DNA from: an uncultured Candidatus Saccharibacteria bacterium
GTDB taxonomy: Bacteria > Patescibacteriota > Minisyncoccia > Phycocordibacterales > UBA9973
NCBI GenBank assembly: GCA_964605995.1
Contig: CAZSEN010000001.1
Coordinates: 1 to 43,844 of the forward strand
Length of the DNA stretch: 43,844 bases
Reading direction: 5' to 3'
In this document: positions 1 through 43,844 of the stretch, in pieces
Layout of the letters: every line of letters begins with the position of its first letter
How positions within the stretch are numbered: the stretch's first letter is position 1
Translations under genes and position numbers: made by a program
Notes under the pieces: model-generated
What the model saw: the letters and a program-made list of their open reading frames with translations, nothing else
The model's database searches: none
What the model was told of the DNA's origin: nothing

Positions 1-3
1 TTT

Positions 4-162
4 ATGTCACAAGATCGATTATTCAAACTTGCGTGCGGAACCTGCAAAAGAGTCAACTACTGGAGCAGTAAAAACAAGAAACTCGTCACTAAAAAGATCG
101 AGCTGAAAAAGTTTTGCAAATGGTGTAAGGCGCAGAAGCCTCATAAAGAGGCGAAAAAGTAA
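4..162 (+). CDS. rpmG: 50S ribosomal protein L33
   Basis: ATG at 4 and TAA at 160-162 give 52 aa: MSQDRLFKLACGTCKRVNYWSSKNKKLVTKKIELKKFCKWCKAQKPHKEAKK. Its size, basic composition and CxxC...CxxC zinc-ribbon pattern are typical of L33. It is under 60 aa, so it is absent from the ORF track. Confidence 0.85.
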   Translation: MSQDRLFKLACGTCKRVNYWSSKNKKLVTKKIELKKFCKWCKAQKPHKEAKK

Positions 163-163
163 A
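114..163 (+). repeat. Direct repeat copy 1 (attL-like), the functional 3' end of rpmG
   Basis: ttgcaaatggtgTaaggcgcagaagcctcataaagaggcgaaAaaGtaaa matches 38617-38666 at 47/50 positions. Confidence 0.75.
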
Positions 164-176
164 TAGTAGTGCAGAA

Positions 177-207
177 ACATCCGGTGAAAGCCGGGTGTTT
201 TTGTTTT
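177..207 (+). terminator. Rho-independent terminator after rpmG
   Basis: Stem acatccgg/ccgggtgt with loop tgaaag, followed by ttttgtttt. Confidence 0.6.
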
Positions 208-254
208 CGTGCAGGTCCGGTGCAGTCGAATTAAAAGATTAATCAAATAATTCT

Positions 255-473
255 ATGCGAATATTCAACATCTGCACCCGCTCCGATTTCACTAGCAAGG
301 ACGGGGACGCCAAGCGTAAGTATTACAAATCCGGCGAGCTTCACGTCGATGAATCTACAGGTCGTATGTTCATGCGCCTGTACCAGAATCCCGCGATCCG
401 CTATTACTTCTTCGACACGGAAGAGAAACTGCCAGAGATCGATGCCGATACAAATACAGAATTGCCTCAGTAA
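255..473 (+). CDS. Hypothetical protein (72 aa)
   Basis: ORF track only; it lies in a co-directional gene array and I recognise no motif. Confidence 0.4.
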   Translation: MRIFNICTRSDFTSKDGDAKRKYYKSGELHVDESTGRMFMRLYQNPAIRYYFFDTEEKLPEIDADTNTELPQ

Positions 474-508
474 TTCTTTGGTATTCCTTTATCACTAAGT
501 TACATCAC

Positions 509-955
509 ATGATCAAAACCACACCCGTTCCGAACGCGGTATTTGAATATATTCCATCGCTCTCGGAAGCAGAATTGAAATTGTATCTCATCATCCTTCG
601 CCAAACCCTGGGCTGGAAGACCGGGACAAACAAGCAGCGCAAAGTCTATGACTGGATTTCCGCATCGCAATTTCACAGCAAGACCGGACTTTCGCGCCGT
701 GCGGTCGGCACTGCTGTCCGCTCACTCACGTATCGCAACCTCATACTCGTAGCCGACGAGCATGGCAAAGTCTTGCACACTCCCAATGACCGAAAAGGTA
801 AAACCCGACTCTACTACCGCATCGCTGTGGATAACACAGGGGATAAGGCTGAGGATAACGAATCAACCTGCGCAAATTTTTCTCCTGAGATAAGCAAAAT
901 GGTTTCAGCACTTGCGCAGAAAATGCTTTGTACAAAAGAAACTCCTACAAAATAA
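509..955 (+). CDS. Replication-organiser-like winged-helix protein (phage RepO N-terminal-like)
   Basis: VPNAVFEYIPSLSEAELKLYLIILRQTLGW...DWISASQFHSKTGLSRRAVGTAVRSL matches the pattern I associate with phage/plasmid replication protein O-type wHTH domains. Confidence 0.55.
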   Translation: MIKTTPVPNAVFEYIPSLSEAELKLYLIILRQTLGWKTGTNKQRKVYDWISASQFHSKTGLSRRAVGTAVRSLTYRNLILVADEHGKVLHTPNDRKGKTRLYYRIAVDNTGDKAEDNESTCANFSPEISKMVSALAQKMLCTKETPTK

Positions 956-1541
956 ATTATTACAAAAACTAATGCGCCCTTCACAGGGCAAAAAAATACG
1001 CATGCCCAAAGAACCAACAAGGATATGGATCACCATTGAGAATAAGGATGTCATGGATTTTATCAGCCTGCGATCTGTGACGCACGACATGATCGCTCAC
1101 TTCTGCAGATATAATCCGCAGCTTGTCAGTGAAGCGGTACAGGCAATTACCACAAGACAAATGGCAGAACAGCGATTGGCTATTGCTCCAATCACGGCTC
1201 TGCAGCCAACACCCAAGGATGAGCACACCATCGAGTGTTTACTCCTTGTCGACGGAGATACTCGTGACATCGAGCGATATATCAACTTTGCGAAAGCGCG
1301 ACGCCTCCAGCAAGAATGCCCGGAAATGGAACCGACTGCATACGCGGCCATGAAAAAATCTGCGTTCAACCTCATGCGCAAGAATAAAATCCGAAACTTC
1401 TCGGAAGAAGAATTACACCGTGTTTTCAAACACGCGAAAGAACAGCTTTTGTACACATCGATTGTCCGCTCTGCAATCGAGGATGGTTTCACTATTGACA
1501 GCCTGTATGAACAAGACCGTGATCGCGGTCTTGGCAGATAA
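912..1541 (+). CDS. Hypothetical protein
   Basis: Long ORF co-directional with its neighbours. The track start overlaps the previous gene, so in-frame ATGs at 972 or 1002 are more likely starts. Confidence 0.5.
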   Translation: MRRKCFVQKKLLQNKLLQKLMRPSQGKKIRMPKEPTRIWITIENKDVMDFISLRSVTHDMIAHFCRYNPQLVSEAVQAITTRQMAEQRLAIAPITALQPTPKDEHTIECLLLVDGDTRDIERYINFAKARRLQQECPEMEPTAYAAMKKSAFNLMRKNKIRNFSEEELHRVFKHAKEQLLYTSIVRSAIEDGFTIDSLYEQDRDRGLGR

Positions 1542-1546
1542 TCGCC

Positions 1547-2335
1547 ATGTCCACACCGATTAGCTATTATGGCGGAAAGCAACGGCTTGTTCCTAAAATA
1601 TTACCGTTAATTCCTGAACACACTTCCTATATCGAACCTTTCGCTGGAGGAGCGGCAATTTTGTTCGCAAAACCAAAATCGAAGGTGGAGGTAATCAATG
1701 ACACGAACAGCGAAGTAATTCTGTTTTACAAAGTAGTTAAAACAAGATTCGCTCAATTACAAAAGGAGATCCGCGCTACGTTGCACAGTCGAGAACTGCA
1801 CCGTAAAGCGAAATTCATTTACGAGCACCCCCTCCTCTTCAGCGACATTGAACGCGCCTGGGCGCTGTGGGTGAATTCGGTCATGAGTTATTCATCGATT
1901 CTCGGTAGCACATGGTCGTGCGGTTTTGACAGTGCAACAACTGAAAAGAAAGTGCATTCAAAAAAGTTGTCGTTCACGAAAGAATTGGCAGAGCGATTGG
2001 AACTTGTCCAGATCGAATCGCGTGACGCGCTGGAAGTGATTTTAACGCGTGATAATCCCACCGCCGTGTTTTACTGCGATCCGCCCTATGTAGGAACGTC
2101 CTGCGGGCATTATGGGGGTTATACGCGGGATGATTTTGAGAAACTGCTGAAAGTCTTGGCGAAAATCAAAGGGAAGTTCTTGCTTTCATCCTTTCCATCC
2201 GATTTATTGGAGAAATACTCAAGAAAGTATAAATGGAAAACGAAGATCATCGAAACCAATCTCTGCGTACAGGGAGCGAAGAAGAACGGAAGAAGAAAAA
2301 CAGAAGTGCTGACGGCAAATTATCCGATTAACTAA
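1547..2335 (+). CDS. DNA adenine methyltransferase, Dam/D12 class (orphan)
   Basis: N-terminal YYGGKQRLVPKILPLIPEHTSYIEPFAGGAAILF (AdoMet motif) and FYCDPPY (catalytic DPPY). No adjacent endonuclease gene. Confidence 0.9.
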   Translation: MSTPISYYGGKQRLVPKILPLIPEHTSYIEPFAGGAAILFAKPKSKVEVINDTNSEVILFYKVVKTRFAQLQKEIRATLHSRELHRKAKFIYEHPLLFSDIERAWALWVNSVMSYSSILGSTWSCGFDSATTEKKVHSKKLSFTKELAERLELVQIESRDALEVILTRDNPTAVFYCDPPYVGTSCGHYGGYTRDDFEKLLKVLAKIKGKFLLSSFPSDLLEKYSRKYKWKTKIIETNLCVQGAKKNGRRKTEVLTANYPIN

Positions 2336-2342
2336 TTCACCC

Positions 2343-2603
2343 ATGAAAAATAAAACACGAGATTGGACAGAACCCGAACACCTGCATCAAGGAGATTGGC
2401 AGGTACTCAAAGAAATCAAGCGACTACATGAGCTAGGAGAAATGCAGGAAGCTATGTCGGTGGCAAGAGAGACTGATACAATTGTGCGCGAAGAAATCCC
2501 GCCGCAGGTATGGCTCGACATTGGAGGAGCATTGACTCCGACTGGAATTGAGAAATTACGAAAAAGTAAGGAAGCCATGAAGGGCAAATCAAAAGAGAGA
2601 TAA
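2343..2603 (+). CDS. Hypothetical protein (86 aa)
   Basis: ORF track; sits 8 nt after the methyltransferase gene. Confidence 0.45.
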   Translation: MKNKTRDWTEPEHLHQGDWQVLKEIKRLHELGEMQEAMSVARETDTIVREEIPPQVWLDIGGALTPTGIEKLRKSKEAMKGKSKER

Positions 2604-2606
2604 TAC

Positions 2607-2640
2607 AAAAAGCCCGCACCAGTCCGGTGTCGGGCTTTGT
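2607..2640. terminator. Bidirectional terminator between convergent genes
   Basis: aaaa-agcccgcacc-agtcc-ggtgtcgggct-ttgt hairpin between 2343-2603 (+) and 2655-3230 (-). Confidence 0.55.
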
Positions 2641-2654
2641 AGCTGCGGGTCTTC

Positions 2655-3230
2655 TCAGTTCAGCCCGATTGCTTCTTCATCCTCAAACAAGTCGTCGTCA
2701 AATTCCATGACAATAATATTTTCAATCGGAATAAACGACTCTTCGCCGTCGTCATCTTCAAGATTCAAGAACCGCAGGGGTGAGGTTTCGTCGTCAAGGG
2801 CAAAGTGCGCTAGGCATCCAGCATCCAGATCATAATACAATGACGGATTTTCACTTTCTTCGTCATCCGATGCTCCGCCTTTGTGATATATGATCGCTTT
2901 CGGCAGATTGTCGGCAGGCTCATCGTCGTCTTCGATCTCCTCCGTTCCAACAAGCACCCCGAAATTATCACGATATGCCATTGCATCGCCTCGTATGCTG
3001 TCGGTCCGGTCGAAACAGAATGTGACGCGTGCGATCTCGTTCGTGCGTATCGCTACTTTGCGGTTCAATGAAGTCTCGAAACCCAGAAAGGGAAGCGTCT
3101 CGGCATTGAGCAAAAGCTCCATCAGGTTCTGCTTGTTCTCGGTATCGATAGCGTACAGAAGAACTTTACCCCTGAGCAACTCAATGCGAAGCGTATAGGT
3201 GACTCGTTTGTCGAATTCGATTTGTTTCAT
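2655..3230 (-). CDS. Highly acidic protein (possible DNA-mimic / anti-restriction protein)
   Basis: By my count the C-terminal ~97 residues contain 33 Asp/Glu against 3 Lys/Arg (EDDDEP, SDDEESE, LEDDDGEE, EFDDDLFEDEE). Confidence 0.6.
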   Translation of the reverse strand: MKQIEFDKRVTYTLRIELLRGKVLLYAIDTENKQNLMELLLNAETLPFLGFETSLNRKVAIRTNEIARVTFCFDRTDSIRGDAMAYRDNFGVLVGTEEIEDDDEPADNLPKAIIYHKGGASDDEESENPSLYYDLDAGCLAHFALDDETSPLRFLNLEDDDGEESFIPIENIIVMEFDDDLFEDEEAIGLN

Positions 3231-3394
3231 ACTCTATTTTTTAATATGGTTAGCTAATTTAATACAAAGAAAAACGCATTGAACCTGTGCCCTTGAAGTA
3301 TATCCGCAAGGGTCGAGAAATGCCAAGTGCAGAGACCCTTCTTTTTCTGACCGATTAAAAAAGCCCGACGTTTTAACATCAGGTCTTTGTGCGT

Positions 3395-3616
3395 TTACGT
3401 AACGGCGGAATCGACAATAACTTTTCTGATCTCGATTTTCCCTTGTACGCAAGTGATCTCCACTTCGTCATTGACATTGAAGCCATACCGCTCAAGATAC
3501 AATCCGCTCAACCTGATTACCGGATGAGTGATCGTTCGCGTTCTCCGGCGAGCATGAAAGACCTGGACTTTTTGGTGTGAATGACGAAATAAACTTACTC
3601 CTTTGAATGAATCCAT
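3395..3616 (-). CDS. SymE-family (AbrB/SpoVT-fold) toxin-like protein
   Basis: HPVIRLSGLYLERYGFNVNDEVEITCVQGKIEIRKV fits the SymE pattern (P.I.L.G.WL...GF..G..V.V....G.I.I). The start is taken at the ATG at 3616 (MDSFKG...); the track ORF extends to 3706. Confidence 0.6.
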   Translation of the reverse strand: MDSFKGVSLFRHSHQKVQVFHARRRTRTITHPVIRLSGLYLERYGFNVNDEVEITCVQGKIEIRKVIVDSAVT

Positions 3617-3692
3617 ACGTTTTGTTTTTGAATGAACTCGGAGGAGCATAGCTCTGTAGCAGAAAATTGGAAGGGGATAACCCTTCCTACTC

Positions 3693-4232
3693 TTATCTGT
3701 CATCAAAAGCTATCTGATCGATAATCGAATCAAGAAACTCCACTCGTTCTTTGTTCATGATCAACGGCTTCTTGTTGACAGCAGACTTCAAGCGACCATC
3801 ACGATCAAAGGCACGTTCGTATTTATCTACGAAGTGTTCAAAGATCACGCCGTGCCACGTGTCAAATATTCTCAGTAGCTTTCTCCTTCGCAGGGCTTTC
3901 AGAATATAGAATACATCGTTGTTATTTCCTCCCATGATCAAGGGTTCAGTAAGCAGATACTCGCTCGTCAGATGCTCCTTGAAATGTTTTTCGTCGTTCG
4001 CAATAATCAACCGATGCAATTGGCTGAAATTATAGAACGAGTGCAGCGATTTTTCCGAACCGATCCACTGGATGGTATTGCGTACACCAAGCGGCACAGG
4101 GCTGAAATCAAATTCGGAATTGCGGAGTCGTTTCTCGAATTCAGCGGGACTCTGCCTTTTTGTTTCTTCCAAAAGAAATGTGAGCAGAGCAAGGAGATTT
4201 TGCTGCGTAAATGGTGATTGAGACTTTTTCAT
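3693..4232 (-). CDS. Hypothetical protein (179 aa), immediately upstream of the SymE-like gene
   Basis: ORF track; no recognised motif. Confidence 0.5.
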   Translation of the reverse strand: MKKSQSPFTQQNLLALLTFLLEETKRQSPAEFEKRLRNSEFDFSPVPLGVRNTIQWIGSEKSLHSFYNFSQLHRLIIANDEKHFKEHLTSEYLLTEPLIMGGNNNDVFYILKALRRRKLLRIFDTWHGVIFEHFVDKYERAFDRDGRLKSAVNKKPLIMNKERVEFLDSIIDQIAFDDR

Positions 4233-4394
4233 GGTGCACAGTTATTAAGAGTGAGCGCCCATGAAACAAACGTCTATCAATAATCCTCAATACAAGTAAA
4301 AAACTTGCATTTTTACTAGCAAAATGTATTGTACATTAGCTAGTGAGATAGTCAGTCTATTTCATCAAGCCCAAAGGGGAGACCCTTTGCAGAG

Positions 4395-4424
4395 CCGATT
4401 GTCCCCCACGGACAGTCGGTTTTT
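4395..4424 (+). terminator. Terminator-like hairpin in a long non-coding region
   Basis: ccgattgtcc-cccac-ggacagtcgg followed by ttttt. It is preceded by a GAGA-tetraloop hairpin at 4372-4389. Confidence 0.45.
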
Positions 4425-5100
4425 GTATATATAGAGCCGAACATTTTTCGGCGACTCATTTACATTGTACCATACAATGACCAGCAGTCAAGTTGGTGCT
4501 TATTACCTATTATGGGAAGGGATTTACACCTTAAAGAATTCGAACGAGAAAGTTGTTCGAATTATGGCAAATAGCCATTCCCATTAACAATGCGGAGCTT
4601 TCTCCGCTCAAGTGCCATGGATGCTTTAAGGTGTGCTTTACAAAGATGACCCATTTCCTCAATAACCTCCAAGTGCTTGTTAGTCTTTTCATGTCAATGT
4701 TAATAAGTCGAGTATTCATTCGAACAAATCAAAAACTTTACGGCAAATAGATTCCAGCACGAGAATTGGATTCAATAAACGATACGCAGCATCGTTCATG
4801 GATTGCAATCCTCACTATTCAATATTTGCGGTATTTCAGAAATAGTTTTCCAAAATGGCTACTAGAAAGCCAAACTACTGCGCTGGGCGCGTTCAAGGAT
4901 TAGAAGCAATCCTTATTTCTGAAGTCTGTTGTAGAAACTACATTTTCCCGATATAGTGGAATGGATTTCCATTTTGCCTGCAAGGAGCCTCACTATCCGA
5001 ACGATTTATATTGGCAAAATCTACTAAGACAAATCTATTTCAATATTTTCAATTAAGCAATACTCATTCTAAATTCAGTTGACATTTAATATTTTTTGTA

Positions 5101-6273
5101 GTGCAGAATAAAGCAATATTGACTCTATACCCCACAGAGTTACCATGCCTCTCGGAAAAACAAAAACCGATAGACATGAAAAAGAAAACAAGTTCATTAA
5201 TTCCTGCCGCAGCGATCCCCGTTGCAGAAACCAAGCCATTCGGAAAGACCTTTACCATCAAAGGCGAATCACTTTCGCCCGGGCCGAACCTGCCTGATGA
5301 TGTGAAGGCAGTGGCAAAACCATTCAAGTCTCAAGCGGAACTGACCAAGCTGGTTCTCAGCAACCGCGCCATTCTCTTCGGAGAACAAAGCATCGGGCTT
5401 AATCCCAAAGTGGGTGATTCCTTATTACCCTGGGACGCGTTCCTGTTCGACTTCAGTGCTCCAATGAAACCCGAATGCTATGTCATCAAGACGGCAATCG
5501 AAAGCAAGGATTTCATGGGGTTTATTGCCTCGATGACCAAAGTGTTCGCATCCGTGCGCCACCTTGAAAATCGTAGAGAACTGGTAAATACCATTGGACG
5601 CACGATGAGCAAAGACAAGCGGCTGCAAAGCAACATTGAGAAGTACTACAGCAAAGGATACACAATTGCTGAACTTCTCGAACAGACGTTCCTCAGAAAA
5701 CCGCAGGTGTTATTGCTAACTGACGACATTCACTGGATTCCGCTTGGATTTGCTTCTGCGTATCCTGAAACGTGGGGCGATATGCTCAAGTGCATTCACT
5801 TGCAAAAGTACCAGATGGGCAAAACAATGATCCTTTCCATGAACCCTCCGTTTGCGGAGCTAAAGGAAAAGCCGAAGACAACGGTTCCTGCGAAGGAGCG
5901 GGTCATTCACACCGAAGCCGATCATCTGGCGAAAGCGTCCGACCTTTCCCGTACTATGTATGAGAAACAGAAGGCTGACATTCTCAAGATCGACAAGTCT
6001 GTTGTCTTCAACGCAAAGGGCAAGCATTACATCTCGGTCAAGAAGGGAAGCGGCAGGAATCTTGCGTTCTTCCACTTTCGCAAGAGCGGAATTTATCTCG
6101 TTGTGATGCTTGAAGAGAAGATTGTCCGGAAGATGGTGAAGAAGGCAGAGATCAAAAGCCTACCGGAGTCAGTGCAGAAATTCTGGAATGGTAAATCTAC
6201 CGGTCTCATTATTTCACACGCAGATCAGTTCAAGGAAATCTCGGAAGTTTTCAAAAAGCTGATCAAGCAGTAA
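5101..6273 (+). CDS. Hypothetical protein (C-terminal region resembles DUF5655-type domains)
   Basis: Long ORF with a GTG start in the track; the ATG at 5176 (MKKKTSS) is an alternative. The C-terminal KHYISVKKGSGRNLAFFHFRKSGIYLVV resembles DUF5655-like modules, from memory. Confidence 0.5.
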   Translation: MQNKAILTLYPTELPCLSEKQKPIDMKKKTSSLIPAAAIPVAETKPFGKTFTIKGESLSPGPNLPDDVKAVAKPFKSQAELTKLVLSNRAILFGEQSIGLNPKVGDSLLPWDAFLFDFSAPMKPECYVIKTAIESKDFMGFIASMTKVFASVRHLENRRELVNTIGRTMSKDKRLQSNIEKYYSKGYTIAELLEQTFLRKPQVLLLTDDIHWIPLGFASAYPETWGDMLKCIHLQKYQMGKTMILSMNPPFAELKEKPKTTVPAKERVIHTEADHLAKASDLSRTMYEKQKADILKIDKSVVFNAKGKHYISVKKGSGRNLAFFHFRKSGIYLVVMLEEKIVRKMVKKAEIKSLPESVQKFWNGKSTGLIISHADQFKEISEVFKKLIKQ

Positions 6274-6287
6274 GAGTTCCTTTTCAA

Positions 6288-6311
6288 AGAGTCGCGATGC
6301 GGCTCTTTTTT
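6288..6311 (+). terminator. Rho-independent terminator
   Basis: agagtcgc-gat-gcggctct followed by a T-run, 15 nt after the stop of 5101-6273. Confidence 0.55.
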
Positions 6312-6339
6312 GATGTGGTTGACGCAGTTCTGGACATGG

Positions 6340-6365
6340 GGTCAACTGCGACAACCATAACCGGA
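6340..6365 (+). repeat. Recurrent motif, copy A (ggtcaactgcgacaaccataaccgga)
   Basis: 23/26 identical to 17817-17842. Its 15-mer caactgcgacaacca recurs exactly at 19317-19331. Confidence 0.7.
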
Positions 6366-6400
6366 ATGGTGTTAAATAGCTTCGTAGAAAATTAAATACC

Positions 6401-6721
6401 ATGAACAACTTTCCAGAAGATTCCGAACGTAAAGCACAACGCATTTCCTCTGCTCGCCATTTTGACCTTAACAGTCTCCTGAAAGATCATTTCACGGGTG
6501 GCGGCGAACTCAACGAAGAACGAGGACGATTACTTGCGCTCTTTCTCTTTGAAAAACCGTATGTGCTTTCATATGAATACCGCAAGAAATCATCCGGGTA
6601 TAAAAAAGACAAGCCAGTTCTCGCTATGCTTGTTCGCGATGGACTGATTCGCCAAGTAGAGAAAACACGCAAGACAATCCTGTTTCAATACATCGGCGAA
6701 GTGCCGGAAGGGAAAGAATAA
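6401..6721 (+). CDS. Hypothetical protein (106 aa)
   Basis: ORF track. Its stop overlaps the next start (TAATG). Confidence 0.45.
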   Translation: MNNFPEDSERKAQRISSARHFDLNSLLKDHFTGGGELNEERGRLLALFLFEKPYVLSYEYRKKSSGYKKDKPVLAMLVRDGLIRQVEKTRKTILFQYIGEVPEGKE

Positions 6722-6993
6722 TGTTTGCAATGGAATTCATCCCGATCAGCATACTACGAGAGTTCTCCGGATACCGCGACCGGCGGTCCATCAAGCGATG
6801 GGCACTTTCGCTTGGAATCATCCTGCACAAAGTCGGAAAGAACTGGTGCGTTGTGCGAAGTGAACTTGATCAGGCTCTCTCAATAAAATACAGTCGCACC
6901 TCATTGTCGATTCCGCCGTCCAAACACAAAGCAACCAATTCCTGCGAACAAGCATTCCTAAACGACTTGCAAGAATTTCTTTCTGATTTATGA
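6721..6993 (+). CDS. Excisionase-like HTH protein (tentative)
   Basis: 90 aa, directly upstream of the integrase. ISILREFSGYRDRRSIKRWALSLGIILHKVGKNWCVVRSELDQAL resembles MerR/HTH_17 excisionases. Confidence 0.4.
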   Translation: MFAMEFIPISILREFSGYRDRRSIKRWALSLGIILHKVGKNWCVVRSELDQALSIKYSRTSLSIPPSKHKATNSCEQAFLNDLQEFLSDL

Positions 6994-7002
6994 TGGCTTG
7001 CC

Positions 7003-8445
7003 GTGAAGAAAAAGAAACCCATCAACGAAAAACCGAATGTATCTATCCCTGGACTCCGGATACGGTGTAAAAAATGCAATACATGGGTTTCCAAATGCGC
7101 GGAGACTGGCGCCGATTTGAAAGAGTGTCCGCATAAGGAGCAACTGACCTATCTCGCCGTAATCCATCTTCCCGGCACGAAACACGGACGCGTAGTGCGT
7201 GAACTGGGTAGTGATCTCTCAACAGCCGTTACCAAACTCGCTGCGCTAAAGGAGCAGGTCCGACATGGCAATGTGCCGAAGCAAAAAGGGAAGTCACAAG
7301 TCCACAATCCTCCCGTCTTACGACAACTATCTCCGGTTGTTGTTTCCCCTGTTGCTGAAAATCAGATTACGCTTGTCACTGCCATGAGCAAGTACATCAG
7401 TTTTTTGAATAATGTCGATACGCCAAAACATTTGCATCGCGAGCGCTCCAAGCACTACAAGGACGATATTACACGGGCGTTCAAATACTTCTGCGGTTGC
7501 CTGAAGAAAGCAGGATACGCGGTTGATAGTTATCCGCTTTCAAGTCTTTCAGATACCGAAGTGGGTTTCTTTTATCAATACCTCATCGACGAGAAAAATT
7601 CTTCTCCTTTCACCTACAATCGCTACCTCACCTACTTCACGTCGTTCCTGGCGTGGGCGCAGAAGAAAGGATATTCAGTCAAGAATGTTTTTGAGGATGT
7701 ACCGCGCCTCGACACCGAACCTGATTCAAAGTCCATAAGTCGTGAAAATTATGAGCAGATGCTTTCGCTTGTGACGCATGAGAACGGTTTCCAGCATTTT
7801 CCGGGAAAGAAAAAAGAAGCCCGCAATGTTTACAGGGATTTTTTAGTTACTGGCTATCGCATCGGTTTGATGACTGGACGCAGAACTGAGGAAGTAATAA
7901 GTCTTCGTTTTTCCGACATTGATGACGAGGCCATGACTATTCGTGTTGAGGACTTCAAACCGAACCGCATTCTGAATCGGCAAGGTGCAAAGAAGAAGTT
8001 TATCTACGTTCCAATTACCAAACAACTTCGCACCTTGATCGATACGCTCGGTTATGAGGAACACAAAGGAACAGATCGCCATTTGCTTGCGCCTGAAATT
8101 GTGACAAATCGGGTTGCTAACATCAGCGATGCGCTCTCCCGCAGTTTTTCCCATTACTACAAGCAACTGAACACCGGCGAAGTGTTAACCTGGAAATCCT
8201 TACGCAAAACATATCTCACGCGCCTGAAAATTTTCCTGCAACAGGGTTCAAGCAAGATCGACGTGAAAGACATTTCCAATCATTCAGGGGATGCGGTGCT
8301 CGACAAACACTACTTCGACAAACGACTCATCGCTGCCGCGCTTGCTGAATCGGGTTTTGAAGTTTTCCCATCGTGGGAAGAGGAGTTGGTGCGGGTTCGG
8401 TCTTTGTCAAAACAAAAATCGAACGAAAAAGAAATCGGACTTTGA
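7003..8445 (+). CDS. Tyrosine recombinase / integrase (large, CTn/IME type)
   Basis: 480 aa. GLMTGRRTEEVISLRFSDI (catalytic Arg box), LRKTYLTRL, and HSGDAVLDKHY (His...Tyr) at the C-terminus. Confidence 0.9.
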   Translation: MKKKKPINEKPNVSIPGLRIRCKKCNTWVSKCAETGADLKECPHKEQLTYLAVIHLPGTKHGRVVRELGSDLSTAVTKLAALKEQVRHGNVPKQKGKSQVHNPPVLRQLSPVVVSPVAENQITLVTAMSKYISFLNNVDTPKHLHRERSKHYKDDITRAFKYFCGCLKKAGYAVDSYPLSSLSDTEVGFFYQYLIDEKNSSPFTYNRYLTYFTSFLAWAQKKGYSVKNVFEDVPRLDTEPDSKSISRENYEQMLSLVTHENGFQHFPGKKKEARNVYRDFLVTGYRIGLMTGRRTEEVISLRFSDIDDEAMTIRVEDFKPNRILNRQGAKKKFIYVPITKQLRTLIDTLGYEEHKGTDRHLLAPEIVTNRVANISDALSRSFSHYYKQLNTGEVLTWKSLRKTYLTRLKIFLQQGSSKIDVKDISNHSGDAVLDKHYFDKRLIAAALAESGFEVFPSWEEELVRVRSLSKQKSNEKEIGL

Positions 8446-8540
8446 CCGTTTCCGCACAAACCGTCCGCACAAACTCTCGTCCATGTGCGGACGCAGCGCT
8501 TCTTACCTGACCATCCACGCTATCTTTATCCAACAAAAAA

Positions 8541-8576
8541 ACGGCGCGTTTTCCCTCTGAAAACGCGCCGTTTTTG
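8541..8576 (+). terminator. Terminator-like hairpin downstream of the integrase
   Basis: acggcgcgtttt-ccctctg-aaaacgcgccgt followed by tttt. Confidence 0.5.
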
Positions 8577-8583
8577 ACTTTTG

Positions 8584-8638
8584 TACCCGAGACGGGACTT
8601 GAACCCGTACGGCCGTGAGGCCAAGGGATTTTAAGTCC
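8584..8638 (-). other. 3' half of a tRNA-Leu(UAA)-like sequence (not a complete tRNA)
   Basis: The minus strand reads gga-cttaaaa-tccct, then a long variable arm ggcc-tcac-ggcc, T-arm acggg-ttcaagt-cccgt and acceptor ctcgggt-a. No D-arm or 5' acceptor sequence lies upstream. Confidence 0.7.
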
Positions 8639-8748
8639 AACGGGATCGCAACAAAACGGCTCAAAAAGCCTGAAACGCGGGTTTTGTCACCGGCAAAAAC
8701 AGGGAAGGTCGTTCACTTCCGCACTTGGGTTTTCCGCACTTGGTTAAA

Positions 8749-9489
8749 TCAAACGGTAACTAGGGAATTATAATCTAACACGATGTGGTAGACTTCAATG
8801 TCCGCTTTTCCTTTAGAACGACCGTGCGTACTTTGATAAACAAATTCGAATGCGTTAACATATGGTGAAATATCGCAGCTTAACTTATGCTTTGCCAAAG
8901 GCTCTTTTGTATTGAGAAGATCTCCATGCCTTGTCAGCAAATCTTGATACGATACAAAAGAAGATGAAATGTCCATTTGATCGCTTGGCGTTTCGGCTTC
9001 TAAAAACGAGATCATCCCAGCGACCGATACATCCGAATTGGGATAGTATTGGCCGTCTAAAAACCGCACTACCCCCTCAGTTACATATTTATCCGCCAAT
9101 GCAGCATTCATTCGCTTGCACTCGAATACATAGTAAATACTACCGTCCAAAAGTGGAGAGCATACTTTAATATCTAAAATCCCAATTTTTATATTTTGAT
9201 AAAATTCCTCTGCTCCTGAAATGAACAGATAATTCCCGAGATTAAATCGTACCCGGTTTGGATTAATATACTTAGCTACTAAATCATTCCTTAAATAATC
9301 TTCCAGTTCCAATCTTTTTGTCGCCCTACCTCTCACCTTACTGGTCAGCGATTTTAAACTATTTCTTGAGTATGGTGTTCCACTTTGAATTTGCGAATAT
9401 GCATAAACAATAAGATTCACACACGAGTCGAACGTAGTATCGCGTTGTGAACCAAGATTGTTTGCTACAAAATCATCAACACCGGTCAT
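8749..9489 (-). CDS. PD-(D/E)xK nuclease-like protein
   Basis: GILDIKV...(17 aa)...FECKR fits D...ExK. Its start overlaps the stop of the upstream methyltransferase gene by 4 nt. Confidence 0.55.
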   Translation of the reverse strand: MTGVDDFVANNLGSQRDTTFDSCVNLIVYAYSQIQSGTPYSRNSLKSLTSKVRGRATKRLELEDYLRNDLVAKYINPNRVRFNLGNYLFISGAEEFYQNIKIGILDIKVCSPLLDGSIYYVFECKRMNAALADKYVTEGVVRFLDGQYYPNSDVSVAGMISFLEAETPSDQMDISSSFVSYQDLLTRHGDLLNTKEPLAKHKLSCDISPYVNAFEFVYQSTHGRSKGKADIEVYHIVLDYNSLVTV

Positions 9490-12400
9490 GCGGAAGTCAC
9501 TTGAGATTTCTTTAATTCTGCCTTCAGGATGATATCATTAATCTCCATCACATCTAGATGTGCAACTGCTTTGTGCCACAATTTCTTTTCATTTGGTTTG
9601 ATGATATAGAACGATGTGTTGGTGAAGCCCCTGACATCCTGTTGGAAATATAAGTCCTTACATGCTTTATAAATCCCCAAATCTCCAAGCAGAACATTCC
9701 AATCCTCATTGGATGTGCGACTTGTAACTATTGTTTCGCATGGATTGGTTTGCATGTGAAAATTAATCCTAACGAAATAGTCATTTAGGATAATTTCCGG
9801 TCGCAAACATTTTTTTGCGTGTTTAAAGCGCTCATTAAAAAAAGAACAAAATATATTGGCATAAGCCTGTAATTGCTTTTCATCCTTAGCGATTTCTGGC
9901 CGAAAAGCTCTAAACGCATCTGAATCAGAATCGCGTAGTAGAACAGGTAACGAAACGTCGAATGCGAAATTAACTAAGTCCATTTCTTGTTCTGTTAACT
10001 TATACGCTTGATTGACTAGTTTGTCGATGGACTTCCGATCAGTCAAATCAGTACCATCGTCCAATGTCTCGTCTCGATTTGTAATCTCCAGTGCAAGCTT
10101 TCCAATTTTTGGCTCATTGGCAAATGGGAAATTAAAAAATTCTGCGAAGTGAACTCTCGTTCTCTCAATACCAGCAGAGGAACTACTGTTCAATAAAAAA
10201 TAAGTAAACAATTTAGAATTTAAGACTCCCGAAAGCGTTGAAAGGAATGACCGCGAATCATCAGAATTATTTGAAGTTGGAACAACTGAACACACAGTTG
10301 AACTAAAGCAAATCTTCTTGTCATTGAACGCTGAAACTGCCCCAAAAAAATGCTCCCCACCTTTGGGCTCAAGAACCAATCCTTTCTTTATCAAAAGCTT
10401 GTTTCCAGCAAAGAATTTCTCATCCGGTACGTATCCGACTTTTGAATTCTCAATGTCTTGAAGAGCGAGTTCTTTTTTCCACTTTTTGCCAGGCGCAACA
10501 ATATATGGTCGAAATTCTTTCTCTGCATCCAAATAGTCGTAACTATGAAATTTACTGGAATCTATTTTTTTCTTCCCATCCTTCAGTTTTAACCCGCCAT
10601 TGGATAAATACCCCAATTCTTCAAAACACTCCTGTATTGTTTGAAACTGACTCTTTAGCCTTTGAAGGAAGTGAATATCTAAAGCACTTCCGTGAACAAG
10701 AACTTTCCATAGCCAGTCATCGCCGCCATATTCCTCAATGAAATACTCTTGTTTAATTCTTTTTACATCATGCTTCTCAACAACAATTGTTTTATAGAAA
10801 AGAAAGAACTTGTTCGGCTTAACGGTAATATGTTGTATCACATTATTGCCGGTGTACTCATGAGTTGATGCAGGGATATACGTAATGATGGCGGCTGGCT
10901 GCCTCGCTTCATCAAAGATGTGGTTGCCACCCCTAATTTTATTATTTACGGGAGAAAGCTCTACAACTTGCTTGACGTGAAATTTCCGTAAAAAGTAATT
11001 TCGAAAAGCTTTAGAGGAGCTTCCAGTATTATATAAAACTTTGCTAGAGACAATAAAGCTGCACTTTGGAACTTTACCATTCGATCTAAAATCGCTCGTG
11101 CGTACCAAAAATGCTTGACAAATTTCTTTGTCTCCAATTTGCAGAGGAACAGCACCTTCGTCTATATCGTTACCCTCTAAAGCATTTCGATTTTCGATAT
11201 ACGAGATATAAAGTGAACGGTCAACATTTCCCCAAGGAGGATTCCCAACAATGAAATCTAAGTTTTTAATCTTTGAATTAAATGGGTGCTCTAAATTGAA
11301 AAAGTCCGCATCCAATCCCCCAAAGAAATTTTCATCCTTCAATTTTTGAAAGCGGAAATTTTCTATCTCCGCAGGTTGCTTGTAATCTAGGATTGTAACG
11401 TAAAGCGAGAAAATTGATATATCAATTGCATCGGGATCAATGTCGACGCCATAGATATTACTTTTAATCAGACTCCATAACTTGGCATCCGATATTTTAG
11501 TTTTTCCAGTAACATGTAACTCTTTCTCAATGATCTTCCTTAATGTTTCAACAAGGAAAATTCCTGAACCGCAGGCAGGGTCAAGTACGCGACAATTTGA
11601 ATCGTCCTTTCCGGAATTCTCCAGGAAAGGTGTAACTGTTTGCGACAAAACATAGTCGACAAGATAAGGAGGAGTATAATATGCTTTTATCTCCTTCTGT
11701 TTTGAGAGCTGTACATTATCATTCTCAAATTCATTTCCAATAAAGTTCTCATAGATACTGCTAATCAGTTCCACCGGAATTATCTCGAAGTCATATACAT
11801 CAAATAAAGAGGGCTGAACCAAATAGCTCTTATACTTCGATCCGGACCCAGCTTTGAAGAACTGAGCGCAGTTAAATAAATACGAGAGTATTTCTAGATG
11901 AGAGTCATTAACTTCCTTTTCTTCATCATACTCGAGCAGACGTCCCTCATATTCCTTAAGAGGGAACATGTCGCCATTATATTTCGTGTTTAAGTACTTA
12001 AAAAATTTATACAGCAATTTCTTATTCCCGATGATTTCGCGGAATGCAGATCGCCTTTCTTCTTTAGTTTCTCCTAATACAATCTCCTGATCGCTAAAAG
12101 TGACATTGCGATCAATCAAATAACTAATAAAAAGGAGTCTTCCAATTAACCTATTTGCAACCCGGGGCGATAACTTTAAGCCATCTTTGGCAACAAGGAT
12201 TCTTCGCGCATCAGTGATATTATTTAAAAGGTAAGTATCGATGTGCTTTTTTGGCTTACCTAAATGATTAAGCGAATTACCCCGGCGAATGTTAACAAAT
12301 GAAAACTCTTTAAATCAATCGAGGTAATTGTCCCCTTTTATGCGCGTCAATCGCTTGGCGCCATCGATAGAAAATTCGCTACCATGATATAAATCAAGGT

Positions 12401-12510
12401 TATCCTGACGATTAATGAATACAACTTGGGCGAGGCCAAAATTAATTATGCGCTTGTGTATCAACTCCTCCTCTGCAGCAGAAGGATTATCAAAAAATAA
12501 AATGAATGAT

Positions 12511-13525
12511 TAGAGTTTATACCGATTAAGATGTTAAGAGTGGCCTGTTGAAACAAGGAGAGTAAGCCACTGATAACCCGTTCTTTGAAATTATAGTTTG
12601 GTGGCATGAAATTAGACTATAAAAATCTGAAGAAAAAATCGAGCTTGTTAAAGTCGGCGACCGGTTTGAGTTTAAAAGAGTTTGATTTTCTGAAACCGTC
12701 CTTCGAAAAAAGTTGGCATAAGTATATGAGCCAATACACCTTTGAAGGGCTCAAGCGACAACGGGCGAGAACGATTCGAGTAAACACAACATTTAAATGT
12801 ACTGAGGACATGATGATATTTATCCTTTACGATTATCGTCATAACCCGACTCAGGAATTTATGGGACTTCATTTTGATCTTCAACAATCGAAGGTGGCAA
12901 TGTGGCTAAAAGTGCTGGAACCCATTCTTGAGAAGAGTTTAAAACAAATGGGGCTTGTTCCGGCCAGAGAAAGTGAGTCATTGAATGATCGCCTGATCGA
13001 TTCTGTAACGGTTCTCCTGGATGGAAGCGAGCGCCCTGTCAATCGGCCAAAGTATGATCAGAAGGAATTCTACAGCGGAAAAAAAAGAAACATACGGTAA
13101 AAAACAATCTTATAACAGACATGAGCGGAGAAATACTTTATTTGAGTCCAACCTATGGCGGTTGCGTACATGACAAAAAAATATGTGATCTTGAGAATCT
13201 TTCACTTTCCAAAAACGTTTCCCTACTTGTGGATTTGGGATATTTAGGGTTCCGCAGCGAAAATGCACATGTTATATTGCCTTTTAAACAGAAGAAAAAC
13301 CAAGAATTGGATGCGGATAAACTAGCTTACAACAAATGGCAGGCGCATATAAGGGTGCGAATCGAACATACAATTGCAAGTATAAAAATCTTCAGAAAAG
13401 TGAAAGAAACATTCCGTGGCAGATTATACAGCAGGGAAGACACGGTAATGCTCGTGGCTTGTGCACTGCATAATTTGAAGCAGAAAGTAAAATTCACGTA
13501 ATGAACTTAATCGGTATAAACTCTA
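12511..13525 (+). mobile_element. Insertion sequence (IS5/Harbinger-like, DDE_Tnp_4-type transposase)
   Basis: Perfect 20-bp terminal inverted repeats: tagagtttataccgattaag at 12511-12530 and its reverse complement at 13506-13525. The outermost TA may be a target duplication. 1015 bp in total, interrupting the methyltransferase gene. Confidence 0.8.
12606..13501 (+). CDS. DDE transposase in two frames (12606-13100 and 13121-13501)
   Basis: A -1 shift on the A8G run (13079-13087) gives YSGKKKKHTVKNNLITDMSGEILYLSPTYGGCVHDKK, the contiguous motif expected in DDE_Tnp_4 transposases. Confidence 0.75.
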
Positions 13526-14093
13526 TTGATTAAAAGGTTTTGGGTGTCCTGATCTGTCCGCTCTGTCGTTATAAATACAGTAGAACGCCGAGGGCTTAAT
13601 TACTTCTTGAAGAATACGGCTCACACGGTATGGGAATTTATGAACCCATTCCTCCGATCTGTCAAGAAAGAACAAACCATTTTCTTTCTTCAGACCTAAT
13701 TTTTTGTACAACTGAGCTAAGCGATCCACTGGTTTACCAAATTATCTGATTTACTCCAACCCCGAAGGGGCCAATTTTATATAGTTTCAACAACGAAACT
13801 TTCATAAGTTCCTGTACTAGAGCATATTATTAATTTTCAAACATGTGCATGATTGCGTCCCGAGGCTCATAAGTACAAATTTCAATAGAAAAAAAGACTT
13901 TTTTGGGAAAGACTAATATTTTTAGTCAAACTGCCTAATATTATTAGCAAAACGAACCGCACAAGCATTAATAATGCTTGGAGAAAGACAATTGGACTAT
14001 AACCAATCAAACTTACTGGATTTCAAGGTGATATCTTGACGACCTGTTCTTTATCTTTGACTCTTTGCTTAAATTCTTTACCGAACTGTTTAT

Positions 14094-15647
14094 ATGGCCT
14101 TTTCTCTTAACCAAATACCGCAAGCGGACATTCTCGACAAAGTGGTGCAAACTGTTGTGGCGATTAATGACTCTATCACTTTGGAATCAGAAATTGCAGA
14201 CCATGTTGGCATCTCATCAAAACAGGTTGAGCGGTATTTGCATGCAGCAGAAATCTTGGGTTTCATTTCAGGAGACTACAAGCAGCCAGGATTAACTGCA
14301 TTTGGAAATGAACTCATTAATGGATTCGTTCAGGATCAGCAAAGTACGTTGAGATCAGCCGTTCTTCGGAATAACTTATTTGCGAAAGTCTTGGAAGAAT
14401 TCAAGAAGAATCCTGATGGCTTAACGGAAAACGAAATTCGAGAATTTATTTTTAATAATTCGCAAGCCGAGGCTCGCACTTCGATTCCTAGAAGAATCAA
14501 AACTGTTCTGTCTTGGCTAAGTTCTGTCGAATTGATTATAGAGGAGAATGAGAAATACAAATTTAATGATCAATTAGAAGACGAACAATCGGAAAAATCA
14601 CCGCAAGATGGAATCTATCCTGTCAACTATTCCAAAGAAGTTGACATAAAAGAAGAAAGTATTTCTGTTTTCGAACTTCGCCGTAAAATTGAGAATGACA
14701 AAATTATCATGAACCCCGACTTTCAGAGACACCTAGTCTGGAAGCCACATCAAAAAAGTCAGTTTATTGAATCCATAATATTGAACGTGCCGCTGCCGCC
14801 ATTTTACTTAAAAAAGGAATTAAACGGAAAATTAATAATCATTGATGGGCTTCAGCGTACATCCACCTTGGAGGCATTTCTTAATCAAGAGGGTGATGAT
14901 TATTTCCCGCTGGAAGGCTTAATGGCACTTCCTCGAATGAATGGAAAATATTTTCATCAATTGGATGAAGACATTCGAACTAGGATTGAAGATAAAAATC
15001 TTCTCATTTATGTTCTTCAACCCACGGTTCCCATGGTGGTTGTTTATGACATTTTTAATCGGATTAATACTGGTGGAACTCAGTTAGAACGTCAAGAAAT
15101 CAGAAACTGCATTTTCATTGGGGAATCAACGCGTCTAATTAAGCGACTAGCTGATGATCCCGATTTTAAGCAAGCAATTGATTATGGAATTGCTCCAACA
15201 AGAATGAAAGATCGGGAGGCCGTGCTGCGCTGCATATCATTTCAAATTTGCGATTATGGTACTGAGTACAATAATTCTTTAGACGATTTCCTTGAGAAGT
15301 CAATGAGGAAAATAAATCGGACACCGCTAGAAGAAATCGAAAAATTAGAGTTAGAGTTTAAGCGCGTAATGAAGATGACCTTTGACTTCTTCGGATACAA
15401 TAACTTTCGATTACCTACGGATTATAGTAGGGGAAGAATAAATATTGCCGTGATGGAATCGGTATACAATTTTTTTGCTAACAGTGACCCACTAGTCTTG
15501 GTCAAAAATAAGAAAGCAATTAAAGAAAACTTTAGTACGTTGCTTGATGATGAAGAATATTATGACGCTGTTAGGTATTCTACGGGCAGCAAGTCTAAAG
15601 TAGATGCGAGATTCAGCATTGCGAAAGCCACATTGGGAAATTTTTAG
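14094..15647 (+). CDS. DUF262 (GmrSD N-terminal/ParB-like nuclease superfamily) protein with N-terminal wHTH-like region
   Basis: NPDFQRHLVWKPHQKSQFIESIILNVPLPPFYL...IIIDGLQRTSTLEAF is the classic DUF262 signature. Confidence 0.85.
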   Translation: MAFSLNQIPQADILDKVVQTVVAINDSITLESEIADHVGISSKQVERYLHAAEILGFISGDYKQPGLTAFGNELINGFVQDQQSTLRSAVLRNNLFAKVLEEFKKNPDGLTENEIREFIFNNSQAEARTSIPRRIKTVLSWLSSVELIIEENEKYKFNDQLEDEQSEKSPQDGIYPVNYSKEVDIKEESISVFELRRKIENDKIIMNPDFQRHLVWKPHQKSQFIESIILNVPLPPFYLKKELNGKLIIIDGLQRTSTLEAFLNQEGDDYFPLEGLMALPRMNGKYFHQLDEDIRTRIEDKNLLIYVLQPTVPMVVVYDIFNRINTGGTQLERQEIRNCIFIGESTRLIKRLADDPDFKQAIDYGIAPTRMKDREAVLRCISFQICDYGTEYNNSLDDFLEKSMRKINRTPLEEIEKLELEFKRVMKMTFDFFGYNNFRLPTDYSRGRINIAVMESVYNFFANSDPLVLVKNKKAIKENFSTLLDDEEYYDAVRYSTGSKSKVDARFSIAKATLGNF

Positions 15648-15650
15648 AAA

Positions 15651-16922
15651 ATGCTCCGACAGCTAACCTTAAAAAACTTTAAACTCTTTAAAGAGGCAAC
15701 TCCAATTCCATTGGCGAATCTCAATTTGTTAACGGGTATCAACGGAAGAGGGAAATCAACTGTTCTTCAGTCATTGTTGTTAATGCGACAATCACCGGAA
15801 TATGATCGAACGACAAGTAAGATCATTTTTAATGGAGATGATATTAGGATGGGAAACTTTCAGGACGTAAAAAATATTGCTTCATCCCCAAGTGAGCCTA
15901 TTGAATTAACATTTCATTACGACGACTTTCACATCCTTTATCAAATCTTTCAGAATAGTAATGATCCTGTGGTTGGCGATATCGGAAATATCTACTTAAC
16001 TGGTAAGGTAGAAGGAGCCGACATAGCTCTAAGGCTCATCAATAATGAGGGAATGTTCAATTATTCGGTTAACCAGGAAGAAATTGACGCAATGTCCATG
16101 ATCTATCTTCATGATCTGTTTATTCATGATGCTGATGTCGAAGGCGTCTTAGGAGACGGGATTGGTCCACACATCAAGGGTGCATTAAACTTTAATCGAG
16201 TTCACTATGTTGCTGCGGATAGAATTGGCCCAAAATTATTTTATAATGAAAAAAGTTTGAAAGATTTTTATTCTGTCGGTCCTTTTGGGGAGGAGACGGT
16301 AAATATCCTACATCACAAAGCCTCTGATCTCTTAGAAGAAGAATTTATTGAAAACATAGCCCGGCTTTTTCATTTAGACCCAGAAGAAATTGGGCGAGAT
16401 GTGGAGCTTCAAACTACATTCTGGCTCTCTAAATTATTTACCAGCGTAAAGTACCGAATCAAAAGGGTTGAGGATGCAAACCTACTGACCTTTAGCATTA
16501 GCCCGGAAGGAACTTTTGATTATTACAAACCAACTAATGTCGGATATGGATTTAGCTATGTTTTGCCAATTATTGTAACGGGATTGATTGCAAAAAGGGG
16601 AGATCTTTTTCTTGTCGAAAATCCGGAAGCACATCTGCATCCGCATGCACAATCGGTTCTTGCAAAGTTTTTGACTCTAGTTAGTTTAAGAGGTGTTCAG
16701 GTTATTATCGAATCCCACAGTGAGCATGTTCTAAATGGGTTAAGAATTCCGGTTTACGACCGAATAATTCCGAATACTCATTTGAACGTTTTATATTTTG
16801 ATCGTAGTCAAGCAGGGTATTTTACAAAAATTGATGTGGCAGAAGATGGAGGAATTGAGAATTGGCCGCCTGATTTCTTCGACCAATCAACAAAAGACCT
16901 GAACTATTTATTTGGAATTTGA
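15651..16922 (+). CDS. AAA-family ATPase with C-terminal DUF3696-like region
   Basis: Walker A at LLTGINGRGKST; LFLVENPEAHLHPHAQ...IIESHSEHVLNG; C-terminal ENWPPDFFDQ. Starts 4 nt after the DUF262 gene. Confidence 0.85.
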   Translation: MLRQLTLKNFKLFKEATPIPLANLNLLTGINGRGKSTVLQSLLLMRQSPEYDRTTSKIIFNGDDIRMGNFQDVKNIASSPSEPIELTFHYDDFHILYQIFQNSNDPVVGDIGNIYLTGKVEGADIALRLINNEGMFNYSVNQEEIDAMSMIYLHDLFIHDADVEGVLGDGIGPHIKGALNFNRVHYVAADRIGPKLFYNEKSLKDFYSVGPFGEETVNILHHKASDLLEEEFIENIARLFHLDPEEIGRDVELQTTFWLSKLFTSVKYRIKRVEDANLLTFSISPEGTFDYYKPTNVGYGFSYVLPIIVTGLIAKRGDLFLVENPEAHLHPHAQSVLAKFLTLVSLRGVQVIIESHSEHVLNGLRIPVYDRIIPNTHLNVLYFDRSQAGYFTKIDVAEDGGIENWPPDFFDQSTKDLNYLFGI

Positions 16923-17727
16923 CAGTATGGAAGTGCTTGTTAACGAAGACTCATTGCATGGCCAATATGCAAATCATGAAGTGATAGAGAAACTTCGCAG
17001 TTTTCTTCGTCTAATAAAGAAGGTCAACCAACTTGAACGACCTCCACGACTTTTACGAAGCGATAAGCTTTTTGAAGCTCAAGCCATAGGCGGAGTTCAT
17101 CTGGGAACAACACTAAATGCTCGTAAAGATTTGTTGGAAACGTTTTTAAATAATTTCAAAAATGCAATACGATGGGAGAATGAAAAAACGCATCAAGATC
17201 AGTCTGCCTATGAGCACGAAAATATCGATTATGTTACACGGTCAATAGCTGAGATTACGGAAAGGCAATTAGTGGGACCCAATATGAATAGGCACTTATT
17301 GAATTTCCCCGATTCCAAATTTGGAACCTCATCTAAATTAAGTATTATCAAGGATAAAATTACTACTAGTGATTTAGCGTGTTCGTTCGATGAAGAATCC
17401 TTCGCGGAATGGCTCATTGAAATCGGACTACTAGATCCTAAGAGGAAATATGATGTGGTCAATGAGAAGCGACCACCGATGGATTATCAAACTGTACTTT
17501 ACGACAAAACTAAATTCACATCAATCGGAGTTAGAAACCAGGGAAGAAAAGTTTACTCAAGGATTGGAACAACGGAATTGTGGGTTGTCGATAATCTGCA
17601 TTTCGGTGGGGCAGCACAAATTGAAGTATTTCGGTCAACAACAAAGGAACACTTAGGAACTTCACCTATTGACAGAGTTCAACCTAACGATAAATCCAAG
17701 GTAAAAGGCCGAACACTAGATCAATAA
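16912..17727 (+). CDS. Hypothetical third component of the DUF262/ATPase operon
   Basis: Overlaps the ATPase gene by 11 nt. No recognised motif; the ATG at 16927 is an alternative start. Confidence 0.55.
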   Translation: MEFDSMEVLVNEDSLHGQYANHEVIEKLRSFLRLIKKVNQLERPPRLLRSDKLFEAQAIGGVHLGTTLNARKDLLETFLNNFKNAIRWENEKTHQDQSAYEHENIDYVTRSIAEITERQLVGPNMNRHLLNFPDSKFGTSSKLSIIKDKITTSDLACSFDEESFAEWLIEIGLLDPKRKYDVVNEKRPPMDYQTVLYDKTKFTSIGVRNQGRKVYSRIGTTELWVVDNLHFGGAAQIEVFRSTTKEHLGTSPIDRVQPNDKSKVKGRTLDQ

Positions 17728-17755
17728 AAATCTATATTCGTACATTAACTTTGAA

Positions 17756-17791
17756 AGAGGCTGTCTCAAAAGGATAGCCTCTTCTCTTTTT
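17756..17791 (+). terminator. Rho-independent terminator
   Basis: agaggctgtc-tcaaaag-gatagcctct followed by tctcttttt. Confidence 0.6.
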
Positions 17792-17816
17792 CAATTGACC
17801 CTGTTCCAAGCATTAC

Positions 17817-17842
17817 GGTCAACTGCGGCAACCATTCCCGGA
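17817..17842 (+). repeat. Recurrent motif, copy B (ggtcaactgcggcaaccattcccgga)
   Basis: 23/26 identical to 6340-6365. Its 11-mer gcaaccattcc recurs at 31599-31609. Confidence 0.7.
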
Positions 17843-18023
17843 CTTGCCTGATTTTCCTTTGTACTCAGTAATGTGATTGTTCCCTTGCAATCATTTCCAG
17901 TAGGAGGTACAGTCGCACACCAATGAAGCAATGCACGAATACCCAAACAAAAAACACTCCCCCATAAGCCGTCTTCACTCCCATGAGCCGGTCGGGCAGA
18001 GAACTATCAATAAAAAAGCGACA

Positions 18024-18548
18024 ATGATCAACGAACAGATATATACCAAACTCAGCAGAATAATCCCGGACATGGAAAGCCGCCTTGCCAATGGAATCGG
18101 GTATGGTAAGTCCAAAGTGAATGGATACATGGATTTGAACTTCGACTATCTCGGTTTACGACGGGACGGCAAGCATACCATCGCTCTCTCCCACAATTAC
18201 AAACTGAATGGTGATATGGTTCCTGATCCGGATATGCAGATCCGCATTGATACCAGTGCAAAAACGGCAGAGGCTATGACTTTTCAGAACCTGTATTTGT
18301 TTCAGGAAGTCTCATTTGATGAAGTGCAAACCGATCCGAAAAACGAAAAGCTAAAGAAGGAACTCAACCTGTTTCTCTCACAGTGGCTTACCAACGCAAT
18401 TGAGCAAGGTCACCGTATTGATTTCTCCGAATCGGAAAGGGAACGCACAGCTGAGAATCAGCAGGACGTTGAAGAATTGCGCGACGATGAACTGAGCGAC
18501 CTCCGCAACAAGAAGAGTGAAAAACCTGAGCAGGGAATTGAACGATAA
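18024..18548 (+). CDS. Hypothetical protein
   Basis: ORF track 17931-18548; the likely start is ATG 18024 (MINEQIYTKL). Acidic C-terminal tail. Confidence 0.5.
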   Translation: MINEQIYTKLSRIIPDMESRLANGIGYGKSKVNGYMDLNFDYLGLRRDGKHTIALSHNYKLNGDMVPDPDMQIRIDTSAKTAEAMTFQNLYLFQEVSFDEVQTDPKNEKLKKELNLFLSQWLTNAIEQGHRIDFSESERERTAENQQDVEELRDDELSDLRNKKSEKPEQGIER

Positions 18549-18560
18549 AACTGAACGCAC

Positions 18561-18941
18561 ATGACAACCGAATATTCCGAAAGCGCAATTTCCTTCGCCG
18601 AACACAAAGACCCGATTACTGATGAAATCGCTGCGGTCGTTATGGATCGCCCCGGCGGACGCAAAGCAGTCGTTGCCTATATCCGCGAGGATTACGATTC
18701 GAATGCTAAGAAAAAAACCTACCGGACATACGATGTAGACGGAAAGGAAATCATCGCCGCGAACTACAGCCTCACCGTACTCAAGAAGGAAATTCAGCGC
18801 AAAGAGCAAATGTTCCATGAGCAGGTTTCACTGAAAGAACAAGCTATACAACAGGATTTTACCGAACAGGAACGACAGCGATTAAAGGAACTGCGCACAC
18901 TGCGTTCCGGCAAAATGAAAACGCAATCACGTACACGATAG
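18561..18941 (+). CDS. Small charged protein, paralogue 1
   Basis: AYIREDYDSNAKKKTYRTYDVDGKEIIAANYSLTVLKKEIQRKEQ aligns with the 19626-20078 product. Confidence 0.5.
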   Translation: MTTEYSESAISFAEHKDPITDEIAAVVMDRPGGRKAVVAYIREDYDSNAKKKTYRTYDVDGKEIIAANYSLTVLKKEIQRKEQMFHEQVSLKEQAIQQDFTEQERQRLKELRTLRSGKMKTQSRTR

Positions 18942-18955
18942 AAAAACGACGGCAC

Positions 18956-19291
18956 ATGAAAGCAAATGATAATGATGACGCTCAAGGAACTCCCAGCCCA
19001 TACCAAGATGCCGATACGGATGTCGAAATCGCCGAAGTGTCCTATATGTCATCTACAAACGGTCACATGGTATTTCTGGGCAAAACGATTCGCAAGATTA
19101 CACGCGACGGCAAAGTCTCCTACACCCTACTCGATCCAAGCGGTCGCATCATCGGTCCACCGGTTGATGACGAACAAACTTCTCAAGAGATATGGTCTGC
19201 TATTGCCGAAATGCTTGAACGCCGGGCAATGGAGTTGCGAAAGAACCGTGGAAGAGATGATCAAGGACAAAGTCAATCAAAAGATCACTGA
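18956..19291 (+). CDS. Small charged protein, paralogue 2 (weaker similarity)
   Basis: RKITRDGKVSYTLLDPSGRIIGPP...IAEMLERRAMELRKNR has the same layout: a beta-rich core followed by a charged helix and tail. Confidence 0.45.
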   Translation: MKANDNDDAQGTPSPYQDADTDVEIAEVSYMSSTNGHMVFLGKTIRKITRDGKVSYTLLDPSGRIIGPPVDDEQTSQEIWSAIAEMLERRAMELRKNRGRDDQGQSQSKDH

Positions 19292-19314
19292 TTGTCACGG
19301 TTGACTGCAAGAGC

Positions 19315-19331
19315 GGCAACTGCGACAACCA
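19315..19331 (+). repeat. Recurrent motif, copy C (ggcaactgcgacaacca) with adjacent inverted half-site
   Basis: The 15-mer caactgcgacaacca is identical to copy A. ggttgactgca lies at 19299-19309 and gaactgtaacc at 19338-19348. Confidence 0.65.
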
Positions 19332-19625
19332 AAACGCGAACTGTAACCAGTTGTTTTGCATTAGCACAAAGATCAAAGAGAAAATCAAAATAGTTGTACC
19401 TCAAAACTACCCACATGAGATCCGCCAAAAGAACAAAGACAGGAAACAATCTCGAACCGCGTAACTGGAGTCGCAGATCACCGCAGGAATCAAAACTCAA
19501 CAGACGCACGTTTTCGCTTTCACTGAAAAAGCAAAAAGAAATTCTAAAATACTCCCGCGACAAAGGACTCGCATGCGGTTCTGCAAGTCGGTAACAATCA
19601 TTATTCACAACTAAAAACAACAACC

Positions 19626-20078
19626 ATGAACACACAAGAGAATGTAGAAAAAACAGTACCCACCCGCAAAGTGCCAACGGAAATCGAATACCACGAGAAA
19701 GGCCATTGGACGAAGGGCGAGAACATCATCACCGTGATGGGCGGTCTTCCCAGCGAATCGAAAGCGCCAATCGCGCACATCAAATTGGAAGACTACGACG
19801 AAAACAAGAAGCCGATCCTGATTGCTCTTGATCTGGAAGGCGCGGAACTTTTTGAACGCACATCCAACTTGTATCAGTTAAAGAAATTGATACGTGATCA
19901 GGAGCAAAGGCTCACCAAAGAAATGATCATCCGCAACAACACTCCAGTTCTGGAAGTGGCGCAACCTGTTGAAACTCCTGCTTTGGAACAAACGACGGAA
20001 GCAGTGAAAACAAATAGCATCCGCAAAGTCCGCCGAAGCAAGGACAGCAATGAACAATCACAATCAATCTCACACTAA
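19626..20078 (+). CDS. Small charged protein, paralogue 3
   Basis: AHIKLEDYDENKKPILIALDLEGAELFERTSNLYQLKKLIRDQEQRL aligns with the 18561-18941 product. Confidence 0.5.
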   Translation: MNTQENVEKTVPTRKVPTEIEYHEKGHWTKGENIITVMGGLPSESKAPIAHIKLEDYDENKKPILIALDLEGAELFERTSNLYQLKKLIRDQEQRLTKEMIIRNNTPVLEVAQPVETPALEQTTEAVKTNSIRKVRRSKDSNEQSQSISH

Positions 20079-20089
20079 AATTATGACTC

Positions 20090-21139
20090 ATGAAAAAAGA
20101 CATCACCTACGGGTACTTTACCCCTGAATTCGACAAGCAGCTAGCCGAAGAAGTCGCGCCAATCAAGCGCGATGCTAAAAAAGACGGTGCGCATTACGCC
20201 AAGCAAGCGAAATCCCGCCCTCCGCTCAACGAAAGCTCAATGCTTCCGTACATCGGAGGATATAAGGCACGGTTTGAAGCCATTCTCATCAAAAAGCTCG
20301 ATGAGATAAAGCCTGAAGTGCAGACCGAGAAGTACAATCGCTTCAAGGAGCAAAAGACAAAGCGCGATTCGGAGATTGATACGGAAGTTGCGGGAGGTGA
20401 ACATGAGAACCGTGTTGATGAGCGCACGCTCGATGGCAAGCCAAAACCCAAAGCGCAGAAACGCAATATCTGGCCTATCATTTTTCTCATAATCCTGTAT
20501 CTCGGCGAGTTCTATTACAATTCCCTCGCTTTCGCATTTTTGGGCGGCAGCATGATCGGTGCATACCTGATCGGTGCAACAGTGACGCTCGCCGTCGGTA
20601 TCCTTGCGTTCGTTGCCGGAAAAATTCTTTGTCGGGCAGATGAAATTGGAAGAAGTGCGTACATCAAAGCCGCTCCGTACATTTTGATCGCGCTTGCAGT
20701 GGTGATCGCTATGTCAGTGCTCCGCGCAAACGTGCAGAGTGCAGGGGACATGCATACGCCAGCGTGGGTGTTCTTCCTTGTGAACATCGGCTACCTCGTG
20801 AGCACAATTGCGCTTTCCCGCATTGCGTTTGCGCCTTCCAAAGAACAGGCGGTTGATTGCGCAACGTCTGCAATCTACAAACGCATTGAGGAGCGCACCG
20901 CGAAGATCAAACTCCTGCGTGATGAAAAACTTGCCCTAGAAAAGGCGCTGGAGCAGGAAGAGGAAGAATATCAATTCGTCATAAGCAAAGCCCGCCGAGT
21001 TGAAGAAATGCTCAACGCTCATTTTCGTGAGGCGGTCGAAGGGTTTAAGACGGAAAATCTCATCACGCGCTCAGATCTCGGCACCCCAGTGTGCTTCCTG
21101 CAGCCAGTTCCTCCATTACAAACTAAAAAATCCGAATAG
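20090..21139 (+). CDS. Integral membrane protein with charged N-terminus and C-terminal coiled coil
   Basis: Several hydrophobic spans (WPIIFLIILYLGEFYY..., LIGATVTLAVGILAFVAG, APYILIALAVVIAMSVL, WVFFLVNIGYLVSTIAL), followed by LRDEKLALEKALEQEEEEYQ. Confidence 0.55.
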   Translation: MKKDITYGYFTPEFDKQLAEEVAPIKRDAKKDGAHYAKQAKSRPPLNESSMLPYIGGYKARFEAILIKKLDEIKPEVQTEKYNRFKEQKTKRDSEIDTEVAGGEHENRVDERTLDGKPKPKAQKRNIWPIIFLIILYLGEFYYNSLAFAFLGGSMIGAYLIGATVTLAVGILAFVAGKILCRADEIGRSAYIKAAPYILIALAVVIAMSVLRANVQSAGDMHTPAWVFFLVNIGYLVSTIALSRIAFAPSKEQAVDCATSAIYKRIEERTAKIKLLRDEKLALEKALEQEEEEYQFVISKARRVEEMLNAHFREAVEGFKTENLITRSDLGTPVCFLQPVPPLQTKKSE

Positions 21140-21141
21140 CC

Positions 21142-21900
21142 ATGAAAACTAATTTTTTCAATATCGTCAAAGGACTCGCGTACACGATCATTGGTGCTGG
21201 CTTGCTCATTCTCGGCATCTCATTACTTCTCGATTCCTGCAATGAAGCCAAGCATCAGACAACTGAAATCGTCGTGGTTTGGGATATCACTGAACTGCAC
21301 GAGCCGATTCCGGTTGCAAGTGAAATCCTGCCACTCTATGGTCTGGACACTGACCCCGATAACGGGGCAGTGTTCAGGTTTAGCCATGCAAGCGATGTGA
21401 GCCTCAATCGCGAGACTGTCTTCACTTTGCCACCTTCGGGTAATGCGCTAGTCACGAATCAGTTTGATCGTGAGCGTGAAATCGAAAAGTTCACGAATGA
21501 CGTAACTGCGTTTCTGGATTCAATTGCTTCCGATACCGTCGGCAGATCGCAGTCTTCGATTTACATTCCGGTGGCGATGGGACTCAATGAACTCTCACGC
21601 ACTTCAACATCAGATCGTAAAATCTTTTTGCTCTATTCCGATCTGCGCGAGAACACGCAGAACTTGTCATTTTATGACAAGCGAACGCTGGCCTTGATTG
21701 CAAACGATACGGCTTCAATAGCAACTATGCTGCAAAGCGAAATGCCACTCAACAATCTCACAGGCATTGAAACACACCTGCTGTATCAGCCTCGCGATGC
21801 AGCAGATGATGCGGCATTTCAATCAATCTCTGCACTGTATCGCGGCATGCTTGAACGTAAGGGAGCAACAGTATTTGTTTCTGCAAACCTTACGCAATAA
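21142..21900 (+). CDS. Membrane-anchored protein, possibly vWA-like fold
   Basis: N-terminal TM segment (AYTIIGAGLLILGISLLL). The strand-like motifs VVVWDITE and KIFLLYSDLRENT resemble vWA topology, but only weakly. Confidence 0.45.
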   Translation: MKTNFFNIVKGLAYTIIGAGLLILGISLLLDSCNEAKHQTTEIVVVWDITELHEPIPVASEILPLYGLDTDPDNGAVFRFSHASDVSLNRETVFTLPPSGNALVTNQFDREREIEKFTNDVTAFLDSIASDTVGRSQSSIYIPVAMGLNELSRTSTSDRKIFLLYSDLRENTQNLSFYDKRTLALIANDTASIATMLQSEMPLNNLTGIETHLLYQPRDAADDAAFQSISALYRGMLERKGATVFVSANLTQ

Positions 21901-21921
21901 CCATTTCAAACTGTATGCACC

Positions 21922-22107
21922 ATGAAAGAAATGCTCCGGTTGATGGGAAAGTGGCTCCTGAAAATGTTATGGAAACTGTTTGTATTCCTGCTCAAACTCT
22001 TGGGCAAACTGCTTTTGTTTCTCTGTTGGGCAATCAGCGAATTGCTTGCCGCATTATTCACCGCACTCGCAAAATGGCTCAAGACGAAAGTAATCGCTAA
22101 CCAGTAG
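21922..22107 (+). CDS. Small hydrophobic protein (61 aa)
   Basis: Leu/Lys-rich amphipathic or hydrophobic sequence that fills the gap before the coupling-protein gene. Confidence 0.3.
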   Translation: MKEMLRLMGKWLLKMLWKLFVFLLKLLGKLLLFLCWAISELLAALFTALAKWLKTKVIANQ

Positions 22108-22122
22108 TCAATCATCATCACT

Positions 22123-23556
22123 ATGTTCGACATCCTTATTTCAATTTTCGAATCACTGTTCAAGATACTCTTCGAATTGCTTTCGATGCTGTTTGGTGGC
22201 TCCAAGCCCAAAGGATACCATGCACGATTTGCATCAGAAGGTACGGTGCTCTCGCGATGGAACAAAGGCTTTTCATTGACTGGTCGCAAACAGATCACGG
22301 CGAAAGATTCATTCACTAACTGCATGGTAGTAGGTTCGACAGGTTCAGGAAAGACGCAGAGTACATTGCTGCCATCGCTCTTTGCGATGAAAGGATCATT
22401 TATTATCGCAGATCAAAGCGGAGAAATTTTCAAATCAACTTCGGGATTTCTTCATCAGGAAAAGGAATACAATATCAAGATTCTCAACTTGAGCGATGCG
22501 TTATGTTCTTCGGGATTCAATCCAATGAGCCGCGCAAATACTTCTAATGAAATTCAGAAGCTCGCCTCCATGCTGGTGCGCACCACGCTCTCGGGCGGAA
22601 AGGCATCAGATCCATTCTGGGAGACACAAGCGACAACATTGTTGGTCATCCTCATTTCTATTCTGAAGACGCAACCCGAGCAGTATCAGAATCTGTACAA
22701 TGTTCGCCAACTGCTCAATCAGCTTTCAGAGAAGCCAGAAGAAGGACAAAACAATTCCGTCGATTCTTTATTTGTTCGTTACGCCGATCCCGTGCTTTAC
22801 AATGAATACAAGTCGTTCATTGCGTATGACGACAAGTTGCAGACTTCGATTATTGCTTCTGCTAAGTCCGCGCTGACGATTTTCGCCGATGAGACCGTTG
22901 CCCGGATAACTTCGAAGGATACCCTTGATTTTTCTGAATTCCGCAAACGCCCGACTGCGCTATACCTGCAATGCGGCATTCAGGATATGGCCTATTACAG
23001 TCCACTTTACGCGATTTTCTACGAGCAACTTGCTGCGTATCTCCTTTCTCGGTTTCCTACCGATGAGGAACAAGACATCTTCATTTTTGCCGAAGAATTT
23101 GGTTCCACAAATCGCGTACCCGTGTTTCCGGCATTTTTTGCGAATTGTCGAAAGTATCGCGCCGGAATAATGGCCATCGTTCAGGATTATAACCAGATCG
23201 TGAATATCTACGGGAAAGCGGAAGCGGAGTCCATTCGCACCAATTGCTTTTCCAAAGTGTTCTTTGGCGGCGGCTCACTTGAATCAACAAAGGAGCTTTC
23301 TGAGATACTCGGCAAAACCGAATACAAAACAGAGGAAGGGAGGCGCGACGTGATGCCATTGCTCACGCCGGATAGCATCAGGATGCTGAAGAAGGATCGC
23401 GCTTTGGTTATTTGCGGCAGTCATCCACCGATATTGGCCAATGTCCGCCCTGCATACAAAAGTCTTCGCTATCGCGCGTATATGGCCGTACAACCGCCAA
23501 TAGTTAGGGGCGATGCTCCGCAATCAGTAGCAATCCTGCCATTGGGCAGTAAATAA
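22123..23556 (+). CDS. Type IV secretion coupling protein (TraG/VirD4/MobC-of-CTn type), short form
   Basis: Walker A at VVGSTGSGKTQSTLLPS; Walker B-like DIFIFAEEFGS; later IMAIVQDYNQI. Confidence 0.85.
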   Translation: MFDILISIFESLFKILFELLSMLFGGSKPKGYHARFASEGTVLSRWNKGFSLTGRKQITAKDSFTNCMVVGSTGSGKTQSTLLPSLFAMKGSFIIADQSGEIFKSTSGFLHQEKEYNIKILNLSDALCSSGFNPMSRANTSNEIQKLASMLVRTTLSGGKASDPFWETQATTLLVILISILKTQPEQYQNLYNVRQLLNQLSEKPEEGQNNSVDSLFVRYADPVLYNEYKSFIAYDDKLQTSIIASAKSALTIFADETVARITSKDTLDFSEFRKRPTALYLQCGIQDMAYYSPLYAIFYEQLAAYLLSRFPTDEEQDIFIFAEEFGSTNRVPVFPAFFANCRKYRAGIMAIVQDYNQIVNIYGKAEAESIRTNCFSKVFFGGGSLESTKELSEILGKTEYKTEEGRRDVMPLLTPDSIRMLKKDRALVICGSHPPILANVRPAYKSLRYRAYMAVQPPIVRGDAPQSVAILPLGSK

Positions 23557-23563
23557 AAGAAAT

Positions 23564-24133
23564 GTGGCTACGCGATCTGCACGTCATTCCGGATTGTGGG
23601 AGTATCTCGAGAAGTCGGGCGTGCTGGTCAGTGGGTCGGATGAAGAAATAAAAACGGTACGGCGTGAGTATCGCAAAATATACCTGAAACAGTACAAGCA
23701 ACAGCAGCGCAAACACAAGCCTGAATTTTTGGTGCAGTTATCACGTGATGGCGAATTAACCACAATCACTGCCGCAGCAAAAAAACACCGCATGAGTGTT
23801 ACCGCATTCCTCCGCCTGGCAACACTGTCGTATATCTCTCGCGTGTTTCTCATTCCTGATCGCCAACTTGTCGGAAAACTCGCAGGACTTCTTGAGTCAT
23901 GCCTGAATGAGGTTCGGGCAATGACAAGCGTGAAAACGAAACAGAACTCTTTCCTGTTGGAAGAAAAGTACGATGCCATCGAGCGGCGCATTATCGAACT
24001 TCAATCAGAACTTCAAAAACTTTTCTTTCATCCGGCATTGCTTGAATCGGCAGTCGCTGAAGCGATACGCATCGATCCTACACTTCGGGATCGTCTGCAA
24101 ATAATTCTCTCTCATGCCCATCGTGAAGATTAA
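23564..24133 (+). CDS. Relaxosome accessory protein (MobC/RHH-like)
   Basis: LVQLSRDGELTTITAAAKKHRMSVTAFLRLATL resembles the MobC-type ribbon-helix-helix. Located directly upstream of the relaxase. Confidence 0.55.
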   Translation: MATRSARHSGLWEYLEKSGVLVSGSDEEIKTVRREYRKIYLKQYKQQQRKHKPEFLVQLSRDGELTTITAAAKKHRMSVTAFLRLATLSYISRVFLIPDRQLVGKLAGLLESCLNEVRAMTSVKTKQNSFLLEEKYDAIERRIIELQSELQKLFFHPALLESAVAEAIRIDPTLRDRLQIILSHAHRED

Positions 24134-24923
24134 GACATACAAAAAACCGAAGTTTGATTATCTGCTCCGGTATATGTGCGAGTCGCAGGACCGGCTCTTT
24201 GACGCGCAAGGGAAGAGCTTTAGGATTACGCACAACATCCGAGGGAAAACCATTGAGGACTGGACACGAAGTTTCCGGGAGAATGAAACGTACCGACAGC
24301 GAAGGCGGAAGAATTCGGTGTACCTCAATCACGAGATCATAAGTTTTCATCGTGATAGCACCAAGCATTTATCAATGGAAAAGCTGGAACAACTCGTTAG
24401 GGAATACATACAATTACGAAACCCGAACGGATGCTACGTGGCTGTTCCACATTTTGACCGTTACCACGTGCATGTCCACATCTGTTCGTCTGCTGTTCAA
24501 TACAGGACAGGAAAAAGTATGCGAATGAGCCGAGGGGAATTGGCTGCGCTCAAAAAGAAGATTCAGGATTTCCAGGTGGAGCGGTTTCCGGAATTGGGAA
24601 GGTCGGTGGTGAGGCATGTGAGGAAAGCAAATGGAAAAGCGTCTGAAAGGGAAATGCAGTATGAGCTGCGGACGGGGAAGATGAGCAAGAGGGAAATGGT
24701 GCGACACATTGTGCAAGACTGTCACCGACGATCTTCATCGCAGGAGGAGTTTTTTGCGCTGTTGAAAGAACAGGGAATGGAGACGTATGTGCGGGGAGGG
24801 AAGGTGTATGGGGTGGTGTGCGAGGGGAAGAAATATAGGTTTACCGCAATGGAACTTGATAAAACTGAACAAGAGAATGACATTAGTAGGGTCAAAAAAG
24901 CCGACCGGGAATTGAAGCGGTAG
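24114..24923 (+). CDS. Relaxase / mobilisation nuclease
   Basis: N-terminal MPIVKIKTYKK..., then a histidine triad at HFDRYHVHVHI (HxDxxHxHxH). Confidence 0.85.
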   Translation: MPIVKIKTYKKPKFDYLLRYMCESQDRLFDAQGKSFRITHNIRGKTIEDWTRSFRENETYRQRRRKNSVYLNHEIISFHRDSTKHLSMEKLEQLVREYIQLRNPNGCYVAVPHFDRYHVHVHICSSAVQYRTGKSMRMSRGELAALKKKIQDFQVERFPELGRSVVRHVRKANGKASEREMQYELRTGKMSKREMVRHIVQDCHRRSSSQEEFFALLKEQGMETYVRGGKVYGVVCEGKKYRFTAMELDKTEQENDISRVKKADRELKR

Positions 24924-24937
24924 TGTATGAGCCTAGT

Positions 24938-25939
24938 TTATTTGTTGTTTTCTATGTTCCCTAATCCATTGCATAAAATATCCATTAACGCATCGCTAAT
25001 TCTCACATCTGTCATTAATTCCAACCACAACCACTGTCCGTTACAATTATTTTCCAAAAAATAATATCTCTTATCTTCAGCATAAACAAAATCAAATGCA
25101 GAATATACTAATTGCTGCCGCTTCATGAATTCTAAAATCAATTCCGTGATATAATCCGGAAGAATATGTGGTCGATGAATCATGTTCTCGGGAGATTTCC
25201 CTCTAAAATCAATTTTCGAGAGTTCATGGGTCTGAGAGTGGATTTCAAAAGCAAAAATTTTATACCCCACAACAACCACTCTTACGTCAAATAATTTCGC
25301 AATGTACTGTTGAAATAAAGTAGGGCAAATTTTAATGGCATCAAAAGCATCCTCTATCTCACTTCTTGATCGTATGAGTCTGGTTAAATATGGATACAAC
25401 TTCCCATCCAGGTAAAAATTAGGCTCATCAAGACTCTTATTGCAAATCAATTCATGAACATCGAAAAAGAGCAAAGCCTCTTGAGGGTTGTTTGTCACCA
25501 ATGTTTCCGGGACATCAAATCCCAATGCTTTGGCTGTTGTAAGCTGTTGCAATTTGATTCTGGCGCGGTGTATAGAAGGTAGTGGATTTATCCAAATAGC
25601 TGTGTCATGAAGACAAAAGTATAACCCTCTTAAAACTGCATTCGCCTGTTGTTCACAGAATAAATTAACTTCAGGTTGATCGTAAACAGTTGAATTTATT
25701 TTTTGTGGTCGTCTAAACCAGACGGAAAGAATTTCGTCACTGGAAAAGTTTCGTTTGGAATCTTTAAGATGAATACGAAAGGATTTATTTTGGTACGAGA
25801 TATCAACATTTCCTAAAAAATCTTCAGTGTTGAGACGAACTACTTTTTCCGAAAAACCCTCTTTATTAAATCGGTCAATAATGAAGTCACTATGAGGGTC
25901 ATTCGCAGAAGTAATTATTAAAGCCTTGTTTGCTTTCAT
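24938..25939 (-). CDS. ATP-grasp peptide maturase-like ligase (microviridin MdnB/C-like)
   Basis: 333 aa. The N-terminus ALIITSANDPHSDFIIDRFNKEGFSEKVVRLNTEDF resembles graspetide maturases as I remember them. It sits beside a GNAT and a small Thr/Asp-rich ORF. Confidence 0.7.
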   Translation of the reverse strand: MKANKALIITSANDPHSDFIIDRFNKEGFSEKVVRLNTEDFLGNVDISYQNKSFRIHLKDSKRNFSSDEILSVWFRRPQKINSTVYDQPEVNLFCEQQANAVLRGLYFCLHDTAIWINPLPSIHRARIKLQQLTTAKALGFDVPETLVTNNPQEALLFFDVHELICNKSLDEPNFYLDGKLYPYLTRLIRSRSEIEDAFDAIKICPTLFQQYIAKLFDVRVVVVGYKIFAFEIHSQTHELSKIDFRGKSPENMIHRPHILPDYITELILEFMKRQQLVYSAFDFVYAEDKRYYFLENNCNGQWLWLELMTDVRISDALMDILCNGLGNIENNK

Positions 25940-26435
25940 ATTCTATTTTTGAAAGGAGGTTCGATGCTAATTCAGTTGGGAAATATTTCCTTTGTAATAC
26001 AAGAGTTTGTCTCTCCGCTTTGCAAATTTCCGTAAATCCGAGAGCTTGAACGACTCGCAGACTTCGGTTATTTTCCAAGTTGATTTCTACAAGCAAATCC
26101 TTCTCAATTTCGGATTTGAAATAGAAATCGAATAAGATGGCAGAAGCCAACAATCCTTTCCCTGAATTAAACATATCCGGCGATATCCCTCCTGATACCT
26201 TTGTATAATCCTTACCCAATAGAAAGTGAGCAAAGAAGATAGCTTTCTTTTTGTAGACGAGTGTATATCGGCGTAAATTATTGAAAGGTCTTAAAGCAAT
26301 TTCTTCAACTCGTGTTCTGAATTCGGGAGGAGAGATATCGATAGAATAATTGGTACAGAATTCTCTATTTGAGAAACACTCAATATACAAGCCGAAAATT
26401 ATAGGCTGTGTTTCTAGAATTTGATAATCACACAA
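25899..26435 (-). CDS. GNAT-family N-acetyltransferase-like protein
   Basis: NSGKGLLASAIL (Q/RxxGxG/A-like) and NNRSLRVVQALGF motifs. Overlaps the ATP-grasp ORF by 41 nt. Confidence 0.5.
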   Translation of the reverse strand: MCDYQILETQPIIFGLYIECFSNREFCTNYSIDISPPEFRTRVEEIALRPFNNLRRYTLVYKKKAIFFAHFLLGKDYTKVSGGISPDMFNSGKGLLASAILFDFYFKSEIEKDLLVEINLENNRSLRVVQALGFTEICKAERQTLVLQRKYFPTELASNLLSKIEYESKQGFNNYFCE

Positions 26436-26455
26436 TGAGTATGCTTTGTTTTCAA

Positions 26456-26707
26456 TTAATCAGTTCCGGTATCATCTGTGTCGTTATCACTATCATTTGA
26501 TCCTATCAACAATGGATATGTGGAAGTCACCTGCGACCATGTAGTTGGTTCAGATTTGCCCATTGAAAGTATGTCTGAGGTTTGCGAATTTGCATCATAG
26601 GCAGATCCTACATCAGATTCATAACCCCTTTCTGTATTAGAAATGGTATCCAAGTAATGCATACCAAGCGGCAGTTGTTTCATACTTTGAATTTTACTGA
26701 TTTTCAC
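26456..26707 (-). CDS. Candidate RiPP (graspetide) precursor peptide, 83 aa
   Basis: Small ORF 20 nt upstream of the GNAT gene. Its C-terminus is TTWSQVTSTYPLLIGSNDSDNDTDDTGTD, rich in Thr/Ser and Asp. Confidence 0.45.
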   Translation of the reverse strand: MKISKIQSMKQLPLGMHYLDTISNTERGYESDVGSAYDANSQTSDILSMGKSEPTTWSQVTSTYPLLIGSNDSDNDTDDTGTD

Positions 26708-26761
26708 ATAATAAAGATATAAATATTTGATTTCAATCCAAATTATTAGACAGTAAATGAT

Positions 26762-27538
26762 CTAAACGGCCAGATTTTTTGGCACGACCGCTGGATTGAC
26801 CTCAGGTAATTCGAAGACGTATCTTCCGTCTTTTTCGGTGTAAAATCTGGCACGCGATGAAGCGGAACTTTTTTTAGAAAAAGTTTTTACGCCGATGTTT
26901 TCATACTCTCCGGAGAGATATTTGATTTCTCCGGCAATAACGTTCTGTGTTTCTTTGATGAATTCACCCATTGGTCGAAATACAGAATTATTCAAAACGA
27001 TTGGTTGCGTTTTTGCATGTAAATTCCCTGCAATCACCAGGATGCGCCCCCCGGATTTCCTTCCCAGTATCATCTCTGCCATGTTCTTGTCCCTACTGTT
27101 TGTCCTTCTGTCGGGTGCTTGTTGGTCAAAACAAACTACATTATCAAGTACTCCTTCTTCATTAAGTTTTTTTATTAGGGCAAAATGACCGGCGGTCACT
27201 CTTCCATCACAACTATCCATTATCAAAGGAAAGGCAATTTCTCCCGACATAAGATATTCTTCTAAAACGGATTGCAGATTCTGATCCCATTCTAATGCGA
27301 TGTTTCTGAAGCCAAACTTTTTTACAAGTGTATATATGACATCAATATTTTCTTTTACCCCGTGGACTTCACCCAAAAGGAATATTGGTGCTTCTTGAAG
27401 TTGTGCAATAAAAGTCTCCATGCTTTTATTTTCAAAATCAAAATCAATAAGATTTACTTTGGTATCGGAAATGGCTTCGACGAAAGCACGACGACCTTTT
27501 TCAATATTATATTCATGAGTCTGTGGTGAAGATTCCAC
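26762..27538 (-). CDS. ChaN/TIKI/TraB-PrgY superfamily protein
   Basis: IFLLGEVHG, IALEWDQNLQSVLEEYLMSGEI and LVIAGNLHA match the ChaN-type pattern (GE.H ... E ... G..H). Confidence 0.6.
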   Translation of the reverse strand: MESSPQTHEYNIEKGRRAFVEAISDTKVNLIDFDFENKSMETFIAQLQEAPIFLLGEVHGVKENIDVIYTLVKKFGFRNIALEWDQNLQSVLEEYLMSGEIAFPLIMDSCDGRVTAGHFALIKKLNEEGVLDNVVCFDQQAPDRRTNSRDKNMAEMILGRKSGGRILVIAGNLHAKTQPIVLNNSVFRPMGEFIKETQNVIAGEIKYLSGEYENIGVKTFSKKSSASSRARFYTEKDGRYVFELPEVNPAVVPKNLAV

Positions 27539-27750
27539 AGATACATATTAGCATCGAATAATTCCTCCAGGCAAGAACCGCACTCAAGGGGTTATACCTT
27601 TCACATCTGGAACAGGCACGGCGCTTGCAACTTCGCTTATACATTTGGTTTACAGAAAATCCTTGCCCGGCATTGGTCACCCTTTGCCGTGCTTGTGATT
27701 TTCCTGGCTTCCATTTCGCTCGGGGTGCTCGAGGGGTTCTACCCCTCGAC

Positions 27751-27800
27751 AAGATTGCAAGCTGCCGGTTTACGAAAGTTTACCGGCAGCTTGCAATCTT
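27751..27800. repeat. Perfect 19-bp inverted repeat with 12-nt loop
   Basis: aagattgcaagctgccggt (27751-27769) pairs with accggcagcttgcaatctt (27782-27800). Flanked by hairpins at 27729-27749 (tcgagggg/cccctcga) and 27804-27819 (ctgcg/cgcag). Confidence 0.8.
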
Positions 27801-27944
27801 GCGCTGCGCCTTCACGCAGTCTCGCTTACGCGTCCTTCCTTTCCGGTTGAATGTCCTTTAGGCTTTCTTCCGGAATGATTGGACGCGCTTTGATCCAGTA
27901 TGCTTAGATTGTTTCATTCCTGGGTTGTTACTTCCTAAGGATTC

Positions 27945-28241
27945 CTACCCGGTTTTGAAATTGGTAAGTTCAGCCGTTTCTATTCCAAGAGCCTTTGCAA
28001 TCACTGCGATGCTCGTGATTCCGGTCTCATAATGTCCCTTTTCGATTCGCAGGATCGTCGTCCGGTCCATGTCGCACTCATATGCCAGCTGATCCTGGGA
28101 CATGCCTTCTTTTTCACGCAATTCGCGCACGCGATTCCCAAACGCCACTAGAAATAGCTTCGCCTCCCGGGTGAGTGCTCGTTCCTTCTTTCGAGCCTTT
28201 TTGCCGGGAGCTGTCCTGGATTTTTTGATTCCTTCCTTCAC
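27945..28241 (-). CDS. XRE-family HTH transcriptional regulator
   Basis: FGNRVRELREKEGMSQDQLAYECDMDRTTILRIEKG is a canonical HTH_3. Confidence 0.85.
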   Translation of the reverse strand: MKEGIKKSRTAPGKKARKKERALTREAKLFLVAFGNRVRELREKEGMSQDQLAYECDMDRTTILRIEKGHYETGITSIAVIAKALGIETAELTNFKTG

Positions 28242-28328
28242 ATTGGGAAGATCGGAACAGTGAAAATTTTGAATGTGGAAAGTTTGCCATATATGGCAAG
28301 TTTGCTACATTCGCAAAAACACCGGTCC

Positions 28329-29174
28329 ATGAAAAACATCCTGCTCATTCTCGTCCTTGCGCTTTCCTTCACTTGCACTGCGCAGAAATCCCTCACGCTC
28401 TTCATCCAGCCGCAAAGCATTCGAGGCGGTGAATTCTACGTACCAACATCCGGCGGTAACAATCCCACCTACGTCGAATCCGACCGCAAATTCACGCTCG
28501 GTATTCGCTTGGGCGGACTACTCAACTTGCCGATTAGCGACAAGACACATTTCAGCACTGGTCTGTCATACGCCCGCTACGGACAGAAATCCTCGTATGC
28601 TGGTTCGCAACCGTATGGAACGCTCACTGATAACTTCACTATCACGAGTGCGGTCAAGCTCCATTACCTCCAAGTGCCCGCGCTCATCACTAAGTATTGG
28701 GGTACTGAGAAGAAAGCATCATTCTTCTTCTCCGGCGGTATCTACATCGGATTCCTGCTCGGGTACAAGCACGAAATAACCGCTACCGATAATCTTTCAA
28801 ACGGGGACAGTGAAAGCGCCACCAAGACTGCATCCGGCGGAGAACTTGCATTTTCAAGCACCGACTATCAAGGCGACGTATCCTCGTCAACCTATCCGTT
28901 TCTTGAGAAACCGTTTCGTTCTGCAGACTTCGGAATCATACTCGCTAGTGGATACTCCATCAACATATCGGAGAAAGTTTCTATGCCCATCGCGCTCAAC
29001 TATACCCAAGGCATGCGGGACGTGAAGAACGAAACATCCCAATGGACAGACTCCAATGCGAGCAATGCACAACTCTATTGGATGCACTTTTACGAAGGCT
29101 CTGATCCCAACAAAACTTCAAAGTACCGGAATGGTGCGATCGGACTATCTGTTGGACTGCGGATGGCGATATGA
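28329..29174 (+). CDS. Outer-membrane beta-barrel protein
   Basis: Signal peptide MKNILLILVLALSFTCTAQ (ATG 28329 within the track ORF). Alternating beta-strand pattern and aromatic-rich C-terminal strands. Confidence 0.65.
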   Translation: MKNILLILVLALSFTCTAQKSLTLFIQPQSIRGGEFYVPTSGGNNPTYVESDRKFTLGIRLGGLLNLPISDKTHFSTGLSYARYGQKSSYAGSQPYGTLTDNFTITSAVKLHYLQVPALITKYWGTEKKASFFFSGGIYIGFLLGYKHEITATDNLSNGDSESATKTASGGELAFSSTDYQGDVSSSTYPFLEKPFRSADFGIILASGYSINISEKVSMPIALNYTQGMRDVKNETSQWTDSNASNAQLYWMHFYEGSDPNKTSKYRNGAIGLSVGLRMAI

Positions 29175-29259
29175 GCGCTGGAAAATTTCGTTACGCTATT
29201 GCGCACTATTCAAAAACAATTCGACTTCGACTCAAAACTTAGAACCTAAATCTCTATAC

Positions 29260-30291
29260 ATGAAAACAAAAACTCTCGCTGGGGCCTTCCTGCTCCTTTG
29301 CTTGATTGCTGCTTGTACAAAAGAAGGGCCTCCAGGGCCAGCCGGATCACAAGGGCCGCAGGGACCGGGCGGCAGTGGCACTCCTGATCCAAATATTTTT
29401 CACAAATGGGAAGTGGTGAGCGGGCTTCCTAACACAAAGTACGTGATCATTAAAAACGATAATGTCTACTATCAAATGGATTCTGCTGCATACGGGTTCA
29501 AGGATATTTACGGTGCAACTGCACTTATCACCGGTTCGCAGATCGCGTGCTGGAGCATATACAATTATTTAGTAAGTAACGATACGCTGTATCTCGATAA
29601 CTCAAGCGAAACGATCGTCCTCAAGCGAAACGACAATGCTCCGGATGAGACGCAATGGGTAATTTCCGTAACAGAAACAGATAGCATAGCAAGCCCGGTA
29701 TTAAACGGTGACGGCAGGGAAGATATTGGCTTTGATGGCAACAATATTCTGTGGACTGCTGATGCCAACTCTTCAATTATTTATATAATCGATCCGCCCT
29801 CACATGCCGTTATCGGGCAATACACGCTCAGCACAAACTATTCTTACGGACAAATAAATTATGCTGCTTCTAATATCTGGATTTCAAATGGTACAACCGT
29901 GGATAAAGTGAATCCGGCAAATGGAAGCGTCCTTGCGACGAGTCCGTCTCTGACTTCGAGTACGCTTACCGGTATTGCACTTGCGGGGCAGGAAATGTGG
30001 TACAGCGACTGGCAAGGAAACATTGCCACATGGGACATCATTTCAAATGCCATTACGCCGCAGCTTCAATATCCAGTGAATGGGATGGAATACGTGAACG
30101 GATATTTATATATGGTGAGCGGAAACAAGATTCACAAATGTCAACTCTCGCCATTTAAAGCTGTAGCGACGTATGCAATAGGTTCGGCGAATGCAAGCTA
30201 TTCCGGCATTACCCATGACGGTTCTCGTTTTTGGGTGGTGAAATACAACTACAATCAAAACAGTTATTCGCTGGTCAAATTGAGTATATAA
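29260..30291 (+). CDS. Lipoprotein with short collagen-like G-X-Y run and repeat-rich (propeller-like) body
   Basis: Lipobox LLCLIAAC at ATG 29260, followed by GPPGPAGSQGPQGPGG. Confidence 0.6.
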   Translation: MKTKTLAGAFLLLCLIAACTKEGPPGPAGSQGPQGPGGSGTPDPNIFHKWEVVSGLPNTKYVIIKNDNVYYQMDSAAYGFKDIYGATALITGSQIACWSIYNYLVSNDTLYLDNSSETIVLKRNDNAPDETQWVISVTETDSIASPVLNGDGREDIGFDGNNILWTADANSSIIYIIDPPSHAVIGQYTLSTNYSYGQINYAASNIWISNGTTVDKVNPANGSVLATSPSLTSSTLTGIALAGQEMWYSDWQGNIATWDIISNAITPQLQYPVNGMEYVNGYLYMVSGNKIHKCQLSPFKAVATYAIGSANASYSGITHDGSRFWVVKYNYNQNSYSLVKLSI

Positions 30292-30304
30292 ATACGCAAG
30301 TGCC

Positions 30305-31483
30305 ATGAAAAACATCCTGCTACTGTTGCTCCCCGCCTTGGTTGCCTGGCACGATCCGGCTCCGGCACAGGGCATCCATTTTGAGCAAGATTCATTCTCC
30401 GTCTTGCTCGCCAAAGCTAAACGAGATCACAAAGCCGTTTTCATAGACTGCTACACCACCTGGTGCGGTCCCTGCAAGTGGATGGAGAAAAACATCTTTC
30501 CCAATGATACCGCTGGAAACTATTACAACTCTCATTTCATTTGCGCCTCTTTCGACATGGAGAAAGGGGAAGGGATTGACCTCAAGAAACGCTATGACGT
30601 GCGCTGTTATCCGACGTATCTCTACATAGACGAGGACGGCAACCTACTCCATCGTGTAAGCAGTACATGTTCTGTGCGGGAATTTGTTGCCCATGGAGAA
30701 ACGGCATTCTCACCGAACAATTACGCCACCCTCGATGCCGCATACCGGAAAGGGAATGCACCGCCGGAAATTCTCCGTGGGTACATCGGTGTTCGACAAG
30801 GCTCCTGTCTTCCGTCCGATTCCGTTCTCGCCACGTACACCGCTACACAACCCGAAAGTGCGTACATGGCGCAGGAGAATTGGAACGTGCTTCGTCTGTA
30901 CGTCCGAGACCCCGCCTGTACTTTGTTCCGTGCCTTGATAGCAAACACAAGTGCATATGAAGCGAAATACACTGCCGATTCAGTACAACAGATAATTCTC
31001 AAAATATACGGTGGTGCGCTCAGCTCCTGCCTGTACCCGAAACTTGATTCCGCACAGTATATGTCACTCCGTGCTGAAATCGTGGCACAGCAGCTTCCGT
31101 ATATGGAACAAGCAGTTTTAGGGAATGATATGGGCTTCTATCAGCAAGCAGGGCAGTGGAAACAATATGCCCATGCTTCCTTCACCTATCTGCAATTGTA
31201 TGCGGATTCCAATTGGTTAATCATGAACAACATTTGTTGGGCGATCTATGAGAACATTGACGATACGCTGATCCTCGATTCGGCACTCACATGGATACAG
31301 AAGTCTATTGCCATCTACGAGAGCTATTACAATACCGATACCTATGCTGCGCTCCTGTACAAACTCGGCAGAAAGGAAGACGCGCTGCGGGCATGTGAAC
31401 GGGCACTTATCCTTGCCGAGCAAGAAAAGATTGAAGCGCCGGGGACGAAGGAATTGCTTGTGAAGATCAAAGCGATGAAGTGA
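30305..31483 (+). CDS. Secreted thioredoxin-fold protein with helical C-terminal domain
   Basis: Signal peptide. FIDCYTTWCGPCKWMEKNIF contains the WCGPC active site. Confidence 0.8.
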   Translation: MKNILLLLLPALVAWHDPAPAQGIHFEQDSFSVLLAKAKRDHKAVFIDCYTTWCGPCKWMEKNIFPNDTAGNYYNSHFICASFDMEKGEGIDLKKRYDVRCYPTYLYIDEDGNLLHRVSSTCSVREFVAHGETAFSPNNYATLDAAYRKGNAPPEILRGYIGVRQGSCLPSDSVLATYTATQPESAYMAQENWNVLRLYVRDPACTLFRALIANTSAYEAKYTADSVQQIILKIYGGALSSCLYPKLDSAQYMSLRAEIVAQQLPYMEQAVLGNDMGFYQQAGQWKQYAHASFTYLQLYADSNWLIMNNICWAIYENIDDTLILDSALTWIQKSIAIYESYYNTDTYAALLYKLGRKEDALRACERALILAEQEKIEAPGTKELLVKIKAMK

Positions 31484-32029
31484 AGATTATCCGATGATGA
31501 ACGATTGTAATCCACTCTGAAGTTGTGATTACTTCCCCAACACATTTGAACCATCTACATTCGGAAGTCATCACATAGCCGGTTTTTCTGAACAACGCGC
31601 AACCATTCCTCTAACTACCCGTCATTAAATAAGACGACTATGTTAATTATGATCTACCGCATCTTTAACATTTGTTTGGTCTGGACAGGATAAAAAATAA
31701 CAACAGTTTGTTGTCAATATGAAATAAAATGAAATACATTGCGTTGTATTTTCGCTGATTCCCAAATAGGAATCTTGAGAATTGCATAAAGATCGTTACC
31801 CCCCAGCTACCCTCGGATAACGATTGTTTTTCGCGGCGCAGACGTGCGTTGCTGTTTTTCTGCTATATGTGGAGCGGTAAAAATTCGTGCTGGAGTTTTA
31901 TTGCCTCAAATAATTAAGCATTGACCATACCGCAGTTAGAGTGGATTGGTCACTGGCGAAGTGTTGTCTTCGCTGGAATAAGGATTAACAAAAACAACAT
32001 AAGTATCAACTCTAAAAACTCTTAAAAGT

Positions 32030-33814
32030 ATGCCTCCTATTACATCGTGTGCGACACAGGATCCATTTATTAAACTCGATCCTGCAGGACAAGCGTCCAT
32101 TCTCGATTACAGTCTTCCTGCTGAAACCGAATTCGAAGTCAAAGGATATATGGACATCAAGATTCCTAATCCTGATTGCTGGACTGATTTTGCTAAGGTA
32201 GTGCCTGACACAAATTTCTGGGAAACAACAAAAGACCTTTCAGCGAGTCAGGTGTTGGAATTAATCAACGAAGACATTCTTGGTAGTTCATCAACACCGA
32301 TGTTTCTCAATAATCGCGCACTGCAACGTCTTTCTTTGGTCAACACCGTGGGTGGTCCGCGTGCCGGCGCAGGAAAAGGTTCGGGTGGCGGACCTGGGGC
32401 CGGTGAAGGCAAAGGTCCAACAGTTGGTGGAACACGTCCTGGAAGTAATTCTCAAATTCAACAGGTAGCGATGGATGACGACAATACGCTTATTGCAGGT
32501 CTTTCTGGCAATCAAGTCGTGTCGCAAATTCTTAAGGGTCGCCGTCCATTAGTACGCCCGAACTTTTATGGGAAGCCGGTAGTTACGTTCATTCCAAAAC
32601 CTAAAGCCATAACTCCGACGCTCACACTCGTGTTCCATTACAAGGTATTGACGTTCGCAGGTAACTATGGTGCTGGCAGAACACTGAAGACGTTTAGTTT
32701 ACTTCCGGGTGAAAAAACCACCATTTCCATCACGACATTCAAGCATGATGAAGAAAGAAAGTCCCGGGCGGAAAGCATTTTGGATTCATTCACCGAAAGC
32801 AGTGCGCAGGAATTCCAGAACACTGTGGAAAATCAAAGCGGACGCGAAATGACGTCCGAGTCATCGGAAACAAAATCCAAAGAGTTGAGCGGTGGCGTTA
32901 ACCTTTCCTCTATTGGTATTCCAGTAGATATTTCTGGCGGTGTAAGCAATGCTTCGACGAGTTCCAATACCATGTCGGAACATGTCAGTTCCATCAGTTC
33001 GGCAATGGACACGCATACAAGCAATGCGTCATCCAACCGCGATGTAAACATCAACACAGAAAGCAGCTCAACTTCAATTAGCGAAATAACTGAAGCTACA
33101 GTTCGCCAGTTGCAAAATATCAATCAGAGCCGCGTGTTGAACTTCGTATATCGTCAGCTATTACAGGAATATATCACCATCACTTATCTCGATAATGTAT
33201 CCATTGTCTTCTCAAACGGATACCCGGAGAGCCGGATTGTGGCGAAACTCTCCAACATCAATGATCTTCTTGAAAAAGTTTTGAAAAACGATGCCGGTAC
33301 ACCATGTGACGGAACAATTGATGCGGTACGAAAAGGAATTTTCAAACAACTGTGTAACGTTTTCGACTACCAGGACAACAGTGTTCCATTCATGGAATGC
33401 GTGGAGCAAACACTCAATGATTGTTGTGGCGGAACCGATAAGCCAATCGTTAATAAGTTTGCCCGGAAAATTCCTACGCTGAGTCAGACTGCGGAAGGGA
33501 AGACAGTTCCCGGAATCATTCTTAATGTAAAAAAGCGCATCATGCGCACTGAATCAGTCGTATGCGACGCACTTCTTGGTCAGGGCGAAGCGCTGGATTG
33601 CTTCAACCAGAAGCTACAAGATATTTCTGTGGCCAAGGCTCAGCTTGAGAACGATGAGCAATATCAACGCTTGCAGATTATCACGAATATTCCGAGCGCA
33701 ATCGATCAGGCGGACAAATACAAGAAAGTATTCGGTCCGTGCTGTGAAGTACCGCAATCGTGCTGCGGTGGGGGTTGTGGATGCAATTGCAATCAGGACC
33801 CGACCATACCATAA
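32030..33814 (+). CDS. Large protein of unknown function with Gly-rich linker, Ser/Thr-rich region and Cys-packed C-terminal tail
   Basis: 594 aa with no signal peptide. GGPRAGAGKGSGGGPGAGEGKGPTVGG; the central FSLLPGEKTTISITTF...RVLNFVYRQLLQEY; last residues GPCCEVPQSCCGGGCGCNCNQDPTIP. Confidence 0.6.
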   Translation: MPPITSCATQDPFIKLDPAGQASILDYSLPAETEFEVKGYMDIKIPNPDCWTDFAKVVPDTNFWETTKDLSASQVLELINEDILGSSSTPMFLNNRALQRLSLVNTVGGPRAGAGKGSGGGPGAGEGKGPTVGGTRPGSNSQIQQVAMDDDNTLIAGLSGNQVVSQILKGRRPLVRPNFYGKPVVTFIPKPKAITPTLTLVFHYKVLTFAGNYGAGRTLKTFSLLPGEKTTISITTFKHDEERKSRAESILDSFTESSAQEFQNTVENQSGREMTSESSETKSKELSGGVNLSSIGIPVDISGGVSNASTSSNTMSEHVSSISSAMDTHTSNASSNRDVNINTESSSTSISEITEATVRQLQNINQSRVLNFVYRQLLQEYITITYLDNVSIVFSNGYPESRIVAKLSNINDLLEKVLKNDAGTPCDGTIDAVRKGIFKQLCNVFDYQDNSVPFMECVEQTLNDCCGGTDKPIVNKFARKIPTLSQTAEGKTVPGIILNVKKRIMRTESVVCDALLGQGEALDCFNQKLQDISVAKAQLENDEQYQRLQIITNIPSAIDQADKYKKVFGPCCEVPQSCCGGGCGCNCNQDPTIP

Positions 33815-33897
33815 GCATTTACTTCAATCAACCAATAAACTAACTTAGGTCATCGCCAGAACTCTGCTTGGCGATGACCTTTTAAAAGTATTCAGTT

Positions 33898-34734
33898 ATG
33901 GCATTCAAAAACCCGTGGGGAAAAGGTTCCGGCCAATTCAATCGTTGGATGAAAAATAATCCGTGGGAAGAAGGTGGGGAGTTCTTCAAAAATGCAATTA
34001 GCGAGGCACTTCCGGAATTTAATAATGCAGTGGTAGATATTCACCACATCACATTAACACAGAACTTCAAAAATTCACGAGTATATCTAGTCTATTCGAA
34101 ATTATTAGAGAATTCTGTATTCCAAAAATTTCTTGATCCGTTCAAAAAGAGTAATTTAATGTTTGACTATGAGGTGTTGGATATCGTATATGGCAAGTCT
34201 GCTGAAACAGATTCAGCCGATCCCGAGAATATTTCGATCACGATCAATGGGAATGCAAACCACTACGTAGAAGAAAACGATCCGGGTCCACCTGCGCGAA
34301 TATTCATTAAGAAACCTGCTGATATGTATGTCGCAAAAACCCTAATTCATGAGTGTATCCACGCATATATTACCGTTACTGGGAATAATTATCCCTGGAA
34401 GGGAGCTCCTGGGCCTGTGCAGGAACATAATTATATGGCTACAGAGTACCGCGATGATATCGTCAAAGGGCTCACCGAGTTCGCTAATGAAAATAATGTA
34501 GTAACGTCCGCCGAGGACATTGATGCAATTGCTTGGGCCGGCTTAGATAGTACCACAGCTTTTAGCCAGTTATCCGCGACGGAGCAGTTGGCGATTGATA
34601 CAAGATTCCGCCTTTTTTATTCGCAGACATACTGGTTTGAGTTCGGCTTGGTGCAACAGGATGACATGTCAAAATATGGCGGTAATTTGCCTACCAGCGA
34701 ACAAGCTGCTGCCCAAGCTCATATTCCAAGATGA
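33898..34734 (+). CDS. HExxH zincin-like enzyme with N-terminal FKNPWG tag (candidate effector 1)
   Basis: N-terminus MAFKNPWGKGSGQFNRWMKNNPWEEGG; LIHECIHAY metallopeptidase motif. Confidence 0.6.
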   Translation: MAFKNPWGKGSGQFNRWMKNNPWEEGGEFFKNAISEALPEFNNAVVDIHHITLTQNFKNSRVYLVYSKLLENSVFQKFLDPFKKSNLMFDYEVLDIVYGKSAETDSADPENISITINGNANHYVEENDPGPPARIFIKKPADMYVAKTLIHECIHAYITVTGNNYPWKGAPGPVQEHNYMATEYRDDIVKGLTEFANENNVVTSAEDIDAIAWAGLDSTTAFSQLSATEQLAIDTRFRLFYSQTYWFEFGLVQQDDMSKYGGNLPTSEQAAAQAHIPR

Positions 34735-35360
34735 TAAAAGCGGTTTTACCTTTCGTCGTTTTCGCTTTTGGTATCATCCACTGTTCTTCAGATGGCAGCC
34801 AAGTGGGAGACTCACGATCTGATGATTCCATACTTTCTAAGAATTGGCATTGGAAAGATTCTGTCCTCGCTAATATCCCAAATCGAACGGCATACTACTG
34901 CGATACCACAGCTCGTGGCGACATTGGAACGCTACCATGCGTTGAAGTATTAACGAGGACATTGAATAGAATCAACAATGAGTATTATGTACTAACCGAG
35001 CAATCAATAAGCTCACCAGATAAGATAACGTGCGATACTTTTTTCATCACATCAAACAATAGTTGGTATCAGTTGCACAATCATTCGTCCTATCTCTTCT
35101 TCTCGCGAGACGCCTTTCGTTCAAAGACGACAACAAGTCTTCGTCGAAATGGTTTTAACCCGACGAGTGTAGAAGATTGGATTCCAGATACACAATATGT
35201 TTCGCAGCACTATGGGGAACTCTTCATTTTTGATATTGAATTTCCTCTTAGCCGCGAGCCTAATAATGTTAAAGTTCATTTTTCTCCTAACTATGGAGCA
35301 GTGCACATTGTCAGCGAGATGTCTGTATTTTCAATCAATAGAATAGACTCGATCCGATAA
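34731..35360 (+). CDS. Lipoprotein (candidate immunity 1)
   Basis: ATGA overlap with the upstream stop. Signal/lipobox VVFAFGIIHCSS. Confidence 0.5.
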   Translation: MIKAVLPFVVFAFGIIHCSSDGSQVGDSRSDDSILSKNWHWKDSVLANIPNRTAYYCDTTARGDIGTLPCVEVLTRTLNRINNEYYVLTEQSISSPDKITCDTFFITSNNSWYQLHNHSSYLFFSRDAFRSKTTTSLRRNGFNPTSVEDWIPDTQYVSQHYGELFIFDIEFPLSREPNNVKVHFSPNYGAVHIVSEMSVFSINRIDSIR

Positions 35361-35393
35361 AAAATTAGTCTCATTTCTTAACCAAGATAAATA

Positions 35394-36278
35394 ATGAAAT
35401 TCAAAAATCCATGGGGGTCAGGTACTCCCTCCTTTGACAGATGGTCAAAAAATGACTGGAAAGATGGTGGCGGGTTATTTGAAAGACTCGAAAGCGCAGT
35501 TGAAGCAGAAGCTACTTCAACTCAAGTAGCTTTAGCATTTTGGGGTGGCGCCAAATTGACTTCACATAATAGCGCTTTTAAGTTTGCAGCGCAGAATACG
35601 CAGGCGTCCTACAAAAACTACTATACGAACAAGATCAACTTTGCCACGACAGGTGATTTTATAGTCGGCACAATCGAAGCTCAAACTACAGGGAGCATTG
35701 GTCGCATGGATATCGTAACGCATGCAAGTCCAACCGCATGTTACATGGTTAGGAATAAAGACACAAAGGCCAGCGGGGAACTTGCAGATATTCCCATTGA
35801 ACCAGTAGATATGAGGGAGTCAAATAATTTATGGGCCAGCAGAACTTCCAGAGCAGTGGAATCTGGATGGGATGTACCAACGGGTGATGAGCAAGCGACC
35901 ATTTATGACATCGAAACGGACCGATTCACTAATGATGCTGTAATCGAGTTTCATGGATGTAGAATAGCTGATACACCGGACGCGATGATCTACGACAATA
36001 TAGCCGAAAATTTATCTGAACATTTTTATTCTAATGATAAGACGCGGGTGGTTATATTAGGGCACGCCACCAAAGCAAATCCAAATATAAACGGAGAAAG
36101 TACTACTATAACCGCACAAGATTATCGACATGGAAAAAGAATTGCAGTTCATAATGGAAAAATATTATTCTCGACAACCCGCAAAAAGCACATTGGTCGC
36201 GACGAGATTTTAAAGTTTCTAGAAAAAAAAGAAAAGAATCCGGATACTTATGATGGAAGTAAAGAGACTCTTAAGTAA
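35394..36278 (+). CDS. Enzyme-like protein with N-terminal FKNPWG tag (candidate effector 2)
   Basis: N-terminus MKFKNPWGSGTPSFDRWSKNDWKDGGG; DIVTHASP and IEFHGCRIA form a possible His/Cys dyad. Confidence 0.55.
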   Translation: MKFKNPWGSGTPSFDRWSKNDWKDGGGLFERLESAVEAEATSTQVALAFWGGAKLTSHNSAFKFAAQNTQASYKNYYTNKINFATTGDFIVGTIEAQTTGSIGRMDIVTHASPTACYMVRNKDTKASGELADIPIEPVDMRESNNLWASRTSRAVESGWDVPTGDEQATIYDIETDRFTNDAVIEFHGCRIADTPDAMIYDNIAENLSEHFYSNDKTRVVILGHATKANPNINGESTTITAQDYRHGKRIAVHNGKILFSTTRKKHIGRDEILKFLEKKEKNPDTYDGSKETLK

Positions 36279-36693
36279 GCGGCCTAGAGTAATACTGCTT
36301 GTGCTCGAATGTTGTTTTTTTGTCGGTTGTGGAACTTCAAATTCTGATGTGTCATATGGAACGCAGGACACTGTGCGATTTCAGTATATCGACTGGGCAT
36401 GCGAGTGTGCCCAATGGGCAACATTAGAAGATATTCGTAAGTATGGCAACGACGTTAACACGGATTCATTGGACATAATGTCCGTATATCTTGAACCAGC
36501 AAATGATTCGGTTATTCTTCCTGATACAATAGGGTTCGCTAACGATGTTATTGAATTGTATGGGGATTATCTTCCGGAAAAGGGATTTCCCAGTAATAAA
36601 AGTCCGGGTGAGGGTGCGGAAAAGGCGCGGGTGTTTCGTTATTCAAACTTCCGGATTATTGAAAGCCATCATTACGAGACTATGAATTTCTAG
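36250..36693 (+). CDS. Lipoprotein (candidate immunity 2)
   Basis: Overlaps the upstream gene by 29 nt. Lipobox CCFFVGCGTS. Confidence 0.5.
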   Translation: MMEVKRLLSKRPRVILLVLECCFFVGCGTSNSDVSYGTQDTVRFQYIDWACECAQWATLEDIRKYGNDVNTDSLDIMSVYLEPANDSVILPDTIGFANDVIELYGDYLPEKGFPSNKSPGEGAEKARVFRYSNFRIIESHHYETMNF

Positions 36694-36717
36694 ATCGTAT
36701 AGAATCCGATGTGGTTA

Positions 36718-36972
36718 TTATTTATTCCCTGTATAGAAAAAATCCCTTAGTTCCTGCTCAGGAATAAACTGAATTAGTCGCTTGAAAATTGCATGCGACG
36801 TACCACGATCCAGCTTCTTATGCAACGGCACCGTCGTCACAAATGATTTCAGACCAGGCTTAAAGCGACCAAGATTCACATGGCTTCCTTTCCTCGATAT
36901 AACAAGTATGTCGTATCGTAAACAGAACCTAATCACTTCATTACCTGAAAGCGATCTCAGTTTGTTATGCAT
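36718..36972 (-). CDS. hicA: HicA-family mRNA interferase toxin
   Basis: LSGNEVIRFCLRYDILVISRKGSHVNLGR...TVPLHKKLDRGTSHAIFKRL matches the HicA pattern (GSH...P.H.....GT...I). Confidence 0.8.
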   Translation of the reverse strand: MHNKLRSLSGNEVIRFCLRYDILVISRKGSHVNLGRFKPGLKSFVTTVPLHKKLDRGTSHAIFKRLIQFIPEQELRDFFYTGNK

Positions 36973-37192
36973 GAGCCGAAAGCGGTAATTCGTAATTGAT
37001 CAGAATAGAAGGCGACTTGCCAATGGTCGGTTCATCAAACCCTGCATCTAAATGCAGTTCTGTAGCTTCTCGAATGTTCTTGAGCAAATCCTCGAGCGTC
37101 TTTGCTTGCGTAATGATTGCGTTGTCGAGCGCAGATGCAACGTAGTATCCATCCTGTCCCTCTTCAATTGAAAATTGAATGATGTTTCTCAT
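36965..37192 (-). CDS. hicB: HicB-family antitoxin (UPF0150-like)
   Basis: FSIEEGQDGYYVASALDNAIITQAKTLEDLLKNIREATELHL. Overlaps hicA by 8 nt. Confidence 0.75.
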   Translation of the reverse strand: MRNIIQFSIEEGQDGYYVASALDNAIITQAKTLEDLLKNIREATELHLDAGFDEPTIGKSPSILINYELPLSAHA

Positions 37193-37508
37193 GAGAGAAC
37201 TATACCATCATGTAGTGCGAAAGTCCATTTGAACTATCATATGTAGATCAAGAAAAACTCAAGAAATGAGCTTGACAAAAATTACTTTATCTGCTAGAGT
37301 AATGTTGGTCGTTTATAAAGTTTAATAATACCCACTGTCCCCGAAAGGGGATCAGCCGAAAGGCTCGATGGAACTTTGGGTTTGTATTATAGCGAAGTTT
37401 CGTGAGAGGATGTGAACGCACATCAATATAGAAACCATCGTTCTTTCTATAAAGAAAGGAACGACTAATGCAAACACCCACTGATTCCATCGGTGGGTGT
37501 TTGCATTT

Positions 37509-38474
37509 ATGAAGTTAAACGAAGCAATAACCAAATTCGAAGAATACTACAAACTGAGAGTGAAGGGTGGAACAATCCGGGGCTATGCACTTGACCTGCG
37601 CCAGCTCTGTCTTTTTCTGCGCAATCCGGCCATTGAGAACGTCCAGGACGAGGATATCATATCGTACTTGAACGGAATGCTCGAATGCGGATGGAATCAG
37701 AATGCACTTATGCCTAAAAGTATTGCATTTCGAAAGTTTTTCCAGTATCTGTCACTGAAAGGATATCGCGTTCTTAACTATCAACTCATCCCGATTATTA
37801 AGAAGCATTTCGTACTTCCGCACGTTGCGGAAAAATGGGAGTACGAGAAGATTATGGAATTCTTTTCTGTCGACTCAAAAGAAAAACATATTATTCGTAA
37901 CCGCGCGATAACGAGTCTCATTTATGATTCTGGTGCCCGTGTCGGCGAAATTGTTGCACTCAATATTGAAGACATTGATCTTGAAAATAAGAGGGCGGTG
38001 ATAAAAACCGAAAAATCTCGCGGCAAAGCCCCGGCGCGACAGATATTCTGGGAAGATGAGACAAACGAAAATCTTAAAAAGTGGTTAGCCGTCAGAGCAG
38101 AGATTTCCGGTTATGTCGATTTTCCAGAGCCGGATGCATTGTTCGTTGGTGTGAGATGCTGGCAGATCGGAAAGCGTTTGACCAATAGCGCCGTTGGTAT
38201 CTTCCTTCGTCACGCATCCCGAAAAATTGGCCTCAAGCGCGTTATGAATCCACACTCGTTGAGACACCTCAAAGGCAACGACATGGCAGAAATGAATACT
38301 AACGAGTTCGTAATCTCTCAGATCCTTGGACACTCTCAAGTTTCAAGTTCGAGAATCTATACACTGCTGAAATCTCCCGTTCTGGAAAAAGCGGCACGAC
38401 GCATTAATGAAAACCGACAGATGCTGCGTTCACCTTTCCAATTGACAACCGAATCGAAGGTGGCGAATGGATAG
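37509..38474 (+). CDS. Xer-like tyrosine recombinase / integrase
   Basis: N-terminal SAM-like domain (GYALDLRQLCLFL), DSGARVGEIVALNIEDID (Arg), NPHSLRHLKG (HxxR) and ILGHSQVSSSRIYT (His...Tyr). ATG 37509; the track gives GTG 37497. Confidence 0.85.
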   Translation: MKLNEAITKFEEYYKLRVKGGTIRGYALDLRQLCLFLRNPAIENVQDEDIISYLNGMLECGWNQNALMPKSIAFRKFFQYLSLKGYRVLNYQLIPIIKKHFVLPHVAEKWEYEKIMEFFSVDSKEKHIIRNRAITSLIYDSGARVGEIVALNIEDIDLENKRAVIKTEKSRGKAPARQIFWEDETNENLKKWLAVRAEISGYVDFPEPDALFVGVRCWQIGKRLTNSAVGIFLRHASRKIGLKRVMNPHSLRHLKGNDMAEMNTNEFVISQILGHSQVSSSRIYTLLKSPVLEKAARRINENRQMLRSPFQLTTESKVANG

Positions 38475-38616
38475 TGGTTGGTGTTTCTGCTCGTCATGTG
38501 ATACAATGACCTTGTACTGGATTCTTGACACATCGAACATAAACACTAGCGTTGAGAGATAGTCTCTCAATCCGCCGGTTATCTCAACTATCATTTACGC
38601 TCTGCACCAACAAGTA

Positions 38617-38666
38617 TTGCAAATGGTGCAAGGCGCAGAAGCCTCATAAAGAGGCGAAGAAATAAA
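38617..38666 (+). repeat. Direct repeat copy 2 (attR-like), an orphan rpmG 3' end
   Basis: ttgcaaatggtgCaaggcgcagaagcctcataaagaggcgaaGaaAtaaa. It still encodes ...CKWCKAQKPHKEAKK* but has no 5' part. Confidence 0.75.
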
Positions 38667-38667
38667 A

Positions 38668-38694
38668 GAAAACCCCGAAAGGGGTTTTCTTTTT
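38668..38694 (+). terminator. Rho-independent terminator after the orphan rpmG 3' end
   Basis: gaaaacccc-gaaa-ggggttttc followed by ttttt. Confidence 0.65.
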
Positions 38695-38746
38695 GAGTCA
38701 TGATCATTTTCATAAAGCTCTTTACATTTTAAATTAATATGTTAGT

Positions 38747-39322
38747 ATGTTTCCGGAAATGTTATTTCACAAAAACCATAAACCGATGCAGAAAACCATG
38801 CCGCCGAAAGCTTTCAACGCAAAGCCGATTATTACTGTTATGCTTCAGTCGACTCTTGAATTTGAGGTTGAAGAATTCTTCAATGAAAATTCAGGCAGTT
38901 TTTTTAATAAAATCGATAGGGATATCGCGCATTTCCCCAAGGCCATAGAAAAATCTCCGGCTCTGGAAATTGCAATTATTGATCTGCCTGAAGATGAAAC
39001 AGTGACTGAAGAACAAGTTTTTTACTTTTCCAGGACCAAGCCGTATTACTGGAAAAATAAAGTGAAAATTGACCTTGCTCATGTGGCGCAAATTTGCCAG
39101 ATGAGGGTAATAAAAGGAGAGAGCGATGAGAATGGCGAACTTTCGTTGAAGCCGAATTATCCGAATTTGTTTTTCATGTATGACGAACACCATAATCGTT
39201 ATTTGGTTGAAATTTGGAATGACGGAGCTCACTGGAATTTGAGCATCAGTGTTTATATGCCAGCCGGCAAACTGAAGCCTGGCAGCCGGATTTTCTTCAT
39301 TGAATTAAAAAAGAAGAAATAA
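38747..39322 (+). CDS. Hypothetical protein (191 aa)
   Basis: ORF track; followed by a strong terminator. Confidence 0.5.
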   Translation: MFPEMLFHKNHKPMQKTMPPKAFNAKPIITVMLQSTLEFEVEEFFNENSGSFFNKIDRDIAHFPKAIEKSPALEIAIIDLPEDETVTEEQVFYFSRTKPYYWKNKVKIDLAHVAQICQMRVIKGESDENGELSLKPNYPNLFFMYDEHHNRYLVEIWNDGAHWNLSISVYMPAGKLKPGSRIFFIELKKKK

Positions 39323-39328
39323 ATTTTC

Positions 39329-39361
39329 AAGACCTTTGCGTTTATCGCAAAGGTCTTTTTT
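39329..39361 (+). terminator. Rho-independent terminator
   Basis: aagacctttgcg-tttat-cgcaaaggtctt followed by tttt. Confidence 0.65.
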
Positions 39362-39368
39362 ATGATTG

Positions 39369-39439
39369 CGGGAGGTGGAGGAATCGAACCCCCGACAGCG
39401 GTTTTGGAGACCGCAGTTATGCCATTTAACTAACCTCCC
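39369..39439 (-). tRNA. tRNA-Trp (anticodon CCA)
   Basis: Folded by hand: acceptor gggaggt/acctccc, D-arm gtta-aatggca-taac, anticodon arm gcggt-ctCCAaa-accgc, T-arm ggggg-ttcgatt-cctcc. 71 nt with no encoded CCA. Confidence 0.85.
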
Positions 39440-39468
39440 ATACGGCTCGAGTATACTACAATGCAGCT

Positions 39469-40368
39469 TTATTTCAAAAAATTTTTAACTGAATGATTGA
39501 TTTTTCTCAAATCCTTCTTGTGCTTCGGATTGAACCACTGTATTCTGCTGTCTTTTTTGAACCATGTATCCTGTCGTTTGGCATATCTCCAGATTTCAGT
39601 TGAAAGTTTCTCAACCATCTCTTTCTTCGTGATCTTCTTTTGAAGATAGAGCGCCTCGTATTTATATTCAAGGCCGAGCGCCTCCATCCGTTTCCATGAT
39701 AATCCTTTAATATGAAGCCTCTTTGCTTCTCGAAGCATTCCATCTCTAATTCTTTCAATGAGCCTGGCATTTATTTTTTGTTTAAAAAATTTTTCAGGTA
39801 ATTTCAATCCTATTTGGAGAACTTCATAATTTTTCACAGCCTTTTTTATAGCAGGAACGCTGCCCAGTTTTTTTGCAATTTCAATCGCTCGGATCAAACG
39901 TACTTTATTGTGCCGGTCGATTTCATGAGCTCTTCTTGGATCAATTTTTTTCAATATCTTGAAAAGCTCCCCAGCTGATTTTTTCTCAAGCTGTTTTCGG
40001 AGTTTTTCATTGGGTTTCACTTCCGGATAGGAAATATTGTCGACGACTGCATGGATATAAAACCCGGTACCTCCGCAAAGAATCGGGAGTTTTCCCTTTT
40101 TTAAAATCTCTTGTATTTTTTCATCAGCCAGTTTTTTGAAATCTGAAACATTAAAAATTCGTTTCGGGTCTGCGACATCAAGCAAATGATGGGGAATGCC
40201 GGACATTTCTTTTCTGGTCACTTTGCCAGTTCCAAGATTGAGTCCTTTATAGACTTGTCGCGAGTCGGCAGAAACAACTTCACCTTCGAATTTCTTGGCG
40301 ATTTCTATGGCAAGCCCGCTTTTACCGGTCGCTGTTTGGCCGACTATGGCTATTAGTTTGGGTTTCAT
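39469..40368 (-). CDS. miaA: tRNA dimethylallyltransferase
   Basis: MKPKLIAIVGQTATGKSGLAIEIAK...VSADSRQVYKGLNLGTGK. Start is set at ATG 40368; the longer track ORF runs into the tRNA-Leu gene. Confidence 0.9.
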   Translation of the reverse strand: MKPKLIAIVGQTATGKSGLAIEIAKKFEGEVVSADSRQVYKGLNLGTGKVTRKEMSGIPHHLLDVADPKRIFNVSDFKKLADEKIQEILKKGKLPILCGGTGFYIHAVVDNISYPEVKPNEKLRKQLEKKSAGELFKILKKIDPRRAHEIDRHNKVRLIRAIEIAKKLGSVPAIKKAVKNYEVLQIGLKLPEKFFKQKINARLIERIRDGMLREAKRLHIKGLSWKRMEALGLEYKYEALYLQKKITKKEMVEKLSTEIWRYAKRQDTWFKKDSRIQWFNPKHKKDLRKINHSVKNFLK

Positions 40369-40393
40369 AATTAATGAATAGAGTAGCAGAAAA

Positions 40394-40424
40394 TAAAAAA
40401 CCGCGCTATGCTGCGCGGTTTTTC
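40394..40424. terminator. Bidirectional hairpin between tRNA-Leu and miaA
   Basis: aaaaaaa-aaccgcgc-tatgct-gcgcggtt-tttc. Confidence 0.5.
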
Positions 40425-40427
40425 TTG

Positions 40428-40509
40428 TGCCCGAGGAGAGAATCGAACTCTCACATCTTTCGATACACGATTTTGAGTCGTGCGCGTCTACCAATTCCGC
40501 CACTCGGGC
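40428..40509 (-). tRNA. tRNA-Leu (anticodon CAA)
   Basis: The minus strand reads gcccgagtggcggaattggtagacgcg...cacga-ctCAAaa-tcgtg, then a long variable arm, T-arm gagag-ttcgatt-ctctc and acceptor ctcgggc-a. Confidence 0.85.
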
Positions 40510-40585
40510 AATTTAAACACAAGAAAAGTATAGTGCAATTTATGATAAAAATCAATAAAATTGCAGAATTTCGGCAAAAGAAAAA

Positions 40586-41578
40586 ATGTATGATAAAATA
40601 TCCTACATGTCCCAACTCTACAGTGATTCAATATTTTGGATAGAGGTTGAAAAAATAAAGCCCAATCCATATCAGCCTCGGCGCGATTTTGACGAAGCTA
40701 AGCTTCGCGATTTGGCCGATTCGGTCCGCCAATACGGAGTGTTGCAGCCATTGGTTGTCTCTAGAATTGAAGTCGAAAAGCCTGACGGCGGACTCGCTGT
40801 TGAATATGAGCTTATTGCGGGAGAAAGACGTTTGCGCGCTTCTCGGGTCGCTGGACTTTCTCAAGTTCCTGCAATTATCCGCCAGGGCGATGACTCGATG
40901 CTCAAGCTTGAGCTTGCCATCATTGAAAACATCCAAAGAGAAGATTTGAACGCAGTCGATCGTGCTCGAGCATTTGCCCGCTTGGCAGAAGAATTTAAAT
41001 TCACCCACGCGCAAATTGGTGTAAAGGTTGGCAAAAGCCGTGAATATGTTTCAAACACGCTTCGCCTTCTTATGTTGCCTGAAGAAGTCCTTCAGGCACT
41101 TTCTGCTGGTAAAATTAGTGAGGGTCATACGAGGCCGATTATGATGTTGAATGACCGTCCGGAAGAGCAGATGACTTTGTTTAAAGAAATTCTCTTCAAG
41201 AAAATCACGGTCCGCGAAGCAGAGAGAATTGCGCGTCATATTGCATATGACAAAGTCAGAAAGAAAGACCTCGCGCCAGATCCTGAAATCATCGAAATCG
41301 AAGGCGTGCTCAAGGAAAAGCTTGGCACGCGGGTGAACATCGAGCGCAAAGAAACCGGCGGACATATCACGATCCATTTCTTTGACAATGCTGAACTCAA
41401 GCATATTATCGATGTGTTACAGGCGAAGCAGAGCGAGCTTGCCGCTCAAAAAGAAATTCCGATTCCCGAGCCTGTCACTGAAACCGGCGCACCGATTGAT
41501 GATCGTCCAAAAGAAGAAATACAAAAAGAGGAGGACTCCGACGAAGATCTTTATAACATCAAAAATTTCTCGATCTAA
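40586..41578 (+). CDS. parB: Chromosome partitioning protein ParB/Spo0J
   Basis: IKPNPYQPRRDFDEAKLRDLADSVRQYGVLQPLVV...LIAGERRLRASRVAG...IIENIQREDLN. ATG 40607 is an alternative start. Confidence 0.9.
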   Translation: MYDKISYMSQLYSDSIFWIEVEKIKPNPYQPRRDFDEAKLRDLADSVRQYGVLQPLVVSRIEVEKPDGGLAVEYELIAGERRLRASRVAGLSQVPAIIRQGDDSMLKLELAIIENIQREDLNAVDRARAFARLAEEFKFTHAQIGVKVGKSREYVSNTLRLLMLPEEVLQALSAGKISEGHTRPIMMLNDRPEEQMTLFKEILFKKITVREAERIARHIAYDKVRKKDLAPDPEIIEIEGVLKEKLGTRVNIERKETGGHITIHFFDNAELKHIIDVLQAKQSELAAQKEIPIPEPVTETGAPIDDRPKEEIQKEEDSDEDLYNIKNFSI

Positions 41579-41590
41579 TTCGATCCGCAG

Positions 41591-43027
41591 TTACTCCTTG
41601 TTGTTCAAATAGGAGCGTATATGCCTTCTTGCAAGAGTTGTTTTTGTGTATTCGAGCCATTTGTTCACCGGACGGCTTTTTTCCTTGGTGATGATCTCCA
41701 CGATATTTCCATTCGCTAGTTTAGTATCCAAAGAAACGAATTTTCCGTTTACTTTTGCGCCGAATGTATGATCTCCTATGTCAGAATGGATCGCATAGGC
41801 AAAATCAAGCGGGCATGATTCTTCCGGCAGATCAACGACATCTCCTTTGGGTGTAAGTATGAAAATCCTGTCTTTGAAAAAATCCATCTTCAAATGTTCC
41901 AAGAAATCTCCCGGCTCGGCGACTATCTTCTGAAGTTCTTTCAATTGCCCCATCCATTCGAATTTCTTATCAAGTGTTTTTCCATCTTTCTTTTCTACTC
42001 CTTCCTTGTAGGAAAAATGGGAAGCGATACCGTATTCCGATTCTTCGTCCATTTCCTCCGTTCTAATCTGTATTTCAGCAAGCCCTCCGCCGTGAGTCAG
42101 CACAGTCGTGTGAATGCTTTGATATCCGTTCGGCTTCGGAAAGGCGATATAATCTTTTATCCTTCCCGGGAGCGGCTTCCATATCGAATGAATGATCCCT
42201 AAAACTCGATAGCAATCTTCAATCGTCGGCACCACGACTCGAAGAGCGACAAAGTCATAAATTTTATCGATATCCATGTCGTATTTCAGAAGTTTTTTAT
42301 ACAAGCTGTATTTATGCTTTATCCGATATTCTATATTTGCATTCTTCAGTCCTATGTTATCAAGCTCTTCTTTCAGTTTTGAATATGCTTCCTCGAGGTG
42401 TTTCGGAGTGATGTTCGTTTTTTGCGCGAGCAGGCTCTCAACCATTTTATATTCTTCAGGATACGCATAAGGGAAAGCATAATCTTCAAGCTCTCCCTTC
42501 AATTTTCCCATTCCGAGACGGTTCGCAAGCGGCGCGTAGATTTCAATCGTCTCAAGCGCGATTCTCTGCCGCTTGTCTTCTCGGACATGCTCGAGCGTCT
42601 GCACATTGTGCAGCCTATCAGCGAGTTTTATGATCAGTACGCGCACGTCTTCCGCGACGGCGACGAAAAATTTCCTTAAACTCTCCACATGCCGTTCATG
42701 CCCCCGATATTTCAATTTTCCGAGTTTGGTGACGCCTTTCACTAAAAACAAGATATCTTTGCCGAATTCTTTTTCAACCGATTTTTCGGGCGTCGAGGTG
42801 TCTTCCAGAGTGTCATGAATCAGCCCAGCGATGATTGTTTTCGCATCCATTCCGAGCGCGGCGATATTTTTCGCGACATTGAAGACATGCGTAAAATACG
42901 GCTCACCGCTTTGGCGTTTCTGGCCTTTGTGCGCATGTTCGGCAAAGGCATGCGCTTTTTTTATAAGCGCCTTGTCTTTATCTGCGAGCGAGGGTATCAG
43001 CTTGAAAATTTCTTCGACATCGGTCAT
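41591..43027 (-). CDS. rel: RelA/SpoT-family (p)ppGpp synthetase/hydrolase, short form (HD + synthetase + TGS)
   Basis: HAHKGQKRQSGEPYFTHV...GLIHDTLEDT (HD); RIKDYIAFPKPNGYQSIHTTV (synthetase); FILTPKGDVVDLPEESCPLDFAYAIHSDIG (TGS). 478 aa with no ACT region. Confidence 0.85.
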   Translation of the reverse strand: MTDVEEIFKLIPSLADKDKALIKKAHAFAEHAHKGQKRQSGEPYFTHVFNVAKNIAALGMDAKTIIAGLIHDTLEDTSTPEKSVEKEFGKDILFLVKGVTKLGKLKYRGHERHVESLRKFFVAVAEDVRVLIIKLADRLHNVQTLEHVREDKRQRIALETIEIYAPLANRLGMGKLKGELEDYAFPYAYPEEYKMVESLLAQKTNITPKHLEEAYSKLKEELDNIGLKNANIEYRIKHKYSLYKKLLKYDMDIDKIYDFVALRVVVPTIEDCYRVLGIIHSIWKPLPGRIKDYIAFPKPNGYQSIHTTVLTHGGGLAEIQIRTEEMDEESEYGIASHFSYKEGVEKKDGKTLDKKFEWMGQLKELQKIVAEPGDFLEHLKMDFFKDRIFILTPKGDVVDLPEESCPLDFAYAIHSDIGDHTFGAKVNGKFVSLDTKLANGNIVEIITKEKSRPVNKWLEYTKTTLARRHIRSYLNNKE

Positions 43028-43286
43028 ATGATTATCTTAAGCTCAAAGGGAAGAAATTCAAAATGATTGACAAGAATTTCCTTTTTGATATCCTCTTTTT
43101 TGGAGCATTCTTGGAAGTTTCAGGCAAGCATTGATTGAGATATCAGTTGATGGCTTGACCGAAGAAAGGGGGTATGAACATGTAAGAATCGATCTCATTA
43201 AAAACGCGGCATGGAGTCGCGTTTTTTTCTTTTTTGAAATATAATAGATTGAAGAAGCGTTTGCTATTTGTAAAAATAATACGAAG

Positions 43287-43679
43287 ATGAAAAAATTATT
43301 GCCACCGATCCTTTTCGGTATTGCGCTTTTTTTCGTTCCGTTGTTGATTGATGAAAATGCGTATTGCATCAATATCGATAAGATTTTCCATTTCTTCGGC
43401 GGCGCGATTGTTGCATGGTTTTTTGCTAATTTCATTTCCACTGCCATTTGGGATTCAGGAAATCTGGAATGCGTCTTTTTTCTGATTACTCGAGTTTGTT
43501 TAGTCGGCATTGCATGGGAAATCTTGGAATACATCGCACCTGATCTTCGGCATGTGTTTTTCCTCTTCAAATTTTTTCAAGGCGGGGATATGGCTGACAC
43601 GATCGGCGATTTAGCTTTTGATATGTTGGGAGGATTCTTTTTTTCGACTCTGTATGTTCTGATTAAAAAAAGAAAATAA
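43287..43679 (+). CDS. Small integral membrane protein (VanZ-like?)
   Basis: Four hydrophobic segments. Preferred over the overlapping minus-strand ORF. Confidence 0.45.
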   Translation: MKKLLPPILFGIALFFVPLLIDENAYCINIDKIFHFFGGAIVAWFFANFISTAIWDSGNLECVFFLITRVCLVGIAWEILEYIAPDLRHVFFLFKFFQGGDMADTIGDLAFDMLGGFFFSTLYVLIKKRK

Positions 43680-43765
43680 AACATGGCCGCAAGCTATGCC
43701 TTTTATTATAGGCATGCTATAGTATTTCCAGTTTACATGTTATTTCACACACAAAACATGCTGTC

Positions 43766-43844
43766 ATGATAAAGAAAAACAAGAAATACGGCAAAAAGCA
43801 AACCTTTGAAGATTACGGTGCGGTTATGGTGAAGAAAGTCGCCA
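43766..43844 (+). CDS. 5' fragment of an ORF running off the window
   Basis: ATG at 43766, giving MIKKNKKYGKKQTFEDYGAVMVKKVA..., open to the end of the window. Confidence 0.25.
   Translation, partial: MIKKNKKYGKKQTFEDYGAVMVKKVA

Follow-up and report, generated by a model that had tools for sequence, protein, structure and literature searches.

A predicted 38.5 kb integrative mobilizable element at the 3′ end of rpmG in a probable Patescibacteria genome

Introduction

The stretch of DNA analysed here (the window; 43,844 nt) opens with rpmG, the gene for ribosomal protein L33, and holds a second copy of the end of that gene about 38.5 kb downstream. The locus raises the question of whether the interval between the two copies is a mobile element that entered an essential protein gene while leaving its product unchanged, and, if so, what kind of element it is and in which host it resides. 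An earlier note on this DNA regarded a ribosomal protein gene as an unfamiliar att site. However, the 3′ end of rpmG is already a published target of streptococcal ICE/IME tyrosine integrases, several unrelated families of which have converged on it (PMC4701971, PMC5357655). In the ‘rpmG opposite’ (Tyr_6) architecture the integrase gene lies at the element end distal to rpmG (Ambroset et al. 2016, PMC4701971; Coluzzi et al. 2017, PMC5357655).

According to a survey of Patescibacteria (PMC12102498), chromosomal VirB4-type T4SS are near-ubiquitous in this group and relaxases are rare (109 in 3,035 assemblies, often beside a t4cp gene); a role for these T4SS in conjugation is doubted there because of the rarity of relaxases. 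Genomic islands and gene sharing between Bacteroidota and Patescibacteria are also reported, on gene-level evidence, in PMC12455944, from which the word ‘integrase’ is absent.

Results

A repeat search recovered a direct repeat of 58 nt at the two ends of the interval (attL and attR, Table 1), identical at 53/58 positions (91 %) with a spacing of 38503; the 47/50 identities counted earlier for 114–163 versus 38617–38666 were reproduced. The repeat contains an identical core of 29 nt (127–155 in the left copy, 38630–38658 in the right). We calculate that 43.8 kb would contain about 3e-9 such pairs by chance, and none of the next-ranked direct repeats in the window exceeds 47 nt at 72 % identity. 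Read in the rpmG frame, the three mismatches of the coding part are TGT/TGC at position 126 and AAA-AAG versus AAG-AAA at positions 156 and 159. All are synonymous, and both copies translate to CKWCKAQKPHKEAKK followed by a stop, which bears out the exact preservation of L33 claimed in the earlier note. The mimicry fades upstream of 114, since the right copy there encodes N-K-Y versus K-K-F in rpmG. The right copy is an L33 fragment, because its open frame begins only after a stop at 38543 and the sequence before the repeat region bears no likeness to L33.

Three related elements were found in other assemblies, with int1 identities of 81 % (L047/L157), 78 % (L002) and 57 % (L004). Each has a single repeat copy joining the equivalent of the window's right end to that of its left end. 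In L047/L157 (~80 % DNA identity) the order is window 36715–38629 (P arm), the 29 nt core and window 156–2612 (P′ arm). As judged from these alignments, the single-copy junction has the attP form that attL and attR of the window predict. The attP-type bases are C at 126 and AAAAAG at 154–159, versus T at 126 and GAAGAAA for the chromosome type, and the distribution of the three mismatches between B-type and P-type arms is exactly the one predicted for a crossover within 127–155. The last codons, stop and terminator of rpmG would thus be supplied by the element. rpmG is accordingly a predicted hybrid gene, its 5′ part chromosomal and its sequence from the crossover (within 127–155) to the stop derived from the element.

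Both repeat copies are followed by a terminator-like hairpin (Table 1) with a U-rich tract after it, and a homologous or equivalent hairpin is present in attP of L047, L002 and L004. The claim that each copy has its own terminator hairpin is therefore supported by folding. The left hairpin was not flagged by a simple terminator consensus scan, probably because its T-run partly pairs into the stem.

The int1 gene ends 134 nt before the 58 nt repeat and 142 nt before the 50 nt span, in agreement with the distance of about 140 nt noted before. A protein search placed int1 in a family of ~48 homologues (35–89 % identity). The nearest proteins outside the family are XerD. A function of int1 as a XerC/XerD chromosome dimer resolvase was rejected, given at most 28 % identity to named XerC/D and the location of the gene beside its att site, at the margin of a mobile element. 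Streptococcal proteins were absent from the 72 int1 matches with E≤1e-3 in that one search. For the int1 homologues of at least 44 % identity with enough downstream sequence (12 plus L128), an L33 C-terminal fragment lies behind the integrase gene at 13/13 loci, on the same strand and 147–869 nt away. Together with the attP form in the relatives, this link supports the earlier reading of site-specific integration with a replacement 3′ end. At six loci in CPR contigs (L003, L049, L050, L054, L056 and L058) tRNA-Trp comes next after the fragment, with housekeeping genes further on in L049, L056 and L058; the six are independently assembled chromosomal junctions of the attR type. The HicA-like gene and the small gene adjacent to it also accompany int1 in L047/L157. 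An empty site, which the earlier note had proposed to seek in related sequences, was not found: the exact attB pattern had 0 matches in JGI metagenomes, and synteny in the miaA relatives stops short of rpmG.

Homologues of the conserved backbone start (71–91 % identity) always lie directly behind an integrase–att module. Further into the element are a low-GC defence block, which may be a later insertion, and a mobilization module whose coupling protein shares ~27 % identity with plasmid T4CPs and whose relaxase has only two plasmid matches, both weak. The element also carries an HTH repressor-like gene. In Pfam scans covering nearly all ORFs of at least 60 aa, no VirB4, AAA_10, VirB6 or other mating-pore family appeared, although divergent pore proteins could escape such scans. 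Phage structural families were absent from the Pfam scan of all ORFs and from a PHROGs screen that took in 20 ORFs from the left-end module and the unannotated cargo, in which only the RepO-like and integrase genes had matches. No excisionase or oriT was identified in the element; a conserved inverted repeat at 27750–27801 is a candidate oriT only. An ICE was considered and rejected, as neither a VirB4-type ATPase nor a self-encoded conjugation apparatus appeared in the Pfam scans. The element combines int1 and att direct repeats at rpmG with a relaxase and a T4CP, and mating-pore families are absent from the scans. Since a coupling protein and a relaxase are present and VirB4 and phage structural genes are not, it is classed as an integrative mobilizable element.

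Table 1. Features of the window and the evidence for each
Feature	Position	Strand	Evidence
rpmG (ribosomal protein L33, 52 aa)	4–162	+	Pfam Ribosomal_L33 E 4e-14; attL/attP/attR alignment
attL (B-O-P′), left copy of the 58 nt repeat	106–163	+	Repeat search; att alignment
Element-supplied terminator-like hairpin, now 3′ of rpmG	171–204	+	RNAfold −23.6 kcal/mol, z −5.5
Integrated element body	164–38608	.	Repeat spacing; unit including one repeat copy 38503 bp
Conserved backbone start: orf72 (255–473) and replication-initiator-O-like gene (509–955)	255–955	+	PHROG 678 E 1e-16
Dam-type N6-adenine DNA methyltransferase (backbone)	1547–2335	+	Pfam MethyltransfD12 E 1e-29
int2, second tyrosine recombinase (480 aa, backbone)	7003–8445	+	Phage_integrase E 4e-8; PHROG 1 E 6e-19
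Putative intact attP2	8445–8745	−	tRNA-Leu(UAA) 3′ fragment with TCCGCAC repeats to either side
Low-GC defence cargo	8749–17727	.	GC 0.37–0.39; PADLOC, Pfam, inverted repeats
Type IIG restriction-modification enzyme	9486–12119	−	PADLOC REase_MTase_IIG E 1e-111
IS with 26 nt inverted repeats, transposase in two ORFs	12505–13531		Pfam DDE_Tnp_4
NsnA/B/C	14094–17727		PADLOC NsnA 1e-112, NsnB 4e-103, NsnC 3e-66
Mobilization module: coupling protein, 189 aa ORF, relaxase	22123–24923	+	
VirD4-type coupling protein	22123–23556	+	Pfam T4SS-DNA_transf (PF02534) E 1e-51
MobA/VirD2-type relaxase	24114–24923	+	Pfam Relaxase PF03432 E 8e-14
HicA-like toxin gene and adjacent small gene	36718–37192	−	HicA_toxin E 4e-5, below curated cutoff; colinear with L047
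int1, tyrosine recombinase paired with the rpmG att site	37509–38474	+	Phage_integrase + Phage_int_SAM_1, E 3.5e-27
attR (P-O-B′), displaced original rpmG 3′ end	38609–38666	+	Repeat search, frame check, att alignment
Original chromosomal rpmG terminator-like hairpin	38664–38693	+	RNAfold −18.7 kcal/mol, z −4.8
Chromosomal flank: hypothetical gene, tRNA-Trp(−), miaA(−), tRNA-Leu(CAA)(−), parB, short relA/spoT(−)	38667–43844	.	

The second recombinase, int2, shares 36–37 % identity with its positional counterparts in L157 and L002. Beside it lies a tRNA-Leu(UAA) 3′ fragment (8583–8644, minus strand) that is colinear with residues 23–85 of the tRNA-Leu of L157. Neither ARAGORN nor Rfam gave a call on the fragment alone, and ARAGORN called tRNA-Leu(taa) after the fragment had been given a synthetic 5′ part by grafting. 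Of the nine TCCGCAC copies in the window, five cluster at attP2 (8451, 8464, 8485, 8718 and 8733). In the window these copies occur to the left and right of the tRNA fragment, in L157 on the element side only, and related backbones end at tRNA-Leu, tRNA-Met or tRNA-Val genes. With a recombinase beside a tRNA 3′ fragment and arm-type repeats on both sides, int2/attP2 is a predicted tRNA-targeting module.

The chromosomal flank points to a host that is probably a Patescibacteria (CPR) bacterium. Every named MiaA match in the best 120 belongs to Patescibacteria, Nomurabacteria or Minisyncoccia (60–65 % identity), the RelA-ParB-MiaA synteny recurs in the CPR-like contig L046, and the tetranucleotide signature of the flank matches that contig (r 0.81). 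The closest relatives of the element, by contrast, sit in Bacteroidota-like, not CPR, contigs, where the rpmG-type attP is intact; these attP-type junctions lie inside long contigs with T9SS cargo and FabF/ACP, COX3-like or Mur ligase flanks. Two samples (ERZ27297709 and SRR14366756) contain both the L004-type element and the nearest relative of the MiaA encoded in the flank. The exact RelA of the window turned up in SRR12113420 only.

Discussion

It is highly probable that the two repeats enclose an integrative mobilizable element that entered the 3′ end of rpmG by int1-catalysed site-specific recombination and left L33 unchanged. The element would be plasmid-like, carrying a RepO-like initiator, a Dam methylase, a coupling protein, a relaxase, defence cargo and two tyrosine recombinases. 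Its attP would be recombined by int1 with the last ~50 nt of rpmG, strand exchange probably falling inside the 29 bp identical core at 127–155. As attP would bring synonymous codons for the L33 C-terminus, a stop codon and its own terminator, L33 would be unchanged and still terminated after integration, and the original rpmG 3′ end and terminator would have been moved 38.5 kb downstream, beside int1. The window's copy may excise and circularize. Since VirB4 is lacking here, the T4SS for transfer would have to come from the host or from another element.

Tandem accretion of at least two unrelated elements, a small one with int2 (164–8650) and a larger one with int1, is an unlikely account of the 38.5 kb. 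Such accretion at rpmG has been documented in streptococci (PMC5357655), and the presence of two integrases would fit it, as would the position of the tRNA-like fragment (8583–8644), which parts a block of 45 % GC from one of 38 % GC. However, int1, att, orf72, RepO, Dam and on to int2 form one contiguous conserved block in L157, L002 and L047, so that window 164–8445 and 36715–38616 belong to one unit, and the window contains neither a third rpmG repeat nor a second copy of the tRNA fragment.

The host context is unusual, with the closest relatives (57–81 % identity for int1, 71–91 % for RepO) in Bacteroidota-like contigs, and this makes an assembly problem more likely a priori. An element that was free, or resident in Bacteroidota, and had an intact attP could have been joined to a CPR chromosome through shared L33-like sequence, in which case this genome would hold no true integration. 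The tetranucleotide signature of the element is also nearer to Bacteroidota-like (r 0.76–0.84) than to CPR contigs (r 0.33–0.67), and the unique left flank is only 105 nt, because the contig begins 3 nt before the rpmG ATG. Yet attB and attP are exactly identical over just 29 nt, a length that the final k of common metagenome assemblers exceeds, so k-mers spanning B-base 126 and P′-bases 156–159 should come from real molecules. A collapsed repeat node would not yield one contig that crosses the repeat twice in the exact order of integration, the six CPR contigs assembled independently have a like attR junction, and the second att site is closed in the window, which is what opening a circle at att1 should give. 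A chimeric contig is unlikely. A prophage with rpmG as its attB, suggested by the RepO-like initiator, Dam methylase, integrases and HTH repressor-like gene and by two int1 homologues (46–47 % identity) filed in IMG/VR, is very improbable, as capsid, terminase, portal, tail and lysis families are absent (Pfam, any ORF; PHROGs, 20 ORFs), a T4CP and a relaxase are carried instead, and the IMG/VR relatives hold RM, helicase and polyvalent-protein genes and no structural genes.

Read as an integrated mobilizable element, the locus resembles the streptococcal rpmG ICEs and IMEs in having a tyrosine integrase at the L33 3′ end and a direct repeat that keeps the gene intact. Like the Tyr_6 elements, it has its integrase gene at the end far from rpmG, and like the streptococcal rpmG IMEs it pairs a PF03432-class relaxase with a VirD4-type coupling protein and lacks its own mating pore. 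It differs from them in its host, probably Patescibacteria rather than Bacillota, in its size, larger than typical IMEs, and in its second integrase with a putative tRNA-type att site of its own. Streptococcal proteins are absent from the int1 matches of the protein search, so that int1 is not assigned to the Tyr_6 or Tyr_10 family. Phage 21 and e14, phage or defective-prophage elements in icd of E. coli, bring a substitute gene end that changes a few residues. Likewise, the element brings a substitute 3′ end to an essential protein gene without inactivating it, although the target is rpmG rather than icd and the L33 residues are unaltered. In its pairing of int2 with a ~60 nt tRNA-Leu 3′ fragment the element follows the classic attP layout of tRNA-targeting islands; unlike in those islands, the tRNA-type site is unoccupied in the window and the element is integrated via its other site. 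In the tripartite ICEs of Mesorhizobium, integrase/att pairs act jointly to assemble one element. The window's element shares with these more than one integrase/att pair, but its two pairs look like alternative integration routes. The relaxase and coupling-protein genes in one module recall the relaxase–T4CP pairs in the available text of PMC12102498. Unlike the present locus, neither that text nor the available text of PMC12455944 gives a delimited att-bounded element or a named integrase.

A spare gene end with its terminator is a textbook strategy of integrative elements, known at the rpmG 3′ end in streptococci, and in this respect the finding is confirmatory. What appears to be new is the probable Patescibacteria host of an rpmG-integrated element, an int1 family without streptococcal matches in one protein search, and a second integrase whose tRNA-Leu-type attP seems to be intact, while close relatives lie in Bacteroidota contigs ending at tRNA genes. 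The value of the finding lies in where the element sits and what travels with it.

Tentatively, the element could be a two-key shuttle, its circle opened at att1 (rpmG, int1) in Patescibacteria and at att2 (a tRNA gene, int2) in Bacteroidota, with the rpmG-type attP left intact in the latter. The rpmG-type attP carries a short CxxC-type L33 end, which to our knowledge is not the L33 type of Bacteroidota. The shuttle reading draws on the Bacteroidota-type contig flanks, the tRNA-gene ends, the TCCGCAC layout, composition, the shared samples and the gene sharing reported in PMC12455944. If it is true, DNA traffic between ultra-small episymbionts and a phylum of candidate hosts would have a defined vehicle in this family, which would probably be mobilized through a resident T4SS. 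The concrete sequences of the family (attP, the predicted attB, int1, the relaxase and the candidate oriT) would make conjugative DNA exchange in CPR bacteria testable, and with it Bacteroidota as the exchange partner.

Repeat at the 3′ end of rpmG

The 52 aa product of the open reading frame at nucleotides 4–162 has a Pfam match to Ribosomal_L33 (E 4e-14). A repeat search of the window returned a single outstanding direct repeat of 58 nt with 91 % identity, its copies lying at 106–163 (attL) and 38609–38666 (attR) with a spacing of 38,503 nt and an identical core of 29 nt at 127–155. By our own arithmetic about 3e-9 such 29 nt pairs are expected in 43.8 kb, and a chance repeat is rejected. 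Re-comparison of 114–163 with 38617–38666 reproduced the 47/50 identity reported in the earlier note. All three mismatches are synonymous in the rpmG frame (TGT/TGC at 126; AAA-AAG versus AAG-AAA at 156 and 159), so both copies encode CKWCKAQKPHKEAKK and then stop. The right copy is a gene fragment: the frame in which it lies opens behind a stop at 38543, and ahead of the repeat this frame does not resemble L33. The recombinase gene that had been placed beside the right copy (int1) indeed ends 134 nt ahead of the 58 nt repeat.

Behind each copy stands a strong hairpin with a U-rich tract after it; a hairpin for each copy had been claimed in the earlier note. The left hairpin (171–204) has a fold energy of −23.6 kcal/mol (z −5.5) and the right hairpin (38664–38693) of −18.7 kcal/mol (z −4.8). 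The hairpin at 171–204 escaped a simple consensus scan for terminators, so fold energy and position are the basis of the label ‘terminator’. The window is an entire MAG contig of 43,844 nt and begins 3 nt ahead of the rpmG ATG (window 1–3), a position that coincides with none of the forks that the att repeat should produce at usual k-mer lengths; speculatively, a conserved gene upstream of rpmG may have broken the assembly at this point.

attP in relatives and the probable site of crossover

About 48 homologues of int1 were found, at 35–89 % identity. Locus scans covered genomes, metagenomes and IMG/VR and used an alignment of 8 integrase sequences, one of 24 sequences being too diverse for locus search. 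Loci L047 and L157 are two assemblies of one element (int1 81 %, DNA about 80 % identical to the window) in which one repeat copy links the equivalent of window positions 36715–38666 to 106–2612 and onward, the arrangement of an unintegrated element site (attP). The same arrangement is found in L002 (int1 78 %) and L004 (57 %). In alignment the L047 site consists of the left arm of attR, the 29 nt core and the right arm of attL. The attP-type bases are C at 126 and AAAAAG-TAA-ATAG, and the chromosomal-type bases are T at 126 and GAAGAAA-TAA-AAGAAAACCCC. This partition at 126 and past the core is predicted by a crossover inside 127–155, and the partition of the arms implies that the present last codons of rpmG, its stop and the hairpin at 171–204 are derived from the element. 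The L33 peptides on attP vary slightly among relatives (e.g. KGHKETKK in L002), each with its own hairpin.

An assembly chimera is a most improbable account of the contig: only 29 identical bases are common to the empty rpmG site (attB) and attP, the contig runs through the repeat two times, in the order that integration would give, and a second att site is closed within the window, as expected of a circle opened at the rpmG-type site (att1). The form of attP in relatives and the partition of the arms support the proposal of the earlier note that site-specific integration supplies a replacement 3′ end for rpmG, and we regard integration of the element at the rpmG 3′ end as very likely.

Association of the integrase with its target

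An L33 C-terminal fragment is present in 13 of 13 loci with an int1 homologue of at least 44 % identity and enough downstream sequence, on the same strand and 147–869 nt behind the integrase (12 loci and L128). No L33 fragment was found, under the motif used for those loci, behind int1 homologues of 42 % identity or less; these have other downstream sequence conserved in common. In L003 (a Saccharibacteria MAG), L049, L050, L054, L056 and L058 the L33 fragment is followed by tRNA-Trp, and in L049, L056 and L058 housekeeping genes come next, e.g. def, PCMT, uppS or a sigma factor. These are independent attR-type junctions in Patescibacteria (CPR) contigs. L056 also has two tandem L33 3′ fragments (11461–11508 and 12035–12082) after one integrase and ahead of tRNA-Trp, which has the look of a remnant left by a second element that has since been lost (accretion).

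The empty site that the earlier note would have sought in related genomes was not found. A degenerate attB pattern excluding attL and attR gave 0 matches in JGI metagenomes, and the MiaA relatives (82 and 64 %) were, where readable, without rpmG nearby. A candidate second attL, L162, with a 52 aa gene before orf72 (the first gene of the element backbone), was rejected; it is merely a subfragment of L161 and its ORF is not L33.

Other relatives of the backbone have different integrases, 28–40 % identical to int1, and bear different gene-end-like fragments at the att position; the int/att module is therefore exchangeable. At this position L154 (9360–9760) and L156 (9340–9760) carry a short ORF resembling a gene 3′ end, with LVEHVIKAGELI or EMGYTYTLVEHVIKAGELI before the stop and with TAAATAG and a hairpin behind. 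This suggests a spare-3′-end design like that of rpmG, aimed at a different gene.

Host of the element

All named proteins in the best 120 MiaA matches are from Patescibacteria, Nomurabacteria or Minisyncoccia (60–65 % identity). L046 repeats the RelA-ParB-MiaA order of the right flank, beside dprA, a pilin gene, topA and serS, and its tetranucleotide signature correlates with that of the flank at 0.81. Together, the MiaA matches, synteny and signature indicate that the host is probably a CPR bacterium, a placement that draws on 5.2 kb of flank. Exact look-up of RelA gave one match only, a 2.3 kb Logan contig (SRR12113420); the exact L33 protein and the GTG-started int1 had no matches in the contig index.

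Gene content

Essentially all ORFs of at least 60 aa were scanned against Pfam, 20 ORFs were screened against PHROGs, and PADLOC was also run. No VirB4, other mating-pore or virion genes were detected in the scanned element ORFs. By gene content the element is a predicted integrative mobilizable element (IME) and not an ICE; a prophage is rejected, there being no virion genes among the scanned ORFs. In Patescibacteria relaxases are rare and often adjoin a t4cp gene, alongside a near-universal chromosomal VirB4-type T4SS (PMC12102498). Such a setting suits an IME that lacks a pore of its own.

Features of the element and its right flank
Feature	Position	Strand	Remarks
RepO-like initiator	509–955		
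Dam methylase	1547–2335		
int2, second tyrosine recombinase	7003–8445		
Type IIG restriction-modification enzyme	9486–12119	−	PADLOC, strong match
IS element	12505–13531		1 kb; 26 nt terminal inverted repeats, 92 % complementary
NsnABC defence system, complete	14094–17727		PADLOC, strong matches
VirD4-type coupling protein	22123–23556		
MobA/VirD2-type relaxase	24114–24923		
ATP-grasp gene, MvdD-like	24938–25939	−	
HTH regulator	27945–28241	−	
Unannotated secreted or lipoprotein-like proteins	29056–36693		
HicA-like pair	36718–37192	−	
int1, tyrosine recombinase	37509–38474		
Right flank	38667–43844		Hypothetical gene, tRNA-Trp, miaA, tRNA-Leu(CAA), parB, short relA/spoT

Within the element, the defence block with the type IIG enzyme and NsnA/B/C (8749–17727) is low in GC (0.37–0.39). 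The DDE_Tnp_4 transposase of the IS is split into ORFs 12606–13100 and 13121–13501, through either frameshift or decay. On the minus strand at 24938–26707 two ORFs of 178 and 83 aa, small or unannotated, come after the MvdD-like gene, and the group may be a small peptide-modification cassette. Two paralogues without a family match, 33898–34734 and 35394–36278, have similar N-termini (M.FKNPWG.G...F.RW.KN), and behind each comes a lipoprotein-like ORF (34731–35360 and 36250–36693). A perfect 20 nt inverted repeat (27750–27769 and 27782–27801) lies inside 27640–27900. A stretch of ~240 nt around it is 86 % identical to L047 105–385, with neighbouring cargo not conserved, and the L047 stem differs in sequence yet stays self-complementary through compensatory changes. 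The inverted repeat may be an oriT, an origin or a structured RNA.

Relatives in Bacteroidota-like contigs and a putative second attachment site

Homologues of RepO (71–91 % identity) are found on long contigs (51–200 kb) with the gene order cargo, integrase, att fragment, orf72, RepO, Dam. The cargo just upstream of the integrase contains Por_Secre_tail, CHU_C and PorP/SprF domains, hallmarks of type IX secretion (T9SS) in Bacteroidota. The T9SS genes of L156 are flanked by homologues of the window cargo (29704–31480) on one side and by the integrase on the other, and thus belong to the cargo of the element. T9SS-secreted cargo in these Bacteroidota-resident relatives occupies the map position of the paralogue pairs at 33898–36693. 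Past the backbone are FabF/ACP, a COX3-like gene, Mur ligase, DnaG, PRPP synthetase and L25, and two of the contigs sit in MAGs labelled Bacteroidia or Bacteroidetes. The tetranucleotide composition of the element correlates with Bacteroidota-like flanks at r 0.76–0.84, versus 0.33–0.67 with CPR contigs.

In L157 the backbone ends at tRNA-Leu(CAA), 1.5 kb past the int2 homologue; it ends at tRNA-Met in L154 and L161 and at tRNA-Val in L004. A search of the available 10 kb upstream in these four loci turned up no direct repeat of the tRNA 3′ ends. Behind int2 the window has a 62 nt 3′ fragment of tRNA-Leu(UAA) (8583–8644, minus strand) that aligns with residues 23–85 of the L157 tRNA-Leu. ARAGORN and Rfam did not call the ungrafted fragment; with a synthetic 5′ part grafted on, ARAGORN calls it tRNA-Leu(taa). 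Five of the nine window copies of TCCGCAC cluster on both sides of the fragment, and L157 has three copies, on the element side only. The region 8445–8745 looks like an intact, unused attP (attP2).

On the simplest reading a single circular map would have two attachment sites. Opening at the tRNA-type site (att2) in Bacteroidota chromosomes would leave the rpmG-type attP intact, and in the CPR chromosome seen in the window, opening at att1 would leave attP2 intact. Circumstantial support comes from the composition of the element given above and from a survey of Patescibacteria in which Bacteroidota are among the commonest non-CPR gene-sharing partners (PMC12455944). A shuttle between Bacteroidota and Patescibacteria with alternative att sites is a tentative and rather doubtful proposition, its taxonomy being taken from gene content and MAG labels. 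Further circumstantial support is a co-occurrence: samples ERZ27297709 and SRR14366756 (L045, L163) both contain the closest MiaA relative of the window host (82 %) and an L004-type element, the latter on an 88.7 kb Bacteroidota-like contig.

Comparison with known systems

The earlier note considered a ribosomal protein gene an unfamiliar att site; this does not hold, as streptococcal ICEs and IMEs are published to integrate into the rpmG 3′ end, with rpsI, rplL and rpmE as further targets (PMC4701971, PMC5357655). The streptococcal rpmG elements use two unrelated integrase families in two architectures, and tandem accretion is reported at streptococcal ICE/IME target sites (PMC4701971, PMC5357655). 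One of these architectures has the integrase opposite rpmG, as does the element in the window, and the mechanism is alike. No streptococcal proteins were among the int1 search hits. Identity of int1 as XerC/D is also rejected, with named XerC/D proteins at most 28 % identical. The integration strategy was thus already known; what appears to be new is the probable CPR host, an integrase family without detected streptococcal relatives, and the presence of two integration modules in one element.

Follow-up and report, generated by a model that had tools for sequence, protein, structure and literature searches.

An apparently unrecombined attP-like site copying a Bacteroidia tRNA-Leu(UAA) end, on an island inserted at rpmG in a Patescibacteria chromosome

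The window that we analysed is a complete metagenome-assembled contig of 43,844 bp. It belongs to the chromosome of an ultra-small bacterium of the Patescibacteria (CPR) and carries a 38.5-kb island that is inserted at the 3' end of rpmG; the features of chromosome and island are collected in Table 1. The island is bounded by two direct repeats of 58 nt, which are identical at 53 of 58 positions and share 29 nt without interruption in the centre. The last 57 nt of the host rpmG fall within the left repeat; the right repeat comprises only the last 58 nt of the gene and is followed by a terminator and by chromosomal genes. The att copy carried by the element and the end of the CPR host's rpmG thus agree at 53 of 58 positions. 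A distance of 134 nt separates the right repeat from the end of the gene for Int325, a small tyrosine integrase of Xer-like type. We infer that this enzyme is the recombinase that put the island into rpmG; its own att site appears to have been divided between the two ends of the island, where it now forms the 58-nt repeats. An earlier reading of this DNA, made from the letters alone (the sequence-only reading), had supposed that the island is held elsewhere than at the site of its large integrase, by the other recombinase, and the rpmG repeats beside the small integrase bear this out, with the agent itself being an inference. The nearest representative homologue of Int325 is 45% identical, and its named relatives are a mixture of Bacteroidota and Parcubacteria, which leaves its origin undecided.

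Table 1. Position, strand and supporting evidence of the features of the island and its chromosomal flanks.
Feature	Position	Strand	Evidence or remark
Host rpmG (ribosomal protein L33, 52 aa)	4..162	+	Pfam PF00471, E = 4e-14
Island attL, left 58-nt direct repeat (rpmG 3' end)	106..163	+	repeat comparison
Two small conserved ORFs, 106 aa and 90 aa	6401..6993	+	directly upstream of Int480
Large tyrosine integrase Int480, 480 aa, intact	7003..8445	+	PF00589
Putative P arm: direct TCCGCACAAAC x2 (8451-8461, 8464-8474) and inverted copy (8484-8493)	8451..8493	.	
Bidirectional terminator, perfect 17-bp stem	8537..8575	.	between P arm and 3' end of the tRNA piece
Putative attP core, 57-nt copy of tRNA-Leu(UAA) 3' part	8582..8638	-	57/57 vs L042
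Putative P' arm: direct TTCCGCACTTGG x2 (8717-8728, 8732-8743)	8717..8743	+	
Low-GC (0.38) cargo abutting P' arm	8749..17727	.	
Transfer module	22123..24923	+	coupling protein and relaxase
Type IV coupling protein	22123-23556	+	
MobP-like relaxase	24114-24923	+	
Small Xer-like tyrosine integrase Int325	37497..38474	+	PF00589 and PF02899; NCBIfam XerC/D-like
Island attR, displaced native rpmG 3' end, terminator after	38609..38666	+	repeat comparison
Patescibacteria chromosome (right flank)	38667..43844	.	ParB, RelA/SpoT, two tRNAs
tRNA-Trp	39368-39439		in right chromosomal flank
tRNA-Leu(CAA)	40427-40509		in right chromosomal flank

The closest named relatives of the flanking RelA/SpoT protein (64-70% identity) all belong to the Patescibacteria, namely to Paceibacterota, Minisyncoccia, Nomurabacteria and Wolfebacteria. 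On the other side, the host L33 is 75-85% identical in amino acid sequence to L33 of Patescibacteria contigs that have the synteny from rpmG to ParB-RelA. The native gene order could be read in eight metagenome loci that were anchored on RelA (RelA 63-66% and ParB 61-66% identical to the proteins of the window), where rpmG and tRNA-Trp are followed by tRNA-Leu(CAA), ParB and RelA, without the island. Since both flanks are of CPR type and the native synteny is island-free in relatives, the island represents a true insertion. A search for the empty rpmG site by way of the 191-aa ORF beside attR found no relatives in JGI metagenomes, and the NCBI contig with a 74%-identical RelA, being cut inside ParB, does not show an empty site either.

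The cargo next to the P' arm encodes a 246-aa ORF, a type IIG restriction-modification enzyme and a broken DDE transposase, and also holds a Menshen NsnA/B/C defence system. Elsewhere the island has a Rep-O-like gene, and it encodes an outer-membrane beta-barrel protein. Neither VirB4 nor any other mating-pore family had a Pfam match among the approximately 45 ORFs scanned, several of which remain unassigned. With a relaxase and a coupling protein but no mating-pore genes found, the island is to be classed as mobilizable (IME-like) and not as self-transmissible; the definition of a self-transmissible ICE is not met. The named homologues of the coupling protein are 45-51% identical and derive without exception from Bacteroidota MAGs, one being located on a 306-kb contig. 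Homologues of 65% and 62% identity lie on contigs that agree in length with those of the large-integrase homologues of the relatives L001 and L007, and these are presumably the same contigs. Genes with T9SS (type IX secretion) sorting domains are present in the relatives L001 and L004.

The larger of the two integrases, Int480, has the complete catalytic set of a tyrosine recombinase (R, K, H/K-x-x-R, H/W, Y), and the corresponding residues R294, K319, R401, H427 and Y437 are invariant in 12 homologues. Its AF2 model consists of an N-terminal domain of three beta-strands and a helix (residues ~10-88), a disordered linker (92-118), and the core-binding and catalytic domains. The best structural match in Foldseek is full-length lambda integrase (E = 6e-9 over 417 aligned columns). 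On the basis of this model, Int480 is predicted to be a lambda-type (heterobivalent) tyrosine integrase with a separate N-terminal arm-binding domain, DNA binding being a prediction only. The family is rare, with 19 homologues among 5.8 billion protein clusters. Int480 had no match in the plasmid collection, and a scan of IMG/VR with the integrase profile yielded only two homologues of ~30% identity with no tRNA nearby; searches of IMG/VR with the exact core, with the core and P' arm pattern and with the P arm and tRNA-end pattern all gave 0 matches. The 106-aa and 90-aa ORFs upstream of the integrase gene keep the same position in six relatives (L001, L002, L004-L007) and match nothing in Pfam, PHROG or NCBIfam. 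A recognisable excisionase (Xis) was not found on the island, and the 90-aa ORF is an unproven candidate for a directionality factor.

Downstream of Int480, whose reading frame (7003-8445) ends at 8445 as given in the sequence-only reading, lies a site composed of repeats, a terminator and a piece of a tRNA gene. Of the nine copies of the motif TCCGCAC in the window, five, the number that had been noted before as flanking the core, fall within 8451-8739 (8451+, 8464+, 8485-, 8718+ and 8733+). The expectation for 293 bp is 0.027 copies (shuffle mean 3.98 per window), and the Poisson probability of at least five is ~1e-10, or ~1.6e-8 when corrected for all 293-bp windows. In the P arm the two copies of TCCGCACAAAC are perfect and 13 bp apart, and the inverted copy extends to the pair CGTCCGCACA/TGTGCGGACG (8462-8471/8484-8493). 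The two copies of TTCCGCACTTGG in the P' arm are likewise perfect, 15 bp apart, and the core motif is common to both arms. The terminator, which is absent from the earlier description, is present in all relatives, and it is similar to the terminator that is native to a Bacteroidia locus (L076) downstream of tRNA-Leu(UAA).

The tRNA piece is of class II type; it extends from the last 3 nt of the anticodon-stem 5' strand through the variable arm, the T arm and the acceptor 3' strand, and also takes in two bases past the discriminator. The sequence-only reading had recognised a mimic of the tRNA-Leu(UAA) 3' half on the minus strand; the mimic is present, but its limits of 8584-8638 have to be extended, the exact block being 8582-8638. 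ARAGORN called no tRNA at 8582-8638, and Rfam gave only a sub-threshold tRNA-Sec match at this piece (16 bits against a gathering score of 47). A D-arm and 5' acceptor had been reported missing, and indeed no tRNA-Leu(UAA) 5' half exists anywhere in the window; nor does a second copy of the core with up to three mismatches occur in its 43.8 kb. The P arm, the single core and the P' arm are therefore joined without an attL/attR pair, which is the layout of an unrecombined site. Judging from this layout, we consider it probable that 8451-8743 is a complete, unrecombined attP of the large integrase, on a two-module island that is docked in rpmG. The unrecombined state had already been proposed, and the single core, the lack of a 5' half and the same motif on both arms speak for it. 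Both the activity of the attP and the pairing of integrase and site are inferred, without experiment or read-level data.

The same succession of integrase, repeats, terminator and tRNA 3' end is seen in every relative with readable downstream DNA. Integrases that are 63-72% identical to Int480 (L002, L004, L005 and L006) are accompanied by TCCGCAC-type repeats: the P arms of L004 and L006 contain two direct copies and one inverted copy, as in the window, that of L005 one direct and one inverted copy, and that of L002 three direct copies. In L007, the integrase of which is 45-46% identical, three copies of TCCTCACC take the place of TCCGCAC, and more distant homologues have tandem repeats of their own with a spacing of 12-14 bp. 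Hence repeats are conserved beside homologous integrases, a point on which the sequence-only reading depended, and their motif changes with the integrase, as expected for arm-type binding sites. This comparison is confined to the P arm, because the k=31 contigs of the relatives end within the tRNA core and their P' arm is unseen; for the same reason the integration state of the close relatives is not readable. In five of them (L002, L004, L005, L006 and L007) the contig stops inside the T arm, the behaviour expected if a second copy of the tRNA 3' end is present in the sample. In L002, L005 and L006 the P arm is separated from the integrase by extra genes.

Homologues beside complete tRNA genes come from assemblies made with larger k. 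In L123/L124 (37%-identical integrase) the order after the integrase is repeats, a full tRNA-Leu(UAA), then tRNA-Gly(GCC), and the two tRNA genes are arranged as they natively are in Bacteroidia; in L009 and L010 (26-29%-identical integrases) it is repeats, terminator and a full tRNA-Met. The acceptor end of the core faces the integrase, so that after integration the rebuilt full gene has to lie beside the integrase. The window shows the unrecombined form instead, with integrase, P arm, 57-nt core and P' arm in succession.

Could the tRNA piece of the window be a relic, either an old attL that has lost its 5' half or an accretion junction, which is carried along as a passenger that no longer recombines? 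Decayed and hybrid sites do occur in this integrase family. L008 has the integrase and P arm of L009, but these are combined with a tRNA-Met fragment, three copies of CGTATACT and a second element, and the locus is a tandem accretion. In L126-L128 an integrase, two copies of CCGCACTCCA and a tRNA-Leu fragment are followed by no matching repeats, and this fragment without a second arm is likely a relic. It may also be held in favour of a fossil or hybrid that low-GC cargo abuts the P' arm of the window. However, the window differs from L008 and L126-L128 in having the same motif on both arms, one core and perfect units: the tandem copies of a single motif are perfect on either side, and the core is identical at 57 of 57 positions to a living tRNA. 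Moreover, one core without a 5' half in the window leaves no second junction of an accreted pair, and the integrase, with all catalytic residues present, and the ORFs upstream of it are intact. A fossil, which the sequence-only reading had kept as an alternative, is thus not excluded, but it is disfavoured by the perfect repeats, the perfect core and the intact integrase, and we regard it as unlikely. Two more specific arrangements can be ruled out for the window, namely a tandem-accretion composite with a chimeric attI, by the single core copy, and a split tRNA or nested insertion by the low-GC block, by the lack of a tRNA-Leu(UAA) 5' half in the window.

We scanned 185,579 species-representative genomes with a pattern of the anticodon loop, T-arm and acceptor sequence, and found it in 112 loci, of which 110 are from Bacteroidota, one is from Neomarinimicrobiota and one from a 'Thalassomonas' MAG; there was no occurrence in Patescibacteria among these 185,579 genomes. 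A full tRNA-Leu(UAA) is contained in 104 of the 112 loci. The matching gene that the sequence-only reading had proposed to look for was found in Bacteroidia MAG.246 (L042), where a full tRNA-Leu(UAA) at 3761-3845, downstream of tRNA-Gly(GCC), has a 57-nt 3' part identical to the core; three further loci differ from the shared block of L042 by one base. Displaced 3' fragments of tRNA-Leu(UAA), left by other elements, are present in 5 of the 112 loci, which indicates that this tRNA end is a commonly used attachment site in Bacteroidota. At these 112 tRNA-Leu(UAA) loci there are no TCCGCAC clusters and no close relatives of Int480, the only match being 28% identical (L078). The tRNA-Leu(CAA) of the window has no more than six consecutive bases in common with the core and is, as stated earlier, not its target. 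A tRNA-Leu(UAA) of related CPR genomes was not encountered within 80 RelA-anchored loci. As far as sequence relationships can tell, the element family and the attP core point to Bacteroidota, whereas the current host is a member of the Patescibacteria, a contrast that had escaped the sequence-only reading. Because the core is a perfect Bacteroidia tRNA-Leu end, the island appears able to dock in two phyla.

Such a union of a Bacteroidota element with Patescibacteria flanks, or the attP join itself, might also be an artefact of assembly, mis-joined over short shared sequences. What speaks for it is that the window, a metagenome-assembled contig, begins 3 nt upstream of rpmG, and that the core acts as a repeat at which five related k=31 assemblies break. 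Against this, an independent assembly of one run (SRR12113420; Logan contig L129, k=31) agrees with window positions 39-12273 with 0 mismatches, and it passes without branching from the left rpmG junction through the integrase, the two arms and the core between them into the cargo. Independent assembly support therefore covers the left junction and the attP, and the right rpmG junction is without it. In addition, the uninterrupted identity of the rpmG copies is only 29 nt and hence shorter than k=31, and both flanks are Patescibacteria-like with conserved native synteny. A Xer-like integrase adjacent to an imperfect 58-nt repeat is the signature of site-specific insertion and not of chimerism, although the right junction lacks an independent check. 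For these reasons we consider a mis-join highly improbable. The unbranched k=31 path further suggests that no abundant sequence in the sample shares 31-mers with the core. From the unbranched contig and the absence of the pattern in Patescibacteria we infer that the tRNA-Leu(UAA) of the host itself differs from the core. Since the present host thus appears to be without a matching tRNA-Leu attB, the attP would be idle.

The two integrase modules belong together in other members of the family as well. They are contiguous in five relatives (L001, L004, L005, L006 and L007), in which the small integrase is directly followed by a 72-aa ORF, the Rep-O-like gene, Dam and further genes up to the large integrase. 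In the window, these genes are found at the island end opposite the small integrase. As the relatives are contiguous across the small-integrase junction, the island of the window has been opened there, and those of the relatives have not. The large integrases are only 45-72% identical across the relatives, yet the gene order is kept; the two-integrase backbone is therefore old, which argues against a recent co-integrate. On this point the sequence-only reading, which had explained the unused attP by a co-integrate or nested composite, is contradicted as far as a recent origin is concerned. A tripartite ICE was also considered for the island, and its definition is not met, the island being contiguous between the rpmG repeats with one attP intact.

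We give very little credence to a different purpose of the site, as an internal landing pad (pseudo-attB) for other elements or cargo, or as a multimer resolution site of a replicating circle: cargo does gather here (the defence block to the right of the P' arm, and the additional genes of L002, L005 and L006), a Rep-O-like gene is available on the island, and tRNA-Leu(UAA) 3' ends are common targets in Bacteroidota (five displaced fragments in 112 loci), but insertion by another tRNA-targeting element would leave a second core copy, of which there is none, the arm repeats fit the neighbouring integrase family and vary along with it, which argues for a dedicated attP, and no plasmid relative of the integrase was found.

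For the unrecombined attP of the large integrase we propose the following mechanism. By analogy with lambda Int, we expect the N-terminal domain of Int480 to bind the TCCGCAC repeats of both arms, and the core-binding and catalytic domains to work within the 57-nt copy of tRNA-Leu(UAA). Crossover with a matching chromosomal tRNA would rebuild the gene from element DNA, which supplies the 3' part and the terminator, beside the integrase, and the displaced native 3' fragment of the tRNA would be left at the far end of the element. After integration, the terminator at 8537-8575 would end transcription of the rebuilt tRNA gene. In the present genome this reaction has not taken place; the island is inserted in rpmG instead, by inference through the Xer-like integrase. 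The element family has both integration modules as a conserved backbone, with a tRNA-Leu module that fits Bacteroidia and an rpmG module that fits the CPR lineage.

That the island moves between the two phyla is an inference from these matches and has not been demonstrated. A still more specific hypothesis is that the element shuttles, as if with two keys, between Bacteroidia and a Paceibacteria-like CPR cell that lives on or next to its partner, with the large integrase acting at tRNA-Leu(UAA) and the small one at rpmG; we hold this to be possible but doubtful. To our knowledge, the partners of most CPR lineages are unknown. The island has been caught in a CPR chromosome with its Bacteroidia key unused, and an intact attP that spells a foreign tRNA offers a concrete, testable lead to a donor or partner. 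If the shuttle hypothesis were true, the idle attP would be a molecular record of the partner of this CPR cell, and we suggest the reading of idle att sites in CPR islands as a general way to trace partners. The island may also serve as a natural model for spare integration modules that widen the host range of mobile elements. Relaxases are rare in Patescibacteria and apparently come from diverse sources (PMC12102498), and the proposal that Paceibacteria received genes from Bacteroidota rests on phylogenetic inference only (PMC12455944).

The closest mechanistic comparison is with phage lambda. Lambda Int has the same architecture of N-terminal, core-binding and catalytic domains that is predicted for Int480, and in the lambda attP, as at the site in the window, arm-type repeats flank a core that is shared with the host site. 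The sequence similarity of the two integrases, however, is marginal (profile E = 0.018) and limited to the catalytic domain, and Int480, unlike lambda Int, has a conserved Cys/His cluster in its N-terminal domain. The sites differ as well: the core shared by lambda and its host is ~15 bp and much shorter than 57 nt, whereas that of Int480 is a 57-nt piece of a tRNA gene, and no sites for Xis or accessory proteins were identified.

Among elements of Bacteroidetes, NBU1 and MTnPi4 are mobilizable and insert at the 3' end of a tRNA-Leu gene (PMC5704250, Table 1). They have a tyrosine integrase, a MobP-type relaxase and the tRNA-Leu 3'-end target in common with the island (IntN1 was not compared), but NBU1 has one integrase and no coupling protein, whereas the island combines two integrases and two att sites with a coupling protein and resides in a Patescibacteria genome. 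The tripartite ICEs (ICE3) of Mesorhizobium, too, have several tyrosine integrases on one element, every one of them with a separate att site and target gene, and there they jointly split and reassemble the element inside one host (PMC5882170). In contrast to ICE3, the island is contiguous, with one att pair recombined and the other intact, and therefore its modules look like alternatives, with targets typical of different phyla. Internal att-like sites beside an integrase in a larger island are known from accretion composites such as ICE-CIME and IME_Sag2603 with its chimeric attI (PMC5704250). Such composites have one core per junction and arms of different origin, whereas the window has one core and the same motif in both arms. 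IMEs of Streptococcus salivarius insert at the 3' end of rpmG (PMC5704250, Table 1). They share with the island the target and the 3'-end copy that keeps L33 intact, but they belong to another phylum, and the kinship of the integrases was not compared. Each single part of the island, a tyrosine integrase, an attP that copies a tRNA, and insertion at the rpmG 3' end, is textbook knowledge. What would be new, to the extent that it can be read from the DNA, is their combination in one mobilizable island, with two complete and independent integration modules and with targets of two phyla.

The attP terminator of the large integrase (window 8537-8575) and the native terminator that follows tRNA-Leu(UAA) in a Bacteroidia MAG (L076, 1395-1430) have the stem GCGCGTTTTC/GAAAACGCGC in common, but their loops are inverted relative to each other. 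The sequence comparison suggests that the DNA proximal to the P arm was once captured from a Bacteroidia chromosome. MAG.246, the Bacteroidia MAG with a full tRNA-Leu(UAA) matching the attP core, also carries, on a separate contig, a longer displaced fragment of the same tRNA (L084, 6944-7200). This fragment lies beside GCGGTGAATA repeats, and its flank is shared with another locus (L035, 3700-3889). The site in L084 is the att site of another family of elements, for which this tRNA-Leu(UAA) is likewise the target.

Members of the integrase family have a conserved cluster of cysteine and histidine residues in their N-terminal domain, namely Cys-22, Cys-25, Cys-32, Cys-42 and His-55 (alignment A1, numbered according to the large integrase of the window). 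This cluster may represent a zinc-binding variant of an arm-binding domain. The motif GGTCAACTGCG(A/G)CAACC is common to three window sites (6340-6386, 17817-17863 and 19314-19360), which lie upstream of the operons of the large integrase and of DUF6908 and of a third operon at 19626. The motif occurs again at 9255-9268 in L005, a close relative of the island, upstream of the homologue of the 106-aa ORF. Possibly it serves as a shared promoter or operator, tying the idle integrase operon to the transfer genes of the island.

Further genes and blocks of the island are located in the table below. The block adjoining the P' arm is poorer in GC than the island backbone (0.45-0.47) and also than the CPR flank (0.41). 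Its genes comprise a complete Menshen defence system (NsnA/NsnB/NsnC), a type IIG restriction-modification enzyme and a DDE transposase that is split between two ORFs. The second low-GC block contains an MvdD/RimK-like ATP-grasp protein and two ORFs without assignment, and could be a small peptide-modification cassette. Patescibacteria are regarded as lacking an outer membrane; the presence of the outer-membrane beta-barrel gene is consistent with arrival of the island from a diderm host.

Positions of further genes and low-GC blocks of the island
Feature	Window position	Assignment or GC	Remark
SymE-like toxin domain	3395-3706	PF08845, under Pfam cut-off	conserved left backbone
Low-GC block	8749-17727	GC 0.38	adjoins P' arm
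Second low-GC block	24938-27538	GC 0.37	minus strand
Outer-membrane beta-barrel protein	28260-29174	PF13568	encoded by the island in a Patescibacteria genome

At the rpmG insertion site, three copies of GTGCAG are found immediately inward of the left rpmG repeat (window 164-254), and GCAGAAACA is found in inverted orientation immediately inward of the right one (window 38475-38608). Both sets are candidates for the arm sites that the small integrase would bind. In related CPR contigs tRNA-Trp follows rpmG within about 20 nt (L201); in the window the rpmG fragment and tRNA-Trp are separated by about 700 bp (38667-39367), which contain an orphan 191-aa ORF. No relatives of this ORF were found in JGI metagenomes. 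The segment may be the leftover of an element that inserted earlier at this rpmG site.

More distant homologues of the large integrase were also found beside tRNA sequences. Three independent assemblies (L126, 3434-3620, as well as L127 and L128) show a 34%-identical integrase, two copies of CCGCACTCCA, a terminator and a 3' fragment of tRNA-Leu(UAA). This site is without a full tRNA and adjoins ClpB, and it is either a further unrecombined site or a relic. In two related genomes (L008, 11330-11700, and L009, 11330-11600) the integrase and the P arm are identical. The P arm is accompanied by a full tRNA-Met in L009, and in L008 by a tRNA-Met fragment that is followed by three copies of CGTATACT and a different element. 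The comparison of L008 with L009 is a clean natural case of tandem accretion at the att site of this integrase family.

Follow-up and report, generated by a model that had tools for sequence, protein, structure and literature searches.

The window, the whole 43,844-nt stretch of DNA that was analysed, carries four minus-strand genes beside a relaxase gene. These genes and their surroundings are arranged as follows.

22123..23556, plus strand: type IV coupling protein (T4CP), VirD4/TraG-like (PF02534, 1.3e-51); context
24114..24923, plus strand: MobA/VirD2-type relaxase (PF03432, 8.4e-14); context, outside the cluster
24938..25939, minus strand: ATP-grasp graspetide maturase, 333 aa, with MvdD-type pre-ATP-grasp and ATP-grasp domains
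25899..26435, minus strand: diverged GNAT acyltransferase of the RimJ/RimL (Acetyltransf_3) type, 178 aa, TTG start
26456..26683, minus strand: graspetide precursor, 75 aa from its most likely start, the ATG at 26683
26684..26761, minus strand: 78-nt spacer between the hydrolase and precursor genes, with a sigma-70-like promoter match inside
26762..27538, minus strand: hydrolase of the erythromycin-esterase/ChaN/TIKI superfamily, 258 aa, GTG start, cytoplasmic
27539..27944, minus strand: GC-rich intergenic region with three stacked hairpins, upstream border of the low-GC island

All four open reading frames (ORFs) of the tightly packed group described in an initial sequence-only reading were recovered, and their translations contained the peptide tail as well as the motifs quoted from them (LLGEVHG, IALEWDQ and AGNLHA). 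The GNAT and ATP-grasp genes overlapped by 41 nt, the precursor and GNAT genes were separated by 20 nt, and the ChaN-like hydrolase and precursor genes by 78 nt. Homologues of each ORF were found elsewhere, which excluded chance ORFs and marked all four as genuine genes. The description of the group as AT-rich cargo also held. The GC content was 0.354 for the ATP-grasp gene, 0.358 for GNAT, 0.399 for the precursor and 0.394 for the hydrolase, compared to 0.48, 0.49 and 0.51 for the flanking relaxase gene, intergenic region and HTH gene, respectively. The relaxase and ATP-grasp genes converged across a gap of 14 nt. Besides the relaxase, the mobile context comprised the T4CP, which shared only 24-29% identity with T4CPs of plasmids, along with two integrases and defence cargo. 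The cluster is a 2.6-kb low-GC cargo island next to this relaxase, which belongs to an integrative mobile element.

The region at 27539..27944 contained a perfect 20-bp inverted repeat (27750-27769 and 27782-27801) and had a predicted RNA fold of -68.3 kcal/mol (z = -8.0); no Rfam family matched its hairpins. The promoter match in the 78-nt spacer (26736-26708) was a consensus match only, of a kind no commoner in this region than in shuffled sequences; the precursor gene may have its own promoter there.

The ATP-grasp protein was compared to curated models and solved structures. The NCBIfam graspetide-maturase models TIGR04187 (1.9e-65), MvdC (1.4e-49) and MvdD (1.3e-47) scored 163-221 bits, compared to 33 bits for RimK (3.6e-8); in Pfam, PF21068 was matched at 1.4e-9 and the RimK domain at 7.5e-5. 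The closest solved structures were the chryseoviridin ligase CdnC (PDB 7mgv, 3.2e-39 over the whole length) and MdnB (6.1e-36). The protein kept the DFR motif (IDFRG) and the ENN metal site, with D244, R246, E296, N297 and N298 invariant among 42 relatives, and 270 homologues were found elsewhere. Many of these relatives have been named 'glutathione synthase/RimK-type ligase-like' by JGI annotators and the RimK domain match is present, if weak, but it is extremely improbable that the gene encodes a RimK/glutathione-synthetase-type ligase of primary metabolism beside a spurious small ORF. That identity was refuted by the model scores, the MvdD pre-ATP-grasp domain, PDB matches that were graspetide ligases without exception, and a conserved precursor that always adjoined the ligase gene. 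These results confirmed the initial assignment as a graspetide maturase.

The mechanical ORF upstream of GNAT reached a GTG at 26707 (26456-26707), which gave the 83-aa peptide of the sequence-only reading. Its identity as the precursor was upheld, but this start was not: the homologue alignment and the collection's gene call favoured the ATG at 26683 (75 aa, MKQLPLG...). On this numbering the leader spans approximately 26552-26683 (LPLGM..RGY..Y..Q..MG) and the core approximately 26459-26551 (EPTTWSQVTSTYPLLIGSNDSDNDTDDTGTD). No Pfam or NCBIfam model matched the peptide. The initial reading had named the lack of a conserved small ORF in homologous loci as evidence against a precursor; such an ORF was in fact kept, since a homologue (~40-56% identity across the family) lay directly upstream of a related ATP-grasp gene in ~19 further, separate loci of widely differing bacteria. 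Nine more full-length relatives were added when 1.84 billion representatives were searched. Among 19 aligned members, R19, G20, Y21, Y29, Q34, P46, T47, T48, S50, T55, D64, D66, D70, D71, G73 and D75 were invariant, a pattern of RGY, Y, Q, PTT-x-S, T and D-x-D-x3-DD-x-G-x-D that includes four hydroxyl residues (T47, T48, S50, T55) and five Asp residues (D64, D66, D70, D71, D75). In contrast, the T-Y-P stretch that had been likened to KYPSD was not conserved; relatives carry S-T-G there.

Judged by gene content, the module consists of the 75-aa precursor, a RimJ/L-type GNAT and a single MvdD-type ligase, of which the precursor and ligase are kept family-wide. Precursor-(GNAT)-ligase loci were found in Nostoc, Dolichospermum, Caldisericales, Eubacteriales, Hyphomonadaceae, Formivibrio, Chloroflexota, Mucilaginibacter and WOR-3. 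The locus is thus read, with good but not full confidence, as a biosynthetic cluster for a graspetide (an omega-ester-linked RiPP) whose family is horizontally scattered and uncharacterised, carried as low-GC cargo of a mobile element and with the hydrolase as an optional accessory. In the proposed pathway, the ligase would bind the precursor leader through its P-h-x-h motif ('LPxGM'), RGY and Y..Q, activate Asp side chains with ATP and esterify them to Thr/Ser. Up to four macrolactones could form, with ring number and topology predicted from conservation only. Since the core has no conserved Lys, no lactam is predicted. The GNAT, whose translation would be coupled to that of the ligase, would acylate the peptide; by analogy with MdnD in microviridin biosynthesis, its likeliest target would be the new N-terminus left by leader removal. 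The upstream hydrolase gene would be an optional accessory acquired with the module. Counting against this overall reading, the island encodes neither an exporter nor a recognised leader peptidase.

The cluster had been described as microviridin-like. It shares with microviridin and marinostatin clusters (graspetide group 1: MdnA-E, MvdA-E) an MvdD-type ATP-grasp enzyme acting on a ribosomal precursor, a cluster-encoded GNAT, a P-hydrophobic leader motif near the N-terminus (LPxGM compared to PFFARFL) and, by prediction, Thr/Ser-to-Asp/Glu side-chain esters. However, there is one ligase rather than two, the PFFARFL leader is missing, a conserved Lys, and with it the predicted lactam, is lacking, and the core reads PTTxS..T..DxDx3DDxGxD rather than TxKYPSDxE/D. 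The ligase scored only 169 and 163 bits against the MvdC and MvdD equivalog cut-offs of 425 and 475, respectively. Furthermore, the GNAT gene lies between the precursor and ligase genes and overlaps the latter, and there is no ABC transporter gene. These differences argue against a microviridin-type cluster. CdnC, the closest solved structure by sequence, is likewise a distant relative from a system with other precursors and another cluster make-up.

TIGR04187, the best-scoring curated ligase model, represents the SAV_5884-type actinobacterial graspetides (TIGR04186/PF14404 precursors; graspimiditides, e.g. fuscimiditide). Their Kitasatospora precursors (PMC8939145 supplement) resemble the present family in a '..DP.TQ..' leader motif, a Thr/Ser-rich stretch and an Asp-rich C-terminus. 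In contrast, the window ligase reached 221 bits against a cut-off of 350 and the present precursors matched neither TIGR04186 nor PF14404. A GNAT is encoded here instead of a PIMT-type O-methyltransferase, the lack of which indicates that the aspartimide step is absent. Carriage as integrative-element cargo recalls the graspetide clusters of Bacteroidota ICEs in P. gingivalis, the precursors of which are often missed by gene callers (bioRxiv 10.64898/2026.08.04.741601). Unlike this locus, which has no SPASM or transport gene, those are grasp-with-SPASM clusters (GwsG/GwsS) with type I secretion genes, and the window scored 95 bits with GRASP_w_spasm against a cut-off of 230.

The middle gene was confirmed to belong to a GNAT family. 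PF13302 was matched by nine of ten members (best, 8.4e-13), the family profile matched SpeG-type acetyltransferases in the PDB at 1.3e-10, and the acyl-CoA loop (x-x-x-G-x-G; G92, G94) and the N122..S125..G133-F134 motif were kept. A GNAT gene was present in ~12 of the 19 loci (about two thirds), with 34-42% identity to the window copy in the closest related loci (41%, E=1e-42, for the L007 orthologue). The window protein was the most diverged copy, fell below Pfam thresholds on its own (PF13302, E=0.066) and gave a structure model with a pLDDT of only 34, and may for these reasons be non-catalytic. It is possible, but unlikely, that it serves as a non-catalytic partner or chaperone for ligase activity, as MirC does in rosaritide biosynthesis, a precedent for partner-dependent graspetide synthetases (PMC13097080). 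The GNAT gene overlapped the ligase start codon in every GNAT-containing locus examined, which suggests 1:1 production. However, the family-wide retention of both motifs and the Acetyltransf_3 scores argue for catalysis, and related ligases appear to function without such a gene in a GNAT-less sub-family (L022, L023, L025-L027, L157).

Profile searches, an AF2 model (pLDDT 92, pTM 0.91), Foldseek and alignment placed the 258-aa protein, in line with the ChaN/TIKI assignment of the initial reading, in the ChaN/TIKI/erythromycin-esterase superfamily, and its catalytic residues were intact. The Pfam match (PF04187, 1.4e-4) was below cut-off, and the best PDB match of the family profile was EreC (6xcq, 1.1e-4), with the GE.H, LE and RD..MA motifs aligned. 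Foldseek matches were Bcr135/136 of Bacillus cereus (2qgm/3b55) and EreC at the top, then RRSP (6a7h), PMT (2ebf) and ChaN (2g5g). The predicted catalytic set comprised E57-x-H59, E83, R149 and H174; E57, E83 and H174 were invariant, and H59 and R149 at least 90% conserved, in 44 relatives. PrgY and TraB relatives have been linked to peptide pheromones. The core fold and the 2His/2Glu+Arg set are shared with TIKI endopeptidases (TIKI1/2, RRSP of MARTX toxins, TraB/PrgY), and these residues are essential in RRSP (PMC6254334). Unlike those proteins, the window hydrolase has no membrane or localisation domains, and its structural similarity was lower to the TIKI family (TMq 0.43-0.45) than to Ere proteins (0.52-0.62). 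The latter share its fold and His/Glu set, but it is ~150 residues shorter, only 10-16% identical, below the PF05139 threshold, and adjoins a RiPP precursor rather than lying in a resistance context.

Among 112 homologues of the hydrolase, nearly all were away from ATP-grasp genes. Only one of 62 informative metagenomic loci (L078) had graspetide genes; no ATP-grasp or precursor gene was found near the family member in the other 61, or in contexts L002-L006, L150 and L151. Conversely, the hydrolase was present in 0 of ~13 informative related graspetide loci, so the conserved pairing suggested initially was not borne out. L078 has the same gene order as the window: a ChaN-like gene (47% identical), a 74-aa precursor-like ORF (HMM 1.1e-5; ...NYNPELQ...SSKRDTKKDD) and MLLIITNKKDGH, the N-terminal part of an ATP-grasp protein truncated where the contig ends. 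By this distribution, the hydrolase is an occasional add-on to the graspetide cluster rather than its fixed partner, and a sporadic functional link is plausible.

Nor was such a pairing new, as had been supposed: in some graspetide loci, Makarova et al. 2022 (PMC8939145) had noted peptidases of the Tiki/TraB family as well as homologues of erythromycin esterase, proposing leader cleavage for the former in CPR loci and modification or resistance for the latter in gammaproteobacterial loci. There too a TIKI-superfamily hydrolase adjoins the ATP-grasp gene. The loci they described belong to CPR 'branch 2' and gammaproteobacterial 'cluster 575', and none of the ATP-grasp loci gathered here, from CPR or elsewhere, contained a member by the hydrolase-family HMM, which indicates a separate recruitment in the window.

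On balance, the hydrolase somewhat more probably acts on the cluster's own peptide than not. Within this reading, the sequence-only model of a dedicated leader peptidase, which in a microviridin-type cluster exposes the core N-terminus for GNAT acetylation, is tentative. The superfamily contains true endopeptidases, the island encodes no other protease, a RimJ/L-type GNAT would require an intracellular free N-terminus, the gene order recurs in L078, and the role matches that proposed by Makarova et al. As a lead only, the site cut by RRSP, Y|DPT, can be set beside the invariant Y of the precursor family, after which comes (D/N)-P-x-(T/S/L)-Q; the window precursor, however, has YDANSQ, without the Pro. 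The characterised proteins closest to the hydrolase in sequence and fold are esterases rather than peptidases, most members of this graspetide family lack the hydrolase gene, and L078 has it without a GNAT, so that protease-then-acetylation logic is not general.

Rather less likely is an esterase that opens omega-ester macrolactones, much as erythromycin esterases open macrolide lactones, and serves in self-immunity, in turnover or in the proofreading of mis-formed rings. Consistent with this role are the EreC and Bcr135/136 matches, the ester as the defining bond of graspetides, the modification or resistance suggested for Ere homologues, and accessory genes upstream of the precursor that vary by locus, as is often the case for immunity genes. 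A water-activating His-Glu mechanism that acts on esters and peptide bonds alike has also been proposed as common to TIKI proteases and Ere enzymes (PMC6254334). However, the protein has no signal peptide and would share a compartment with the ligase, with the risk of a futile cycle; a graspetide esterase is not known from earlier work, and the association is rare. Some other role on the peptide is improbable.

It is also quite conceivable, if not the favoured view, that the hydrolase is a passenger with its own cellular function, merely adjoining the three-gene module. Its family is mostly solitary, with unrelated neighbours on CPR-like and actinobacterial contigs, and includes fusions to a GNAT (P0052) and a DUF6886-like region (P0076). 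The absence from the other loci of this graspetide family and the possible separate precursor promoter agree with this, as does a GC content slightly above that of the ligase and GNAT genes (about 0.355), though equal to that of the precursor. In contrast, the hydrolase gene lies inside the low-GC island, outside the backbone, on the same strand as the module and only the 78-nt spacer away from it. Furthermore, the window and L078 hydrolases are not mutual closest relatives (47% identity, compared to up to 59% to unlinked members), yet each lies immediately upstream, on the same strand, of a precursor from a different sub-family; since both gene families are rare, these two pairings are hard to explain by chance.

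Four open reading frames were found on the minus strand, at exactly the positions where the sequence-only reading had proposed a microviridin-like ATP-grasp RiPP cluster, and all of the motifs quoted in that reading were present in their translations.

24938-25939, minus strand: ligase gene (ATP-grasp protein), 333 aa
25899-26435, minus strand: GNAT gene, 178 aa
26456-26707, minus strand: precursor ORF, 83 aa from a GTG start, or 75 aa if it begins at ATG 26683
26762-27538, minus strand: hydrolase gene (ChaN-like protein), 258 aa

The genes were closely spaced: that for the GNAT overlapped the ligase gene by 41 nt, the precursor and GNAT genes were separated by 20 nt, and a gap of 78 nt lay between the hydrolase gene and the precursor. 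Their GC contents were 0.354, 0.358, 0.399 and 0.394. The relaxase gene on one side had a GC content of 0.48, and the intergenic region and HTH gene on the other side had values of 0.49 and 0.51, respectively. Since the GC content of the island (0.35-0.40) was below that of both flanks (0.48-0.51), its earlier description as AT-rich cargo was correct; the low-GC island consists essentially of these four genes.

An MvdD-type leader-binding domain, the catalytic residues and an adjacent precursor with conserved donor and acceptor residues were all present. The island is a genuine graspetide cluster of an uncharacterised family, located on a mobile element, and is probably functional; its Ere/TIKI-type hydrolase gene is an optional component. 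What the sequence-only reading had observed was confirmed, and its interpretation was only partly supported, as detailed for the individual components below. The cluster is of moderate interest: it makes a good subject for experiments, although the system is of a kind already known. Identity with a known defence system was rejected, since none of the four island proteins had a PADLOC match.

In Pfam searches the ligase matched the MvdD-type pre-ATP-grasp domain PF21068 (1.4e-9, 38.5 bits versus a cut-off of 27) and also a RimK-like ATP-grasp domain. Full-length NCBIfam matches were obtained to TIGR04187, TIGR04185 and TIGR04184. The E-values were 1.9e-65 for TIGR04187 (221 bits versus a cut-off of 350), 1.4e-49 for MvdC (168.9 bits versus an equivalog threshold of 425), 1.3e-47 for MvdD (162.6 versus 475), 4e-27 for the grasp-with-SPASM model TIGR04192 (95 bits versus 230) and 3.6e-8 for the RimK family model (33 bits versus 143). 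Since the full-length maturase matches all fell below the curated cut-offs, the ligase is a graspetide maturase that belongs to none of the curated families. In the comparison with RimK and GshB that the sequence-only reading had called for, the ligase did not cluster with RimK and the maturase models were far ahead. A role in RimK-type primary metabolism was rejected on the basis of this RimK score and the presence of a precursor gene. The only solved structures matched by the ligase were those of graspetide ligases, namely CdnC (3.2e-39), MdnB, AMdnB, MdnC and 9bou. The DFR motif, which is important in graspetide synthetases (PMC13097080), was present as IDFRG, and residues D244, R246, E296, N297 and N298 (DFR plus ENN) were invariant across 42 relatives.

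The small ORF proposed to be the precursor was conserved at homologous loci. HMM and tblastn scans revealed a homologous ORF of 73-81 aa directly upstream of every close ligase, in approximately 19 distinct loci; this is the count after near-duplicates were collapsed, with loci drawn from context look-ups and from a genome scan with the ligase-family alignment. The named hosts were very diverse and included Nostoc, Dolichospermum, other cyanobacteria, Caldisericales, Eubacteriales, Hyphomonadaceae and Formivibrio, as well as Caldilineaceae, Chloroflexaceae, Mucilaginibacter and WOR-3. Nine additional full-length relatives were obtained from a whole-library phmmer search. The 75-aa start at ATG 26683 agreed better with the homologue alignment and with the collection gene call than did the 83-aa GTG start, and residues are numbered from it.

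In the alignment of 19 precursors the invariant residues were R19, G20, Y21, Y29, Q34, P46, T47, T48, S50, T55, D64, D66, D70, D71, G73 and D75, which provide four invariant Thr/Ser candidates (T47, T48, S50 and T55) and five invariant Asp residues (D64, D66, D70, D71 and D75). The N-terminus of the family carried a P-hydrophobic motif, LPFGM, which in the leader of the window copy read LPLGMHYL. The likeness of a T-Y-P stretch to the KYPSD core, to which the sequence-only reading had drawn attention, was confined to the window copy; its relatives read S-T-G, with a spacer three residues shorter. Because Lys was not conserved in the core across the family, being absent from the window core and present in some relatives as DDKGTD, ester-only cross-linking can reasonably be predicted for the window copy. 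No Pfam or NCBIfam precursor model matched the family. The motifs DDTGTD, DDKGTD and EPTT were absent from the portion of the RODEO dataset supplement of PMC13097080 that was covered and from the supplements of Makarova et al. 2022 (PMC8939145), and a literature search for the motif found no paper. The family is useful by itself, since its invariant PTT-x-S...T...D-x-D-x3-DD-x-G-x-D pattern extends from cyanobacteria to Caldisericales with no curated model. The compact three-gene system, or two-gene system where the GNAT is absent, could be expressed as it stands to give a new ring topology.

Microviridins, which form graspetide group 1, are made by two ATP-grasp ligases, the ester-forming MdnC/MvdD and the amide-forming MdnB/MvdC. 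The term microviridin-like was not appropriate for the window cluster: it has one ligase, with no second ATP-grasp gene in the island or for several kb around it, its ligase scores lie under the equivalog cut-offs, and its precursor lacks both the PFFARFL leader and the Lys-bearing TxKYPSDxE/D core. In ligase score and precursor layout the nearest known systems were those of the actinobacterial SAV_5884 type. In contrast to SAV_5884 and the graspimiditides, the window ligase reached 221 bits rather than 350 with TIGR04187, the precursors matched neither TIGR04186 nor PF14404, and a PIMT-type methyltransferase gene was missing from the island. The cluster also differed from the grasp-with-SPASM type, since its TIGR04192 score was under the cut-off and there was no SPASM gene nearby. 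The graspetide clusters reported as cargo of a P. gingivalis ICE are of that type, unlike the window cluster. Graspetides have been expanded to 43 groups, with dependence on partner proteins demonstrated (Carter et al. 2026).

The assignment of the ChaN-like protein to its superfamily in the sequence-only reading was right with respect to both the fold and the 2His/2Glu+Arg set. The match to PF04187 (ChaN) was below the cut-off (1.4e-4, 22.4 bits versus 27.7), and precomputed matches to PF05139 (Erythro_esteras) were seen for only a few relatives; the protein is therefore a member of the erythromycin esterase/ChaN/TIKI superfamily that lies in neither curated family. The AlphaFold (AF2) model (pLDDT 92, pTM 0.91) had the alpha/beta fold with a parallel beta-sheet core that is common to the superfamily, and its Foldseek matches with a probability of 1.00 were the Ere-like proteins Bcr135/136, EreC, RRSP, the Pasteurella toxin domain PMT-C1 and ChaN. 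When the family profile was compared with the erythromycin esterase EreC (1.1e-4), the GE.H, LE and RD..MA motifs were aligned. An alignment of 44 sequences showed that E57, E83, W84, D111-G112-R113, G171 and H174 were invariant and that H59 and R149 were at least 90% conserved. The 2His/2Glu (+Arg) set was present, with positions assigned by sequence alignment to EreC. This set is essential in RRSP and has been proposed to activate water for the hydrolysis of ester and peptide bonds (PMC6254334). By these residues the hydrolase looks catalytically competent. A haem-binding role like that of ChaN is unlikely, because the hydrolytic 2His/2Glu set was fully conserved and there was no signal peptide. 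On fold alone a peptidase and an esterase cannot be told apart; among characterised proteins, the nearest relatives are esterases. Two relatives were fusion proteins: P0052 (locus L150, 344-1702) carried a C-terminal GNAT (Acetyltransf_1, 1.4e-15), and P0076 carried a DUF6886-like region. The former is curious given that the window GNAT lies two genes away from the hydrolase; the fused GNAT and that of the window, however, fall into different Pfam families.

The hydrolase had been put forward as a possible leader protease, in a pairing believed to be undescribed. This novelty was not borne out, since Tiki/TraB-family peptidases had already been recorded in CPR graspetide loci, and erythromycin-esterase homologues in loci of gammaproteobacteria, by Makarova et al. 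2022 (PMC8939145), who proposed roles in leader cleavage, further modification or resistance. The idea of a hydrolase-graspetide pairing is therefore not new. The roles assigned to the hydrolases in these pairings are proposals so far, and the window hydrolase family is a separate recruitment, the published cases being compared by description.

The association was clearly sporadic. Proteins most closely related to the hydrolase (47-50% identity) were encoded on low-GC CPR-like contigs with unrelated neighbours, and a second clade was high-GC and actinobacterial. No member was detected when the hydrolase-family HMM was applied to the 54 genome loci that the ligase had retrieved and to the other ligase loci; approximately 13 distinct close ligase loci were informative for this absence, having upstream sequence that was long enough. 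When metagenomes were scanned with the hydrolase alignment, 80 loci were obtained, 62 of them with at least 500 bp downstream, and an ATP-grasp match was found in none. Elsewhere, the slot upstream of the precursor was occupied by a 226-aa membrane protein or a 199-aa Zn-ribbon/membrane protein, which suggests that this is an accessory position. A second, independent arrangement was nevertheless found at one of the loci from the metagenome scan (L078; 2,445 bp, GC 0.34).

1105-2445 of metagenome contig Ga0265334_10024524 (L078): ChaN-like, precursor and ATP-grasp arrangement, without a GNAT

On this contig a 74-aa ORF came after the ChaN-like gene, in the same orientation. It matched the precursor HMM (1.1e-5) and had the N-Y-N-P-E-L-Q motif of the precursor family, together with a stretch rich in Ser and, as its tail, ..KRDTKKDD. 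The precursor was then separated by a hairpin (caatgaaacg...cgtttcattg) from the start of the ligase, MLLIITNKKDGH, a typical N-terminus of these ligases that was cut after 12 codons by the contig end. The window and L078 hydrolases were 47% identical and were not mutual nearest relatives, the L078 copy reaching 59% identity with unlinked members, and the two precursors belonged to different sub-families. Given that both families are rare, that the two adjacencies have the same gene order and that the window genes form a low-GC island, chance is an uncomfortable explanation, and we lean towards a functional link between the hydrolase and the graspetide module. A further-reaching proposal is tentative and rather doubtful: that the hydrolase is a dedicated graspetide-processing enzyme recruited at least twice by this precursor family, either as the first TIKI-type RiPP leader peptidase or as the first esterase to open omega-ester macrolactones (for immunity or proofreading), and that the precursor-GNAT-ligase module is a new group of graspetides whose topology has four esters. 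If the hydrolase does act on the graspetide, it would be a small, soluble, cytoplasmic TIKI/Ere-type enzyme and would matter in either capacity, as a peptidase providing a new tool for core release or as an esterase representing a principle of resistance or proofreading that would be new. For many graspetides it is poorly understood how the leader is removed (PMC11626197, PMC10885120), and the literature search found no described enzyme that reverses graspetide ester cross-links.

The GNAT gene lay between the precursor and ligase genes, overlapping the ligase start, in approximately 12 distinct loci. A sister sub-family (L022, L023, L025-L027 and L157), with cores ending in ..DKDTKKDD, had no GNAT. 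A homologue search with the window GNAT-like protein returned only itself; the closest orthologues, drawn from related ligase loci (L007-L015), were 34-42% identical to it. The window copy matched Acetyltransf_3 (PF13302) weakly, under the cut-off (E=0.066), and nine of the ten aligned family members matched this model (best 8.4e-13). In comparisons with the PDB the family profile matched SpeG-type and RimJ/L-type acetyltransferases, with an E-value of 1.3e-10 for SpeG as the lowest. The acyl-CoA pyrophosphate-binding loop of GNATs has the consensus Q/R-x-x-G-x-G/A. The window copy read F-N-S-G-K-G, with a hydrophobic residue instead of Q/R at the first position. Across the family G92 was invariant, G94 nearly so, and N122..S125..G133-F134 were conserved. 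The single-sequence AF2 model had a pLDDT of 34. Two roles can be suggested for the GNAT: it could N-acylate the peptide once the leader has been removed, on the model of MdnD, or it could serve as a partner protein of the sort described in PMC13097080.

A pathway can be proposed in which the leader would be bound by the ligase, which would then phosphorylate Asp carboxylates and close as many as four Thr/Ser-Asp macrolactones within EPTTWSQVTSTYPLLIGSNDSDNDTDDTGTD. The GNAT might acylate the product or assist the ligase, and the hydrolase, if linked, might remove the leader or hydrolyse the esters. Candidate sites for leader cleavage are the MG(K/G) just before the core and the region of the invariant Tyr29. 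In the latter, Tyr29 is followed by (D/N)-P-x-(T/S/L)-Q (residues 29-34; window 26582-26599), which recalls the Y|DPT site at which RRSP, a TIKI-family endopeptidase, cuts Ras (PMC6254334). The window copy reads YDANSQ, and the likeness may be fortuitous or may hint at where cleavage occurs.

The island abutted a MobA/VirD2 relaxase gene, 14 nt away, and a VirD4-like coupling protein (T4CP) gene whose product had at most 29% identity to anything in PLSDB. Two integrase genes were present in the wider window.

7003-8445: integrase
37497-38474: integrase

The adjacent mobility genes and the GC content, which is off that of the backbone, point to the island being cargo of an integrative mobile element. 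No flanking direct repeats were found at the island, no exporter gene was found in it, and the four-gene island had no DNA match among plasmids. This setting, a mobile element that also bears restriction and NsnABC-type defence cargo, strengthens the recent evidence for the carriage of RiPP clusters by integrative elements. The restriction and defence genes lay in a second low-GC block, just outside which was the integrase at 7003-8445. In this block an 877-aa Eco57I/MmeI-like type IIG restriction-modification protein was encoded at 9486-12119 on the minus strand (GC of the block, 0.37-0.38), and three consecutive plus-strand genes at 14094-17727 matched PADLOC NsnA (1.2e-112), NsnB (3.8e-103) and NsnC (2.5e-66). 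They represent a complete NsnABC-type candidate anti-phage system, comprising a GmrSD-like nuclease, an AAA_15 ATPase and a third gene.

Variable neighbours were also seen at other loci of the graspetide family. A convergent gene for a 902-aa M16 (pitrilysin-type) peptidase was present at L155 (3299-6007) and L156 (2267-4975); genes for a 196-aa protein, a radical-SAM enzyme and a GT2 glycosyltransferase lay downstream at L007 (2016-4838); and an IS91 transposase and an integrase were encoded at L153 (2163-4225). These differences suggest that the tailoring or processing genes vary and that the loci are often mobile.

Between the HTH and hydrolase genes, three stacked hairpins were predicted in the minus-strand transcript at 27700-27830 (RNA fold z = -8), with a perfect 20-bp inverted repeat (27750-27769 and 27782-27801) and a 9-bp GC-rich stem. 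They were not followed by a T-tract, had no Rfam match, and the repeat was unique within the window; possible interpretations of these structures, which lie at the low-GC island's edge, are a terminator, an insulator or an insertion scar. The neighbouring gene (27945-28241, minus strand) encoded a 98-aa HTH_3 protein resembling the control (C) proteins of restriction-modification systems (PADLOC 8.3e-18), with no adjacent restriction-modification genes. Its GC content of 0.51 places it in the backbone, outside the graspetide island. The outer part of the region carried tRNA-Trp, miaA, ParB and RelA/SpoT genes. A tRNA-Leu(CAA) gene at 40427-40509 overlapped the 5' end of the mechanically called miaA ORF (39469-40503), so the true miaA start must be further downstream. 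The tRNA-Trp gene (39368-39439), which follows miaA and is near the integrase at 37497-38474, is a possible integration site.

Follow-up and report, generated by a model that had tools for sequence, protein, structure and literature searches.

This locus raises the question of what is achieved by a block of five genes in which a 594-aa protein is followed by two enzymes that share a short N-terminal sequence, each of them paired with a small downstream gene. The block lies in a window of 43,844 nt, the whole stretch of DNA analysed. The sequence-only reading did not recognise the combination as a described system, and this assessment stands: family searches gave no characterised-family match for any of the five proteins, and the literature search found no paper that describes the five-gene system. 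The best overall explanation (probability roughly 0.6) is a split polymorphic toxin–immunity locus whose tag-specific carrier may form a pore. All five proposed open reading frames are present on the + strand (32030-36693), with the following features:

32030..33814, +, carrier gene; 594 aa, no signal peptide; the system's conserved core
32045..32077, +, carrier N-terminus, conserved peptide SCxxxxPFIKL... with invariant Cys7, from the alignment of 53 sequences
32351..32443, +, Gly-rich linker of the carrier, residues 108-138, from the sequence; pLDDT <50
32885..32935, +, conserved amphipathic beta-alternating segment LSGGVNLSSIGIPVDIS of the carrier, residues 286-302, from the hydrophobicity profile
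33728..33793, +, VFGxCC motif and Cys-rich C-terminal tail VFGPCCEVPQSCCGGGCGCNCN of the carrier, from the family alignment
33898..34734, +, cargo 1; 278 aa, tagged HExxH zincin-like enzyme, putative toxin
33898..33978, +, cargo 1 tag MAFKNPWGKGSGQFNRWMKNNPWEEGG; 17/31 identity with cargo 2, tag HMM 46.5 bits
34731..35360, +, putative immunity protein 1; 209 aa, lipoprotein-type signal
35394..36278, +, cargo 2; 294 aa, tagged, conserved His...Cys pair, putative toxin
35394..35474, +, cargo 2 tag MKFKNPWGSGTPSFDRWSKNDWKDGGG; 17/31 identity with cargo 1, tag HMM
36250..36693, +, putative immunity protein 2; 147 aa, lipobox (FVGC)

Both overlaps between an enzyme gene and its partner were found as described: the ATGA at 34731-34734, through which cargo 1 and putative immunity protein 1 are translationally coupled, and the 29 nt shared by cargo 2 and putative immunity protein 2 (36250-36278). 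It also holds that the window encodes no toxin secretion machine, its T4CP and relaxase genes at 22-25 kb being assigned to a mobile element. The five genes probably form a toxin–antidote locus of a type not yet described, carried on a mobile element.

The first step towards an answer is provided by the tag. The 17 identities over 31 positions counted earlier at the N-termini of the two enzymes, followed by full divergence, are reproduced by BLASTP (54.8%, with an E value of 1.3e-6 that refers to a database of 1157 ORFs). In the window the tag has the form M-x-F-K-N-P-W-G-x-G...(D/N)-R-W, and the tag residues of cargo 1 are invariant among its homologues; the family-wide core is [N/D]-x-W near the initiator Met. 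A search for further tagged proteins, proposed by the sequence-only reading, recovered the motif on diverse, mutually unrelated C-terminal parts (69 proteins). Its recurrence in dozens of independent loci, each adjoining a carrier homologue, is far beyond chance.

The linkage between tag and carrier is strict in both directions. The carrier is the sole gene family common to 84 related loci, being found in 81 of them; the only other families recurring in more than 5 loci are those of the cargo and of its putative immunity partners. No secretion machine (T6SS, eCIS, T4SS), C39-peptidase/ABC exporter or lysis gene is recurrent in the 84 loci, and the recurrent neighbours checked around carrier loci are generic. 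In most loci the ORF directly 3' of the carrier starts with the tag, on unrelated bodies, and begins 3-100 nt past the carrier stop in fixed order and on a fixed strand. Starting from the tag, all 15 non-seed matches of the tag HMM among 5399 ORFs adjoin a carrier or a same-strand array beside one, and a blind DNA search of metagenomes for FKNPWGKG gave five genuine tags, every one directly after a carrier C-terminus. Consequently, the earlier question of whether homologues of the 594-aa protein accompany tagged genes is answered in the affirmative. Tag type also tracks carrier clade, even within a single genome, as seen for two tandem carriers in Kordia (L045) and again for L040 and L078 of one MAG, although part of this covariation could come from shared ancestry. 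An exception is a clade of Kiloniella, Halopseudomonas and Rhodospirillales loci, where the cargo-like gene lies upstream and has no clear tag. The suggestion that the large protein acts as a carrier fits well with its status as the only family common to the loci and with this tracking of tag type.

Two alternatives are addressed directly by these observations. The first treats the tag as a double-glycine leader cleaved by a C39-peptidase ABC exporter encoded elsewhere, the 594-aa protein being unrelated to export. Both window tags do end in GG or GGG at about residue 26-27, and every member of the cargo 1 family keeps the GG; across tags, however, it has no fixed position and is often missing, the conserved element being the N-terminal [N/D]-x-W. 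Canonical double-glycine leaders display a hydrophobic and acidic pattern ending in GG, which the tags do not resemble. No C39-peptidase or ABC transporter recurs in the loci, because only carrier, cargo and putative immunity families do, and a leader of this kind would leave the strict linkage to the carrier unexplained. This alternative is extremely improbable. Thus, of the earlier proposal of a GG-ended signal, the delivery signal is favoured by the two-way linkage, while the Gly-Gly cleavable leader is disfavoured by the unconserved GG position. In the second alternative, the carrier acts alone as a pore-forming toxin, or is unrelated, and toxin islands simply bring the tagged enzymes together with it. 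Clustering of toxin genes on mobile elements is common and the carrier weakly resembles beta pore-forming toxins, but the fixed order, strand and spacing of most loci, the two-way linkage and the covariation of tag type with carrier clade make such co-clustering highly improbable. Moreover, no conserved immunity gene for the carrier itself was found in the 84 loci.

The tagged bodies are diverse and include known peptidoglycan-targeting toxin domains. Among the 69 tagged cargo proteins, Tae4 was assigned to 9 and Peptidase_M15, Tlde1-like (Tlde1_dom) and DUF6402 to 1 each, with no Pfam match for the remainder; in one locus (L004) the Tae4 cargo is followed by a signal-peptide protein. Neither cargo enzyme of the window matches a recognised toxin family. 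The HExxH motif noticed in the 278-aa protein is HECIH at residues 151-155 (34348-34362), and H151, E152, H155, E176 and H177 are invariant in 5 homologues. This protein has no signal peptide and only weak, sub-threshold Pfam matches (SprT-like and Peptidase_M91). The possible His/Cys pair of the 294-aa protein is located in DIVTHAS (106-112) and EFHGC (185-189). No Pfam or PDB match was obtained for cargo 2. The one homologue detected for it, the cargo of locus L072 (23% over 232 aa, E 8e-13), keeps both motifs (DxxxHAS and IExHGC) and bears a different tag.

The small ORFs were expected to carry lipoprotein-type signals, and their signal- or lipobox-like starts (...FAFGIIHC/SS and ...CCFFVGC/GT) agree with this. 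Putative immunity protein 1, with the N-terminus MIKAVLPFVVFAFGIIHCSS, has no family match and occupies the same position as the exported third gene of related loci. An N-terminal hydrophobic signal-like segment is present in 39/52 third genes, as compared with 2/62 cargo proteins, 0/75 carriers and a background of 31%, and is absent in the other 13; the effector–immunity layout proposed earlier fits this distribution. Putative immunity protein 2 is homologous to the gene after the L072 cargo (31% over 106 aa). Since the two cargo proteins are homologous as well, cargo and partner are conserved as a pair despite the different tag. That the loci combine a tag-specific carrier with polymorphic toxins and immunity proteins is best described as likely from the evidence, all of it computational.

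The carrier family comprises 1814 clusters at 50% identity (E<=1e-3) or 741 at E<=1e-30. All 430 matches are named 'hypothetical' and lack Pfam assignments, and no Pfam or NCBIfam model was matched. Carriers occur in at least 189 species-representative genomes from six phyla; the family is found in Bacteroidota, Alpha- and Gammaproteobacteria and Acidobacteriota, with a few members in Bacillota and Actinomycetota, including Bacillus, Paenibacillus and Spirillospora. Gram-positive loci have neither the NPW tag nor the N-terminal Cys. Many loci are embedded among housekeeping genes. On S. meliloti pAK76, a protein annotated as 'polymorphic toxin type 44' is encoded after a distant homologue, and this plasmid locus and the window locus are both near T4CP, relaxase or VirB genes.

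This spread bears on the possibility that an unlinked T6SSiii, eCIS or T4SS uses the 594-aa protein as loading adaptor or structural carrier, the tag being a loading signal. Classical T6SS effectors include the Tae4 and Tlde1 families, and with T6SS carriers and adaptors (VgrG, Hcp, PAAR, Eag, DUF4123) such signal-less, periplasm-acting effectors are likewise encoded directly after the carrier gene and followed by periplasmic immunity genes. T6SSiii is known in many of the host taxa, such as Chryseobacterium, Flavobacterium and Myroides, which counts for this possibility, as do the conjugation-type neighbours of the window and S. meliloti plasmid loci and a weak Pfam TssC match of the carrier (E 0.0024). 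However, the TssC match is sub-threshold and limited to 1/53 family members, and the carrier has no relationship with VgrG, Hcp, PAAR or known adaptors. T6SS genes are neither in nor recurrent around the carrier loci, and no eCIS or T4SS family recurs in the 84 loci. The family extends to monoderm phyla, and T6SS is not known from the lineages of Bacillus, Paenibacillus and Spirillospora. The housekeeping surroundings of many loci point the same way, and an adaptor role is quite unlikely.

Release by lysis would offer a different route. The locus may encode a colicin-like two-component bacteriocin, in which the tag is an import epitope in the target (TolB- or TonB-box-like) and the carrier is responsible for receptor binding or outer membrane translocation. 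Colicins and pyocins are likewise without signal peptides or secretion machines, and they bear short disordered N-terminal import epitopes. The TolB box of ColE9 is 32-GASDGSGWSSENNPW-46, in which N44 and W46 are essential (PMC2821528). Like the tag, it is N-terminal, probably disordered, Trp-containing and Gly-rich, with the NPW triplet in common, the invariant tag core being N-P-W and then Gly-rich residues. Such motifs reside on signal-less, envelope-acting bacteriocins with exported immunity proteins; the present cargo is mainly periplasm-acting, its immunity proteins are exported, and the NPW tag is absent in Gram-positive loci, whose hosts lack Tol-Pal. Nevertheless, only 3-4 residues are common to tag and TolB box, the DG(S/T)GWSSE core is missing from the tags, and receptor-binding and translocation domains would lie outside the cargo polypeptide. 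The two carriers of one genome differ in tag, which is unexpected if one conserved target-cell protein is addressed. In addition, the tag-HMM and metagenome searches found the tag only beside carriers, and no lysis gene recurs in the 84 loci. A bacteriocin of this type is unlikely.

The carrier itself provides further information. The features attributed to it are all present, namely the lack of a hydrophobic segment at the N-terminus, the Gly-rich linker (108-138), the Ser/Thr-rich central part and the 7 Cys among the last 24 residues. Across 53 sequences, C7 and P12 do not vary, and S6, L16, G20, A22, L25, Y27 and P30 are nearly invariant. Because this strong conservation is combined with low model confidence (AF2 pLDDT only 45-51), the N-terminal peptide suggests an interaction epitope. 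Family members differ in the length and composition of the linker; C571 and C572 are almost invariant, and the tail beyond PQS/PQT is of two types, Cys-rich or PQTQII. The AF2 models reach pLDDT 73-78. Foldseek searches of the PDB with them gave no significant match (E 0.006 or worse, TM-scores 0.1-0.14); the top match of the core model is the MexA alpha-hairpin, and beta pore-forming toxins dominate both lists, none of these being significant.

A large conserved protein beside diverse enzymes with a common terminal peptide is also the genomic signature of encapsulins. Accordingly, the carrier might self-assemble into a shell loaded through the tags, giving a lysis-released toxin particle or a storage compartment, and the conserved Cys at both ends (C7, C571, C572) could lock the assembly via disulfides. 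Short conserved terminal peptides on diverse enzymes are likewise used for encapsulin loading, but the present tag is N-terminal and Trp-based and the cargo consists of putative toxins with immunity genes. Neither an HK97 fold nor any other shell protein came up in Foldseek searches (PDB, BFVD), viral contigs yielded no carrier, and exported immunity genes and toxin-cassette arrays are foreign to metabolic nanocompartments. Packaging of this kind is very unlikely.

Besides the systems compared above, the preferred reading, in which a tag-specific carrier serves interchangeable toxins, is close to two further known types. In binary AB toxins (anthrax protective antigen with LF/EF; clostridial C2II and Ib), one conserved component likewise serves several unrelated enzymes with a common N-terminal recognition region. 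They also have a Ser/Thr-rich loop whose alternating hydrophobic hairpin is disordered in the monomer. In the carrier, segment 286-302 forms the tip of a helical hairpin inside the Ser/Thr-rich region, shows strong period-2 alternation in family-averaged hydrophobicity, and is left as a disordered loop by AF2 (pLDDT 28-36 in the core model) between helical flanks. The best PDB sequence match of the carrier profile is the anthrax PA-63 membrane-insertion loop, sub-threshold at E 0.05. However, neither sequence nor fold similarity is significant, Pfam Binary_toxB is unmatched, Binary_toxB_2 was found in only 1/53 members (E 0.075, not significant), and PA is absent from the listed Foldseek matches. 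Furthermore, the carrier system has no Sec signals and uses a short peptide tag in place of a ~250-aa binding domain, and its targets appear bacterial because immunity genes are present.

The polymorphic toxin systems include Rhs, CdiA, MafB and the TANFOR-domain toxins of Bacteroidetes (PMC7073777). A conserved trafficking part with hypervariable toxin parts, an immunity gene directly downstream, arrays of toxin–immunity cassettes, frequent location on mobile elements and toxin domains common to other systems (Tae4, Tlde1-like, Ntox44) are shared with them. In contrast, the delivery part and the toxin are here separate polypeptides, linked only by a tag of ~10-30 N-terminal residues, and the carrier has no Pfam/NCBIfam model, signal peptide or recognisable T5SS, T6SS, T7SS or T9SS link.

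In the proposed mechanism, the carrier would recognise the tag of the adjacently encoded toxin and transfer it from the producing cell to the envelope of nearby bacteria, while the immunity proteins would shield the periplasm or membrane of sibling cells. Physically, the carrier would most likely oligomerise and form a beta-barrel pore by inserting its conserved amphipathic hairpin (~286-302), which has Ser/Thr-rich segments and amphipathic helices on either side. Cargo bearing the tag at its N-terminus would then pass through this pore, or dock on it, as with the B component of binary AB toxins. This pore or translocon detail is tentative, being weakly suggested by a weak similarity and a hydrophobicity pattern. 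The helical flanks modelled by AF2 and the MexA alpha-hairpin as top match of the core model count against it, and no immunity gene dedicated to a pore-former is conserved. Against the delivery reading, it is not evident how the toxin would cross the membranes of the producer itself, since carrier and cargo both lack a signal peptide. A large conserved carrier beside interchangeable tagged enzymes points to an uncharacterised toxin delivery route.

From the sequences of its genes and their relatives, the five-gene module is best interpreted as a split polymorphic toxin system, composed of a carrier, interchangeable toxins addressed to it by a tag, and immunity proteins located in the envelope. 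Here, the carrier is the 594-aa protein and its family, the cargo is the tagged enzyme encoded after it, the third gene is the putative immunity gene following the cargo, and the tag is a short Trp-containing motif at the cargo N-terminus. The module comprises the following ORFs:

32030-33814, + strand: carrier, 594 aa
33898-34734, + strand: cargo 1, 278 aa
34731-35360, + strand: putative immunity 1, 209 aa
35394-36278, + strand: cargo 2, 294 aa
36250-36693, + strand: putative immunity 2, 147 aa

All five ORFs of the layout described in the sequence-only reading are present where it placed them. Equally present are the HECIH motif of cargo 1 (residues 151-155), the DIVTHAS and EFHGC motifs of cargo 2, the ATGA overlap and the 29-nt overlap that join the cargo genes to their small ORFs, the lipobox-like N-termini of both small ORFs, and the Gly-rich linker and 7 Cys within the final 24 residues of the carrier. 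The two cargo proteins share an N-terminus in which 17 of 31 positions are identical (BLASTP 54.8%, E 1.3e-6, in a database of 1157 ORFs), with no similarity beyond it. The sequence-only reading did not recognise the combination as a described system, and none of the five proteins gave a significant match in the Pfam, NCBIfam, PHROGs and PADLOC profile libraries; the cargo proteins also had no match among PDB sequences. The module is preceded by a 546-nt intergenic region with a terminator-like hairpin, and Rfam and promoter/terminator scans returned nothing relevant.

The carrier belongs to a large family. A word-indexed search yielded 430 relatives; among the matches listed, none has a Pfam domain, and of those with a name almost all are annotated as "hypothetical". 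When 1.84 billion cluster representatives were searched exhaustively with a HMMER profile, 1814 clusters passed E ≤ 1e-3, of which 1146 also passed E ≤ 1e-10 and 741 passed E ≤ 1e-30; a scan of species-representative genomes gave 189 relatives. The hosts are mostly Bacteroidota (Chryseobacterium indologenes, Myroides, Flavobacterium, Galbibacter, Kordia), together with Alphaproteobacteria (Kiloniella, Reyranella), Gammaproteobacteria (Halopseudomonas, Sedimenticola), Acidobacteriota, one Spirillospora, and Paenibacillus and Bacillus gaemokensis. No carrier was found in IMG/VR viral contigs. The family and its tag appear to be undescribed, as full-text searches (with incomplete coverage of the literature) and source annotation yielded no account of either.

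In an alignment of 53 carriers, Cys7 is invariant within a conserved N-terminal peptide, and the conserved blocks include GDYGAGxTxKTFSLLPGEKTTISI, NINxSRVLNFVFRQLLQEY and DALLGQGEALDCYN. A VFGxCC motif near the C-terminus is nearly invariant, and the tail beyond it is variable, being Cys-rich or of the PQTQII type. Gram-positive carriers keep the CC and have no N-terminal Cys. Pfam searches of the same 53 sequences matched TssC in one, Binary_toxB_2 in one and DUF6414 weakly in four, with nothing consistent; a relationship to TssC, considered as a candidate, was rejected on that single match. In carrier homologues with C-terminal extensions, no fused toxin domain was found, and one has DUF1508. 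Two departures from the terminal motifs were also observed. In Kordia sp. (locus L045), two tandem carrier paralogues (4548-6578 and 7980-10316) are 60% identical and the second has no CC motif, while the homologue on Sinorhizobium meliloti plasmid pAK76 (locus L093, 54489-58361) has neither terminal Cys motif.

The surroundings of the carrier were compared in 84 related loci, from which 1157 non-overlapping ORFs, called naively, were clustered. Only the carrier family is shared across the loci, with a presence in 81 of the 84. Apart from it, the families exceeding five loci are limited to a Tae4-like cargo (14), a second cargo (13), a third cargo (7) and partner genes that follow the Tae4 cargo (8). 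What else recurs near the carrier is of a generic kind (histidine kinases, an aldehyde dehydrogenase, a HAD hydrolase, a T9SS-tailed protein), and many carrier loci lie amid housekeeping genes. No secretion machine, ABC exporter or lysis gene was found to recur in the 84 loci. These results bear on the possibility that the carrier is an adaptor for an unlinked T6SS, eCIS or T4SS. This explanation is ranked lower, as the 84 loci show no recurrent linkage to any of the three systems and the carrier family is present in monoderms; vgrG, hcp, PAAR or known adaptor genes were neither found in the window nor found to recur in the loci.

Two further neighbours were observed in subsets of the loci. 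In a clade with Kiloniella, Halopseudomonas and Rhodospirillales (L018, L023, L026, L029 and L030, at about 6.8-8.0 kb), the gene directly 5' of the carrier encodes a ~360-aa protein whose homologues in other loci are downstream cargo with an NPWD tag; here the protein starts with MADPTxTPVL, without a clear NPW. The carrier-cargo gene order and the tag are therefore not universal. Relatives of an L003 ORF with Pkinase and LANC_like domains, an architecture resembling class III/IV lanthipeptide synthetases, lie near the carrier in four loci (L003/L033 5608-9030, L074 3027-6203, L037 16364-17626), of which L003 and L033 are one contig. In L003 and L074, a gene for a small Cys-containing peptide adjoins the synthetase-like gene. 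These neighbours may be a coincidence, or may be linked to the Ser/Thr-rich and Cys-rich regions of the carrier.

In most loci, an ORF starting 3-100 nt after the carrier stop opens with a Trp motif a few residues past Met. Its variants include FKNPWG, FDNPWSA and FNNPWG in many Bacteroidota, NIWGEEVLDSKD, DFWRSEW and NKW in other Bacteroidota clades, NPWDxGGE in Acidobacteriota and some Proteobacteria, and NLWACNPW in Alphaproteobacteria; they have the core [N/D]-x-W in common. When all 5399 ORFs of the loci were searched with an HMM of 10 tags (E ≤ 1e-3), there were 15 non-seed matches, all on the same strand as the carrier and either directly after it or in an array beside one. In the reverse direction, an exact degenerate DNA pattern for FKNPWGKG had 7 matches in a metagenome collection. 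Two were chance occurrences in ORFs of 14-19 aa, and the five genuine N-terminal tags were each immediately preceded by the C-terminus of a carrier, with VFGxCC or LDCYN in it. The co-occurrence of 594-aa homologues with tagged proteins, raised in the sequence-only reading, is thus borne out from both sides, and the tag recurs, as had been proposed, on proteins with diverse C-termini: the cargo bodies are mutually unrelated.

The idea that the tag is a leader ending in Gly-Gly is not supported, since GG is kept only within the cargo 1 family and not across tags. Export of tagged cargo by means of a GG leader and a PCAT is consequently ranked lower, also because only carrier, cargo and putative immunity genes recur in the 84 loci and no transporter gene is conserved. 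Another explanation is that the tag addresses the target cell, in the manner of the TolB box used as an import epitope by colicins. The ColE9 TolB box GASDGSGWSSENNPW shares NPW with the tag, its extension reading 43-NNPW-46 (PMC2821528). [quoted passage not shown] Binding of the tag to the carrier is likely, since the two are strictly linked in both directions and covary even inside individual genomes. Tag type tracks carrier clade: the two tandem Kordia carriers each have their own cargo, with different tag variants, and in one MAG two carriers that are 34% identical (L040 and L078) are accompanied by FKNPW and ENKW tags, respectively. In some cargo (L014/L015, L043, L044, L047, L048, L051, L052 and L059), a second, acidic motif, approximately (V/I)LDS(K/Y)D..(D/N)P.S or DSPEP(Q/N), follows or replaces the Trp motif, which points to a bipartite or alternative tag for certain carrier clades.

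Known toxin families occur among the cargo of related loci. Pfam matches for 69 cargo proteins comprise Tae4 (9), Peptidase_M15 (1), a Tlde1 domain (1) and DUF6402 (1), and the rest have none. The two cargo enzymes of the window match no recognised toxin family and have only the HExxH and His/Cys motifs. The gene after the tagged Tae4 of locus L004 encodes a protein with a signal peptide. Downstream of the distant carrier homologue on pAK76 (24% over 426 aa, E 1e-17) lies a gene whose product NCBI annotates as "polymorphic toxin type 44 domain-containing" (Ntox44). On this conjugative plasmid, the pair lies between a TraA relaxase and T4CP/VirB genes. An N-terminal hydrophobic signal-like segment was found in 39 of 52 third genes, 2 of 62 cargo and none of 75 carriers, compared with 31% of all ORFs. 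The effector-immunity layout proposed earlier fits the gene positions, their coupling and the signals for export. HExxH, E176 and H177 are invariant in the five homologues of cargo 1; its homology search returned these relatives only, with no tag-only match. Cargo 2 and the lipoprotein encoded after it each have a homologous counterpart in a cargo-partner pair of L072, where the cargo tag differs. Since the pairs are homologous despite their different tags, the cargo-immunity cassette evidently moves as a unit while tags are swapped. Several loci hold two or three cassettes, as the window does. Taken at the level of sequence, the cargo proteins look like toxins and the third genes like immunity genes.

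These features resemble those of polymorphic toxin systems (Zhang/Aravind 2012), in which a conserved N-terminal region for trafficking is joined to varying C-terminal toxin domains that are unrelated to each other, much as the conserved tag here precedes unrelated cargo bodies; the position of the downstream genes, their coupling and export signals, and the arrangement of cassettes in arrays also fit. Unlike the canonical single-chain toxins, most of the conserved part is here a separate protein. The closest described class in Bacteroidetes, the TANFOR-domain toxins, consists of single large polypeptides (PMC7073777), whereas carrier and cargo are split over separate chains. In the proposed scheme, a conserved carrier would be followed by interchangeable toxins, each addressed to it by a minimal N-terminal tag and each paired with an envelope-located immunity protein. 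Because the peptidoglycan hydrolases have no signal and the putative immunity proteins are exported, the toxin would reach the periplasm from outside. Delivery between bacteria would follow from the standard logic of toxin and immunity.

The genetic setting of the module is described by the following features:

7003-8445: tyrosine integrase
22123-23556: TraG/VirD4 coupling protein (T4CP)
24114-24923: relaxase
37497-38474: second tyrosine integrase, 3' of the module
39368-39439: tRNA-Trp, adjoining the second integrase
40427-40509: tRNA-Leu

The window also encodes a Rep-O-like protein, a Dam-type methylase and a DDE transposase fragment, and its GC content swings between 36% and 50%. The order 3' of the module is a HicA-like gene (minus strand), the tyrosine integrase, tRNA-Trp, miaA and tRNA-Leu. 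No att-type repeat of tRNA-Trp of at least 14 nt was found in the window. Because of the integrases, coupling protein, relaxase and GC jumps, the window looks like mosaic mobile DNA, and the module is, judged by this gene content, cargo of an integrated element.

Several other genes of the window were noted. A low-GC stretch forms a defence-type island, with an Eco57I/MmeI-like type IIG restriction-modification enzyme (9486-12119, -), a GmrSD_N protein (14094-15647, +) and an AAA_15/DUF3696 ATPase (15651-16922, +). A 36% GC patch holds a gene for an MvdD-like ATP-grasp enzyme (PF21068; 24938-25939, -) and, overlapping it, an ORF of 178 aa without annotation (25899-26435, -); the former may serve in the maturation of a microviridin-type RiPP. 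Two ORFs lie close to the 5' side of the module. One (29056-30291, +) has a signal/lipobox-like stretch in its interior and a short run, GPPGPAGSQGPQGPGG, that resembles collagen; the other (30305-31483, +) encodes an exported protein with a thioredoxin fold and TPR. An extracytoplasmic thiol oxidoreductase beside a Cys-rich carrier is suggestive; neither of these two genes recurs in other carrier loci. The HicA-like toxin between module and integrase (36718-36972, -) is a sub-threshold Pfam match (E 3.6e-5), overlapped from upstream by a 75-aa ORF (36965-37192, -) with the look of a HicB-type antitoxin. The miaA ORF (39469-40503, -) opens at a GTG inside tRNA-Leu, and its Pfam IPPT match begins at residue 83; the ~25 residues at its N-terminus probably reflect an ORF-calling artefact.

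The structure of the carrier was modelled with AF2, at moderate confidence, both for the full length (53 sequences; pLDDT 73, pTM 0.67) and for the core of residues 150-570 (114 sequences; pLDDT 78). The models contain very long beta strands (197-224, 370-395, 496-516), a helical hairpin (about 256-273 and 308-335) that protrudes and whose tip is disordered, and a long C-terminal helix pair; the termini are of low confidence. Foldseek searches with these models found no characterised fold, and the only significant match in BFVD is an uncharacterised 642-aa protein of Yasminevirus sp. GU-2018 (A0A5K0U6Q4; E 2e-9, 18% identity), which may be a horizontally acquired member of the family. No PDB match was significant, the best having E 0.035 (full length) and 0.006 (core, to the MexA alpha-hairpin), with TM-scores of 0.08-0.14. 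Packaging of the cargo in the manner of encapsulins is ranked lower, as neither PDB nor BFVD gave an HK97, encapsulin or capsid match for the carrier.

Both Foldseek lists consist mostly of beta pore-forming toxins (Toxin_10/Tpp, aerolysin, epsilon-toxin, parasporin-2, leukocidins, CDCs), with probability ≤0.28 and TM-scores in the same low range; aerolysin, ETX/MTX2 and Toxin_10 toxins dominate them at non-significant scores (E 0.035 or worse). Among PDB sequences, the best match of the carrier profile is anthrax PA-63 (E 0.05), in an alignment that pairs the Ser/Thr-rich centre of the carrier with the 2beta2-2beta3 membrane-insertion loop of PA. The Binary_toxB_2 match in 1 of 53 carriers has E 0.075, and PA is absent among the Foldseek matches listed. 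Family-averaged hydrophobicity alternates strongly with period 2 over residues 286-302, the loop left disordered by AF2 and flanked on both sides by amphipathic helices. In the translated sequence of the S. meliloti homologue, read by eye, the central hairpin alternates even more clearly. This pattern offers a lead, as the signature of a pre-stem loop. In the B components of binary toxins, the insertion hairpin is flanked by Ser/Thr and disordered in the monomer; the carrier pattern is conserved, disordered in AF2 and aligned with PA-63 at no better than E 0.05. A binary-toxin-like pore or translocon is the favoured mechanism, with a probability of roughly one in three. Somewhat more doubtful is a broader proposal, according to which the ~590-aa family would be a self-sufficient, single-protein delivery system. 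It would recognise the minimal [N/D]-x-W tag and move any enzyme bearing it across bacterial envelopes through a pore of new fold, whether in leaving the producer, in entering targets or in both. No numbered secretion system would be needed, and the system would work in diderm and monoderm phyla and be spread by mobile elements.

What would be new here is the detached trafficking module of a polymorphic toxin system, possibly together with a distinct route of delivery. If this reading holds, the family represents an unrecognised and widespread route of interbacterial antagonism, with about 1800 clusters in at least 6 phyla and with hosts that include soil, aquatic and animal-associated Bacteroidota as well as clinical Chryseobacterium and Myroides. 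It would explain the presence of T6SS-type effector domains (Tae4, Tlde1) at loci without T6SS genes, and would give a testable function to a large family of "hypothetical proteins". The trafficking module would bring with it a marker tag by which toxins and immunity genes could be mined; for most cargo bodies, no domain is known. A tag that is very short, portable and served by one partner protein could also be put to use in protein delivery.
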